Assembly: GCA_002633005.1 (NCBI GenBank)
Contig: NMRA01000125.1
Location: 715,566 to 779,565 of the forward strand
Source of the DNA: Phoronis australis
Lineage: Eukaryota > Animalia > Phoronida
Length of the DNA stretch: 64,000 nucleotides
Direction of reading: 5' to 3'
How positions within the stretch are numbered: the first letter of the stretch is position 1; each line of letters opens with the position of its first letter. Below, one piece after another: positions 1-64,000 of this stretch. A program made the position numbers and the translations under genes. A model generated the notes under the pieces. It did not search any database. It was not told where the DNA came from and worked only from the letters and a program-made list of their open reading frames with translations.

Positions 1-25
1 TTAGCCGAGGACGCTGCCGCTGCCA

Positions 26-62
26 CTAGTATTTTCACGAGGTCGAAGGTGAAGTGAAAATA
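26..62 (-). mobile_element. Helitron/Helentron-like 3' end (hairpin followed by CTAG)
   Basis: On the minus strand the stem TATTTTCAC...GTGAAAATA is followed directly by CTAGT; a second GGCGG/CCGCC hairpin lies just upstream at about 72-86. Confidence 0.35.
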
Positions 63-126
63 CCTACTCACGGCGGAGCAACCCGCCTACCGCATTTACA
101 ATATTGAATTCACATTTTTTCGTCAA

Positions 127-1138
127 CTAGATTCTCTTTGCCATACTATCACAGTGACACGATGTGTCGTAGACAGTGCGAAAAATTGAATATCACCTGC
201 TTAATAGTAGTAGTAATCTTGTTTTAATATGGACTGTTGAACGCATATGGTCAATGTTTACTGAACAATTTACTTGACGTACGCAACAAATCGGTCAACT
301 ATTGACTATTTAAACTCCCTCATAATATCGTGTCTATTTTCGTTCGAAATTGTTGTGTGCGTATATTGTAGCAATTATCAAACAATGCATGTGTTTTAAT
401 GGGGACCTGTTGACAGAAAACTTGAGGACCATGAAAGCTAGCTTTTCGAACCTTTGAGCCACAAGATTGATTTGCAGTTTTATTGACAGAACAATAATCC
501 CGACTTAAGATCAGTTAACGCATCATTAATAACTTGGACAAGATCATTTTCTTTGAAACAAATAATGTCGTCAGTCCTCAAAATACGGAACAACCACTTT
601 TTTACAAAGTTTGCTAAATCATCAAGAATGACTAACGCTGTGGTAAAGTTTATCAATGGCACTGGAAAGGACCACGCACAAGGAAGACAAGGCCAGAGGT
701 GAAATATCCAAACTCGAAATAGTCCTTCTTTAATACCAACGCAAGATAAATGTCCATTATTATTCTGTGCTAAAGTATATTGTGGTTTATGCGTATGGTT
801 TCTCCTGACCTCTTGATTCAAAGTACAAATTGGGGTAAAACCTGAGTACTCGAGTAAAAACGCGAAATTTCAGAATCGAACTTATGGTCTTAAAGCTGGG
901 GTCATCAAGTACAAATTAGACCTAAGCAGCCATCTAGGTAAACAATAACGTACTCCAACACAGAAAAACAGACACTTCTCTTACATAAGAGTAGAACGGA
1001 AAATGTCAAAATAATTTTGATTCTGCTTTCGAGTACACAACATTTGACTCCGGACTCAGACCTTGAGCTGCGCTCCGTACACCCGAAGTACTCGCGAGAA
1101 TAAAATGTGTGATCACGAGCTTCGCTCATCAGGTGATA
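127..1138 (-). mobile_element. Putative Helentron-type non-autonomous element (HINE-like)
   Basis: Short asymmetric subterminal inverted repeats TATCACCTG (191-199) and CAGGTGATA (1130-1138). Minus-strand 5' end TATCACCTGATGAGCGAAGCTCGTGATC carries a GAGC-GAA-GCTC hairpin; the minus-strand 3' end has the subTIR, the hairpin GACAC/GTGTC (156-168) and CTAGTT. Confidence 0.4.
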
Positions 1139-1872
1139 CATGTACATGGCGATATCTCATGAAGATTTTAATTGCCTAGCTGGTCTTCCATTTTCACTGT
1201 GACGAGATTCTGGCGGTTGTGGATCCCGCTTTCTAAGATCGCCAGGACTTGTTTTAGCTGGAGAATGAGAATCATTTCAGGAGAGAAATGTTTTTACAGT
1301 GAGAAGTGACAGAAGTAGTTTTGGATGAAATCACCAAAACAGTTTTCAAAGTCAGTTAGTGACAGTGTACATTTGTATGTTTGAAAGTGGCGAGGAGACG
1401 ATCTAAGCACGGTGTTTACCTGCACTTTTAACTGACCGACTGGTGACTCATACACAATGGTTTACCGTTATGAATATGACATATCACATGCGCCCCATTG
1501 TGAGATTACAATTTTTTATGACGTATGTTTTCCAAATACTTTATTGCATTCATTCCTGTATCATAATAATAACATATTTTCGTTTACTCCTACTCTTCTT
1601 TTAACGTGTAGAAACAGAGCTTGAATCGCATTATTGCGGGGCATATATGGGACATCCAAGATATTTCACATGTTAAATGTCATTTTTTATGTGATCACAT
1701 GGACTCGTCTCGTCGGCAATGGTCTGGAATACAGTTTGATACCCGAAACTGTTTCTCAAAACTCGGGCACGTTATATCCGACCATTACCAACTCGTCGTC
1801 TACGTGTTACTCCTTTTTCTCGCTTTAGCACGTTCCCAAGGTGTCTTGTTTGTGCAGTACTACTGTAAAACT

Positions 1873-2015
1873 CGTAGGCGGCACACCATACGGGCAGGAG
1901 GGCTATAGCTCCCACTTTATTCAGTGCTTCGCCACCCATAATTGTATATGAACGGTGCATCACGGGGGACTGGGGGACTACAGCCCCCACTTTTGTCAGT
2001 GCTGCGCCGCTCATG
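1873..2015 (+). mobile_element. Dimeric MITE of ~70-bp units, copy 1 (hAT-like CATGGGCGG...CCGCCCATG ends)
   Basis: Two tandem units each containing GGG(A)CTAYAGCYCCCACTTT..TCAGTGCT.CGCC.C.CAT; clearly homologous to 48963-49106. Confidence 0.75.
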
Positions 2016-2632
2016 CTGCTCCGCGGATCTGCATTTCCAGCTCTCTTATTGGTCAGTCCAGAACCCTCTCTGCTGCGAATCTGTTTAAGTTCTTTCATTA
2101 TTGATGAATGGTTGTCACTTGTTCTGAGGAATGCTTTGAAATTTGACGTGTTCAACTCAATTTTCAAGTTTTTCAGTTAATCAACAACTAGTTGGATGAA
2201 CATTCACGTGCAAATCGCAGCCATACATTTAAACAAAGGAATTTTACGTGAATTAACCACGTGCCATTGTACATACTGTATTCATACAAACAGTATACTT
2301 GCATGCTCACAAGAAATAAACCAATTAACCTCCAATTTTGAAAGCCATTTTTCTGTTTTTTTGTATTTCCCCATATACATACATTCTCATCCCCAAAATT
2401 CAATCAGCCCATGTTCTCCTGTCCAATTGTCTCAGACAGGCAACCGTTGTTTTGAGTGCGCAATATCCCCAGTCATTATGTTCTCCCTTCCCGACATTGC
2501 ATGCCTCAAAACTCCAGGGACCCGATGATCCCTCTTCCCTCTTAACTCTCTGTATCTATGCTACATGCACCTAATTCCTAATTTTGGTGACATTCTAATT
2601 TTTTATACCTGGGGCTCAGAATTATTTTGTTA

Positions 2633-2887
2633 CATGTGCGCACCCAGGGGTGCTCGGGGGGGGGCTCGAATAAGCCCCCCAATTGGCAATGGGCACAAGG
2701 GTTCGTCTTAGAGAACCAAAACGTACGAAAAAATTAGAACTGAGAAAAAAGTCCACTAAAGAGACACGAACAACCAAAACTGAGCGAATGCACAATTCAT
2801 AGTTGTGAAAGTACCTTGTAAATCTTAGTAGAAGGTCCACATTCTCAACAATTCGAGCCCCCCATTTTTAGGCTGAGTGCGCGCCTG
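2633..2887 (+). mobile_element. MITE with 5-bp TSD (hAT5-like), copy 1
   Basis: TIRs CATGTGCGCACCCAG / CTGAGTGCGCGCCTG; perfect TSD TGTTA at 2628-2632 and 2888-2892; internal homology (AAAAGTCCACTAAA, GAATGCACAATTCATAG) to copies at 60425 and 63699. Confidence 0.85.
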
Positions 2888-2965
2888 TGTTAGCCGTCTA
2901 TTTTACCTTTTATTAAAATCTGGCCTTAATTTTGTTCATGTCTTTTTAAACAAAAGCATGAATTC

Positions 2966-3495
2966 CTGAAAAAACAAATAACACATTTCTCACATACAAC
3001 AATGACGCTCATCATTACATTTGGAAACAAACGTCAAAGTGCCTTTTCAATCTCATGCAGTAGACAGCATTAGCTTATCTAAAAGCCAAGCATGAAATAA
3101 CTCAAAGACAAAACAAGACGAAATAGTCTGTCATCTGTGACTCATAAGTTTGCTCAGTTCGGTTTAAGCATCGCCGTGTACTCATTAGCAGCACGGATGA
3201 TATCTAACACAAGTACAAACACGCTATCTGGTGTTTTTTCCGGAAAAGTATCGTTTTGGTGTACGTTGGTGCGTAAACCTAATATATTTAAGCGCGCAAG
3301 ATGTCACGCACCAGTCGAAGAACATGAGTTACAGAGGACCCCGAGCTCAGGAAGCACAGGGGTGGAGGAACGTAATGACGGGGTTATCAGGATAACGGGG
3401 GGCATTGCTTGGTAAACAATATCCCTGAAAATACAACTGATGCATTTTGAATATTTAGCAATGTCGTTCATTTAACATTTGGAAACAAACGTCAT
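2966..3495 (+). repeat. Degenerate direct repeat pair (about 2966-3035 and 3425-3495)
   Basis: Shared CCTGAAAA.ACAA and AATG.CG.TCAT...ACATTTGGAAACAAACGTCA about 460 bp apart. Confidence 0.6.
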
Positions 3496-4900
3496 TGGGA
3501 CTTAGGGACGATCTCATTTTTTCAAATAGCATTGATGCTGGTGCATTAATCAATCCACTATATATTGCCACACCATACTTTAAAGTCAAATCAACATTGC
3601 ATGAATGCATCAACATTCTAGAGTATAAAGATGTTCTTTAGAATGGTCAAAACCACAGGTGTCACTACTTATATAATTTGATAACACCGTAACATCGATT
3701 TGCCACGTGACACTTTGGGATTCACAATAATTCTGTTAAGTCATGCGCAGTAAATGTTGTGTTGATACAATGCAAGTGTTTGGACGACAATCTTGATGAT
3801 ATCAGAAGTCATGTCTGGAAGCAAGATTGTCAGTCGTTACCACAATACTGTGTTAAATTATTTTTTAAACAGGGTTTCTCAACTGCACTGATGAAAATTG
3901 TGTGTATATCTTATGACTTAATGCAAATAGATTAGCCAAATTTAACAGACAATTTTAACGGAAATGTACAAGTTAGAACATAAAGATTCTTACTTCCTTT
4001 ACGAATTACAATGGTTTTGGCATTAAAACAGCAAAACGAAATTACACTGTACAGTGAAAAAGTCTGTGTGACTGTAACACATATTTACGTGTAGGAGATA
4101 GTGTACGCCAAAACAGGTTCATTGAATTTTCGTGACAACATATGGATGTTACTAAGAAGTCATTACCATACGCAGGCGGCCTGCAAGTGTTCTTGCAACA
4201 AAACGTTGGGCTTCCAGAGCAAAACTTTGAACATGGGTCACCATATACACTGTACTAGCTAAGTGATTGGTCTGTCCTGTCTTGTCATTTGCGTACATGT
4301 AACATGTTTCTTGCTTTTTCTTTGCAGTAACGTGTTGCTCGATGATCTTGATGCGATCAAAATTGAAAAAAAAAGATAATTCTATATTTTTTTGAATATT
4401 TGACACTTCCTCTTGAAATCCAGTGTTCGTCAGCTGATAGTATTTTTTCCTTCTTAAAACTGTTTGTTGTTTGTCCGTATAACAATTGCTTTTATTAATC
4501 TCATACATGACTTGTTGTATAAATTGTTAATGAGTGGAGAAATTAACAACATGAATGTATATATTTATTGTATTAATTAGATGATCGATTTAAACGAACA
4601 CTTTTTATTATTTGCCAGTCTCTTTCGGAGTGCATCCAGCTATTCGTGAATGAATTACAGCGCATGCGCATTCCCGGACGACAAATTAAGGGAGGCGAGG
4701 TGATAGATTGGAGTTAAAATGGCTACCACCTCTCACGAACCTCATTACCACCCTCAAATATCCAAATATATCCGTGAAGCCGTGTAAACAACCAGTAGTT
4801 TACGTTCTAAAGTTACAAATGTTAAACTGCTACACGAACGTTGGATTTTCTTTCAAATCTGTTGTAGTCAACTTGGTTGACTGCGTGTGCAAATTCTAAA

Positions 4901-5360
4901 CTATCGGAACTTTCCAAATATAGGCCAACTGGCGGATACTTGTAAAACGACATTTCAAAAACGTAAAATAAATCAGGATACGCTGATGTATTTTCGGAAA
5001 GCGGGACAATTTTTCGGAAAACGGGGCGTATTTTCGGAGACTTTATCAAACACTTTGTGGCGCAATTTTTGTTAAACAAATATTATTTGGCAATTTTTAC
5101 CAAATAATGACATCCTTTTTCATGTATGTGGTTGCACATGTACCTCACTAGTAAAAAATATTCTTCCATACATATTTGGCATTCTATTAAACACAGTATG
5201 TGAAAACGGCCCTCCATACTATGCTAACAAAACAATCCATCAGATTTTCAAAACATGCAAACAATTGCCGAAAATGCGCCCGTGTGGGTACTTTTGGAAA
5301 ATTTTCCGAGAACACACCTATGGGCGTACTTTTGGGCCTATTTTCGGAAATTCCCAACAG
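4901..5360. mobile_element. Degenerate MITE with ~30-bp TIRs and many TTTTCGGA/TCCGAAAA subterminal motifs
   Basis: CTATCGGAACTTTCCAAATATAGGCCAA versus the reverse complement of the right end CTGTTGGGAATTTCCGAAAATAGGCCCAA; TTTTCGGA recurs at about 4991, 5012, 5031 and 5341. Confidence 0.55.
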
Positions 5361-5979
5361 TATTGAATATCACATTTCGTTTCCGTCGTCTTTGTTTTCG
5401 AATGTCGCAATTAGTGAACAGGTTTCTCCCTGCTAGAGGTGTAAATTGTTCGTTCCGGTCATCTTCATTTGCAAGGAGTAGAAGTGTTGCTGAGTTACAT
5501 GTATATGGAAACTCTGCCGGGTTTTTAAGTTACTGGCAAAAGCGGTCGGAAGCTCACTTCAGTCGCGCTAAAAATAACAAAACTGAACATTGCTGAAGTC
5601 ATTTTTGGTAAAAACAAGTCCATTAGCGTGTTAAGTATAGCAGCTGAACGGGGTGAGGCTGAGGCGTCAACCAGTTAAAAACAACGACTGACAAAGTTTG
5701 TAAAGCTTGACATGTTAGTAGCTTATTGTTGTAATTTTGAAGTTGTTAGTAGCATTTCAAATAGCTAGACCTTACGTATTACAGTGTACTAAACTAGGAT
5801 TGATTGGAATTGGTTGAGTGCAACTTAACATTTTGGCATGTACAACATCCAGCCTCTTCCCCAAGCCTCAGGATGGAGCTGATCAGTTTAGCCGCCATTT
5901 GAGGCGTGGTTATGGAAATTACATGTACCTTCTGCGCAATAATTGGTCGCTGGCCTGACGTCATTAAAACAAAGGCAGC

Positions 5980-6800
5980 TTTTTATTACTTCCACAGGCG
6001 TTGTTACTGCCATTCATGAAGCAGAGGACATTCCCAAAGTTTTGGTTATGGTCTGAAATAAAGGTTATCCGTGTACTTATTACTTGGCGGAATTCTTGGA
6101 ATTCCAACAAGTATGTTGCTCTGACGTCAAGCTTCTTTGTTCGCACTCTAAAGGTCGCAATTTCGTCTGATCTCAACAAAACTTTTACACAACGCGTAGA
6201 TCTAAAAGTCCTAGAAGCCTATTGTTTTTCGTCATGGTTTGATTCCAAAAATGGCAGACGTGGCGGCCATTTTGTTTCCAAATTCAGGTTCAGATGCTTA
6301 TAGAGACCTAATTGTTTGATCTACAAGGCTGAAAATTAGTACAATTATTACAACTGCCACTTGCTATATGTGCGCTGTAAATCATTAACGCCCGGTCAAA
6401 GATGGCGGAAACACGGTCATTTGCGCATGCGCACCTCGATTTCTGCTCGAAAACGTTTTCTCCTGTAGAAGGCGCGTTATAGGAGCAATTGCTTCGAGAT
6501 TTTTCAGGTATTAGTTTTCAGTGACAAGCTCTTATACACTGCAGCGGAAGTTGCTTTCAAGATGGCGGATCTGACGTATTTTACTCATATACAATCGTTC
6601 TGCGGTTGCATTTTGAACTAAATGAGCAAATGACTTGAATTTTTGCAGGTGGACTCCTTTATGTATACTCTTTCAAATGTTTCAAGAAAAAACACAAAAT
6701 TCCTATTTTTCGAATAATTTACGGAATGTTGCAAAGCTATTAAATTTAACAGAATTTTGAACGGGCTTTCACAAGGTATTTTGCATTTGTCACTAGGACG
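5980..6800 (+). mobile_element. Decayed Helentron/HINE-like element with ~155-bp internal tandem units
   Basis: AAAATGGC/AAGATGGCGG recurs at about 6248, 6399 and 6559 (150-160 bp period); GCACTCTAAAGGTCGCAATTT...AAAACTT resembles internal repeats of bivalve HINEs as recalled. Boundaries approximate. Confidence 0.35.
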
Positions 6801-6969
6801 TATACTTTTTGAATTATTCGAGATTTTCTGTTAGCGATGTTCCTTTGTTGAGCTTCACTTGGTGTATTGATGTTGGTTTAGTTTCTATTGAACAAGACTG
6901 TAGCCTATTTCTTACTGATTTCTGACCTATACGTTCGTCGTATGAATTTTATCATTACTTGTATTGTTC

Positions 6970-7015
6970 TTAATCGTCGCCATCATCGTCATATTCATCA
7001 TCTTCGTCATCATCT
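6970..7015. repeat. Degenerate (CAT/CGT)n microsatellite
   Basis: ATCGTCGCCATCATCGTCATATTCATCATCTTCGTCATCATC. Confidence 0.7.
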
Positions 7016-8629
7016 CTATGGTACATGTAGTCTTAATTTCGCCAAGTATCGCTCCTACGAGCGCTTTCATTTTCAATTTTTTGTCGTAGAAATTCACCTG
7101 CTTTCGAATCAAAATATATAATTTTGCAATAGCTTAGAACTAAATTGCTACAATTTACCGTTAGTTTTCATTCTATATAAAATTGCAGATAATTTATAAC
7201 TTATATTACTCGTTATGATATTCCTGTGATTTCCGCTAAAACGTTACAGAACGCTGATCCATTTCATTTCTTTCAACCAAGCTTCAAATGTCCATCTTGA
7301 GGCTTTGTAATGAGGCAGGTAAAATATCTTTGAAATCAACTATCTCTAACGTAAGTCCCGTCCTCTTGTGATCTTTCTTCTTACCAAATACCAAGTATAC
7401 AGTCATTCCATTGCAATTGTCCAATTAAGGTTGTTTAGATAAGTCTTTTCTTAAATCCTTCTGCTTGAACTACTACCTAATCTAATTATTTGGCAGTTGT
7501 ATGAATCTGATGTCACCGCTGTTAAAACTGATGAAAATCTTGCCAAGATTGCGTTTGCGTATGGCAAGTTGAGCGGATTTGTGACGAGAGAGGCCAGTAG
7601 GTCTGACGTCGGCACCTTGCAGTGTAGCAGGGTAATCAGTGCGCCGGGCGCATTTTCCCACCGGCTTGTCTCTAATTGCAAACATACACTTATACCTACC
7701 AATTTTTCATGACTGCCCAAGTGCTTGGTAAAAGTTCATGTACATGTAAATGCAGGCGCGACGCTGAGTTCAGGGGAACGCTGAGTTCTTTTCCACCTCC
7801 AGTGAGTTTGAAGTCAAGTGTCGCGTACTGAAAGGCCCAAGTAGACATTGTATGGAATCCGTTATCAGCTTAGTGCCCACGTTTCGTCAATTGCTGTCAA
7901 AACAGTTCTATTTGTTTTAGATAAAAAGTACCAAATACACAAACATGGAAATATTTGATTACGAAAATACAACTTCTTCCTTCGAATTGCGTTTTGGCTA
8001 GCTGCAGATTTGTGTTTGTACTTCCAAGTTCCTGCAACCCACAAAATTGCTCAAGTACTGAAAAGTCGAAGTACTCATTGTTTAATCAACAGCTAGGAAC
8101 AATGAAATATTCAAAAAAAGATTGTTAACAAATCCATTTTGAATATTACATTGAATTCGTTATTATTCGGCAAAAACAGAGTTGTTCAAGAAACCCAACA
8201 ACGGCTGCGCTTGTTAATTTTTTTTGCACTGAATAATTAGCGGGGTGTCCTCTTCGGCTGGTCTCAGGATCTAAGGAACTGTTTTATTTTTGTGATTAAT
8301 TGCAATACGTAAATAACATTTATTATTATTTCGTGCCTATCAGTCAACGAGAAGCCCGGATGTGTCCCATTCCAAATGTTCAAGAGCATTACTAACTATT
8401 TTCATTGAAGATAAAAACAACGCATTCCTGTTACTTTAGTGACCCCGGTACCTTATTCGCAAAATGTTTTTCAATTGTATGTACATGTATTGGTGTACTC
8501 TGTCTTTATATATAACATATGAATGCATAGTAGCTTTGTATCGAGGCGAGGCGTCTTTCAGCCGGTTTTGCAGCCCTGGCGGCCTGCTTGGAATTGACTG
8601 ACGCGTATATTATATGTATTACCGCATGG

Positions 8630-8656
8630 TTTTGCCCGCAACGGGGCTAAACTAGT
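8630..8656 (+). mobile_element. Helitron/Helentron-like 3' end
   Basis: Hairpin TTTGCCC-GCAACG-GGGCTAAA followed by CTAGTT; 5' end not identified. Confidence 0.3.
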
Positions 8657-11065
8657 TCCAATCATATTAGATATAGACAGCATAAACAACAATTTCTTAT
8701 AATGGCAGAAATAGCGTTCGCGAAACGAGCCAATCTATCAGTTTGTGCACAGCGTTTGGATATTACATAATCGACATGAAATTTGAAACTACTCCGTGTA
8801 TTGTTTTATGAGATGTACGGCGCGCTCCTTCAATCGCTGATTCGTTTACATTACTGTATTGCTCATACCATCTCTATTGGTGTTATTGATTGGTCACCAA
8901 ATACGAAAACTAAACTTTATCGATGAAAGAGCAATAAAGTCACGCTTTTCTTAGGCTTGTGTAGTTGATAATTAGTTACTCGGTATTTGCCATTAATTCA
9001 AAACCGGCACAGCAATTGCTGAGTACCCTAATCTCACGTTTGGCATTTCAGGCGACACCGATACACGTGACTTCTTGATTTCCAGCCATTGGTTACCAAG
9101 TCTGGGAAGAGTCCACTGTGTAGTAAAGAGGGACATGGTTTTCTGTGGTAAGCGTTGTTATAGTAACTCTCTCGTGTGTGGTAACGTCAATTTATCTTGA
9201 AACTCTTTACTCGCATGCGGTTATAAGGCGTGTCCAGCTACCTTTTGTGTTGTCGAAGCATTGTTAGAGGGCATTAGATGTATATTGGTTTGCTTATGTC
9301 CTTGTCAAAGCTTTGATCTGCAACACTCCCTGTGAAGCAAGGTTGCTAAGGTAAGTCTTCTTATACCGAATAACTGTTGCGTATTTAATACCAGTTGTGG
9401 TCGTGAATACATGCACAAATACCACACAGCATTTTTTTTACAATGCGTGCGCTTTTATATTAATTTTTTTCGATCCACCTGCCACGCAACGACATTACAT
9501 TGGATGAAGATCTGAGACTGAAATGAGCAATTTAGTGTGCCTTAAATCCAACAAGAATCCATGTCCCAGCCATGTAGCTCACTACCGTTGGTCAAACATA
9601 CAGATGAACGGGGGCTCTGGCGACGATTGACTGCTTTCACAAATAAACGAACTTTTTGGTTCGTTAGTGAAAACGCGATCTTGATATCCGACACCAGTTC
9701 ATGTTCAGGTTAAGGTGCAATATGCTACTATTCGAACCTCCCCCTCATGCCTATCGTTAAACTTAGAGACAGGGTATAGTATTGGACAACATCATACCCC
9801 GGAAGCTCATAAATGGAATAAACGTAGATGTTTCACACTTTGGTCTTATTCAGATTTCCCCCAAACTCTGCAAGCATACACTGTGAAACAACGGAGTCAG
9901 TTTATTGAAAGATAGAATCGATAAACTATAATCCTTTTGTCAAATATTTGAGCAGAGTATTTTAAATTCCCCTTTACTTTGCCCCGTTGCTTGAACGCTA
10001 CAAAACTTAACTAGGAAAACAACAGAAAACTATGGTTCTTCATTAGCTGTTCAAAACGGTCGTAATTTCCAATTACTATCACATCGCCTAGGGAATGCAT
10101 TTGAACATGCGGCGGGATGAAACAAGCCGTGGAGGATGCTTAAACGCAAAGTGTACGCGTTTAACAAAACAGATCAAAAGACACATTTTTTGCGTCTTTT
10201 TGTGATTGATTTCCCGGGCTTTAAAGTAAACGTCATTCTCAAATCATTGCTTTAGGGCGTGATTAACTAAGACTAAATACTAATGACTGTTAACCCTAAG
10301 TCCAAGTTCAAAGAATCACCCGCGATCTGCTGTGTTCATTGGTAGCACGAAACGCGCGACAAAGCATATTTATCTTGCATACATGGAGATACAACCCCAA
10401 AACATATTCATATACGTATGCATACAGTATAGATGTTTCACAACCGGAGCCAAAGCTGCATTCACTGTTGGCGCTCGTTGGCTAACGTTGATCAGTAAAT
10501 AGATCGTGTAGTTTTTTGGAGTTCTATGGCCATATAAACAACGTTTGATTCATCTTCGTGACACGTCATGGCTGCCCCCATGGCGATGACTCCCATATCC
10601 TGGAGTGCCTTACACGTATAAATGCGAAAGGATGTGCAACAGGGAATTTTAGCAAAATTACGACTAACTGGACGTGCGAGCAAGAATTTTCTATTTTTTG
10701 TAGCGAATTACGTCACAAACTGACGACTTCACTCACGTCCTTGATAATAAGAGATCTAGTTGTTTATGGTCCACGGCGTTTCCGCGTGAAACCTACTTCT
10801 TCTTGTAATGCTTATTACTCTTTATATATTTGTGCAAACAGTTCGTAACAAATTTGTTGTATTTAAAATAGTTTTCAATTGCCCAAAAGACCAAATCCGT
10901 TTTTTGTGTTGGCATTAATGACGCGATTACTTTGGAAATCGTCTTAAGTTAAGGTGTGACAAAGAGAGAATTGTGAGTTTCTGAGTGATTCACTAAGGTT
11001 TCGATTAAAATTGACATCTTACCAGCAGCTTCTGTTTTTTCATCGTCACTCAGATTCCATTTTCT

Positions 11066-11366
11066 TTAAAAAAATGAAGTAATTTTCTTCATTTCACAGT
11101 GAAGCAGACGACGGAAACGGAGTCGTAGTGCGCAGCGCCACTGCCGGTCGCCTTGGATACCGCGGGAGAGCCTATACTTAGCCACAGTTTCGATCCGACA
11201 CTTGAAATTGGATCTGAGCCCCCCCCCAAACACATTAAAACTGCACACATTTAAATCTTGTTTCCGCCGTATGATGTTTATTACCGGTCGGGTTAATGAA
11301 TAAACTGAACATTTCCTTACGCTCTTGCTTTTTTATTTTTTGCGGCCCCCCCTAAATCCGCCTATG
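11066..11366 (-). mobile_element. hAT-like repeat family with one CATAGGCGGATTTAGGGG terminus, copy 1
   Basis: About 300 bp of reverse-complement homology to 52350-52693 (ATGAAGTAATTTT, TGCGCAGCGCCA.TGCCGGTCGCCT, CTTAGCCA, ACACTTG.AATTGG..CTGAGCCC, AAATCTTGTTTC). Confidence 0.8.
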
Positions 11367-12536
11367 TGATTATAGCAATTTTGAATGTCACCTTAACGTT
11401 TTCTGGTCAGCATTTCTTCAAGTTTTAACTCGGTTTGTTTGCTAGAAATCTCATGCGTACAACTGTGTATAAAAGTTCTGTACACTACGAGTTCATCTTG
11501 ATGTCGTCAGTAATAAGACACACATGGCTATGATAAGCGAGAATGTGCATTTATATACGTGTATTATGACTAAAGTTAAGACAATCGCATTTAATAAGGC
11601 ATATAGAATCTCGTTATTCCGTCATGTTGATGCGACATTATTCTCAGTTAGCCAAAGGCACATACATTTTCATGCTGTATCACGTGATTTGAATGGCATA
11701 GATTTGTATGACTAACTTATGAGAAACCACATTGGAGTATAGCGTGCCATATAAATCCTGTGAATGGCGATAGCCGTCCCAAGATTTAGAGTCAAGAACA
11801 GTAACAGTGCATGTTCATCACTGCCAGTCCCCAATAACATATTTGGTAGGTAATTTTCCTCCCTGACGCATCTCTGCGTTCTCATTGAAAATGCCCCTTT
11901 TCACAGATCCTCTCCTGACTAGTACATGTACTTCGCCTTTCACACGCCCTTATGAGCATTATTTTTTCTCATGAAGTGCAATTGATGCACTCTTTAATAG
12001 GAGGCGTGGGTACTGTGCATAACTGTTACTAATGGTACAACTGTGGTTCACGAGGAAGGAAAGCTGAAAGCGGCTTTGGTGTGGGAGAGCGGAGAAGACG
12101 TTACCTTGCCGTGAATAATTAATGCATGGCGCTTGTTTTTAAAAACAAGAATTTGTATTTGATCACCTGCCACCGAAACTTTTCATTCTAGAAATTCTCC
12201 AGCAGCACATTCAAGAGCGGTGACTCTAAATTCCCGGCCTGGGATGGTGGCGAGAATCTCAGTGGAGACGCGGAAATGTAATCGTTTCCACCCCCTTGAC
12301 ATTATAGCTTCATGTTCTGCATAAGCCGCGTGTTTCCTGATGTCATTGTCAGTGCTAAGTTTTTAGCGAGTTAATGAAGTAAAATGATATGTACAGATGT
12401 TCTACTCGCACGGGCGAAAGTGGAGAACGACACATGTGGCGTGCAGAAGACGTCACTTGATTTATGATTTGCGAGCAGGTTGAGTTACTTGCTTTTCCAT
12501 GTCGCCCGACGGTAGTTATTCTAAGAAAGGTGGCCC

Positions 12537-14547
12537 TGATACGCCGTAAAATGTTACAATTTTGTAAAATGTAACAACTGTTACATAAGGTGTTGCTAGG
12601 CCTCTCCTAAAATGTAACAAGGTGTTACACTATACGCTGTTTTTACATTTCATGTCGAATGCACCTGCTAGAAATGTACCAGTGTTACATTTTACGAAAC
12701 TAACGTCTAGATCAAAGAAAACGACCAAAATCACGAACAAGTAGTATCTGACACGGCCGAGGGCACTCGAGTATTTTTATTGAGGAGTGCCGCCGAAAAA
12801 ATGAATACCTATCGTTTAGACAAAATATTGACCCATTTAGAGACTAATTTTGTGTACAAATTCACATTTTCACACATTTCTGTTTCGGAAATTCAGACAA
12901 GGCACCCTTTTAGACAATGGCACCATCTTGGAAAGCATTTTTTCGAAAAGACATCCTTCTGGGCGACACTTTTCGTAAACCTCTTCTACAGGAATGCCCT
13001 CCAGACTGACACGGCATAAGTTTGGCTACCCATTATCATTTTTATTACTATTATATTATTATTATTGCTCTTACTACCATTACTACTATTACTACTTACA
13101 CTACTATTACTCGTTATCGGTATCGTTATCATTATTATTACTGATACAAAACGCGCACAATGTTGCGTGGAACGAGCCCCAGTATTCAGTGATTTAACTC
13201 AGTGATTTGAACTAGGTTTCATTGAAAGTGGGTTGTAAGGAACAAAAATGGGTAACGTCGCAGTCAGTGATGATTAATATGCGCTTTTTATGCGACGTAG
13301 CAAAACGTTTAATATACCAAAGGTCTTTATCTGTCTACAACCACGCGTGTTGTTGACAGCGAGCTGCAACACAAAAATGGCACCTCAGGGGGCACGTGGC
13401 TTTACGTCCATTAATACTAGACTATCCAATCTCTGTCTTTTTATATGTGCTTCGGACATAGGAACCTGGTTCTAGTTCCGACTAACGATCATTTAACAAA
13501 AACCAATTTTCATTGATTTTTATCTTAAAATATAATAGAAAGAGAAAGTGCATGTTTTTGAAGTCCGCAAGACCCCCAGTCAGCTTTTTTCCTACTGTTG
13601 CCCCTTTAAACTATCGAGCTAGACGCGGTATGAGCAAAATGACCGTGTTCTTTCAGAGTGGCAAAATATTTTTTATTTCACCACCTAGGCCTACCATTTT
13701 ACGCATACACGGCACGGTTTGATCAGTTGTTATCACCACTATTTCAGACAGGTTTGACATCATAGGAAGAATTATATTTCTTTCAGCGTTTAGCTCTTCA
13801 AAACACGTTCTACCAGAAACTGTCGTTCGTAACTGAGGTAGTAAACACAACCTGTCGGCATCAGAAACTTTGGTCTTGTCCCTTTCGTGAGGAGCATTAG
13901 CCATGACTCCAAAGCAATGAAACACTGGCTGAATTAAATCAAGCTATCGTGCATTAAAACGGGTGTTTTTCTATCAAATTGGCTTCCGAAATTGAATACG
14001 CTGTCGCTGTTTCTGTTTTGCTTACGGGTACCAAGGGAAGTGTGTTTACTGTAATGCCGGACACACAATTGGGTGTTACATCTGACCGCCCACAAAAGAT
14101 TGCAAGAACGCTTTAACAATAACAAACGTGTTACCTGATCATGGAAACTCCCTTCGCCTGAAATTGAAACTGTACGGGGTACATGTTTGACTATACCAAG
14201 AAAGTACCCAGATTAAAATACAATAGAAAGCACACACGGACACATCTATAAATTCGAGCTGGCACATTTGATAGAATTTAATTCAAATAATCCCAGAACG
14301 CGTTAAGTGTATGAACCGTTTTCCTCCATGTGGCAAATACCATGCAGCTCACAAAATATGACGTCGGTTTCGTAAAATGTAACTATGGTACATTTCTCGA
14401 CTGTGCATTCCACGTAAATTGTAGCAATTACATAAAATGTAACGACTTGTTACAATTTAGGAGAGGCCTAGCAACGCAAAATGTAACAATGACGTAAAAT
14501 GTTACAGTTGTTACATTTCACAAGTTTTTACATTTTACGGCGTATCA
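12537..14547. mobile_element. 2.0-kb non-autonomous DNA transposon with ~170-190-bp TIRs, TG...CA ends and probable 6-bp TSD
   Basis: Left TIR 12537-~12707 and right TIR ~14360-14547 align throughout (TGATACGCCGTAAAATGT; GTTGCTAGGCCTCTCCTAAA; AGAAATGTACCA; GTTACATTTTACGAAAC..ACGTC). TIRs are built of repeated AAAATGTAAC motifs. Flanks TGGCCC (12531-12536) and CGGCCC (14548-14553). Confidence 0.9.
13031..13141. repeat. Degenerate (TAT/TAC)n microsatellite inside the 2-kb element
   Basis: Run of TAT/TAC/CAT triplets; it produces the spurious Tyr-rich ORF 12994-13197. Confidence 0.85.
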
Positions 14548-15224
14548 CGGCCCCCTGTTGCGTTAACAATGCCTTCAATTTCTGTGCCGGAATCGTCTGA
14601 TTTTATATTTAGGTTTGCGTGTTTTACGTAAATGCACATGTCGTGTTAACATTCAAACTTAATCAGAGGTTTCGCAGACGCTAACCTTTTAACCTCCAAA
14701 AGGCCATAACTTGTTTTAAAGTGGGCGTTCTGGCTTGAAAGTTTACAAGTGAACTAGTGGTTTCCAGATTACATTAAACCGGTTTTACGATGCACCTACG
14801 CCAATAATTGCAATCGAATTTCAATCTATTTCTTTAGTCTAAGTATCATTTATAACGCAAAAGCTTTAGTTACCAACGTCAAAATTGCAGAAAATCAATT
14901 TATGTATTCATATTCTGCTTTGTGTCTTTATTAAGAGAAGCGGACTTCCGAGGATATAACTGCATCTATTTAGGAAGATGAATAAATTCTCAATAAGAGC
15001 AATGCACTGTATGTTTTCCACTTTTGACCAAACAACTGAAATTTAGTCTCAAGAAATGGTACTTAGAGTCTTGAAGACACCTCCATTCGTAGCACTGGTC
15101 TTAAAGCGACATTAAATCAGTGCTTTCTTTCACAAAGCAAATTTTGATATAGATAACTTTCCGTTATAAAACTGTTTTTCAGTTTAACTGACATCTCTGG
15201 CAAAAGGATACTTCTCCGGACCAA

Positions 15225-15472
15225 GGGCCCATTCCAAGAAAACTGACTTTACTAAGAATAAATCTTAAATTTCTGACAACTTCAAGACAAATTTTAAATT
15301 TGTCTCAAGACCGTTTCAAGAAAGAGATCTTAAGTTTGACTAAAGTTTTTGACTTATGTTTTGTGTTAAGTTTGACTATCTTACCGGATATGGAGGTTTC
15401 AAAGTTTGAAAGCTGAGACAAATCTTAGACTTAAATAAAAATGAACTTAACTCAATTTCTTGAAACCTGCCC
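15225..15472. mobile_element. PIF/Harbinger-like MITE with 3-bp TSD
   Basis: Ends GGGCCCATTCCAAGAAA / TTTCTTGAAACCTGCCC flanked by CAA on both sides; interior rich in CTTAAG/TCTTAA/AAGAC motifs. Similar isolated ends occur at about 18340, 23690, 31150 and 33756. Confidence 0.5.
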
Positions 15473-17068
15473 CAAGCTTTTAAAATTTAAAGTCAGGGTT
15501 GTGACCGCTTTAAATGATGGGAAGTCACACGGATGGATGACACTTAACTTCGTGATGCTTGACGTTGTCTTTTCTTAGAACGTTCTGAAAGCAAAATGAT
15601 TCAGGGTTGTGTAAGGGTAAACTATTATAGTGGTGCAATCAATAGTGGTAACTCGTGACATGGCTATATGAGGGCCAGTTTTCATACTGTTTTTCAACCC
15701 GTCCAAGAGTTAAAATGGCACATGCATTGATAAAACGTTGCTTAATGAGCCATACTCGACTATGGGAAATGAATGCCTTGTTATCATGGGGTTGCTCCAA
15801 CTGTGCGCTGCTGAAAAACTTCGTGCTAGTGGCGAGACAGTCATGGGAACGTCAATTAAAATAACAAAATTGTAACCAGTAAAAATTTCTCTGCATAATC
15901 TACGCGCTCCTTCTGCTTGGCCTTTCAGGAAATACGTCTACCGACACTAGGTTCGATCCTTGGCCACGTATTTTCAAACATCTTGATCCACATCCAGTTC
16001 CTATAATGTGTATATGGAAAACGTTCTTCAGGCAATGATTTAATATTGTACCACCACTCAATTTTGTACTGAAGCCAATGCGCAAATTTTCGTTAATGGA
16101 CATCAGATTGTTAAATTTCGGAGACAACCGTCATTCAAGGTACAGGACACGGATGTGTTGTCGTACGCATGACCGACAGTAGACGTCTAGCTGACGGCTG
16201 GCGGACGACTGCTGATAGCTGGTGATACCTTCTTTAGACGACTGATGCCTTGCTCCGGGTTTGGGCGGTACTCCTACAGAAGAGGCACATGGGACTTGCA
16301 GGCAGAGAGCTTGCCTTTTTCACCTGTGGGTGCCTTACAAAATCGAGCCTTTTGACTTCTGACAAAATTCGCCAGGAAAGGATGCATTTTCTGACAACAT
16401 TTCCAAAACGGTTCTCATGACTTCGAAGCTAAGCGTTCCCTTTGAATTATCTCCTACAAAACTCTGGTGTTTCTGGGACAAATCCCTTTCGAAAGAGTGA
16501 CTTTTTTGTAGAGTGTGTTATGTTAAATGGCTGGATATCCTGATTTTCCACCTCCTACAAAATGTAGTCGAGTACCACCCGTGCCTTTTGACGTCCTCCC
16601 GATGCCAGAAGCCGCCTCAGCTCGTTTGACAAAGTATTCGGTCGTATGGTCTGTAGTGTATTACGTTGTGCAAGTTAAGGTAAAATTCAGCACTGCTGTC
16701 CAACGGATCAATGATTGCACATGATATAGCCGCGAAAAATGGTCTAAAATTTACAAGTGATCCTAATTTTCCCCAACTCAAAAAGTCTCAGAATAAATCT
16801 GTAGTGACGATTTGCCGAGTCCAAATGCTGTGCAACTGAAGGAAGTCTTGAGTTAAATTGCCCGTTGAAATAACTGCCGTTAATCGCAATGTGACGAAAC
16901 CCGTGGTGTATTGCTTCGATTTTTTCCAGTTAAGTCGTTTCTTGAATAGGTTCAGAAAATATTGAAGATACTTGTGCAATACTCTAGGCTGTCACCGCCA
17001 TTTAGTGCATATTACATGTACATATGCGCGTGTCTAGGTCTATGGGCCCACACATGAAACAGGCTATA

Positions 17069-19063
17069 ACCTTCGGAACCCTTCGGGCATTTTCATAGTC
17101 TCAAATTTCCCCCTCGCTGGAGGTAACCGCGTGCAGACTTCAGTAATGTGACTTCCAAACGGGATTGGGTCTGCACACGCGCAGATAATGTTCACCTTCG
17201 TGGGAAAGTTTGATTCTACAAAATAACCTACAGCCGTAAGTGTTGCGAACGCTGAAGAAAATTTGAGGCTACGAAAATACCTGATGATGCGCGAATTATG
17301 GTCTACATGAGTACTTTTCATTGGGCCCACCCCGAGTATCAACGTACCTTCAAATTTGCTCTCGCGATGTTTCGTTTCTGCGCATGTGCGACCGCTATTC
17401 TTATCAGGGAGTCATACATGTACATGTACATGTACATATATGTAGGCAGGCTAGGGATTGAGCTCGCTGGTTCACTGCGTGCCGCTAGGTGGTCAGTAGC
17501 CAGCACCCAGGTATCACTTTGATTTTCCTCGGGAAATTTTTTTTACACCGGCGATTGTGATTGGCTAGTCGAATTCTCAAACGCAAACTAACTGGCATGA
17601 CTGATAGACATAAGTGTAAATGTGGCCTGTTCTACAGACAAATCGGTGGAGTTCCTGATTTTTCTGTGTTTATTTGATACTTAAAATTTATGTTGAGGAA
17701 ATGTGAATCCTAGAAATTGTGGTTGCGCCTTTTCGGAGTTCATCTTTCTGCGATCGATGACTTTTGTTAAGATACTGTCCTGCATTCATACAGTGTGAAT
17801 AACACACCGGTTAAATCGGCCAGATATGTGTTTATTGTACATGTATGTGCTTCAAGCACGCGGTTATTAAACATCACTGCAGAAACGAAATAGTTGCTGT
17901 TACGCCACTTGCATGACAAGGCTAAAAATCGTTCACAGTCCGCTATTTTTTCACGGTGTTGTAAAGCTAACCAATGACTGCTGAGGTTACATCAACCAAT
18001 GCTAAAGTGCCTGCCACTGCGTGATACCTGCGTGCTGGCTAGGTACGTAGGGAACCAGCGACGGGATTGAGATACGTAGCGCCCTCGTGTGATAACAGTG
18101 CCATCGCCATGACACCAGTAGACTGTAACACGAAGAGTACTGGCACTTGTCTTTTGCCTTTAGTCAAAAATTGTAAACAATTGTTTTTTGCCTTCGCGTT
18201 ACTCGGAAAGTTTTGTCTTCTGATAATTCGAGCACATTATGGATTGACAAATTTTCTGACTTTCAATCCAAGTTAGATTTCAGTGAAACAGGCCGAACAA
18301 TTTGTTGACAAAGGCTAAAATACTGTTCGAGAAATGGGCCCTAGGAATTGATGGTGTGTAGATGTCATTGCGCATTACCGAGTTCCTACATGTATGTATA
18401 CATTACAACAATCATGGGGTCTTCAACGTTTCTACCGGAAAGGAGAGTGGCACCGTTGTTAAATTGACTCTATCTTCTGCTGAACCATACTAGCGTTTAG
18501 TGGAGAGAAAAACATCGATATGTTCCAGTAGAACTTCATTCGGTCGGTACGCACACATTGGTTGAGTTCACAAATCAACATTTTCGACTACCCTGTTGCG
18601 AGTATTACACCGATCAATTTGCTACCATGAAGTGTAAGACAGTCGCCTTATGCAGGCGTTAAATAGTTACAGGGACTCCTTTCAGCGGAGCCTTTCACAG
18701 TGCACTCTTGAACAGTAAACGTACACCAATTCGTCGTTCGCTGTCTCGCTTAATTTGATTTTATATGCGAAAAAGACTGCTGAATTTGAAGTATATTCTT
18801 ACAATATAGCCAATGAGACACTGGATGAACATGTGCTTGCCGTTGAAAATGCCTTTGACTGAACCTACAGTAGTTAGGCATTGTGGATAACGCAAGGAAG
18901 AAAGTCGAGAACGAATTTTTAAACCTGCTAGGGCGAAGCCATGGTTTTTAGCAGTCTCTTGATGGAATTTATTTGGCGTTGACATTGAAGTCTACACCTG
19001 TGCTATTATGAACCTCGAAGGGAAATTTAAAGCTACGAAAATACCCGAAGTTTTCCGGCAGTA
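17069..19063. mobile_element. Old TIR element (GGGTATTTTCGTAGCCTCAAATTTCC family) enclosing a younger MITE
   Basis: Left CGGAACCCTTCGGGCATTTTCATAGTCTCAAATTTCCCCCTCG matches the reverse complement of 19015-19060 (CGGAAAACTTCGGGTATTTTCGTAGCTTTAAATTTCCCTTCG). Further internal copies of the motif at about 17258-17283 and 17332-17357. Confidence 0.55.
17463..18062 (+). mobile_element. ~600-bp MITE with hairpin-containing TIRs, copy 1 (flanking direct repeat GGGATTGAG)
   Basis: TIRs CTCGCTGGTTC...TAGCCAGCAC.CAGGTATCAC / GTGATACCTGCGTGCTGGCTAG...GAACCAGCGA; GGGATTGAG at 17454-17462 and 18063-18071; full-length homology to 46749-47328. Confidence 0.92.
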
Positions 19064-19081
19064 GTTCCCTTACTGAGTATC

Positions 19082-19462
19082 AATCTCAGACCGTTCAAAA
19101 CAAATTTATCCTGACTCATAGCTCGTGGTATAAAATGAAGTACTTGTAACTATTACGACTGTTCCTCTAAAATCCCACACAGCGCTACCAGGGCACGTCG
19201 AACTGGTAAATTTCCAAATGAAATAAATCATGGTAGCGGCGGTGAGTCTCCTTATTAAGAAAATTAAGAAANAATCTCAGACCGTTCAAAACAAATTTAT
19301 CCTGACTCATAGCTCGTGGTATAAAATGAAGTACTTGTAACTATTACGACTGTTCCTCTAAAATCCCACACAGCGCTACTAGGGCACGTCGAACTGGTAA
19401 ATTTCCAAATAAAATAAATCATGGTAGCGGCGGTGAATCTCCCTATTAAGAAAATTAAGAAA
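19082..19462. other. 190-bp direct duplication separated by a single N: probable unmerged contig overlap (two haplotypes)
   Basis: 19082-19271 and 19273-19462 are identical except for 4 substitutions and abut the N at 19272 exactly. Confidence 0.9.
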
Positions 19463-20189
19463 TCAATGAAGTCTTTTCGCACAAAACTCACGTGTAATTA
19501 GGAACGTTAACTCGCCGTATAAGGAAAAAAGCAAAATACAAAGGCTTCTACCATAAAACTAGAACGGCGCAGAGTAAGCTTGAACAATAGTTTAAAAGAG
19601 CACAGATCATCTCATAATGGCACTTCTTTGATTAAAGTGTCCCTTGATGCCGCTTTGTCGAAGTAAACAGTTTACCTTTACAAGCGCACTGTCTTCTGGT
19701 GTTATTTTGTCAAGCAAATGCGCACCACTGGCGCAAGTTTACTGTTGTAACTATTATCGTACAAACAACATTTGTCTTCGTATTTTGTAGCTAATACGGA
19801 AAGTTACAGGGGTTTATAAAGTCCGCCGAACGGACTACATGTACAGTGTATGTCTATATTGATAACTGTGACTGAATTATACATGTACATGTATGTGATT
19901 TACTTTTACTTTAACTTCAATTGTGGATAACATTTGGAAATGTGACCACCTGGCAATGCTCATACATGAGCTCCAGGAAATATGCTCAGGTGCAACGAAA
20001 AATGCTCCTCTTTCCCAAAAAACGTTATTTTATTCTTTGAGGTAATCAAATTACGGGCACTGACCGTTTAATTATGAATGCCTGTGCGGTGGCTAGAGCA
20101 TCAAATTAAATTGACCATACGGCGTGTTCCAGTTTAGAGTTTGTCGAAATTTCATTTGCGACTTCTAATAGATCGCCAACAAGAGTTAT

Positions 20190-20300
20190 AGGAAAGTATT
20201 CGACTCTGCTTTAACATGGTTGTGCCCTTGGGAAATTAGGACACCGTGCTTTCACTGAATTAGCCGAGAAATTGAAACCCCACCCGGAGCGTAAGCACCG
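20190..20300 (+). mobile_element. Possible highly decayed SINE fragment
   Basis: B-box-like TTCGACTC followed by GTTGTGCCCTTGGGAAA and CCACCCGGAGCGTAA, reminiscent of conserved SINE central domains. Confidence 0.25.
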
Positions 20301-22642
20301 TTAAAGGGACCCATCTGTTTGGAGATGTATACGTCACAGTTCCGCCGAGTTTCCCCGTAACACAATTTTTTAGGACTTTAAACGCCAGTGGATCATTTGA
20401 CGGAGAATTTAATCGGAAAAGCACCCTGAGGGAATCAGGCCATCAAAAGATCGACCATTTGAGCTACATGTACACGTTATGAACATGTATATGCCCTCTA
20501 CGCAAGTGTATCTGTAATTTTTCGATTGCAAAAGGAATTCGACTTAGTTTTCATTCTTGAAATTTACCAGAGTTAAGTATTTCCTATCAAGTGACCTTTT
20601 TGACACTTAGTGAATATAGGTTTACAAAATTGTGAGTGAGTTCATGCTCTACATACAAAATAACAGTACTTTGGTCTTGAAATATTTTCCTCAAATATCT
20701 TCTATGAAAAGAAAAAGAAATCAGATACGGGAATGGTGAACATACCAGACTGTTTTTTTCCGTTTTGAACTTACGCAACTCAGCTCATTGTCGTATCTGT
20801 ACCACGTAATCGTGACGTTATAGACGTCTTGATCACGTGTTACACTAACTTCTGGGCCCGTGGTCATAACAGTTACTGTATGCGCCTCTCAGGAATAATG
20901 ACGTCGCATGTTAATGTGGAACAATGCACCTGACGGGATGGAACAGTCAAACTTATCCAGTGGATAATTTTGATGATTTATGCAACTTACCCCTGGTTAC
21001 CATTTGTGCCAGTTAGTCCACATAATAGCCATCACTCATGGCCCATCCATTTTGTTCATTTCTGGGAACGCTTCAGATGCCCTAACAGTGCTTTAAACCA
21101 GATAAAATTCTAAATCGAAAATTTATTTTTGTATGTAACGGTTTTCTATTTCACACTGTTCAGAGTAATTACATGTATCTAACATTAATTCTGTCAAAAG
21201 TACTCTATTGAGTGAGTTTGAATGTTAGTCATTTCTTAGTGGTGAGATGTGATTTTTTATAGGAAATGGATGGTGCGAACGGCTTATAAACATTTGCACT
21301 TCGATTGGATGAAGGGTCACAAGTACGTCTAATTTAAGACATGGTCCTTGGCTACACCCGCTAACATGTGTATACTGTCAAATATACCACTGTTGTGCGC
21401 CAAAACCCCAACGTCGTGAAGTGTCTGTGAATGAAAGTAGTCGCATACGGTTCTTGTCAACTCGGCTCGATTTGAAGTTTTGTTATACATTGTACATATA
21501 CGAAAATAGCTTTCGTAGTGCGAAATAGTCGATTATATTTGGATTTACGAAAACAAGAAATCCAAACTAGATCACCCGCGTGGGTATGAATATCGTGTAC
21601 CTTGTAACTTGAAGATTCCTCGAACAGGTTGTGCCCTAATTTGTTGTATCCTTTATGTACATGTAAACACATAATCGTACACAACGGAATATCGAAAATG
21701 CAGATTTTGTATGTTGCAGTTTTATGGAAGGAATCGAATATACCCAATCGTATACGTTTATTCATAAGGGCATCCTGATACTTTTTTATGGAGTTCGAAA
21801 CAAAAACCGTTCAGAAAACCATTAGTAAAACGAGGTTTTCGTGAAAGTTAATCAAAGGTTGACACGCCATCGTAATTTTACGGTAACGTAGTTTTGTAAT
21901 TTCACGTAATTCAAATCAGCGAAACTTCTTCTCATGGGAATTTGGACGTTGTAAAGGGCTTAATTGAAGCGGCTTTGTCACGTCCCTGCTACTTTTTTCG
22001 CATAAGGTTTAGGAAACGCATGACTGAACCCAATTCATCGGTGATTACTAAACTGCCAGTATACACATTCTACTTTTAGCGGAGATCGCCTAAGTCGTAA
22101 TAATTATTGTAATTTCACGGGTTGCAGCATTTAATTTTTTTCTGAAAATCAGACAAATGAACGTGTATCCTAAGAGACCAGAGTGGAAATTAGAATGTCG
22201 CGACAAACAGACAGACAGCCTCCTCTTGGCACAGAGCAAATTACCCACCGACTAAACTGCAGAGGTTCGAACAATGTCACCCGACGTACACCTCGGGTGT
22301 TTTGGTAGCAACAAATTATCTCTTGCTGGTGATCAATATATACTCGTTTGCAAACTTCACTTTTACCATAACAGCAGATGGATTTAATCAAGAGAAGGTT
22401 GAAATTATGGCTAAACGCTGCTGATGTATATTATTAGGGGCGGAGAATTTGAACGATGAACGATTTCTTATTTCGCCTGTTTCTAGACATTCCTGCAATA
22501 CTTACGTTGGCATCCCCATGAAGTAGATTCGCTACGACACTTAAAAGTTTTATTACAAGGTATTTTTGCGAGATTTCTCGTTCCATGTCTTTTTAAGACC
22601 CAAAATTTGTTTTAGTTAACACCGAATATCATGCTAAGTCAA

Positions 22643-23083
22643 AGATGCTATGTCTCATTAAAACAGTGAATATTTAAATTTGCAGTTAGCGCCACCTTGT
22701 AACTTCCTGGAGAACTGTCTGTACAGGTATAATCAGGAAAAGAAACAACTTGTAAATAAAGTGCGGTTTAAAAACAACAACAACAACTGATACACTGAAA
22801 AACAAGTGGGAACATATAAAAACCCTAGTAATTTCAAATATTACGCAATCGTTATTTGATAGTGAAATGAACAAACCATAAAAAACTGTGTCTTGTTTTA
22901 TTAGGGTAACGATGACACATTTCCATACCCATTTACATAAAATAGTCTCGCAAAACGAGACTTTCGCGAGGCTATAATGGTAACTTAGGTTCCCAGATGG
23001 TTTCCGCCACAAGGGAGGATTCGGGGTTGTTTGTAAACTAGTACTTCATTTGCATATTCACAGTTTAATGAGACATAGCATCT
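22643..23083. mobile_element. Kolobok-like MITE (AG...CT ends, TTAA target)
   Basis: TIR AGATGCTATGTCTCATTAAA(A)C.GTGAATAT..AAAT of about 45 bp; flanks TCAA (22639-22642) and TTAA (23084-23087). Confidence 0.8.
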
Positions 23084-26000
23084 TTAAGACTGAAGACGAA
23101 TTAAAGCTCACAAAAATACCATCTCATGAACAAAAGTACGTTTTTGGTCTTCCTTCGATTTTAACTGACACAAATTAAATCGGGTAACATACAGTGTAGG
23201 TGAACACACAAATTTCGCTTTGGTTACTTGCTGCGAATTCACATAACTAAGCGAGGTGGTTTGTGGAATACGTTTCAATAATGATCTTGACCTTGAGACT
23301 CTAAACATTTTGGGGACAACTGGGATCTCTTAATGTGTGAAGACCCTGGTATGGTTGGAAAATTTCGTTTCACATGTGCCGGTGAGTGGCACTGCATTGT
23401 CTCTACGGTTTTTGTCGGCTCTCGAATCGAAAGCGGACGATTTTCAATGTCACATTGTTTATACACGTTAGACTTTGAACAAGATCAACGGAATTTGTTC
23501 TTCAAGAGTTTACACCAAACGTCCAATCTTAAACCTACTCCGTAGCAGGCTAACTTTCTGTCTTGCGTTAGACAAACTTCGGTCTTAATTTTGGTCATAA
23601 GAAATCCCATGAAACCCCGGGCTAAAACATTTTGGTCTCAAGTTAGCCTGCTTTCGGTCGAAGTTAAAACAGAACATGTTTCATGAAACGGGCACCTGTA
23701 ATTCTTTAAAGCCATGATTTTTAATATATAAATTATCTGGGAATGACAAACCTCGTATGGAGTGACGTCGGGTTAAAGCGTTACTGAATTCATGTTCATA
23801 AACTTAAAATTAATTAAGCGATGTTACCGATGAAAAGTTGTAGTTGACAACAACAGCCGTAGGTTTGCAATCAATAAACGGCTGTTATAACGTGTAACAT
23901 AGGTGTTTCCAGTTCTCGGCACACTTGCAATTAATGTGATTGCTAAACAGGGCATGTGTTTAATCGCTACCAACTACGTGTCCGTGTGTTGGCCCCGAAG
24001 TAGTGGGCGTGCATGGGTTGATAGCCGGTAGCTTTGGTGGTGATGCTTGATGACGCTGTTGTTTAGAACATGCTGTGACGTCATTTAGTGCTGTAATTTA
24101 TAATCACGTCCATATCGCACACGTGCCTTTGTGTAGTTCGAAGCGAAATCAAATGCAAATGTGAGCATTTTTTGTGCTTCGTTTTTTTCGAGTCACAAAG
24201 TTCTTACATACAGGTACGGCGTTAGGCTACTGTTCTTCATGACCGCCATTGAAATGCTGTAGAGCGCAAGGCTAGTTGCCGACGTGAAAGTGAAGTCGGT
24301 GCTCTCTTATCGACACGTGCATTCGAGTAGTTACGTTAGCAATGTGAAAAGGGAGAAAATACTCGTTGAAAAAGTATTCGGTAGGTCTGACTTGTTATAA
24401 GACTGATATCAAAGTCGCTAAATATCTAAACTACAATGTAACAGTGAGTGCAAACGCCCTCCATTTTTTGTTCGCACTCCAAACTTTGCAACTTAACTCG
24501 ACGTTTTGAAAAACATCCTGTCGAAAAAATCCGTTAAACGTTGCTCTAGCCGAATGACGTATTGGGATGCATTGGAACAGTTCAGTGGAAATTTCACAGA
24601 AGATTTGACACTTATACTGTTTACGTACTCAACAACTACGGTAAAAATTCGGAAATTTATAGATATTTTGAGCCTGTCCTAAATTTTGGAAGCAGGCAAT
24701 ATTGGCCGTCCGAAATTCGAAAAATGTGAGAAAGACCGGAAAATCGGCCGTGTCCGAAACCTTAGAAGTTATGGGAACGAGTGCCGACAACATTTTGGTT
24801 TGCTGTTTTAGACCGTTTTAACATCCCCGCAAATTCACACGATGTCCTCATAAACGTAAACAGCTATGTTACTGACTCTGAACACAATCGACTTACCAAA
24901 CTTTGTAATAGGAAATATATTTATTTGACTGATTATTCGTAATTATATCCATTGGTGCTCAACGTCTTCACATTAAACTGTTCGCACACCCAACAGACGA
25001 CGCAGCTGCTGTATAAGTAACACTGGATTGTTTCTGGGACAGCGAGTGCGAAATACTTATGTTTCACCTGTCACTCAAAGAGACCTTAGTGAAACACGCT
25101 CCCGTCAACGAGATTGTGAATAAGGTCCTCGTGGTATTAGCTGAACATTTTAGAAATGTTGCTTTATGCGACTGGTGTATATTCAATCAACAAAAGTTTG
25201 GAATTGTTATTCCGGAACGTGCAGTAGACCAGATCACAATTTCACTTCGGACTTGGTCCCGCAAAACACCACGCGCAAGTGATAGTTCAAGTAGCCGCTG
25301 CAAGAGCTCTTCGACGCTAATTATGCCTTATTATGAACGCAGTTCGTCCCGGTAATCAACAGTACGCCCTTGCAATCCTCTACTGCTGTTACTTATTGTA
25401 AATTTTATGTTTCGTATGTTCACTCCCGCCCGTTAGCGGTGCCGTCAGCTCGTTATAAGTTCAAGTACGTAGCTTTGCTGTCAATTTTTTTTCGCACTCC
25501 ACAGGTCGCATTTTTGTTGGATTTTCACAAAATTTTCATCTTTTATGCTAGTTTGCAGACTTAGATCTCCGCTTGGGCCTAGGTTTCATTTTACAACTCA
25601 CACGACAAAGACTGGGATGCGTGTGCAGTGGGGCTGCATCAATGTCGGGCAAATGCCCAGGGAGATTTCTCGACTTAGTCGACAGTTCATAGAAACTGGA
25701 TGTTCGTAAGCTGTGTTTTGACAGGGAAAACGAAACGAAGCAGTTATGCGAACGGTTACCTCGAGTTTCCTTGTGTATATTACGTTTTTTACGATCCGTG
25801 ACAGAGTAGCGGAGAATTTATTAGCCACTCAAAAACTACTTTGCTGAAAGTTTGACGATTAGTGGGGTTGTCATTTTCACGGTAGCAGTCTGTTGCAATA
25901 AAAACGAGACGCCGAAACGCACATTTCCAAGTCACGATCGTCAGCCGCGGACCGCCTGCGCGCTAACAACGGGACCAACCAGTATCGCAGTGCGATATCC

Positions 26001-26530
26001 TGGATATTGTCTTGGGTATTTGATAATAAGGGCATCTTACGTGAAAAATAAATATGTTTTTCCATCACAAAGTTTGGTAAGTTGATCGTTTAAGAATTAG
26101 TAGAAACACCTGCTGATATGCCGTAGACAGGCGCATCCGAAAATTTAAATTAGCCGAAATTTTTAGATAACATTGAAACCCATTAGGCAACAACCAAAAA
26201 GCGGTCGGATACACACGAATTGCTTTCTGAGCTTGCATACGTTGGAAATTCCAGTTCGCATTTTGCGACTTGATACGAGCTGGCAAAATTCTCAGCTAGC
26301 ATTTCCTAGTTTCAGGTCTCATTTGCGACCTGCAGCTCGTTATGTCGAGCCCTGCTAATCAGTGCATTGGATTTTTTATCTTGTCCCTCTGGAATGTAAT
26401 GTGCATATTTTACACCTCGACTGATATTGTGAACTATACTGAATCACTATTCCTGTTTGTTTGTAAGTCCGATTAAGCCGCTGTGTGATATTCAATACGC
26501 CATACTTTAATAGATCTGGATTATAGTGCT

Positions 26531-26976
26531 ATATTAATTAATGCACCGGATTGAACAAGTGTACAAATGAACTGACGTGATTACGATTCACCCCGAGTGA
26601 TTAGCCTGAGGCGCCCTTCGTAAAGCCTCGAGGCGAGATCTCGAGATTCTCACCAAGACTGAATTTCATCGCTAGTGTTCAACCTTCGTTAAACGCAACA
26701 ACTTCATGTCAAAACCGTAAATAAACATTACTTGACCTTCATTTTCTCCAGTATTTTAGATGGACTGCGATAGGTTTCAAGACATACATGTATGAACATG
26801 AATGTGTTGTATTTGGAAGTCACTGTCGCAAACCCATTTACTGTACATGTACGTCCTGCTCCCGGTATCTAATCTTTTACTCGAAATCGAAAATTGATTT
26901 GTCAATTTCCGTATTCATCGAATACGAACTCAGCATAATTATCTATGATTGTGTGCTTGAGTGTATTATCAATTAA
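26531..26976. mobile_element. Possible decayed non-autonomous element with short imperfect TIRs (Crypton-like, tentative)
   Basis: ATTAATTAATGCAC / GTGTATTATCAAT ends; internal GCCTGAGGC and GCCTCGAGGCG palindromes. Confidence 0.25.
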
Positions 26977-29900
26977 ACAAATGAGAGTGCAATCCAAATT
27001 CAAATTGGCGACCCGTGACTTAGAGCAACAGACTATAGTAAAGTCTCACGATATGGTGTAAAATCTCGAAATTTCGACTTCGGACTCCAGCTTATACATG
27101 AAGCTTTTAATGTTGGAACCATCAAGTGCAAAATAGGATTACACAGTTATCCACATATACCATAATATTTTCGAGCACAGAATAAGATAAACTTGTCTTG
27201 AATTCGTACAAAAGTTGACCGGAAAATGTTAAAAGAAATTTAGAGTTGGATATCGAGTAAAAAGATTAGACTCCGGGCCCTGGTCGTGAAATAGTTTCTG
27301 AACATTGATGAAATATTTATGAATTTAAGATTGCTTGTCATCACAAATTTTTAAGTACAGGTGACGCGATTTTTTAAACCACTATATCGCAGTTTGTAAT
27401 GCTTGATTCGCCTCCGCTTTGAAACATACACTTTAAGTTTTTACTTGTAACGATTTCCGTAAGGTTATGTATGAGGCTGTCGACAATATGTACATTTTTA
27501 GTCGCATATCCATAAAGCTATTAAATTTATCTCAGCAAATTGTATAATTTCTGAAAGTAGAAATTCTGTAGAGCTAATTTTGGACTATATACCAGCCTGT
27601 CACTACTTAGGTCACATGACCTTGCTTTTCTGGAAAATTTAGCAAAAAGGATGTGCATTCATAGCAAAATAACGAGATCAATAACATGACTGGGATCAAT
27701 AACATGACTAAATTTCATATGACTTTTAAATGATCGATATAAAAGCTCAAACGCGACTTAACAGCTTTCTAAAGAATCGTTTCAATTTTGTTTTATGCAG
27801 GTTTATTTTTTATCATGAAAATCATATGTCCCCTTTACGGTTAACCCCTTTTGCAAAATTGGAACATTTTAAAACAATTCCGGAAAGGCGTTTTGGAAAA
27901 CAATGTGTAACGAATAATGTCTTAAAATTTTATGTTAATCCAATTAGTTATTTCTGACATGCGATGTTCCGAATTTGGCCAAAGGTAGACCTTGTTGACA
28001 ACAATGCGTATTGAGCATGACAGAAAAAGTTTTTTTTTAATTTTTGCTTGTTTTTAGCAACATGTATACTAATGGCTATTAAATCTCTCAAGATGTATTA
28101 ATGAAATTCTTTTTGAGACACAGGGTCATGGTGGGAACTCTTTAAATGCATTTTTCAAATAAACGTTGTATGTTTCCAGAATCTGCTGCTCATTTTTCAT
28201 CTAACCGAATCGGCGTGAGTGAGGCGCAGCTAATCTTATACTGTTGAATCCCTTACGATAGAATACATGACAGTTCCATATGTTTCAAATGCTGCGGTGT
28301 ATTTACATGAGATGGGATTGCTTTGTTGTCAAGCCAAATTAAAACATTCGACTTGGCGTTCGCCATTACATGTATAGTCATCCGGTTGCACCCAAGAGAC
28401 TCATTCCATCAACCACTTGTTACGCGGCAGGTTGTCGTCCTTGATGAAAACTGCATTGCCAACACTTACATTTCGCAATACAGTATAAAATTTCTCCTAA
28501 TTCAAACATATTTTAAGTTCAGAATCAAGCTTGTTTTCTGTCTGTTTAAATGACTAGCACGGCCACCCGAGAAGTTCAATGTTTTTTGTGTAATTTTGGT
28601 GTTTCCTAATGAACTGGTCTAGTTGCACGGATAATGGCTGACAATACTTTGGGTTCAGTACTTCCGGTGTTATTAGATACACTCTCTCGAGGGATGCTGG
28701 GAAGTTTGAAAACTATGTAATTACAAGTGTGATCATTGCATTTGTTTTGGCGTGTAATTATTACTTATGTGTAATTATTACTTATCGCAGGCAAAATGCA
28801 TGCAAAATAAGTCAACTCGTTAAGTAGATTAGCAAACTTATCTCTCGTTAGATTTATACAAGGTAAAGTTCTGTTGAGGCGCCAGCGCGGTTATGTGAAA
28901 ACAGCTGTTTTCATCTTCGATAACCGAACTGGTTAATAACCGAAGCTGTTGAGTTCATCAACAAGTTTCAGACAAATTTCACATCGCTTTAATAAGTTGT
29001 ATGGTTATTAAAACCGCTGCTTACCCATTTTACTGGAATAAGGGTCACTGTAATATGGTGCTGGTGAGTGGTAGCAGATGTCGCACTAACAACTCCCTGA
29101 TTAGCAACATTGTCAGGTCGACTAGGTGGCGAAACCGTCTCGTCGATGTATCGGCTCACCTATAATACTTGTACGATGCCAAAGGCAATATCAGTGTTAA
29201 CGCCAACGCAACCGCTGATTGGTCCATTGCACAGGCTGTGGCGTAGCAACGTCATTTTCGTTTGTAAAACGAAATTAAGATGGCTAATGAAGAATTGATA
29301 AAAGAGCACTGTTGAAAAGCGAGCTGTCATTGCATGTACAAAAAGGGAGATGCTCCTAACATAGTCATTCCCATCCTTTGTGACTCGCAAACGTATGCCA
29401 AAACGTTCAAACTTACAATATATGCGCGCTTGTTGAAGTCCGTTTGTCTGTACTCTCCAATTACCAGGGTTGCTGTTTGGAAAATGTATTGTTTTGCCCT
29501 CTAGAATCGTGAAGATCGCGTGATTATTGCCTACATCTCATGAAAGTACATGATCAGGGACGTCCCCACCAGATATTCCTGGTTTCATGGCATTGACATT
29601 TGTTTTGCATTTGTCACCATCGCATGAGGGCGCTGCAAAGGAACTTAATCCATCTAGAACTGACGTGCTACATGACGTGGAAGTCCCCTCAAAACAAGTT
29701 CGTCAACAAGACAATTTACGAGAAATGAAATCAAAATAAATGAACCCCACTTGTCAAAAGCAGATTGATGGCTTGGCATTGCTTTTTGAAGCCCGATATT
29801 ATAAGATAATGTTATGCCTTTTCGTCTAAAAATACCGCGCGTGGAAAGTATCTGACCGGATCTAAGTAAGATAATACATGCTAGTGTTGACTTACTATGC

Positions 29901-30095
29901 AAATGGCCATGTTACATGTAGCTTCCTTTTTATGATTCGTTACATTTACTAAGTAGAGACTGTTTGCATTGCCTTGTCCGCAGTACAATTTCCGCTTAAA
30001 GCGTGACTGAATTCGAAATAGTCCGTTCGAAAATAATTTAAATTTCTTAATGAACTTCTGATTATGCAATGTGAACAGGTGGACATCTACCCACC

Positions 30096-30446
30096 GACAC
30101 AGCACCACCTATACTGAAAAGTGGCCCTGTGGAAACATGATGAGCAACACGACGGAATTGCGTTTGTGGGCACCAATGCGCATGGTTGGTCGGAAGTAAA
30201 TTGATCACATCGCCACCACTTAACACACGCCTTCAGTGCACTGTACAGTACTTCTTATTTGGGCTTAGCCACGGGATCGGGATTCTTTGATTTTGTTTAC
30301 TTCTGCCACTGCCCGTTTTAATAAATTGCAAGTAGTCGAAGGTGGTCGACAACTGCGTAACAGTAAACTAAAAGGGGTTTCCCAGATTTCAACCAGTGGG
30401 AATGGTTGTATGATATGACGTCGGTTTCATTACTTTTACCAATGAA
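30096..30446 (+). repeat. ~340-bp interspersed repeat without obvious TIR or TSD, copy 1
   Basis: Homologous along its length to 36311-36650 and, inverted, to 51691-51989 (TGGCCCTGT, ACGGAATT, CATCGCCACCACT, TTTGGGCTTA, GATTTTGTTTA, AACCARTGGGAATG). Confidence 0.9.
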
Positions 30447-33400
30447 TATCCTAACTGCCCTGCTGAGTTCGGTAATGCCCCATTAACTTCGCACGCTCTC
30501 CCCATTTCGCCCCAATGTTACCGTAAAATTGCTTTATGGATATTAATAATCAAAATCAAATGTTTTGAGGACTGGGATTTATTGTTGGATGTACTAAACT
30601 AATCGAAGCGCTACCTGGCGACATCAGTGTCCTGCGAACCAATTCGTGAAAAATGACTCTTAGGACCGACTCGGAGATTCGGGCTCAGTTTAGAACGAAC
30701 TCAAAGACAGTTTTGGTCATTTTTTCTTAACCTGTACCGAAATTAGTCGTTTTTCATATGGAATTATACTATCTACGCTAATCCGCCACATGTTTCAGCT
30801 TCCCAAATGTACGTGACGTGATACACGAAATCCGGTGTCAAGTATTATGTTGATCTCGAAATTTTAATTGGGTTTGTATCTACAACACTTAAGAGGCAAT
30901 TGATATCACGTTTACAGTGTATTTTGAGAAGATCCTGGTATTGCTCAAAAACATCACTTCTTGTGCAGGACGATCGCAATGCATAAGGCTTAATTTTGAA
31001 ATGTCCGACACCTTTTTACATTTTGACTTCCTCTGTAAATGTATGTAAACTCTGTGACATTTCTGGAAAACTTATTCATTGCAATAAAACTTATTTTCTT
31101 GGGCTTTTGAATGGTATCACCTAAGTGAAGAAAGCAAGCAGTTTCATGAAACGGCCTTTAGAGCGTCTGCGAGTGATGCCTGTGAACTGCACAAACTAAT
31201 TGCAAGAGTTCACGTTAACATTTCTTGTTGCGTCGACGGACACCTACATGTATAAGAGGAATTAACATCGGACACGTTTCTTGAAACTATTTATTTCTTA
31301 ACTTAGACTGACATCGGGCTAATTTAAGACCAATCTGTCGTTGCCTCCGTCATGAATTTTCTTAATGGAGAATGCCACCCAAAAACAACCTATTTTGTAT
31401 CAATTTAGATCGAGTAGTTCCACTCGATAACAGCAAGTTCAGTTGTTTTACATGACAGCCAATGACAGACGGAGGTGTTGAAATTAATCAATGACGTAAT
31501 CGGTTCCCATGTAGTCTGTTCAGCCGTTCACAACACGCTTACTGGAGTCAAGCTATCTCTTGAATTCATTATTTTACACCAATAAATCATCAAAATTCGA
31601 AGTTAACCCCTAACAAATACATCGAATTCTTTAACAAACGTGTATTTCACTGTAACGGATTTATACATGTACTAGGTATTTCCGTAGCCTACAGTGTTCG
31701 GTAGGCCAATTTACCATGGTCGATCGCGGGAGTTTGGGTCTGTTTGATAATAAATTCGAATCATTCTTCCGTGAAATACAAACTATGGAACTTAACTGTG
31801 TGTTACACTTTTAGATTTGCGATTTTTTCAGTTCTGAACACACAAAACGCTTGTTACTCCCCGCCAGTGGTTCGGAACACAATCAGACTCATCGCGGCCG
31901 CCGGAACCGGACATCACGAACATAAACCAGCTTAAGTTGGAAACTAAACCCCCAGTCACAAAAAGACTATTATAGTGAGCCAAAGAAATAATGTGCACGT
32001 AATTATTTAGGTGAATTGGCCACGAAACTGAAATAATTCTTTTGTACTTACTTTTCGGGAACCGCGAAGTCCCCTTCTCCTTAGTCCACAACCGTCAGGG
32101 CAAAGGCTATACAGTAACAATGATTTAAGTAATGTATATCTAAATAAAGATTCCCTTAACATGTGACAATAGCATATAAAATGGAGGTATTGTTTCACAA
32201 CAGCTTTCTGCCAGCAAACACTGAATTAGCATGCGCTCACACGGCCTTGGTGCCCGGTCAATTACCTTTATTGCATCTAAAGCCGGTAACGCAGTGGTTT
32301 ATTCATTGCTGGCTTCTCAAAACATTTGCACTCACGAATACACCAAAAGCATTACGAATTGTATCTAATGAGACAGACTTTGTTTCAGTTCTACATGTGT
32401 ATAAGAATTGCTTAGGGTGGGAATAATTCATTTTGAAACGGAACGCAGAATAATAAGCGTACGTCTACATTGCAACTCGCCCGGCGCCAATCCCGACTTA
32501 GGCGAGAGCCCATCCGACGGAGACTTCACGGGTCGGGTATTTAGCTTTCACAGGCTATCAGTTTGAACCGGAATACACTGATCAAGAATTACTATAGAGG
32601 CGCCATGAACAGGCACAGGCAACGGAATGGATGGATAGATCTTTGGTAAGCCGAAAATTCGTCAGAGAAATCACTGTCGACGAAATGCCGCCCACAGACA
32701 CGGAGATGTTTCACGGCCTCACATTTGCCATTAACATCGTATGTTTCATTCTTCACTACCGCTAATCACTTCCTAAGCATTTCGGGCTCTCGAGGAAATT
32801 GAAAAATGATATGCCCGATTTCTTCGCAGCTTCATAGTTGAGACAAGCGGGAACGATGCACCGCAATATTGCGTCATTCACTCTGCAGATGAACCACTGA
32901 CGTCGCTGCATCGTTCTCACCTCACAGGTTAACGCGACACCTCCGCGGGATGGTGAAGTCGTCCGTATAAGAGGCGGTTTTGAGATAGACCGATTAAGAC
33001 GGTAAAAAGACTAATAAAATCGGGTGGCATTCTCCTTTATGACCATTTAACTTAAGACCAAAATCTGTTTATTAAACGAAGACCGAAAATCACCACGTTT
33101 ATGATGAGATTTTGGCGTAAATGATCAAATTTACGACTGCCATCACAGTGAACTGTTGAACAAATTTATTGGAGATTTGGTTCTACAATGACCTGAAACA
33201 ATATCAAAATTGAATTGGAGATCGTCAATAGAGAATCAGTGAAACACGTAGAGATCGCGTTTTTAACATCGTCCTTGCTTAGTTTGTTGGACTCACAACA
33301 GGTAGCGAAAGCGTAGATTTCGGCAAGCTCTGCTATGGCGAATTAAAGCCGATTTAATTTCCGTCTTAATTAAGATCGAAGAAAGTGACCGGAAACTGAC

Positions 33401-36310
33401 TTTGTGTTCGGGAAACGGTCTTTTCTGAATGCCGTTTTTCTCGTACTTTAGACCAAAGCTTGGTTTGAGTCCTAAGTCACTTTTCATGACACTGGCTCAA
33501 GCGCCCGGATGTAAGACACTTCCCGCCGTGAACTCAACTGTGTTCCCTAACTTTTCACCATAGTCGTGAACATGTTCAACGAAGTTCTCATTATTCTTTC
33601 TAATGCTGTTTTATCTTCGTTACTCAGCTTTGATGCAAACCTAGGATAAACGCCATGTTGAAGTTACAATATTGTTGAAAATGAATACATGTAGGGGGCG
33701 GTTTTTACTCAACGCCCCCAAAGGACTTGGTCCATCTTCATTTCCATTGAACTAAGGGCCCAGTTTCAGAGATATTATAAGAAAATCTCATGAGTTAAAG
33801 CCGAGGTCATAACAAAAATAAATTGATAGACAAGCATAATATTTTTGACTGAGTTAGCAAAGGCAAACGCCGAAGATTTTGGGGACTTAGCTTTGTCAAT
33901 TTGAGAACGTTAAGTATATGTAACTGAACAGAGGTAGTTTGATTGGTTAACTTTTGAATATTACGTTGAATGCCGCCCTAGAGCGGAGGTGGACGGAATT
34001 AAAATTCGACACGTTCTTAAAACGCCCATGAGGAAAGCTTATGTGAGTACGCAGAAAATGACTGGTGGCATTATGTTCAGGATGACATCACCTTGACACT
34101 GTCTACTTTTAAACAGATGTTTAGTCTGACAATCTGAAGTCTCGTCAAATAATAATAACTAAATTGGGTTGGTTATGTATTGGTCCTGTAGCTTGTACCG
34201 TGGCACTGCATGTGACGTTCAAAAGAGCCAACTGAAAACCCTTCTGCTCTCTCGATATTCATTTCTTTGTTCAAAATCATTAATACCGTTCACCTGTACA
34301 ATCTCCTGCGGTACACCTGAGTTCAAACAGGTATCACACCAGTATCGCCGAGCTTGCGTTTTAGAGTAAAACTAATTACAAGAGAGATGTTGAAAACAAC
34401 TGACACTAATATGAAGTTATGCACGTATGGAGCGCATCAACGTGCATAACCAGTTGTTGCATACCTAATGATTACTGACATCTCCTGCTGTAAATAGTTT
34501 TATTCGCACGAAAAGGAAAAACAAATTGTCCGCAACGTGGCGTGACCATTAATATTAGTGGCTTCACTGCAGAAAAAAATCAGGAGAAATCAAGCGATTT
34601 CATTTGAATAGAGCATGTATGCACTTTATTTTTGGCTTAACAGACATTCTTCTGCGGTGTTGCTCGTAAACTGGGCAAAATTCTTTAGTTCTGACCACGA
34701 ATTGGAAAGTTGAAGACATCAACATTTTGAAAAACAAATATGCATAACGTAGGATTTCCAAGCATCTGTTTTAAGCACTACCAGTTAATGCCTCAAAACC
34801 TGTGTCGGCGATGTGTAAAGAGCGTCATACAGAAAAGATATTAAGATTTAATGATGGATTGCATTATAAGGACTACTGCCTAAGTAACGTTTTAGGCTTC
34901 AGCAATTAGTTCTATGCCTTTGTGATGCCGTTAACTGCAATGATAAATTAGTCACAACTAGTACATGTATCTGTGTCAAAACATTTGATCTTTAACGCCG
35001 TGTCATCAAGCATAAGTGTTCTGAACACGACAGCATCCATGTTTTATTAATTAACACAGACATTAACCGATATGTCATAAGCGACTCTTCCGTTGGGGCT
35101 AACCGGATTGAATGTTCTTGCTACCTTGAGGGAAACGAACACTCCCTCTATTACTAGCCAAACAGTACATTTTTAAGGAGAGATGTCACAGAAATATATC
35201 TAATATTCACAAGTTTGTTACATACATGTATACTGATGAGTACTATAATGCTGAAAAATTAATAGCATATAAAAATTTTGTGTATGACAGCTTTTCTGGG
35301 AAATGTTATTGTTCATGTTTACTCCATGTAGCAGTTGTTTACTTCATACTAGATATGAGAATGGTCTCTCCTGAGGTGTGCATGGGTGAATGTGTAGCTT
35401 TAACACGCTTCAGTCACATGGTTTTGCTTAAAACAAAATAGGCTATACCATTGAATACTTGCATATACATAGCATGAGTTTATGGGACGAGCCATTAAAA
35501 ATATTTTTTCAAAACCAGATTCCCTACGAAAGCTTTGCTTTCCCGGTTAAATTATTTACGAATGGGGTCAGTGGCTTGGTAATACACAGAAGTTTACATT
35601 TTTTAACAGAACCCTTCACTACAAAAGCGTTCCATCTTCTGTCTTAGGCTTCTTGACTTAAAACGCTTCAGTCCAAATGTGAGTTTGTTTTATTTAGTTT
35701 ATTTTCCTAAACGAGCATTATGTAGGATTTTAAATCTCTTCGAGGTATTTTGTAAGGGGAATAATCCCTACGAAATGATGAAGTTTCCATAGAAGCTCCC
35801 AACAAATGGGTGATTTTCAATCGTGCTATTATCTTGTTAACTCCCTACGCGGGGTGGGCATCTACGTCAGAACTGCCGTCGATTATTCCACCCCCGCGGC
35901 TAATACATGTACATATGTAAGTCTTCAACAAAACACCTTCCTTCCAGTGGTGCCGGCACAGGTACATGTAGGAGTGGCCCGCCCTGGACTGAGGCCGCCT
36001 CTGAAACTGCTATGCATCCGCGTTCCCGTCAAAGAAACGAACTGCTCAAAATTCGAAGGGTGAGTGAGGTGTGCCTCAAGTTCAGGACGATAACCGAACT
36101 GGTCGTTCCTCCCAAGCCCAGAAAGCACCTCTCCGTGAAGCCGGAAACAGGCTGACCAGATACCACTTCCATATACATGTATAGCGGTAGTCTAAACTAA
36201 AAGTCATTCTATAACATAATGTGGGATTATAATAACTTCACATGTGTCAGATGTTAAGTACACTGCGCCTATTGAAATGTAAGCTATTTCAGAGCAGTCA
36301 CCTACCCTCT

Positions 36311-36650
36311 GAAACAGCGCCAGTTATACTAAAATATGGCCCTGTAGAAACTTGATGAACGACACACGGAATTCCGTGTGTGGCATCAATGCCCATGCCT
36401 TGGTCGGAAGTCCGGCTACCGATCACATCGCCACCACTAGCTCACGGCCTTTATGCACTGCACTTGTTTGGGCTTAAGCCAGTGGATTGAGGTTTCCTGG
36501 ATTTTGTTTACTTCAATCACTGACCGTTTTCATAAAATGCAGCTATTCAAGTCAACGTGGTCGCTATACTTGATAACTGGGTTTCCCAACTTTCAACCAA
36601 TGGGAATGATTAAATGTTATGACGTTGATTTCAATACGTTAACCAATGAA
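36311..36650 (+). repeat. ~340-bp interspersed repeat, copy 2
   Basis: As copy 1; contains the perfect 20-bp palindrome ACACACGGAATTCCGTGTGT (36362-36381). Confidence 0.9.
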
Positions 36651-38962
36651 CCCATGTCAACAAATATTCGGCAGTGCTACATTCCGTAGCATTGTAAACC
36701 AGTGGGCAGTCAACCAAGTGCCATGTGACTAGTGCGACGAAGTGTACATGTATATACTCGGCAAAATCGAATCGATCGTGTTTCAACCTCAAGCATTATA
36801 AAAAGGGGAATGTTTAAATAAAAGGTCTCAAGAAAAGTGTGCATGTGATTGATCATTGGAGGTCAGGAATCAAGTTGTTTATGCGTTTACGCATGTGTTA
36901 TAGAGGCCGTAAAACATAAATGAATATACAAGTGCACATATGAACTACACGTACACGATCCGCCATTAATAATTTTTATGAAATGTTACTACGGAATTAA
37001 CTAAGGTGAACATTTCATCTCCCATATACTGTTAGTTTAGATGCCAGTCAAATGAAATGCAAAACCGCCCAGTCTAGGTGCGGACTTGGCATTTCTAAGG
37101 CCGGGTCTTTATAGACCACGGCACTCTTAGTAACGCTAATCATCTGACGGATGAGACGTGATTACACATTGAATGCTAGGCCGCTGTTAACGTGATACTC
37201 TTCCAACATCTTTGGTTGGTATTGTTGCAGTATTGCACGCAAGTACCAGCCATTCCAGCTGTCTGTGCTTGAGTAGAGTTGGGGCACTGACCGTGCAAAT
37301 CACGTTCGCGTAAAAAGCAGCGGCCAAAAAAGGGTAAAGTTTTAAATCCGACTTGGCAGTCGTATGCTTAAAACCACATCACCGAATTTTTTAGACTACT
37401 GTTAAAGGACACCGTTAACTGAGAAATATGTGTGTAAGCCTTAAAAGATGACTTACATGTATGACTCGCTGGATACAAGTATAGGTGTGCACATGCGCAT
37501 TTATGTAGAGCTGTAGGCGACGCCATCTATTGTCGAGTCAGATAAGACAAAAATGAATAGTGATATACTATACTCTCTGCAATTCGTTGATATACCTCAC
37601 CTTTTAATTATGCATTCACACATTCAGAACATTACAATTGAGGTAGGGGTTGGCTAAAGCGCATAACACACTCCATGACTTCTGAAGACTTTTCTTAATT
37701 GTTTTAAGATCATAAAATAGGTGACCATTACAATGTGTCCAAGCCACTTGCTTCAAAGGACGCTTATTTCGAGTCTGTGCATACATGTACATATATTTTG
37801 AAAAAAGAGAGCTTAGCAAAATGGGATAAGGATGGTTGCGTGTTCTGAAACAAAGAGATCGCGCACAGGTTTCAAACTAAGTCGGGCAGAGACCAGGACC
37901 GATTTTGGTATTTTCTTGATCTTGACATGGTATTGCCTTTTCAGTAAAGTAGATCGTGCTTCGTAGGTGTAGAGTCCAATATTGCTACATTATGTACAGT
38001 AGTTGGTGTGGTGATTTGGCGGTTACGTAAATCATAAATTATCATTGATTCAGTTTTACTGAAGCTGGTAAAATGTGAAATTTTATTTTGGAGAGAGTTC
38101 GCATCAATCATAGTAACTTTGGTCAAATCCTGCATCAGTGGTCGCTCGATTGTCATCAGTTTTGCGCCTCCCGGCGCTCACAGTTCGACTTCCCACCCCA
38201 AGTTGGCCATCAAGGTCCAAAACTGCAAATTATTGGAAAGACACGTGCTCCTGCTTTCTGTGGTTCTGTAATGGTCGCGTTATGTAAATTGAAATTTTTG
38301 TATTTGCTAACATTGATCGATTTGATTCAGGTCTGTAGGAACTGTTCAGAGATTTTTCCAACAAGAACTAGACAAGTGACGGAGAGTAGTACTTTTGTTG
38401 TGCACTTGAAGTACACTGTACACGTAATTAATACCCACCGTTGGAGAGCTCTTAATCACAACATCTCTCGTTTGTTAAGCTGAGCCAACCCGTTTTAACT
38501 TGTAAAATTTGTTCTGCATTGTGCCTTTGTTTAGCGACGACATTTCTTTTTCGTCTCGAGGCAACGCAGCGAGCGCCTTCGGTTACTAGCGCCTCGTTAA
38601 AGGTCCGTACATTTACGTGCGCTCGACATGACATTAGCGAAGCACAGTGGAGCGGTTCAGAAGAAAATTAAGTTGCACTTTTAAGTATCCATCTAAATCA
38701 ATCCAATCTGCCTGTATACATCTCCCATTGATTTTTAAAATGCACTCAACGAGTCTTCGTGAAGGATCCTCAGCCACAATACGTGTTCACAAATACGTTA
38801 TAAGTAGTAAAATTAAACACTGTTGGTAGCCTGCTCATTCATTAGTTCTGGATCCCACAGCTGGATGAAGTGGGTCGGCTATGCAGGTGCCGTTTCTCTG
38901 ATGTGCGGTAAGTGGATTTCTGCAGTCTTATCTATGTACCAGTACGCGTAGAGCCCTCTAGC

Positions 38963-39036
38963 CTTGCTCTCCGTGCACCTTGTAGATCTGTGCTTCCCTT
39001 GCTATCCGTGTACCCTGTAGATCTGTGCTTGCCTTG
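38963..39036. repeat. 35-bp tandem duplication
   Basis: CTTGCT.TCCGTG.ACC.TGTAGATCTGTGCTT.C present twice. Confidence 0.85.
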
Positions 39037-40267
39037 GTTTTGTCTTACATGTACTTTGTGTTATTGGTGTAATAGACCAGAGTTATCGCCTTAAAGACAC
39101 CAATGCTCGGTTTTGCTTAATAGCCTGACAAATTTACAGCTTGAACAAGTGTTTTAATAGGATTTACTTGTTCACAAATGATCACTTGTCTGCAAGCATT
39201 TCGGTAAAGCTGTAGACAATGTTTTTGCTCTACCACGTGTGTTTTAGAACCCCAAATTTCCCTTTTATTCTTGTCTTTTTTACAATGTGAACTTGATCTG
39301 AGTGTGTTGACTTGTTTTTCTTCAGTCTTTAGTCTTGTTGTTTATCTTAAATGCTGATGTAGACTTTTTAGGAAGATCAGTACTGATATTTTTTAAGCAA
39401 TGTTCTGATTTGTGTACAATTGGCGCAGTGGTACAACACCAGACTTGAGAGGAAGAAAAAATCGTATCATTCCAAAGTTCCAAGCTCAGGAAGTTTTCCT
39501 TGACCAAGTAAGCAACCCACCTCTGTGAGTAGCGCTACATACATGTAAAACCACTTGCTATCTATCATCGACCTCGTTTCTCGATTCAGCGTCAAGTTCT
39601 CCATGGTTTTGTACCATTTTAGTGCCCCAATTAGATCTTGCTACGCTGACAATTTGGTAGCATTTGTGGTACTATAATAATTACCGGGATCGTTTTGTTT
39701 AACACTAACACGTTCGTGGATTATTTATTTGCATGTACATTGTACTGTAAAACGCAAGGAATAACAGCTGCCTAACAAGTATCGACGTTTCCAAATAACT
39801 GCAAACCCATAATCATGGACAGAGATAAGGACAGTCATAATGATATTTATATTCACGTGTTCACACTATTCCTGTTTTAATGTTACGACGTGTGAAGACG
39901 TGTATGTACATGTACATACATACATAGTGTTATAACTGTTATCTACTCAAGCGCATTGGGCTGAAGCCAACGTGAAGCACAGGGGGCGTACCCTTTGCCA
40001 CACACACGCACGGGCGCGCGCTCACACACGCACCGCAGAAACGCTTACCACGGCCATTAATCCCGATCACACTAAGATAATCTTATCACAGACAATTGTA
40101 TAGTCACGTGCAGTTAATTAAAAATTCTCTGTGGTAAGATTGTTTCCTTTTTGGAGTTCATGTTCCTTTTAGAGGGTTTTTGTGTACTGTTTTCGAAATC
40201 GAGCACCGTCGGCTGCGCTGAAATAATTAAACAAAATCGCATACATGTAAGCTTTTTGGTGGTTATG

Positions 40268-40284
40268 TATTTTCAAATTTTCAG
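40268..40284 (+). promoter_or_regulatory. Probable 3' splice acceptor of a 5'UTR intron of the GPCR gene
   Basis: T-rich tract ending TTTTCAG|G 43 nt upstream of the ATG; neuropeptide GPCRs with intronless CDSs often have a 5'UTR intron. Confidence 0.55.
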
Positions 40285-40327
40285 GTTATGATATTTGAAG
40301 TCGCCAAATAACACTCAGTGTTAAAAT

Positions 40328-41596
40328 ATGGCTGGCCTTGTTGTGAACTCAACGGACACGTCAGTTGTAGGAGAGACTTTGCAAGATATGGAGAACAGCA
40401 TGACCACAATTGGAGCCGTTATCTCGAGTATGAACAACCTGTCAAATGATCTTGATGGCAATGCATTTGGGCCCAAACCGTTCAACGTGGTGTGGCTACG
40501 TGTGATTTTTATCTTTTTATACTGTATAATTTTCCTGATTGGAGTCAGTGGCAACTTCTTAGTCATATTTGTTGTGTTACGCAACAAAGCTATGAGAACG
40601 ATTACCAATATCTTCATCACCAATCTAGCAGCCAGCGACATCATGTTCTGCTTAGTCATTGCATTCACGCCCATGGCGGCATTGATGGATTCGTGGCCGT
40701 TTGGATCCGGCTTGTGCCACATTGCACCGATGATATCGGCGGTCAACGTGTTTGTCTCCACGTTGACATCAGTAGCCATTGCTGTGGATCGATACTTCGT
40801 GATCGTCCATCCGTTCAAACAAAGAATCAAGGTTTGGCTGTGTATCGTGTTTATCATGGCTATATGGCTCATTGCCGTCAGCACCTCGCTCCCCATCCCC
40901 GTGTATATGAAACACTATTATTTTAAGGGTTCTTATAAGTGCGAGGAAAGCTTTCCTGGAAATGGAGAACCGTCCAGATTCTACACTCTGATGCTTATGA
41001 TCCTTCAGTACATCGTACCATGCATCATTATCGTCTATTGTTATACCGCAGTCAGCATGTCATTGAAAAAAAGATCCCTGATGAAACTCGGCTCGAAGAG
41101 TCGGGAACGCGAGGAGATGGAGATCAAGCGCAAGCGCAAAACCAACCGGATGTTGATTTCTATGATCGCTATCTTTGTTGTGTGCTGGTTGCCCCTCAAT
41201 TTGTACCACCTCATTACGTCATTCATGACCACGGACAAGGCGACAAGCAAAGAATCAGTTCTGTGCTTTTTGATAACTCACATCATCTCGGCGTCGTCCA
41301 CTGTCTATAATCCGTTCCTATATGCTTTCATGAACGACAACTTCAGGAAGGAATTTAACCAAATCATCCCCTGTCTCTTCCGAAGTGTTGAGAGTCGAGG
41401 GGCAACTGGTGGATCGACCTATACGGCAGTTGAAACGCAAAATTCCTTTGTTAATCGATCGCCGTCGCGAGAAATCATTAACAATCAAAGTGCAGCGAAC
41501 GGAAACGGAAACTATAACACCATGAAAGGAGCAACTGCAAGCTACGACGCAGAAGCAGAACAAATACATCTTCACGTTGGAGAAAACGAGGCCTAA
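40328..41596 (+). CDS. Class A (rhodopsin-like) neuropeptide GPCR, short neuropeptide F receptor / prolactin-releasing peptide receptor-like; 422 aa, intronless CDS
   Basis: Seven hydrophobic helices with canonical motifs: GN (TM1), TNIFITNLAASD (TM2), WPFG..LC (ECL1/TM3), STLTSVAIAVDRYFVIVHPF (TM3), W in TM4, CEE in ECL2, QYIVP (TM5), KRKTNRMLISM..CWLP (TM6), H..SSTVYNPFLY and NDNFRKEF (TM7/H8). N-glycosylation sequons at N7 and N37. The motif set resembles sNPFR/PrRPR-type receptors as recalled; orthology was not tested. Confidence 0.95.
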   Translation: MAGLVVNSTDTSVVGETLQDMENSMTTIGAVISSMNNLSNDLDGNAFGPKPFNVVWLRVIFIFLYCIIFLIGVSGNFLVIFVVLRNKAMRTITNIFITNLAASDIMFCLVIAFTPMAALMDSWPFGSGLCHIAPMISAVNVFVSTLTSVAIAVDRYFVIVHPFKQRIKVWLCIVFIMAIWLIAVSTSLPIPVYMKHYYFKGSYKCEESFPGNGEPSRFYTLMLMILQYIVPCIIIVYCYTAVSMSLKKRSLMKLGSKSREREEMEIKRKRKTNRMLISMIAIFVVCWLPLNLYHLITSFMTTDKATSKESVLCFLITHIISASSTVYNPFLYAFMNDNFRKEFNQIIPCLFRSVESRGATGGSTYTAVETQNSFVNRSPSREIINNQSAANGNGNYNTMKGATASYDAEAEQIHLHVGENEA

Positions 41597-42251
41597 GATG
41601 TGCACCATAAACTAGTGTGCACGTACTGAGTATCAGTGCCCATGCATTGGCGAAGATGATGTCTCGTTTCGCTGTTTACGTAGCGTTAGAAGACATGCAT
41701 CCGGTCTCGATAAACAGGTCTACTTGCAATGAGACGGCTTTGCTTCCATTTTCAGACGTTCGCTGCATATCTGGTTGTATGTCTGTCTCGTGATTCCCGT
41801 GACTTCACTCTAAGAGTTATGAGGACTACAACACTGCAAAAGTGTTGGGTCTCAAATGAAACAAAGAATTTTACGAGAATGTTAATGATGCGGATACGAG
41901 AAAGGTAACGGATTTTCTTCGTTAACATCATCGATCTAGTCACATGGTGGGTCAAATGTGTCATCCGACGATTGTCGGGTAATTTTGCTAACCTGAACGA
42001 CGCGATAACGAGGCGCTGAGAAAAGCTTAGCCTTGCGTGTCTGAGTTTTTTGCTTCTATGACTTGCATCTTTCAGAAAAAATATGGTTGTTTTGTGATCG
42101 CGGTCCTTTATTAAGACGGGCGTTTTTTCTCGGATTTTTCGCCTTCCGTTCTGGTTTCGAAGGATTAGCTAGAAATGAGTCGGGGATATTCACCAGTCTT
42201 TAAGAATATCAAGATGATTATGGGTTGCGGAAACCTCTTCAGATAAGGTGG

Positions 42252-42257
42252 AATAAA
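42252..42257 (+). other. Candidate polyadenylation signal for the GPCR mRNA
   Basis: First AATAAA noticed downstream of the stop codon, about 655 nt after it. No transcript evidence. Confidence 0.25.
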
Positions 42258-43270
42258 CACCTAACCTTGATTTATGGTTATTTCACCAAAAGCTGGCTTG
42301 GTCACCTACTAATGCACCAACAGTATCTCCGGTCCCCTGTGACTGGTTTAACACGTACGTTACTCACACTAACTAATTAAGCAGGTTTTGTAAGGATTTT
42401 CCAAACTTGCTCAATTTTAGTGCTCACTGCAGTGGCTGGTCCTTGTTTCACTTTACATTTTTAAATGGCCAAATCGTTGGATAATATTCGATAATAGGTC
42501 CAAACCGGGTTCAATGTATTGTCTTTGACTACACGTCGGCGCTAAGTCACAACGTACCCAAGTATGACGTTTATAATTTATGCGAAGTTGTAATACAGTT
42601 AACGTAACTGTGAACCTCAAAACAAAAAAATAACATTTTTTTTGATAAATGCTTCCTTTAATATATTAGCTTTGATTTAGCATTTTATAGGAATCGAGAC
42701 AAATTCAAAAACACGCGTTTTAGAGGTTTTTCACTAACCACATTCCTCCGTCGTATCTCTTCTATTTCTGTCTATGATTTAGTCCAGTCCAATGACTCAG
42801 TTACACTCTCGGTAATTTCCGCGATCGGCCATCACCACCGAGCGTTTTAAAGCTACCGTCATTTTTGTAAGTCAACATTCATTCATAGGAGCTGTGAATC
42901 GAATCTGAAATATATAAAAATGTAAGCAATGGCGTAATATGTCGAGAATTCATATTTGTAAGCATAATAGGCAGAAGCTACAATTTATTGCGTCAGTGAA
43001 CTCGCTGATTGTTGCATGCATTCGGCTTCTCAGTGTATTTCACACCTCCAAAATCCTGGACCCGGGGATCCAGGTCATCTGCGATACGCCAACTACGGAT
43101 TTATATCTACCATCAGACATTAGTTATGAGGACCACAAACAACACGACACTCGGTTAGTAAACTGATATTTGACCTCTGGTAGTACCCGCCCTATGGATT
43201 ACGAATATGGAAAATCAGACACTTCAGTGTCTCCGATAAAATGAACGAAAGGTCCTCCCGTTCCTGACTA

Positions 43271-43711
43271 CGTCGTGACACCATTCAAGAGTCTATTAAA
43301 TGTAAGCCGTTACATGCTTGTAGGTCATGGTAATATATTACTACAATACAATTACTCTGTATTACTCTTCAACAAGCCCGCAATGAGACGGTCTTTTGTT
43401 TGAGCAACGAGAACAAGTGCGAAGTCGCGATACCTAGGAGTTCTGGGATAGCGGTACTTTCATCTCAGGCTGCCGCTTTGTAAATTCGGCGCAAAATACA
43501 GATTGCCGCTAGTCTTGAAGCTGAATATAAGCCAAAATCTTGACAACAAGAGTGAACATCGACTTGATCCTGGAGCGCACTATAACACGCATGCAGGACT
43601 CGTTGAAGAGTGATACGGTGTGTAATGTATTGTAGTAATACATGTATATCACAGCGAGCGGCAAGCATGTAACGGCTTGCATTTAATAGACTCTTGAATG
43701 GTATTACGGCG
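43271..43711. mobile_element. Foldback/MITE with ~115-bp inverted arms
   Basis: Arms about 43271-43385 and 43590-43711: ACCATTCAAGAGTCTATTAAATG.AAGCCGTTACATGCTTG...TTACTACAATACA...ACTCTTCAAC match in inverted orientation; spacer about 200 bp. Confidence 0.88.
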
Positions 43712-44206
43712 TTTGGAACTGGTGAAAGATCACAGTTTTGCGAACTTGATTTGTACAAGAAAGGAAACCAACAGACAGGGATATAGTTCTATTTCGCAAT
43801 GTGAAAGTGGTTCAAAGTAGCAACAAAAAATCATAGCTAAATCTCGCCCTAGCTCGGTCATTTCTTGACGCATCTCGCAGGGCAATTCTCTAAGTATTTT
43901 TTTTCTGTGCTTTTTAAAAATTCTCCATGATGTCGGTTCTGTATTTTATTTACGCCACTCCCTCGTGGTAACAACCCTTCTCGATAAAGCCGCCTTGACC
44001 TAGTTTAAAAGACATACAATCTCCGCCTACAGTTATTCACGTGATTTTAACCCGCATTCTGACAGACTCGATTAGGTCGTTAAAACTGATTCAAGGCTAT
44101 TCCTAAATTTCTGCATTGTGCAATACCCAAATTAATCATACATGTATGCTGAAATTATAAATACCCTGCTCGAGTTACTGTGAAGATTACTTGCTCTCAC
44201 AGTTAA

Positions 44207-44753
44207 GAAACCCCTGAAAGTTCTTATAAGATGAGAAATGTGCACTCCTCAATCACCGCCGTGCGTTATTGCCGATTTTTCGCGTTGCGACTTTGGAGTT
44301 TATTTTAATTTTTGAACATGGATTTCTCGGCGATGACATGAAATTTCGAATGCTTGCTATTTGATACCTTTCAAAGGAAACCGGATCTCAAAACCTCGAT
44401 TTAGGTCCTTGTTTTCCGGGACGAAGCCTTCAAAAATCAAAAGTACGACGTTTTTGCTCAAAATGCTCTAAAACCTCGATAATCAAAAAACTAAGACCTA
44501 TTTCAGATATTCGAATCACAGTTTCCTCAAATATGTCATGATCATCGTGTTGACAAAAGACCAATATGATCGGAGGAACAATATTTTTAAAATCTCTGTT
44601 CAAATTCAAAAAATCACCAAAACCCATATCGGTAAAAATTGAATACAAGTAAAAAAGATTAATAAATTTTGTTAGGAAATTCATTCACCTTTCAGAAAAT
44701 ATGTACTTTGTAGGGGTTACAGCTAGCAGAATTTAAGATACGTGTAATTGTTC
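44207..44753. mobile_element. Degenerate TTAA-flanked TIR element (Kolobok-like)
   Basis: TTAA|GAA...TTC|TTAA ends; ACCCCTGAAAGT near the left end matches inverted ACTTTGTAGGGGT near the right end, with a deletion in the left TIR. Confidence 0.45.
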
Positions 44754-46748
44754 TTAAATACAACCTGGCTAAATAAGGTTCGTACATGTAGTTACCTAAC
44801 TTTATAAGTGCAAACAGCATATGCGCGATGGTGTGTACTGGTCCAGCGTGCGACCAACAGATCATGAGAAATAAATGGTCTGTGCGGATGGTTTTAATAA
44901 TCCCCTTTTCTTTATATGCTTACCTGCAGGTACCTTAACCGCATCACACCATTCATTTTACGTGGGATCGGTAGTCACGTAATCGAATTGACTGTGTAGC
45001 TAATTTCATTACTATTTTTGTCAATTATAAAACCGAGAAGCGTTCTGAAGTCCAGTTACAAATGTGAGCTGCACCAGGGAGGAGGGTGGTAGGTATACAT
45101 GTATGTTGTAGGTGGGAAGCTTGGGTCACTCAAACGTGATCTCTAAACCATCACAGGTGATCTGTATCAAATTAAATGTAACGGATAAAACAAATCGGAA
45201 CAAAATCGGTTCAATGCAGAATCAATTGCCTCTGAAAGACAAGCTGCGATTGGTCCATTTTCAACTTGAGTCTCCAGTTAAACTTCAACGGTACCAGACC
45301 CTAACTCCAAACTGTATCAGTACTCGAAAATGTAACGATGAACGTTAGAGCCCCTTACTGAAGACAATTTCATTTTGGCCTGCTTTCAGTACAGTTAATC
45401 TGTTTGCATTAAGGGGGTTCGTACGAAACCATGCGAATGAATGTCTTCAATGATGTCAGTGGAGTCTTAAAATGGCACTTGTAACACTTCAACCAATGTT
45501 CAATTAATCGCTGTGTTGGATTCATGTATAAGTAAGTGTACAATGCTTTGAATATGGCACTTCACCGTACAATATGCGGTTATTGTATAAGAAAATCAAA
45601 TCGGTCACGGTCTGCGTTCGGAAGTATGTTAGGAACGGAGACAGTGGTCGTGCAGTTCTTGTTGGTCGAATTTGTGAGTCACCATTTTGATCGCTTTCAT
45701 GTGCTTTGTTATTAAATGTCTGCACCCTGTTCCTCCTGTGTGTTGTTTCCTAAAATAAAGCGTTGTTGTCCCAACAACTTGTGTTACTTAATTAAATTGA
45801 AATGCTGTAGACGGACGTTCGTTAATGTCGAGTGACCGTCCGGGGCGTGGCCCCAACCGGTCCAGTCAGTGATCATCATGTGAGCGCTGTCTGGGTGCTG
45901 TTACAACTGAAAGCTCTTAGGGACGGACACTATTCTCCAACACAAACTTAATACTATACCCCGCTGAACCAAATAAAGAATCAATTTGTTTGTTGATGAC
46001 AATGCTCCGGTGGCTTGGCCGCTTTTACACAGCAAGTCGTTGGACTATAGCTGAGTTACTTACAAAGCCAGTTGCTGCAACAGTTTCATATCCATAAGCG
46101 ACCACCAGATTTTCCGTTCCACAAAATCCGTCTGGGAAAAAGTTCTGCTGTAACAATCGATGCGCTTCACATTTGGATTTTCATGAATTCTCGTGGCATA
46201 CATTCGAATCCTGCTTTCAATAGTTCCCCTTCACCTACCATTGAATTAACGTAGTTGACATCGGCACTCACGCAGCCGCCTCGATACCAGGTAGGCTTCA
46301 GTTTGATTGCAACTGAAACTAATTATGGAAACTAATTATGATTTTTTCATGGTTTCTGACCACTACAGAAATTTTACTATTGGAATGGCTACAAACTTGC
46401 CAGACGCCTCAGACACTCCATTATAGGCACAACGCTTTGTCACTGAAATAGCGGCGCACACTCATCCCAAGATCCGGTGACGTCATCGCCTTGTGCCTTC
46501 AACTTCCTTAATTTAAATTTTGAATTTTCTCCATAGACGTATCATATATTGCCATTGCAGTTCTTTGGAATCCAATTGAATAACGTTCCCAGTGCCTATG
46601 TTTTCCCCTAAAGCACCATAATGTGTTCTTGTCAGTTGTCATCGTAATTTAAACGTGCATCTTGAGCTTGGCACAGCGCAATACAACGGCGGTTTTCATT
46701 GGCTGTCAGCTAGCATTTTTAACAAGGAAGTAAGGGCAGATATACTTA

Positions 46749-47328
46749 CCTCGCTGGTTCCCTGCGTGCTGCTAGGTGGTCGGTAGCCAGCACGCAGGTA
46801 TCACTTAATTTTCCTCGGGAATTTTTTTCACACCGTCGTTTCTGATTGGCTAGTCGAATTTTCAACAGGCAGCGCTTTACACAAGCAAACTGATATAACT
46901 GATGATGGACTGAAGAGTAAATGTGGTCTGTTGGGCAGACAAATCGGTGCTTAAATTTACATGTATGTTCAGGAATTGTGAATCCTAGAAATTATGGTTG
47001 CGCCTTTTCGGAGTGCATCTTTCTACTGTCGATGACTTTTGTTTACGATACTGTCATGTATTCATAAATTATGAATAACACGGGCTAGATATGTATTTAT
47101 TGTACGTGTATGTGCTTCAAGCACACGGCTATTAAACATTACTGCAGAAACAAAATAGTTGATGCGACGCCACTTGCATGACAAGACTAAAAATCGTTCA
47201 CAGTCTGCCATTTATTTACGGTGTTGTAAAGCTAACCAATGACTGGTGAGGTTACACCAACCAATGCTAAAGCGCGTGCCAATGCGTGATACCTGCGTGC
47301 TGGCTAGGCACGCAGGGGACCAGCGAGG
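46749..47328 (+). mobile_element. ~580-bp MITE with hairpin-containing TIRs, copy 2 (8-bp TSD TATACTTA)
   Basis: TIRs CCTCGCTGGTTCCCTGCGTGC / GCACGCAGGGGACCAGCGAGG; TATACTTA at 46741-46748 and 47329-47336. Confidence 0.95.
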
Positions 47329-47977
47329 TATACTTATAAAGTAAATAAATTCGGTAAAGCGAACGTTGGATGTCTCTGGTGAGCTAACTACTTAAATTGT
47401 GAAATTATCAAAGCGTTAGTCTGCAATGGATGTAATTATCGGCTCCTAATTATTATAAAAATAAACACAACTTAAGAATGGCCTCTCATTTTTCCCGAAC
47501 CTACTTTTGGGACAGCATTTTTTACCCATGATGCAGCTGGAGAGCCACAGACAGATTGCACTTTTACAGCTTTGCTTAGTCAGACCTGAAGTAGTTTTTC
47601 CTTCAGGTATTGATGTGAGACAGAGCCTTGTAAAATATAAAAATAATCAATAATGGAAATCTCAATCCCTTCTTAACTCTCAGTACTGCGCGTTTCACAG
47701 TGTGACATCTGTAGAATTGATGATGACAGGTCCCGGGGCCTTGAGCATCCAGAAGTTTAGGGGGCACTGCTAGTTTCAATTACCCAGCCTCGATCATCAC
47801 CTCCCTCCCCTGCACACAGTATTCACTTCCCAGAACAACACGATTTTTGACTCTCGGTCGCCGCTATTCTCTGGCCACACACCATTGCCATAAATATTAC
47901 TCCCCATTGCCCTCTGTCACAAAGTTCGATGCTATGGTCTTGAGGAGGGGTCCCCGCACAAATCGAGGGTCCTTAGA

Positions 47978-48356
47978 CATTTGAACAGCTTGGGTATTTT
48001 GTAGCCTCAAATTTTTCCTCAAAGACTTATGCAACTTGCGCATTTGCAATCATACGGTAAGATATATGACTCAAAGTGGAAAAATGATTGGCCGTAATGA
48101 CCGAAATTTGTTCATGCACCTATAACATTCACCTCAACTGGAATACGGATCACCTCAGGTATTTAGAAGCCTCAAATTTCCTATAGGATGTGAACAGTGC
48201 CTGTGCGCATACATGTAAGAACTCCTTGCAGTCAGACTGTTATTCTAAAAATGAAAATCACTTGACTTGTTATATTACGAAAGTTCGTGCACGCAGATAA
48301 GCTTCACCTCCGAGTGGAAATTTGAGGTTACGACAATACCTGAGGTGTTCTAACTG
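47978..48356. mobile_element. Same TIR family as 17069-19063, short copy with CA...TG ends (Tc1/pogo-like)
   Basis: GGTATT(TT)GTAGCCTCAAATTT at about 47993 and 48158 and inverted at 48316-48347; the right end reads CAGTTAGAACACCTCAGGTATT on the minus strand; GCAGATAA..TTCACCT is shared with about 17180. Confidence 0.6.
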
Positions 48357-48535
48357 TTCCGAGGAAAATTGAGCCATGAGCTTTAGCCTAATGGACAATC
48401 TAGTACTGGGGGAATACCCACCCACTAAACAGTGGGTTCAAAAAGACCCATGGAATGGGAGTTAAATGAAATGTATCTCTTTCATGATTTTTATTCCTAA
48501 ACCACCGCCCATTTTGCCAAAATCTTAGGCCCTTC

Positions 48536-48692
48536 CAAGGCGGATACAGGATTTTGAGTTGGGGGGGGGCAGGGTAGGGTATTAGCCAGGATTTTGTCCA
48601 TCCGCCTTTTGCACCCCCGAACTGCCAAATGGAATCTGGGAGAATTTTAGGGGGCCATGGCCCCCATTGGCCCCCCTCTAAATGCGCCACTG
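48536..48692. mobile_element. GC-rich hAT-like MITE remnant
   Basis: The right end reads CAGTGGCGCATTTAGAGGGGGGCCAATGGGGGCCATGGCCCCC on the minus strand; the left end CAAGGCGGATACAGG is degenerate. Confidence 0.45.
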
Positions 48693-48962
48693 TTTTCATA
48701 GTGGTTTTGGACAGCTTTTTAACCCTCTAAACTTGTCCAGAGGTACTTGGCATGTAGATTCCAAATTGTTAAAAGTACTGATATTAAAGTCTGTCCATAT
48801 TTTCGTAGTTAGAAAATGGTACCTAGGGTTTTTGACTCCCAGAATGAAACATGTTGTATTAATGTGAAAACCTAAGCCTTGTGACTACTGACTGAAGAAA
48901 TATCCAATCCTTCCTAGGCACAAGAAACCGTCAGTTTGAGTTAAGTGATCCGACTCAGTGAA

Positions 48963-49106
48963 CATGGGCACCGCACCATAGGGGGCTGGGGGGCTATAGC
49001 TCCCCACTTTTTTCAGTGCTACGCCGCACATGATCTATAGGCGGTGCACCAAAGGGGGGCTGATGGGGCTTTAGCCCCCACTTTTTTCAGTGCTGCGCCA
49101 CCCATG
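48963..49106 (+). mobile_element. Dimeric MITE of ~70-bp units, copy 2
   Basis: CATGGG...CCCATG termini, two tandem units, flanks GTGAA / TTGAA (4/5 match, possible 5-bp TSD). Confidence 0.75.
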
Positions 49107-50382
49107 TTGAAAGTTTTGCCACACGTTGGACACAGGATTTGAAATGTAGTATAGTTTATTTGCAAGCATTTTTTCAACGAAACAGCTTCGTAACTTGTAG
49201 TCGCGTAGAATGTCCCATTTTATATGTTCCAAGCCAACTCTACTGCACAGCTTTGATTACAGAGAACCTTGATAGTTCCATTGGGCTCTTCAGTCAGAAA
49301 GGTTCCGTGTTGCAGTTTGACTGAAGTTAGCAGATGATCACTGCAAACGACAACATTAGACATCATGTGTTCGTGGAAAAATAAATAGTCGACGACTCAA
49401 AGCCTATGAGTGGAAGACTTGCATAGATGGCCTTATTATAGAGAATATGCCCGTCTGAAGGTTACTTAGCCATTGCCAGAGTCCGTGTGGACGGGGTGCA
49501 TTTCTTTTGGATGGAACTACATGTATAAAGCGATTCAGTTTTGTTACAAAACTACTGAAGAGTTTGCAAGTGAGGCTTGTTAGGCTAAAAAAGAATATAG
49601 GTCAGAGAACTTTTTAGTGGAAACTTGATGAACTGTAAGTAAGGTCTTTGCCTAATACTAGTAATGTCCGCATTGTTCATAGATGATCGTAATGAAATGG
49701 CTTTCACAAATGGCTGGGGTTTGATCTTACACACTATACCAACGGGTGGGTTCCGAATTTCACAGCTGAACACCCCCTCAAAATAGTCGATTACCCCGTC
49801 TATCGCGAGTCAAGGGGCTGCTGATTGGTAGTATGATTTCAGTCATATAGCCTACATGTATGTCTGGAGGTTTACGACCGCTGACTGTATTCCCATGGTC
49901 TTAACTAAGCCAATGCAGAATATAAAAGAATAGCAGTATATATTAAAATATCCTAGATGCCGACTAGAGGGTAACATTCGCGGTAATGCCTGTGCAATTG
50001 GATGTTCCGGGCATCATTTTCTACATACACTTCGCATTTGTGAAGAAAACGTGGCGGTAAAAAATGAAAATTGATATTAGCAATCAGGAAAATTCCTCGG
50101 TATTTTTTAGCAAGTCGGAGCGCGGCCATTTCTGAAATTCGTTACTTTGCAAAATGGCATCCATTATAAGTATATTTCATACCTATATGTTTTGAGGGTT
50201 GAGCATAAATGAAACAAAATCATTTTCTAAGTAAGTCTTTGTTTCTGTAGCATACTTAACAATGCGGTAGCATTTGCATAATTCTTCTTTGGCAAAACGG
50301 AGTTCACATGTACATGTACGTACACTGTACATGCATAGAAGCCAATAACAACAGTACACCCATAAGTTTACATCATTCGAAC

Positions 50383-51297
50383 CTTTCGCCAGACAACTGG
50401 TCATTTTCCCTTTCATCCTCTTCACAAACTTCAGTGATCGTGAGATCAATCACTGAGGTTTGGAAGGGTAAGGCAGTATTATAAACACACTGAATTTAAC
50501 AGTCCTTCATCTCCCATCCACTATCAGATAACTCGTCGTTTTCCTCTTTCATCCTCTTCACAAACATCAGTGATCGTGATATAAATCACTGGGTTTCGTA
50601 AGGACAATAACACACTAGATCTAACAGTCCTTCATCTCCCAGACACCGTTTTATCATTACCGCATTCTCCTGGAGCGTACAGGCGTAGAAGCAAGAAATT
50701 TTCACTGTCACGATTTAATCAAGAATCGCGCTCGATTAAACTCGTTGAGAACGCCTTTTGTGTCTGTACACAATTCTGTGGTTAAGCTGGTCAGAGCTTA
50801 CAGTCACACAAAGGAATCAACAGGTGAATGTTAACTTTTTTAATTTCTCTGAAAGTCAACTGTTTTCCTCCATTTCAAATTTGTGGTGAAAGTATTTCAT
50901 ACACCACACATCTGCTCCACGACATTTGTTGAAAATCGTTTGCAAATAGTATTATTAAATGTCGGTTAGCGTCAGGCGCGCTGTTTACAAGATAATTGCT
51001 GGATTAAGTGAACATTCGATGAAAAGAGACATGAAGAGAGCTGGATTATTTAAACATCGGTTTCCAACTGTCAAACTAATGATGACACGGCTGTATCCCG
51101 ACTGGCCGATCAGTCAGTCGGGATACTCATTCCACTGCGCTGGTGCGTAACGTTTTTATAAACTTTCGTCAGACAACAGGTCATTTTCTCCTTTCATCCT
51201 TTTCACAAACATCAGTTACCGTGAGATCAGTCTCTCAGTTTGGAAGGTTAGCGCAATATACATAAACACAGGTTCTACTAGTCCTTCATCTCTCATC
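50383..51297 (+). repeat. Three local copies of a ~135-bp hairpin-containing unit (50383-50516, 50525-50640, 51163-51297)
   Basis: CTTTCATCCT.TTCACAAAC.TCAGT...GTTT..AAGG...AACAC...AGTCCTTCATCTC present in all three. Confidence 0.88.
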
Positions 51298-51690
51298 AAT
51301 ATTTCTTGTCATAACATTTAACTGCATGCGCCAGCATGCCACAAGTTCATGACCATGCTGGGTGATTTCCCTGTGTGCCACATGACTTTTGTGCAGACAG
51401 GTATAGCGAGAGTCGAACAAAGTTAATTTTAGACTTTTGAATGCGATCTTCCTCAGCCATATTGCACAATATGTTTTGGCTCGATATGATTTACGACTAT
51501 GATCATGAGTACAGTATATGCTGGCTACTTCCTCCTATAGGTACTCTTTCTTTGTGGAATCGCACCAAAACCGACACTAAGTTGCGTGAATTCATTGCGA
51601 AACTCTGTGATCATTTCAAACTGTTTAGACGCCTCGCCATCGCTGGCTCTAGTAAATGCACGCATGTACCCCGAGTTGTAGAACGTCACA

Positions 51691-51989
51691 TTCCGACGTC
51701 AAAACATTCAGTCATTCCCATTGGTTAAAATATGGGAACCCCCGATCAGTTTACAGTTACCGAGTGCGGCGAGCAGCTTTGACCAAAATAGTTATATTTT
51801 TTAAATGGTCAGTGATCGAATTAAACAAAATCAAGGGAACCCCGATCCATTGTCTTAAGCCCAAACAAGTACAGTGCGCAGAAGCGTGTGCAAGTGGTGG
51901 CGATGCGCATTGATGCCCACACACGGAATTCCGTATGCCGTTCATCGTGATTACACAGGGCCACTTTTCATTATAGGTGGCGCTGTGTC
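51691..51989 (-). repeat. ~300-bp interspersed repeat, copy 3
   Basis: Reverse complement of copies 1 and 2 with an internal deletion; begins on the minus strand GACACAGCGCCACCTATAATG. Confidence 0.9.
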
Positions 51990-52349
51990 AGAGCGTACAG
52001 CACCACGACGATATCCGTTTTTTTGTTAAGCAAGTGTGACTGCATTTGGAGATCGAAAATAGTACTATTCTTGTGTGAATTGAGCAAGTTGGTTGTTGTG
52101 GATTTCTGGGAGTTTCCGATTACAAACCCAAAAGAGACTTCCTGAACTCTGATCAGAAATAAGAAAGAATAGTGAATAGAGAAAATTTTGGTCAAGAAGA
52201 GGTATATTTTGACGCGTACATGTAGCTCGCCGTAAACGCAACGAGTGGGACTTTTCATTACAGTGAGCATGGTCATTCCAGATTTAGGCTCGTTGACAGC
52301 TCAAGTATATGTAATCAAAGTCAGGCGTTTCTCCCAAGACATACTTGAC

Positions 52350-52693
52350 CATAGACATATTTAGGGGAGGGGGCAGGGCCTCCCTTGGCGGAGTGCAAAA
52401 ATAAAATAGTAAAAGCATGAGGAAATATTAAGTTTCTTAATTAACTCCGGTGATTAACGTGATACGGCCGAAACAAGATTTGGAAATGCATAAGTTATAG
52501 TTTGTGTGTTTGGGGAAAGGGCTCAGTCCCAATTCCAAGTGTCCGATTCAGACCACCGTCGCAACCGTAACGGTAACTATGGCTAAGTTATGCCGCTCCC
52601 GGTCGATGTGCGTGTGATTTCCCAGGCGACCGGCAATGGCGCTGCGCAATAACTACAACTCGGTGCAATGAAAAAATTACTTCATTTGTTAAG
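52350..52693 (+). mobile_element. hAT-like repeat family, copy 2
   Basis: Starts CATAGACATATTTAGGGG; homologous to 11066-11366 in the opposite orientation. Confidence 0.8.
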
Positions 52694-52900
52694 CAAGCGC
52701 GTGGTTAATGCCGTCATGAAAACGGATTAGGTCTTTTGGGCATCTTAAGACTGTTTTAAACACAACTTTTGCTACGAACTGATTGCGCAACATATAATGC
52801 GTGTAATAAACATTGCGGAACGAAGCAGGCTCGCGCTCGAACGCTGTGGACCATAAACAGTACATTGTATGTCTCCTATAGCGTTATCTCCAAGTTGGAA

Positions 52901-52959
52901 GCGTGGTGGTGCAATGGAAACGCATGCGCCCGCTAACCAATGGGTGGCGAATTCGATCC
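52901..52959 (+). mobile_element. Decayed tRNA-derived SINE head
   Basis: A-box-like TGGTGCAATGG and B-box-like ATTCGATCC with CGCC...ACCAATG between them, similar to invertebrate SINE2 heads as recalled. No cloverleaf or SINE body seen. Confidence 0.45.
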
Positions 52960-55900
52960 TTGAAACTTTTTGAATTTTCACAAACGGCGATACAGCGCTT
53001 AAACTCTATAAATGCTTTAAAACAATATTTGCTCATTTGTTGATTTAAAAAATCTGAACTGAGCGAGGACATCCTGGATGACCCGTGGCGTTCATACAAA
53101 CAGTGTTATCATATATGAATTCAATACAAGTAAGTCATTTGAGTATGTGTCACGACCACATAAATTATGTGCTTGCTTATGAATTTGTTCGCCATCGAGA
53201 ATAAAATGCCTAAAGCAGGTGAAAGCGAGTTTTTAGTGGCAGCTTGATGAGTTGAAAATTTGCCGTGCGGCCACGTAGGATTTCAGAATACGATCTGGGT
53301 CGTGTGGATTTTGCCGCGCTAGCTGCAACTAACGACCTGACCAAAGTACAGCCGTCGAGGGCTTGTTATACTTCAGAGTTCACGGAAAATGCTTGCTTTC
53401 AGAAGCAAAAACAACATATTCACCTGAGAGAGACACAATGTTGGTCCCCCTTATCATGTCTTAGATACGCCACTACTGGCAATGAGCTTGTGATGCTTGT
53501 CTTGTTTAAGTGTCGAACAGAAAAATAACTCAGAATACCTGCATGTACAAGTGTTTTACTTGACGATCTGTCAATAAAGAATCAATGGCAATTTGTAGTC
53601 TAGAATACTACACAGACAATTAATTACTTTAGAAAATAGTTTTATGGCGTTGCTTGACCCTCACAATATTGGTTTTAGAGACGTAATTTATTCAAGTATA
53701 CGAAATAGTCAGTGAGATATTGCGAAATAACGAAAATTCTGTAATTGCGGCACTAAATTGGATACGTGAGACATTTTTCAGCATGTTAAAATCAATTTTC
53801 TCACCACATTTCCTTCACCATACAATTTAGAAACTGATGTCGGGGAGAGGGTGCACGGGAACCATTTTCCGACTAGTTTAATGTGTATAGTTTATGAGAG
53901 TGTACGTTCTGAAATGATCGAGTTCAGCTCATTCGTCTTTTACAAAATGTTGCGATAAGTTCGGAAGTACATCGGAATGAGCACAAACCATTGATGTGGT
54001 CACATGTTGATAATACGTTATTGGTGATCCTTCTCTGGGCTCGTTTGGTTTCAAACGCCGAAGTTTGATTGAAAACAAAGCGAATTAAACATCTGTAAAG
54101 CCATCGACATTCTTTCAGTACAATCCGCCATGTCGCTGTTGTAGACTCTAACCCATGTGTGGAGGAGACGGGTTGGTGGTGGGGTAATTTGCCAATTTTT
54201 TAATGCATGAGATTTCGACGTAAAAGGCCTACCCGATATGCTAATTGACGTGCAAGCCAAATACAACGTATAAACCCGGCCACACTGACATCAAACGCAG
54301 AGGGCCGAGGTCATCAAAAAGTCGGCTACTGTTGACGTTGTAATGACACAGTTCGTCATTATCGATGCCCTAGATTTTCTGTTTCAATATTGTGTTTTAG
54401 TAGAAAACAGATCAACTCAATATTCACTATAGGGGGTGACACACCATTAATAGTTTGAGAGTGAAAACCATTTCATCTGTATGGCCGGAACGACAAGGGA
54501 TCCATGCGATACATCTGAACGCCCAACATTTGTACTTCCACCTCTTGTGACATCCAGTGGATTTCGAGTTGTCCCTCGAATTTGTTGCCAGCTAAACGCA
54601 TAGATAAAATCATTTTGGGGGGAAATTGATTTTTTTGCTTTCAGAGTGTAAATTGGTAGCATTGTGTATTTCCTAAAACACTATAATCAAGCAGTCGTCA
54701 TTTGTAACAATTACTTTAGAAACAATTACGAAGATTATTGCGCTCATCTGGAGACAAGAATCCCATCCGGACACTCATATATGTTAAATTATCGATCACT
54801 CTGCTAAGCATTAATATTTTAGACATGATTTTACCTTAATTAAACAAGAAAATCTGCCTGATAGCAGATGCCACTATTTTAAGTTTGCTTTCTGTCAGAT
54901 TCCAATTTCATGAAATGCCAAAGCGACAAAAACTCAAGACTATTTTTCACTTTAAGTGCAAGATAAATTCGTCAAGTCTTAAAATCTTGCCAATACTTTT
55001 GAAAATTATGCCAACATTTTCTTAGCATCGTGCTAAGATTTTCTTTAGAAAGTCTTCCCAAAGTTGTCAGCAGTTTATGTACGAGTGCCACTTTAGATGC
55101 TAGACTGCGGGTCAAAAGCCGACAGCAAAAATGGAGCTGCGAAGGAGTGCTTTGAAATACTGTAGCAACAACAACTTTTGCAACAAGATAGCACACGTCA
55201 GAAGAGCCTGGGTTCAAAATATAGAATCCAACATGCCTAAGTTATGCGAGAGCGCAGTGAAAAACGCAAGTTCAAACACACATCGAGCTTGAAACGCGAG
55301 AAGTGGTGAGCCCCAGCCAAACTATTGACTCAAGGCAACGAAGTCAGTGTCACCCTCGTGTGTGAACAGTTATCGCTGCGTCCAAGACTAGCAAGCACCA
55401 AAGCTTCACAATAACGTACGTGATTCGTGTTTTTGTCGTCGCTGATACTCAAAGTATTTGCAACCATAAACAAAGATTTCAGCGTTTTTAGAGGTCAACT
55501 TTAACTCGTGAACCGTTACAGGTACCTCTGAAATGAAGAACAATGCACCTTAATACGAATGCCCCGTCTCCCACGTTCCCCCGGTTACCTGTCAAAAATC
55601 TGCGAGCATGCGGAAATTGCTTATAACATTCCGTTTACATAAAAATTCGTTGGTTTTTGATTTGGATGTTTATGTATCTTCAAAAATCAACTGATTCATA
55701 GATTAAATTTGACATTTAGAATCTAATCTTGTAAAAATTGATGATATTTCAGTAAACTTAGTTGCAACTTGAAGTTGGAAAAAATCTACAATCCGATCCT
55801 CAAATGGTAAAGTACACTTAAACGATTTTTGCCTATCTAAAATAACTCTCAAAGAGAGGAAATTTGGACAGTTCTAAAATATATACTCACAATTCAAATG

Positions 55901-58900
55901 ACAATAAATGTATTGTGTTTTGCATTAGGTACGAGATTTGTCGTTTAAACTCACAAACAGGTGATCAAAAAGGAACTAAGTAATTAAACCAAGGTAAACG
56001 CATTGCTCATGCCTGTGGAAACGATGGTTGGTTTCTGATTTACATGTTTATGTATCTACAAAAATAGAATGATTTATAGACGATTTTTTCATATTTAGAA
56101 GCAAATCTTGTGAGAAATTACGGTGCTTCACTGAACTTAGTTGCAGGCTGACATATGGAAAATTCGATCTATCTTCATATCCGCAAATAAATAAGTGTCC
56201 TAAACGATTTTTCTGTCTATCTGAGTCGGTGGCTATAGGAACGGGGGGTATAGTGGTGAAGTAGAAATGATTTGTGTCCCCCAAATGTTTTTGACTTCAT
56301 ACGGGCCTGTAAATTTATCGAAAGTGCACAGTTTCTCGGATAACCAGTAAGTCGTGATTATAACCGTGTTTCTACATAGTTTTGATGTAAATAAGCCGAC
56401 TGACCTTGTCATTGATTGACCGACCAAGAACTGGAAGCCTAAGTTTTACACCAAATTCGAATGCCTGTGAAGGGTTAGAGGTTAGGAAGAGTCGCGCTTG
56501 TTGATAGGCTTACCACAAATAACCTTTAGTTACGACACTGGAATCTTTCGAAACAACTATGACTAACTGATCAGATTTTGATACTTTAATCAATTGAGAG
56601 GTTTTCAACATTTTATGTAATGAATTTTTAATTGACAAACGTTTATTTAAAAGCCTCTGTGATTAAATGTACGCAATAAAAACACCTCTTTCATTTGACC
56701 TAGTATGTAATCGTCAGGGAGGGTAGTAGTATGTAGCTTCGTTCCAGTCTCCATCGCACAGTAGGCTTCGTAGAAGCCGAAAATGTATGTGATAACCACT
56801 GAAGTTCGTGACTGTATTGATTTCCACAAAGCAGAAAGTCACGTCCATTGATTATTACGAGCACTGCAGATGTACGTGGGCAGTGAGATTGTAAATAATA
56901 TGACGTTACCCAGCGGACAGCAAGATCGAATTAAAGTAAAAGAAAATAATTGCCAAGAGGGGACCAGTCTGTGCCCTTTTGGCGGTCAGCCTGTGCTGCT
57001 TATGTTACGCGTCCTCGTCTCTATGACCAAACATACATGTAAACCAGAATTTATCGGAGCCGTCTAGTCTTTGCCATGGTACTAGTCTCGGAGGGCCAAG
57101 ACCGCACGGCGAATAGTCGGACATCGATTACGCTGTGCCTGTAAACGCTCATTTAAAGTTGGCATGCCTAAATTTTGTCGAGTGTGTATACATGTACGAT
57201 GCAAAGTGGAAGGAACTTAAACTTTTATTTCCTGTAGAACATCGAACTAGTCGTTTGCATAACAGGGGTGGACCTGTATAGATTATGTAAATGTATGTGA
57301 AAGTCACATATCTCATGACATGCATGTATGTAGAGTCAAGATGTAAAAACACGTTCACGTGACACTGGGCTAAAGTAATTGTTTAATATTATATTCGTTC
57401 CTAGTGGTTAAATTCATGCAGCATATCTTTTAAATACTAATGCTTAGCCCAGTCATAAAGGCCTAGTATGTTTCTTTTAAATGTTGATGAGCTCAAACAC
57501 AAAAATACCCTCACGTTTTTGTTCACCTCAATGTGTTTTTAAAAACAAAAGCATGGGTGGCATCAGTTGGTGTTGTAAAATACAAGAAATTTAAAAGCAG
57601 CGTCAAATGGGTGGTAAAATAAATTCTCAGTACACAAAGCCAAAACTGTTGACATTTCTCAAACGAGAGAACCTCTTGTTTGGAATTTGTTTCCGAGCGT
57701 GAAGTTGATCCCTGGAGACTGGAATTCAAAATCCGTCGCGTAAGGAGCATATTCGGGACGTATGTGCAGATACATGTAGGAGGCACGAAGTGTTTCGCGA
57801 GTTTGTGTCTGCTGGTCCGGCACTGGGATTAAAGAGAATCAAACCAAAAAATTAGAAGTCGTATCAACCCTTGAACAGAAGAGCGATAATACAGACTGGT
57901 GATGAATGTAACTCATAAAGTACGGAAGAGACGTATTGATCATTAAACGCGAATGCAAGCGTCCATGAGCATATGAATTCAATGCCCGCGCATACACCGT
58001 TCATCGCAAATGAAACAATGCATTGATTGAAATACTAGAATCACCGTTTTATGATTGGCTATTAAGTTGATGGTGTTCGACGAATCCGTGGTAGACATTT
58101 GCTACCAATCTAACAGCGCTTTGGCTAGGTGCGGTGTGGTAATTACCTACTCGAAGCTTCAATAAAATATATAAGCGTTTTCTAATTAACTGTTCTTTCA
58201 GTTGCTTTGATTGTTTACATGACAGTGACGAGGTGCAGCAGACAAGGAGTGGCTAGTCAGGTAATGTTAATTCCTTTAAAACCTTGTTATTAACATTCTT
58301 ATACACGAAACATACAAAAATGGAATTTGCTTGCCTTTGAAAGATTTTCCAAAACGTAACTAGTTGAAATTTTACACTTGAGTTTTCGTCATGTAATCAG
58401 GGACTAGTATTAGTGCTATAACTACCGCGTCGTAATGAGATAATATGTGAGGAGAAATAGACACGGCGGGTTATTAGATTCAATTTTGTGGCTGATACAC
58501 GTACGCCTAGGTTTTATCTAGACTGAGTCTCATAAATAGGACCTGATTTATCGTTCGAACGTAAGTTCCCTAGACTTTGGAAATGTCTACATATATCGAA
58601 CAAGCAACAAATAGTCATACAGGAAATATTCAGACAAATCCCTCCTCACTAATTAGTCCATAGATACCTCTATGTTCCACAGTGCAAGTGCATTCATTAG
58701 TGCCATTTCATGTGACCTTGCTGTAGCCACATGAACTGTCCTTCGTGGGAAATTCGCTGACCGATTTTTCTAGTGTTGCTCCTTCACAAGTAAATTAAAA
58801 AACGAAAAGCTGACTATCGTATGAAACAGCAATAAGCAACATATTCCACGCCTCACTGAATAAGATATATTTATACAAGCAATAAGCAACTCACAGTTAT

Positions 58901-60424
58901 TCTTAAGTCCTTGAAGTCTCCGCAGGTGAAAACAAAAATGGCCGAGAGTCGAGAGTTCACTTACCGAGGAGCATCTGTTAATTACTTGAGAAGACAGAGT
59001 TCGCCAAAAGAAATTAAGAGAGACTCCACATAAAAACAGGTAGAGTCTATACCCAAAATCACAGATTTTTGAGACTTAGCACATGAGTTTGATTTGGTGA
59101 GATGCAGAAAATCTCGCTTTTTAAGAATTTCCTTCCATTATTTCTCTTTTTTGACCTGCACCTCCATTTTGCAAAAAACGGGCGCATAAGTAGACACATT
59201 TGAATGCATTTTACTTGCACGTAGAGCAAGCTGATAACAAATGAGTCGTACGGTTTAAAAGGACTATGATAGAATAATTTAAAGGCACAACTTTCAGAAT
59301 TCATTTGTGGCAAAAACGGCTATTTTGAAGGTTTTCACTGAAGCCATTTCGGTCAAATTCGATACTCTGTGGCAGCCATATTGCATCTTTCCAAAATTTC
59401 AGAAAGTTCACCGTAAATCTCTGAACTTTCATATTCAGGTTTAATTTTTATGTTTTATATGCAAAACATAAACGGTACTGATGCACTGAGTGATGTAACG
59501 TCCGGGTTCCCAAAACACTTTCATAAGCACGCAAAGTTGCCCGCAGGAGTGCGTAAGCTACTTGCACGTTTAAAAGAATATGAATTAGAAATATCGATGA
59601 ATTATCAACCACGATACATTCATCAAATGCATGTCAAGATCGCAGGCACAGCTCGACTGAAAACTTTAGGGCCACTGGGCCTCAACCTCACCCAAGGAAC
59701 CACGCCATAGCCCGGGTCGAAACTACAATGTAAGTGGCCACCATGACCCTGCCAGTCTTCACGAAGTCAGGGAGTCACATTCAGTCTTCTTAAATTTAAA
59801 ACCGCCGTTGGTCGCCGCAATCCTGACCCGTGCCCCAGATATTGTCCTTGCTTGAGAATGAGTTGTGAGCAGACAATCAGAGCAATAAATTGTCGGAATT
59901 GTGAACTCTCGAAATAGTGAATTTTCGGAGCAGTGGACCTTCAGATTAGCGGACCTTCGCAGAAGTGAACCTTTGGCATAGTGACATGTAACCCAAGAAA
60001 TTTTTGCCATCAATTTTGTTGCTCGTATGAAGTCTGCGGGGCAGTGCACCAGTGGCAATGATTGACAAGAGAAGGCTTTCTTCATTGGCCAAAGTTGAAG
60101 GTCTCGGCCTACTTTTCCTTAATAAAGTGAAAATCATCGACGGGGTTTTCCCAAGTACAAGAAAACACGGTAGGTTAGTTGAATGTCTGGGTTTTGAGCA
60201 CGACGTGTACACGCATGCATGTCAATCCACCCCTCCAAGATCAACGTGGACACTGGATGAACAACATATTTAGATATTTGACGATCACTTTCGATTCAAT
60301 ATTTGAAAATGCCTGCAATTCACCGTACTACTCTAGCAATTCAACCAAAATAACAAAATAACAAATCTCAATTTACTGCTTTTTTGTTTCTTGGCCGATT
60401 TTAAGGCATTCACACCTCACTACT

Positions 60425-60693
60425 CATGCATGCACCCAGCCTTTAATATAGGGGCGCTCGAATCTCTGACAAAGTGTACCTTGTGACCTTGTGCTAACAA
60501 AAAAGCGGGAGGACTAAAAAAAACGGGGTTCCACCTTCAGGTCTATGAACTGTGCGTCTGCGCCTTTTTAGTGGACTTATGTCTCGTTTTCTAGGACTTG
60601 TTGTTTCTCTGAGGCGGACCTTTTTACCCACTTCGCCAAATGGGGGGCTCGTTCGAACTCCCAGAGCCCCCCCCCCTCCTGGGTGCGTGCATG
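60425..60693 (-). mobile_element. MITE with 5-bp TSD (hAT5-like), copy 2
   Basis: TIRs CATGCATGCACCCAG / CTGGGTGCGTGCATG; perfect TSD CTACT at 60420-60424 and 60694-60698; reverse-complement homology to copies 1 and 3. Confidence 0.85.
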
Positions 60694-61049
60694 CTACTTT
60701 TTAGGAGCTGTCTAGTACTTAGGCATACTTTGGTCATTGGGCTCGAGATGTTTGCCTAGGTATAGAAATTTATTCATTTCTAGACTCCCTTGTTACCCGC
60801 TGGTGTAGCCACAGCGCGCGTTCATTGCTGCATTACTTCCTTTTATCGCCTGCACGATCCCGTCATCTACACAAACACCACTCGGGCGAAGTAAGCCGGG
60901 TACGGCTTGTTAACACGTGGAGCGCTTTGAATCAGAAGCAAATTTCAAAATTATTTATTTACTAACTTATCATTCTAGTTAACACATGTAGTACCAGTGT
61001 CTGTAACGATTTTGTTGTGTTTGTCCATCTATGTCCTAGCTTTAACGGG

Positions 61050-61113
61050 GTTCTGGACCTTTTCCGCGGGTGGAGGCTCGCTCGAACCCCCGAACCCCCC
61101 TGGGTACGGACCT
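61050..61113 (-). mobile_element. Isolated terminal fragment related to the hAT5-like MITE family
   Basis: GCTCGCTCGAACCCCCGAACCCCCCTGGGTACGGACCTG resembles the end of the 60425-60693 copy. Confidence 0.55.
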
Positions 61114-61159
61114 GAAGTGTTTAATTGCATATGTGGATATCAAAGATATCTATGGTGGG

Positions 61160-61570
61160 TGTAGTTTTGGTCTGTTGCACAGACAAATCGTTGATTAATT
61201 CATATTCAAGAAATATGAATCGGAAACTTGCGGTGGTACCTTTTCAGGATGCATTTTTCTATTGTCGCTGACTTTTGTACGTTGATGTCCTGTATTCACA
61301 CACTATGAATATATACACCGGCTAAAACGGCCAGAAGTGAGTGCATTGTATGTGCACGCGGCTATCAAACATTATTGCAGAGACGAAATATTTGCTGTCA
61401 CGCCACTTGCATGACAAAGTTAAAATCGTTCACAGTACTTCATTTTATTTCTCCGTTGTAAAGATAACCAATGACTGCCGGGGTAACATCAGCTAGTGAT
61501 AAAACGCGTGCTACTGAATGATACATGCGTGTTCTCTACCCCCTAGCGGACACGCAGGAAACCAGCAAGG
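61160..61570 (+). mobile_element. Same MITE family, copy 3 (5'-truncated, more diverged)
   Basis: CAGACAAATCG, ACGCCACTTGCATGACAA, AAAATCGTTCACAGT, GTTGTAAAG.TAACCAATGACTG and the terminal CACGCAGGAAACCAGCAAGG. Confidence 0.85.
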
Positions 61571-62284
61571 TAATTAGCTTGCAAAACACGACGTAAATAG
61601 CATGTATCTTAGAGAAAAAGCCGACAACAGCATTACTAATTACCAATCCCTGAAAACCACACTGATGATTATTGCTTATTACAAGGTTATGAGCGGTATG
61701 CGTATTTCGTCTATGTGATAGAAGGCGTCACTGTTTCTTTACATGAAGACTGCGGACGGGTTTAGAAGCCAAATCTGCCTTGCTCTCGTTTTTACTTTCG
61801 TTGCGAGAGCCACTGGCATAGGAATGGAGGGTGGGGCACCCATGGGCTATGGTCTTCTATTCAGTTCATAAAGTTTGTCAACTCAGTCAAAAGTTATTGT
61901 AGTTTTATGTTCAACTGTAATATCCCCGCAAATTGCTACAAATTTTACATGTAGTCTCCACTGGTCGCCAGAAATTTGGCGTTCGCATCCCCCGGTCACC
62001 CCAACATAGAATATTTCTGACAATGCGGCAAACAATCAACGTCAATAGATAACAATTCATGACAGACAATTCTATTAATGATTTAGTTCATGGCACTTGG
62101 TCAACAAAGTTTATTAATGACTCGGTTGATGACAGATACTAGGTCAACAAAGTTCATCACAGGTAACGGTCTGGACTTCAAAGAAAGCGAACGACTGCCT
62201 CTGTGGCGTAGCAAGGTGGNTGGTAAAGAGGTGCTCGCTACGCTGCTAGACTGATTACTGTCATTTCAGGTGTTCAGGGTACAG

Positions 62285-62447
62285 ACACTTTCTGCTTGGG
62301 TGAAAACCGGCACCAAGTTCTCTTCCGTGAACATTGCAAATATTATTTGACTCCACAACTGCTCCCGGTCATTCAGAAATTCAACAACTCAGGCTAGTAG
62401 TTACGACTTATCCTCTGACACTGGCTTTGATTTATGAGGTACTTTAC
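62285..62447 (-). mobile_element. Decayed CR1/L2-like LINE reverse-transcriptase fragment
   Basis: Manual minus-strand translation gives KVPHKSKPVSEDKS*LLA*VVEFLNDREQ, resembling the CR1/L2 RT consensus KVPH....GI.G.LL.WI..FL.DR.Q; a frameshifted GVPQGS-like remnant follows. Confidence 0.4.
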
Positions 62448-63698
62448 AGCATCTCAGAGGTTCTGAATTGTTTTAGGCATGATTGACTAAAGCCACAAAG
62501 CTTTCGTCATCGCACTATTTTGTTGAAAATCTCTAAAGGACAGGAAGGACCTTCGGTCCACATTTTGTCATTAAGAGAATGATACCCTTGACCAGTCTTT
62601 ACAAATAAAACTTCTTACAAGTTAAAAATTCAAAGGTATTTATTTACTCTAAAAAGTGTTTTAATTAAAATGTTAATTTAAGAAAAAGAGAGATACATGA
62701 TTTATATATCCTCAAACCCACGGTTAACTGACTCACTGGGCAAAGGTCATCGGTTTCAGTTTTGATGCCGACCGCGTGATGCATCCAAAGACAACTTGTT
62801 TTCATTTCAAAGACCTTAGACTTGATTTTTATAAATATTAAGTGCAGAATTCTTGTTCACATGCTTTGTTCTTATTGTCAGTAATCTCTAGTCATCATTT
62901 CCGAAGTGGACAGTTTTGCAAGACAATTTTCACTATAATACATGCAAGGCTGGGGCAAGATCATTTTTGCTTAATCATCATGATTGACTCTTAATTTTCT
63001 ATACGTTCAAAAAGTTACATAAAGCTACTAGGTGCAATATGGCAGTAAGAGGGTCTTAACAACAGCCACACAAATTAGCTAGGAAAAGTGGTGGCTGGAT
63101 TGTCTGCCCTGTCTAGCAGAAAGCCGTCGACTTTGAATACATGTATATGCCAAATAATATGCACAGTATACATTGGTTATTCCAGCCACCACAGCACAAC
63201 TTCCATTATATTTAGTAAGTTACTTACTTTTGTCGCTGAACACATTCAATTTTCAGGACGGCTAATATGATGAATTGCGGTTTTATGCTCCAGCGACGAA
63301 ATTAGGGGTCATTGAGTGCGAAAAAGTGGCATTTAGATTTTTGTTAGGGTACATGTACCTATCCATGTACATAAAATGAATTTGTTTTGAATTTTGACGT
63401 ATAGACTGATTTTTGAAAATGTATTGCTTTTTATATAGACTAGCTCTTAACACGGCAATAGTTTATATACATGTATGCCATTTATTTATTATCGAATGAA
63501 TATTTTATGAAACAAAAAGATAAATAGGCAACTTGAAAAGTTGACACTTCTTTTGGTTGTCGGGATGAACCTGAAAATGTCATACATAGGCTTTATACTG
63601 ACCTATAAAGCGAAAGCGACATCATCGGCGTCAAAGAAAAATGTATACATGTAAAATAAGAAGAATAACACTCGTTTAACCAAGTGACCTACGTGTAC

Positions 63699-63885
63699 CA
63701 CATGCGCATCTAGGGGGCCTCGGGGGTCTCGTCTATTGGCGAAGTGGGAAAAAGGTCCGCCTCACAGAAACAAAAACTCTGAAAAAGTAGAAAACGAGAC
63801 AAAAGTCCACTAAAAAGGCAGGAACTACCTAAATTCGGTGAATGCACAATTCATAGCTGTGAACGTACCCCGCTTTTTAGGTAAA
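63699..63885 (+). mobile_element. MITE with 5-bp TSD family, copy 3 (right end not recognisable)
   Basis: TTGGCGAAGTGGG.AAAAGGTCCGCCTCA, AGAAAACGAGAC.AAAGTCCACTAAAAAGG and GAATGCACAATTCATAG are shared with copies 1 and 2. Confidence 0.75.
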
Positions 63886-64000
63886 AGGCCGGCTTTGGTA
63901 AATTCCACCGTCGGTTTACCCGGCCAGTTTGCATTAGGTAACAGAGAGCTGGCACGTCCAGCCTCCATTTCAGTCAATCGTAACGCCAGTGCCAACGAAT

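What the first reader, a model, noticed from the sequence alone, without database searches (positions are those of the whole stretch)
1138..63653. Window-wide excess of the palindrome TACATGTA, possibly accumulated transposon excision footprints
Seen: roughly 45-50 TACATGTA copies by manual tally (e.g. 1138, 7741, 17416, 17838, 35223, 43639, 46958, 63646), against about 2 expected from base composition (rough estimate). They lie in unrelated contexts, and none was noticed in the GPCR CDS. Known: Tc1/mariner elements duplicate a TA target; those with CA...TG ends and 2-nt staggered cuts (Tc1/Tc3 type) can leave TA-CA-TG-TA after excision and end joining. Inference: this genome carries close to one such scar per 1.5 kb, which implies a very active cut-and-paste family or a dedicated process that converts TA to TACATGTA. 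Either would be a large, poorly described source of 6-bp insertions.
Basis: partly seen in the sequence, partly recalled or inferred. Interest (0 to 1): 0.85.

Follow-up and report, generated by a model that had tools for sequence, protein, structure and literature searches.

The report
Jumping-gene scars every kilobase
The word TACATGTA occurs about forty times more often than chance in this invertebrate DNA, and at all four spots where sister repeats allow a check some sister copies lack about six letters there, so these are likely scars left when a cut-and-paste jumping gene left a TA site, although that gene was not found.

Summary
Confirmed: 57 TACATGTA (54 loci) in 64 kb against 1.4 in shuffles. 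At 4 of 4 loci with a usable paralogue, some sister copies lack the letters: exactly 6 at 43639, 44139 and 17838, net 5 at 46958. With CATGTA removed, the flanks match the published Tc1 target consensus CAYATATRTG (1.80 vs 1.30 matches per half-site, p<1e-4). TACA-N-TGTA is also enriched (13 vs 2.1), as expected of two joined ends. Variants at the outer bases are not enriched. Best reading (0.72): accumulated germline excision footprints of Tc1/mariner-superfamily elements with CA...TG ends and 2-nt overhangs. This scar is known from C. elegans Tc1. The causal element, its transposase and an element-versus-scar allele pair were not found, and no genome was available. A rough budget shows that ordinary transposition rates kept up for a long time would suffice, so an extremely active family is not required. 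The GPCR points to a lophotrochozoan. The scan noted the same word before in sea-urchin, bivalve, oyster and mollusc windows (unchecked notes). Ten literature searches found no genome-scale description in animals.

The parts
1137..63653 (.). 54 dispersed TA(CATGTA)n loci (57 TACATGTA words), inferred excision scars
43639..43646 (.). Scar in the right arm of an inverted-repeat element (43270-43712); the left arm lacks exactly these 6 bp
44139..44146 (.). Scar inside a moderately repeated sequence; other copies lack exactly 6 bp here
   Evidence: 17 of 42 X5 reads (14 starts); 4, 5 and 4 contigs in X1, X2, X4
46958..46965 (.). Scar in one copy of a high-copy MITE-like family (about 46750-47330); other copies lack net 5 bp (+6 with one A lost from an A-run, or +5 with one substitution)
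   Evidence: 124 of 449 X5 reads, plus 213 reads clipped at 46955 that continue without it
17838..17845 (.). Scar in another copy of the same family; the copy at about 61350 has the plain TA, the copy at about 47103 has TACGTGTA (shared older gain, one substitution)
17415..17434 (.). Triple array TA(CATGTA)3: re-hit of a scar or slippage
   Evidence: re-hits 3 vs 1.4 expected, P=0.15
19880..19893 (.). Double array TA(CATGTA)2
4043..59732 (.). 13 TACA-N-TGTA words, likely a +7 sister scar (4043, 4246, 5780, 19842, 21486, 23190, 24432, 30913, 38412, 39736, 50321, 52861, 59724)
   Evidence: 13 vs 2.1 +/- 1.4 in 40 order-3 simulations; same flank bias, p=0.003; no paralogue spanning one was found
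40325..41596 (+). Single-ORF rhodopsin-family GPCR of the prolactin-releasing-peptide / short-NPF receptor type; context only, indicates a lophotrochozoan host

Best explanation
TACATGTA here is likely the accumulated germline excision footprint of Tc1/mariner-superfamily transposons: at 4 of 4 checkable loci some sister copies lack about 6 bp at a TA, and the pre-insertion flanks match the Tc1 target consensus. Inferred steps: (1) an element with CA...TG ends inserts at a TA in an AYR-TA-YRT context and duplicates it; (2) on excision, staggered cuts leave a 2-nt 3' overhang of element end on each flank; (3) end joining keeps and fills both overhangs, giving TA-CA-TG-TA, sometimes with one extra base at the junction (TACA-N-TGTA); (4) the scar is close to neutral outside coding DNA and accumulates, while the element moves on. 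Shown here: the excess, the gaps against paralogues, the flank consensus and the junction-variant family. Not shown: the element, the enzyme and the repair pathway.
For: Excess 57 vs 1.4. Gaps at 43639, 44139 and 46958 and 17838. At 46958 the window copy differs from many other family copies, which points to a gain. Flanks of 108 half-sites: +1 Y, +2 R, +3 T with G avoided (chi2 p=0.0002, 0.0004, 0.001). Matches to TRTG are 1.80 vs 1.30, p<1e-4 against all TA and p<=1.5e-4 against GTA, TGTA and ATGTA backgrounds. This holds after dropping 17 or 19 scar-like half-sites (p<=0.0007). Tc1 fits better (z 5.7) than Minos (4.2), Mos1 (3.2) or Tc3 (2.4); consensuses from the table in PMC2577343. TACA-N-TGTA is 13 vs 2.1, while spacers of 2-12 show no clear excess (at most 5 vs 2.3). 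One-mismatch excess is central (positions 4/5: 21 vs 7.5) and nil at the outer bases (10 vs 10.1). In C. elegans germline Tc1 excision, TA-CA-TG-TA made up 24 of 103 frame-selected revertants, and TACATATA, TATATGTA and TACGTGTA-type variants also occur (PMC4490562 Supplementary Data 3).
Against: No transposase: 0 Pfam hits in 145 stop-to-stop ORFs of 68 aa or more other than the GPCR. No convincing TA|CA...TG|TA element among 15,065 TACA..TGTA pairs up to 6 kb apart; the best are internal to a longer inverted repeat or near chance level. No allele pair seen, but the indel tables were cut (119 and 13 rows hidden) and the source individual looks little heterozygous. Only 4 of 54 loci could be tested. 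46958 is net 5, and 17838 differs from one paralogue by a substitution only. At 43639 a CATGTA lies about 25 bp away and could have served as a template. At 44139 the 25 reads without a listed gap are unresolved. In C. elegans soma the usual Tc1 scar is +4 (PMC12632400); here +4 words are only weakly enriched (63 vs 43.6, z 2.5, 11 of them touching a scar). One-mismatch variants of the outer bases should appear under neutral decay and do not. The central one-mismatch words do not show the flank bias (p=0.14).
Confidence: 0.72

Rival explanations
1. An element-free process: a domesticated or free transposase-like enzyme, or a repair routine shared by marine invertebrates, adds CATGTA at TA sites with no full element ever residing there.
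For: No element or transposase in 64 kb despite 54 scars. One product dominates strongly over +4 and +5 products. The scan's notes report the same word in echinoderm and mollusc windows, also without an element (unchecked), and it is abundant in oomycetes (PMC3520976).
Against: The flank bias is that of a Tc1-type integration target. The budget predicts only about 0.03-3 dead copies per 64 kb under assumed parameters, so finding none is expected. I know of no such enzyme (recalled, not searched).
Confidence: 0.12
2. Local templated insertion or slippage (polymerase-theta-type, or microsatellite seeding in alternating purine-pyrimidine DNA) makes the word without transposons.
For: The word and its flanks alternate Y/R. 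Two arrays exist. A CATGTA lies about 25 bp from 43639. Polymerase theta makes templated inserts at breaks (PMC4490562).
Against: 52 of 54 loci are single copies. No template within 40 bp of 44139 or 46958. Other alternating 8-mers that do not overlap the motif reach at most 14 copies. Templated inserts would vary from site to site.
Confidence: 0.08
3. A transcription-factor site (IRX/TALE homeodomain, or MYB-related as in Phytophthora) reached by substitutions and kept by selection.
For: TACATGTA is cited as the preferred Irx site (PMC3520976 citing Berger 2008; original not held). PsMyb37 binds it in Phytophthora sojae (PMC11134190). 17838 and its 47k paralogue differ by one substitution. 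Few decay products at the outer bases could mean constraint.
Against: Gapped against a paralogue at 4 of 4 testable loci, all inside repeats. Evenly scattered rather than clustered. NACATGTA variants, which keep the ACATGT core, are not enriched (10 vs 10.1).
Confidence: 0.05

Closest known systems
Tc1 germline excision footprint TA-CA-TG-TA of C. elegans (class L in PMC4490562 Supplementary Data 3; Eide and Anderson 1988 as cited in PMC3520976)
   Same: Identical 8-mer, +6 at TA, similar central variants; target consensus CAYATATRTG matches the flanks here.
   Different: There it is one of 26 products at one reporter locus (24 of 103, frame-selected; 10 of 36 in lig-4, 3 of 39 in polq-1), is called rare, and +4 dominates in soma. 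Here it stands fixed at about 1 per 1.2 kb in a lophotrochozoan, and no element was found.
Sleeping Beauty / ZB-type footprints (3-nt overhang, TACAGTA/TACTGTA; footprint words recalled, ZB 0-3 bp in PMC7913693)
   Same: TA target; the SB consensus RCAYATATRTGY also fits the flanks (2.39 vs 1.80 matches).
   Different: The +5 words are not enriched here (16 vs 11.8, z 1.5).
Phytophthora motif-1 / AM-20 TACATGTA, bound by PsMyb37 (PMC3520976, PMC11134190)
   Same: Same word, very abundant in non-coding DNA.
   Different: Read there as a conserved binding site, with the footprint idea dismissed on abundance; the passages I saw report no empty-site test. Here it is gapped against paralogues.

Membership tests
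Tc1/mariner (IS630-Tc1-mariner) excision footprint | Gain at a TA relative to an empty site, leaving TA on both sides | tested here: met
   4 of 4 testable loci gapped against a paralogue; exactly 6 bp at three, net 5 at one. 50 loci untestable.
Tc1/mariner (IS630-Tc1-mariner) excision footprint | Pre-insertion flanks follow the palindromic target preference of the family | tested here: met
   TRTG matches 1.80 vs 1.30, p<1e-4; robust to four backgrounds and to exclusions (consensus)
Tc1/mariner (IS630-Tc1-mariner) excision footprint | Letters between the TAs equal the terminal bases of a resident element (CA...TG ends) | tested here: inconclusive
   No convincing TA|CA...TG|TA element in the window; no genome held
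Tc1/mariner (IS630-Tc1-mariner) excision footprint | A DDE/D transposase of the family in the genome | tested here: inconclusive
   None among 145 window ORFs; genome not searchable
Tc1/mariner (IS630-Tc1-mariner) excision footprint | Same locus seen with the element in one allele and the scar in another | tested here: inconclusive
   Two read layings, two samples, cut tables, second sample about 5-fold depth
Tc1/mariner (IS630-Tc1-mariner) excision footprint | Scar produced by excision with 2-nt staggered cuts in cells | not testable with these tools
   Needs an excision assay
Sleeping Beauty-type (3-nt overhang) footprint | Excess of TACAGTA/TACTGTA | tested here: not met
   16 vs 11.8 +/- 2.9
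Transcription-factor binding site (IRX or MYB-related) | Reached by substitution, with near-variants of the core also enriched | tested here: not met
   Gapped at 4 of 4 loci; outer-base variants 10 vs 10.1
Transcription-factor binding site (IRX or MYB-related) | Conservation between species and protein occupancy | not testable with these tools
   No related genome or chromatin data

The most novel reading that the evidence does not exclude
One fixed 6-bp insertion, +CATGTA at TA, is a standing mutational class of marine invertebrate germlines: about 1% of TA sites, some 300,000 per genome if this window is typical. It is written either by CA-ended transposons that have kept hopping for millions of generations or by a host enzyme derived from them, and it mass-produces a word reported as a binding site for IRX and MYB-related factors. 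The abundant Phytophthora promoter motif could have the same origin.
Probability: 0.3. Interest if true: 0.8.

Novelty: new variant of a known kind. Interest (0 to 1): 0.52.

Why it matters
Excision scars are usually treated as rare by-products seen in reporter assays. Here about 1.2% of TA sites (54 of 4,403) carry one. If that holds genome-wide, scars record past integration sites and target preference where the elements are gone, give a way to measure long-term excision rates and germline repair choice in non-model animals, and form a recurrent indel class that confuses motif discovery. They could also seed binding sites for known factors.

Tried and rejected
Genome-wide counts: no genome held. 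Metagenome scan with a 21-nt end motif of the 46750-47330 family: one hit (L001), no similarity to the window at E<1e-3 and no TACATGTA, a chance match. First read laying (26200-46100, likeness 85) was swamped by high-copy repeats; 12 of 131 indel rows were shown and none was at a scar. In the second laying 12 of 25 indel rows were shown and 43639 was not among them, so that site rests on the arm comparison alone; 44783 and 45096 gave no listed indel. Candidate element 55517-56311 (TA|CAGG...CCTG|TA) matches only 17 of 24 end bases, as many chance pairs do; not accepted. Footprints of CG, CC, CT and GG ends are not enriched (0-1 each). Preferential re-insertion into scars is not significant (3 vs 1.4, P=0.15). 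Hairpin-opening (P-nucleotide) origin rejected: the empty sites at 43639 and 46958 hold no TACA to copy. Among 5 six-bp indels in 4,396 aligned paralogue columns, 2 are the scar; too few, and the pairs include those chosen for scars. Eide and Anderson 1988, Plasterk 1991 and Berger 2008 were not held.
Full report
Observation. The window holds 57 exact TACATGTA words, against 1.42 +/- 1.28 in 100 dinucleotide shuffles and 2.1, 3.1 and 8.4 under order-2, -3 and -4 Markov models trained on the window itself. They form 54 loci (52 single, one double, one triple), spread about evenly (variance/mean 1.14). None is in the GPCR ORF, where 1.13 are expected (P=0.32). No genome is held, so all counts are for this window.

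Host. The one long ORF with a family hit (40325-41596) is a 7tm_1 receptor. Apart from one partial tick protein ranked first at 45% identity, the best named relatives are prolactin-releasing-peptide / NPY-type receptors of molluscs, annelids, a brachiopod and nemerteans at about 45-56% identity. I infer a lophotrochozoan and did not go further. The other 145 stop-to-stop ORFs of 68 aa or more have no Pfam hit at E<=0.01.

Insertion or substitution. Four of 54 loci had a usable paralogue. At 43639 the word lies in the right arm of an inverted-repeat element (43270-43712), and the left arm lacks exactly 6 bp with matching sequence on both sides. At 44139, 17 of 42 reads of a second sample (X5) and 4, 5 and 4 contigs of X1, X2 and X4 lack exactly 6 bp; the other reads are unresolved and include the locus's own. 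At 46958, 124 of 449 X5 reads lack net 5 bp and 213 reads are clipped at 46955 and continue without the word. This is +6 with one A lost from an A-run, or +5 with a substitution. At 17838 the reconstructed empty site aligns without a gap at the TA to the copy near 61350, which has a separate 7-bp deletion, while the copy near 47103 reads TACGTGTA. I read this as an older gain shared by two copies. So 4 of 4 are gapped against at least one sister copy, three cleanly. No allelic indel at a scar was seen, but 119 and 13 indel rows were hidden, the source sample shows few differences over multi-kb contigs, and the second sample gave about 5-fold depth.

What the flanks say. After removing CATGTA, the 108 half-sites prefer Y at +1, R at +2 and T (not G) at +3 (p=0.0002, 0.0004, 0.001), with no signal at +4. 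The Tc1 target motif is CAYATATRTG and that of Sleeping Beauty RCAYATATRTGY (table in PMC2577343, passages read). Matches to TRTG are 1.80 per half-site against 1.30 for other TAs (p<1e-4 by resampling), also against GTA, TGTA and ATGTA backgrounds, and after dropping 17 or 19 half-sites that could themselves be scars or microsatellite (p<=0.0007). Tc1 fits better than Minos, Mos1 or Tc3 (z 5.7, 4.2, 3.2, 2.4); a plain YRT fits best (z 6.5, but it was read from these data). I chose this test after seeing the flank table.

Junction variants. TACA-N-TGTA occurs 13 times against 2.1 +/- 1.4; spacers of 2-12 show no clear excess. These 13 share the flank bias (p=0.003). One-mismatch neighbours total 65 against 39.6, with the excess at the centre (21 vs 7.5) and none at the outer bases (10 vs 10.1). 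The central one-mismatch words do not show the flank bias (p=0.14). +5 words of the Sleeping Beauty type are not enriched (16 vs 11.8), and +4 words only weakly (63 vs 43.6, z 2.5). A fixed TACA and TGTA with a variable centre is what joining two ends would give (inference).

Known mechanism. Tc1 excision leaves non-complementary 2-nt 3' overhangs (PMC4490562, passages). In its Supplementary Data 3, read whole, TA-CA-TG-TA is 24 of 103 wild-type germline revertants, 10 of 36 in lig-4 and 3 of 39 in polq-1. The assay selects in-frame products, so these shares are not unbiased. Somatic Tc1 scars are mostly +4 (PMC12632400, passages). PMC3520976 (passages) calls taCATGta a rare Tc1 footprint and rejects that origin for the abundant Phytophthora motif; PsMyb37 binds that motif (PMC11134190, passages). 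PMC7913693 (passages) gives 0-3 bp footprints for ZB. Eide and Anderson 1988, Plasterk 1991 and Berger 2008 were not held and are known to me only as cited.

The missing element. No convincing TA|CA...TG|TA element is in the window. An illustrative budget assumes a genome of about 390 Mb from read depth, a typical window, a mutation rate of 5e-9, accumulation over 0.06 substitutions per site and 30 critical end bases. It gives about 330,000 scars, 3e-5 scar-leaving hops per copy per generation for 1,000 mobile copies, and 0.03-3 dead copies per 64 kb. The absence is therefore no contradiction, and long-lasting ordinary activity would do. These numbers are assumptions, not measurements.

Rivals. 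An element-free process (0.12) cannot be excluded without the genome. Slippage or local templating (0.08) fits the arrays and possibly 43639, where a CATGTA lies about 25 bp away, but not the 52 single copies. A selected binding site reached by substitution (0.05) conflicts with the gaps and with the lack of enriched core variants.

Novelty. Ten searches of the open-access library showed no listing that describes this word as a genome-wide scar in animals. One search listed only 40 of 425 papers and only 25 of 649, subscription journals are mostly missing, and supplements are not searched. The scan's own unchecked notes report the same word in sea-urchin, bivalve, oyster and mollusc windows and analogous words in diatoms; I did not test them. 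The scar is known; its accumulation to this density appears undescribed. I rate it a new variant of a known kind, interest 0.52.

Noticed in passing
window 31362-33039: 1.68-kb very high-copy element (thousands of X5 reads against about 5 in unique DNA) with sharp ends and short terminal inverted repeats next to TTAA/TTTA; looks like a non-autonomous Kolobok-type element (label recalled). It contains one TACATGTA (31664).
   Followed up: partly
window 17463-18061, 46750-47330, 61161-61572: Three copies of a roughly 580-bp MITE-like family with long terminal inverted repeats ending TA|CC...GG|TA; about 1,000-1,350 X5 reads deep, so a few hundred close copies. Its expected scar TACCGGTA is absent from the window.
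   Followed up: partly
window 12528-14556: 2-kb element with inverted arms of about 190 bp built from AAAATGTAAC-like subrepeats; no Pfam hit in its ORFs.
   Followed up: no
window 19082-19462: 191-bp tandem duplication at 98% identity with an N between the copies (19272); probably a scaffolding artefact.
   Followed up: no
window 36604-42628: Contigs of one sample differ by 18 bp across this stretch (6043 vs 6025 letters), suggesting a heterozygous indel; its position was not shown. 18 is three times 6, but nothing ties it to a scar.
   Followed up: no
window 30079-30446, 36299-36650, 51693-52006: A second three-copy repeat family of about 350 bp at 70-73% identity, with no scar in any copy.
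   Followed up: no
window 40325-41596: Single-ORF short-NPF / prolactin-releasing-peptide-type receptor, about 54% identical to its closest full-length relatives, so the host is far from annotated lophotrochozoans in the database.
   Followed up: partly

What the first reader, a model, noticed from the sequence alone, without database searches (positions are those of the whole stretch)
46958..46965. Direct evidence 1: CATGTA gained at a TA in one of three MITE copies
Copy 2 reads AAATTTA-CATGTA-TGTTCAGGAA. Copy 1 (17684-17700) reads AAATTTA-TGTTGAGGAA and copy 3 (about 61195-61212) also lacks the hexamer. Two empty copies polarise this as an insertion made after the MITE copies diverged.
Basis: seen in the sequence. 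Interest (0 to 1): 0.75.

Follow-up and report, generated by a model that had tools for sequence, protein, structure and literature searches.

The report
Transposon scar gained inside a MITE
One copy of a common short repeat in this animal's DNA carries a six-letter piece (CATGTA at a TA) that most of its sister copies lack, so it was added later, likely as the scar left when an unrelated cut-and-paste jumping gene landed there and hopped out again.

Summary
Confirmed. TACATGTA lies at 46958-46965 inside a 580-bp MITE, and two window paralogs lack it. The family, very roughly 200 copies, is mostly empty here: 214 of about 460 through-aligned reads show one 5-letter gap, and the clipped reads' consensus lacks the hexamer. 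So this is a gain in copy 2. Caveats: the net gain over the majority is +5, because copy 2 also lacks one A, and copy 3 belongs to another subfamily. The word occurs 57 times against 1.4 expected. All 3 sites with an alignable paralog show an empty TA state. Companion words (TACATA, TACAGTA, TACAGTGTA) and a Tc1-like flank bias are enriched. Best reading: a Tc1/mariner-type excision footprint with both 2-nt overhangs filled in. The responsible element was not found; the host MITE has the wrong ends and target duplication. The footprint is known from C. elegans, and this scan has noted the same scar field in urchin and mollusc DNA. It is a clean polarised example of a known kind, not a new system.

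The parts
46958..46965 (.). TACATGTA: TA + CATG + TA, the gained piece (likely excision footprint)
46749..47328 (+). Host MITE, copy 2 (580 bp, terminal inverted repeats CCTCG...CGAGG with inner inverted repeats)
   Evidence: (I19, I20)
46741..46748 (+). Left 8-bp target duplication of copy 2 (TATACTTA)
   Evidence: sequence
47329..47336 (+). Right 8-bp target duplication of copy 2 (TATACTTA)
   Evidence: sequence
17463..18063 (+). MITE copy 1, flanked by GGATTGAG twice; empty TA at 17689-17690; 31 extra letters at 17649-17679 that copies 2, 3 and the clipped-read consensus lack
   Evidence: 494 of 557 aligned letters equal to copy 2
61168..61572 (+). MITE copy 3, 3' part only, second subfamily; no hexamer at 61195-61212
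17838..17845 (.). Second TACATGTA inside the MITE: present in copy 1, TACGTGTA in copy 2 (47103-47110), plain TA in copy 3 (61349-61350)
   Evidence: direction of change not polarised
43639..43646 (.). Independent case: exact +6 CATGTA at a TA in one arm of an inverted repeat; the other arm (about 43331-43341) is empty
   Evidence: (I2, I21)

Best explanation
Copy 2 of a MITE gained TACATGTA at a TA that most of the family has empty, likely as the footprint of a Tc1/mariner-type element that inserted and later excised. Shown: the gain, its direction, the same insert at unrelated flanks, and the window-wide excess. Inferred: (1) an element with CA...TG ends (probably CAG...CTG) inserted at the TA and duplicated it; (2) excision left a 2-nt CA overhang on each flank; (3) in the germ line both overhangs were filled in and joined blunt, giving TA-CA-TG-TA; (4) the neighbouring A loss is a separate slip in an A run or an error during the same repair. 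The host MITE is a bystander target.
For: Family empty at the site (214 of about 460 reads with one 5-letter gap; at most 94 of 457 keep copy 2's T at 46956; 23 of the 24 contig pieces shown lack 5 or more letters, my arithmetic from table 8). The same CATG core appears between three different flanks, and all 3 motif sites covered by a paralog alignment have an empty state in at least one paralog. No 6-bp tandem duplication can make it here; only 4 of 52 single loci allow one, and 46958 is not among them. Companion words expected from the same break are enriched: TACATA/TATGTA 63 vs 42.4, TACAGTA/TACTGTA 16 vs 8.5, TACAGTGTA/TACACTGTA 8 vs 0.57, each reached by 0 of 100 shuffles. Flanks read Y-R-T in 29 of 108 half-sites against 7.5% of other TA (p 1e-9), close to the Tc1 target consensus CAYATATRTG (PMC9635669 passage). 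Tc1 breaks carry non-complementary 2-nt 3' overhangs (PMC4490562 legend), and the TACATGTA product is listed among germ-line revertants, 3 of 39 in polq-1 and 2 of 27 in xpf-1 (its supplement 4, part 2).
Against: No source element found. The best TA|CA..TG|TA pair in the window (20 of 24) lies inside a longer inverted repeat; the next score 17-18, as do shuffles (16-18). No genome is held, and no occupied allele of this site was seen. The net gain is +5, and no single 6-letter-gap row is among the 12 shown, so a second private change within 4 letters is needed. In C. elegans this footprint is the minor form: 78% of somatic excisions give TATGTA/TACATA (PMC12632400 passage), and PMC3520976 calls taCATGta rare and rejects a footprint origin for the same word in Phytophthora. 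G at flank position 4 is not significant (p 0.12), and decayed chains may inflate the Y-R-T bias. TACAATGTA/TACATTGTA is also enriched (5 vs 1.2), which CAG ends alone do not predict.
Confidence: 0.75

Rival explanations
1. A fixed 6-letter insertion made without a full insert-and-excise cycle, for example by an abortive transposase reaction or a host nuclease plus a fixed fill-in, at Y-R-T-flanked TA sites.
For: No source element in the window. One product dominates (57, against excesses of about 21, 8 and 7 for the companion words), unlike the varied Tc1 spectrum in worm germ cells. Earlier scan notes on other genomes also report that the element was not found (unchecked).
Against: The new letters CATG must come from somewhere other than the flanks; element ends supply them, and the mixed 2+3 form TACAGTGTA fits CAG ends. 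64 kb is too little to expect the element.
Confidence: 0.1
2. One imprecise repair event gave a net +5 change (A>T plus ACATG, or flank loss plus fill-in), and the perfect word is partly an alignment choice.
For: Reads show 5, not 6, letters left out (125 + 89 reads), and 274 of 457 read A at 46956. Both parses need two steps.
Against: The product is exactly the word that is 40-fold enriched, and the case at 43639 is a clean +6. A 1-letter slip in an A run is common: 62 of the 109 indels between window paralogs are 1 bp.
Confidence: 0.07
3. Slippage or templated copying from nearby sequence made the insert.
For: Flanks often resemble the word; chains of the hexamer exist at 17415-17434 and 19880-19893; some family reads carry CATG here (TTCATG variant).
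Against: The majority empty site has no CATG next to it; no 6-mer duplication yields the filled site; the same core appears at three unrelated flanks.
Confidence: 0.04
4. The hexamer is ancestral and the other copies lost it, or the word is kept by selection as a transcription-factor site (as shown for PsMyb37 in Phytophthora).
For: PMC11134190 abstract: a MYB-related protein binds TACATGTA. PMC3520976 passage names Irx factors as binding it. At the second site (17838) copies 1 and 2 share the word, so it can be inherited within a subfamily.
Against: Both subfamilies are empty at 46958 in the read consensus. Selection could keep such sites but does not explain exact gains in neutral repeats. 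One-mismatch decay forms are in excess, 65 vs 35.
Confidence: 0.03
5. Assembly or library artefact.
For: No locus-specific contig across 46958 could be picked out.
Against: A 6025-bp contig with 1 other letter and no gaps (run X3) spans 36604-42628, which holds seven other copies of the word. Decayed forms, several of them transitions, are in excess.
Confidence: 0.01

Closest known systems
Tc1 excision footprint taCATGta of Caenorhabditis elegans (Eide and Anderson 1988, seen only as cited in PMC3520976; product rows in PMC4490562 supplement 4)
   Same: Identical eight letters; net +6 at a TA; explained by two non-complementary 2-nt CA overhangs; target flanks T-G-T at the unc-22 site and on the right side here; companion +4 words present.
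   Different: In the worm it is a minor product (somatic excision gives TATGTA/TACATA in 78%). Here it is the dominant word, about one per 1.1 kb and 1.3% of TA sites. The element is known in the worm and unknown here; flank position 1 is Y rather than T.
Footprints of other IS630-Tc1-mariner elements (ZB, Passer/pogo, Sleeping Beauty)
   Same: TA target; a few terminal letters left at the donor site (0-3 bp for ZB, 0-4 bp for Passer; passages). TACAGTA/TACTGTA is twofold enriched here.
   Different: The passages seen give lengths only, not this word as the main product; the 3-letter core form is minor here (16 vs 8.5).
TACATGTA promoter motif of Phytophthora (motif-1; PsMyb37 site)
   Same: Same word, also very abundant in non-coding DNA.
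   Different: Read there as a transcription-factor site, and a footprint origin was dismissed without an indel test in the passages I saw. Here the word is shown to arise by insertion.

Membership tests
Tc1/mariner-type excision footprint | Gain at a TA, with TA on both sides of a short core | tested here: met
   empty TA state for 3 of 3 motif sites with a paralog; at 46958 with one extra A difference
Tc1/mariner-type excision footprint | Core not copied from the flanks | tested here: met
   Same CATG at three different flanks; tandem duplication possible at only 4 of 52 single loci, not here
Tc1/mariner-type excision footprint | Companion repair products of the same break | tested here: met
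   TACATA 63 vs 42.4, TACAGTA 16 vs 8.5, TACAGTGTA 8 vs 0.57; 0 of 100 shuffles each. Their origin as insertions was not polarised.
Tc1/mariner-type excision footprint | Symmetric target preference beyond TA | tested here: met
   Y 76/108, R 74/108, T 49/108, Y-R-T 29/108 vs 7.5%; G at position 4 not significant; Tc1 consensus
Tc1/mariner-type excision footprint | Core equals the terminal letters of a resident TA-targeting element with a DDE/D transposase | tested here: inconclusive
   None found in 64 kb; none of the 4 non-GPCR ORFs scanned (of 18 listed) hit Pfam; no genome held; notes on this genome list no Tc1/pogo element
Tc1/mariner-type excision footprint | An occupied allele of the same site | not testable with these tools
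   Locus-specific reads cannot be told from paralogs
MITE (host element) | Short, non-coding, terminal inverted repeats, target duplication, high copy number | tested here: met
   580 bp; arms 96% complementary over 23 nt; 8-bp direct repeats in copies 1 and 2; raw-read depth about 1,100 against about 5-7 in neighbouring single-copy bins
Host MITE as source of the scar | CA...TG ends and a TA duplication | tested here: not met
   Ends CC...GG with 8-bp duplications

The most novel reading that the evidence does not exclude
In this animal, and likely in many marine invertebrates, germ-line repair of transposon breaks is so uniform (fill in both overhangs, join blunt) that TACATGTA is a countable fossil record of past jumps, about 1% of all TA sites, far outnumbering surviving elements. 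Each scar creates a preferred half-target (TA-CATG), so scars breed chains. High-copy MITE families with a known empty consensus then serve as clocks for the rate of insert-and-excise cycles, and the Phytophthora MYB site may have been seeded the same way.
Probability: 0.4. Interest if true: 0.65.

Novelty: new member of a known kind. Interest (0 to 1): 0.36.

Why it matters
The single event is ordinary. Its use is as a well-polarised proof that the most over-represented 8-letter word in this DNA arises by insertion, not by selection of point mutations or by slippage. If the footprint reading holds genome-wide, transposon traffic in these animals has been much larger than counts of surviving copies suggest, and motif searches that report TACATGTA as a regulatory site need an indel control. 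Seven literature searches returned no paper describing a genome-wide field of these scars in an animal; most subscription journals are not in that library.

Tried and rejected
Whole-genome consensus: no genome held, so reads were used instead. Metagenome scans for more MITE copies: 0 hits for an internal pattern; 1 hit for a terminal 20-mer, which proved a chance 25-letter match in 75% GC DNA (L001) and was dropped. A 20-kb lay of reads to find segregating CATGTA indels was swamped by repeats: 12 of 62 indel rows were shown, none a 6-letter change, so it says nothing either way. Presence of copy 2 in the second sample (X5) is unresolved: depth is 0 at 46885-46896, but also in two of three contig runs of the first sample. 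Search for a TA|CA..TG|TA element in the window: nothing convincing. Hairpin-type (hAT) palindromic repair was rejected by reasoning: it would copy the flank, and the right flank here (TGTT) does not give TACA. The bacterial promoter scan is irrelevant to this animal DNA and was not above chance (3 vs 1.6). No motif lies in the GPCR frame, but only 1.1 is expected, so this is uninformative. The primary Tc1 footprint papers (PMC363199, PMC452867) are not held. Scan notes near this place, on TACATGTA in this genome, and by MITE sequence: none.

Full report
Observation. The word TACATGTA is at 46958-46965. It lies in a 580-bp element (46749-47328) with terminal inverted repeats and an exact 8-bp target duplication. 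Two details were missed. Copy 1 has four A before TTTA where copy 2 has three, so the net difference is five letters. Copy 1 also has 31 extra letters just upstream of that A run (17649-17679), which confuses automatic alignment.

Polarity. No genome is held. I found four contig runs of one sample holding 76-89% of the words of 42000-51000, and one raw-read run of a second sample with the same species label. I laid four of the five on 46885-47055 at 80% likeness. Raw-read depth is about 1,100 in the body of the element, against about 5-7 in nearby single-copy bins (at 88%): very roughly 200 copies, from uneven Hi-C coverage. Depth falls to about 216 at 46957-46962. Of about 460 reads aligned through the site, 125 and 89 show one 5-letter gap at 46959 and 46956, and all 12 indel rows shown (27 not shown) are letters left out at 46956-46967. 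At 46956, 274 of 457 reads have A and 89 a gap, so at most 94 can match copy 2 there. The consensus of 214 reads clipped behind 46955 and of 111 clipped before 46964 runs as copy 1 does at 17683-17700 apart from single letters, without the hexamer and without copy 1's 31 extra letters. A second group (62 and 73 reads) has the TTCA form of copy 3. Of the 24 contig pieces shown (2,140 not shown; some are one locus in several runs; gaps are not placed), 23 lack five or more letters by my arithmetic. The number of reads that carry the hexamer cannot be read off exactly.

Context. The word occurs 57 times, at 54 loci, against 1.42 in shuffles, and is the most frequent 8-mer in the window. Three of the 57 sites fall inside paralog alignments, and each has an empty TA state in a paralog: 46958; 17838 (TACGTGTA in copy 2, plain TA in copy 3, not polarised); and 43639, a clean +6 against the opposite arm of an inverted repeat. 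One-mismatch forms number 65 against 35 expected, which suggests decay of roughly 6-7% per site (inference), similar to the age of the MITE copies. The DNA is from an invertebrate-like animal: about 40% GC, with an intronless rhodopsin-type receptor at 40325-41596 closest to the PrRP and NPY receptors. I did not place it further.

Mechanism. The insert is the same at three unrelated flanks, and a 6-bp tandem duplication fits only 4 of 52 single loci, not this one, so the letters come from a fixed outside source. Tc1 excision leaves non-complementary 2-nt 3' overhangs (PMC4490562 legend); filling both gives TA-CA-TG-TA, a product listed in 3 of 39 polq-1 and 2 of 27 xpf-1 revertants, which were selected for restored frame (supplement 4, part 2 of 2). 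Other words expected from such breaks are enriched: TACATA/TATGTA 63 vs 42.4, TACAGTA/TACTGTA 16 vs 8.5, TACAGTGTA/TACACTGTA 8 vs 0.57, while TACACTA (6 vs 8.5) and TACATTA (6 vs 13.8) are not; this points to CAG...CTG ends (inference). Flanks read Y-R-T in 29 of 108 half-sites against 7.5% of other TA, near the Tc1 consensus CAYATATRTG (PMC9635669 passage). A scar itself offers TA-CATG, a good half-target, which would explain chains such as 17415-17434 (idea taken from scan note e1-9988772; only the flank bias was tested here).

Against. No source element was found: the best TA|CA..TG|TA pair scores 20 of 24 but lies inside a longer inverted repeat, and the rest (17-18) equal the shuffles. 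The host MITE has CC...GG ends and 8-bp duplications and cannot be the source. A second private change (one A) is needed at this site. In C. elegans the +6 form is minor (PMC12632400 passage; 'rare' in PMC3520976). TACAATGTA/TACATTGTA is also enriched (5 vs 1.2). The same word is a tested MYB site in Phytophthora (PMC11134190 abstract).

What I saw of papers: passages of PMC3520976, PMC9635669, PMC12632400, PMC9976928 and PMC7913693; passages, a supplement search and part 2 of supplement 4 of PMC4490562; the abstract and outline of PMC11134190; search listings only for the rest. Eide and Anderson 1988 and Plasterk 1991 were not available. Seven searches showed no paper on a genome-wide field of these scars in an animal; supplements of bioRxiv preprints were closed and were not searched. 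That A-run slips are common and that hAT elements leave flank-derived palindromes is from my own knowledge.

Earlier scan notes describe the same scar field in sea-urchin, bivalve, oyster and other mollusc DNA, also without the element; they are unchecked AI notes, and my reading before seeing them was already the Tc1 footprint at 70%. Verdict: observation confirmed; insertion about 95% sure; Tc1/mariner-type footprint about 75%; a new, well-polarised member of a known kind; interest 0.36.

Noticed in passing
window 17838-17845, 47103-47110, 61349-61350: A second hexamer site inside the same MITE is shared by copies 1 and 2 (one transition in copy 2) and absent from copy 3, which also lacks 7 letters just downstream. 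It may be an old scar fixed in one subfamily's master copy and spread by MITE transposition.
   Followed up: partly
window 43270-43712: Inverted-repeat element, high copy in reads, whose right arm carries an exact CATGTA gain at 43639 against the left arm.
   Followed up: partly
window 17410-17440: Chain of three perfect hexamer units with decayed units after it, about 25 letters left of MITE copy 1.
   Followed up: partly
window 30244-30250: TACAGTA inside a repeat whose two window paralogs (36299-36650, 51693-51997) lack 8 letters there: a possible 3-letter-core footprint.
   Followed up: partly
window 17649-17679: 31 letters present in MITE copy 1 but absent from copies 2, 3 and the clipped-read consensus; origin unexplained.
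   Followed up: no
window 40325-41596 (+): Intronless 423-aa rhodopsin-type GPCR, best solved matches PrRP receptor (1e-54) and NPY receptors; likely an sNPF/PrRP-type receptor (family name from recall).
   Followed up: partly
window 19082-19462: Two 191-bp tandem copies, 97% alike, with an N at 19272 between them: likely an assembly gap with overlapping ends.
   Followed up: no
window 36604-42628: Contigs of runs X1 and X2 are 18 letters longer than the window and than run X3's contig: probably a heterozygous 18-bp indel, place and letters not shown; 18 is a multiple of 6.
   Followed up: no
window 46749-47328: The MITE's CC...GG ends with an 8-bp duplication match no superfamily I could name from recall; its autonomous partner is unknown.
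   Followed up: no
window 48596-48665 and 48972-49106: Very high-copy short repeats (raw-read depth up to about 2,750 at 48661), the first running into G/C tracts in other copies.
   Followed up: no
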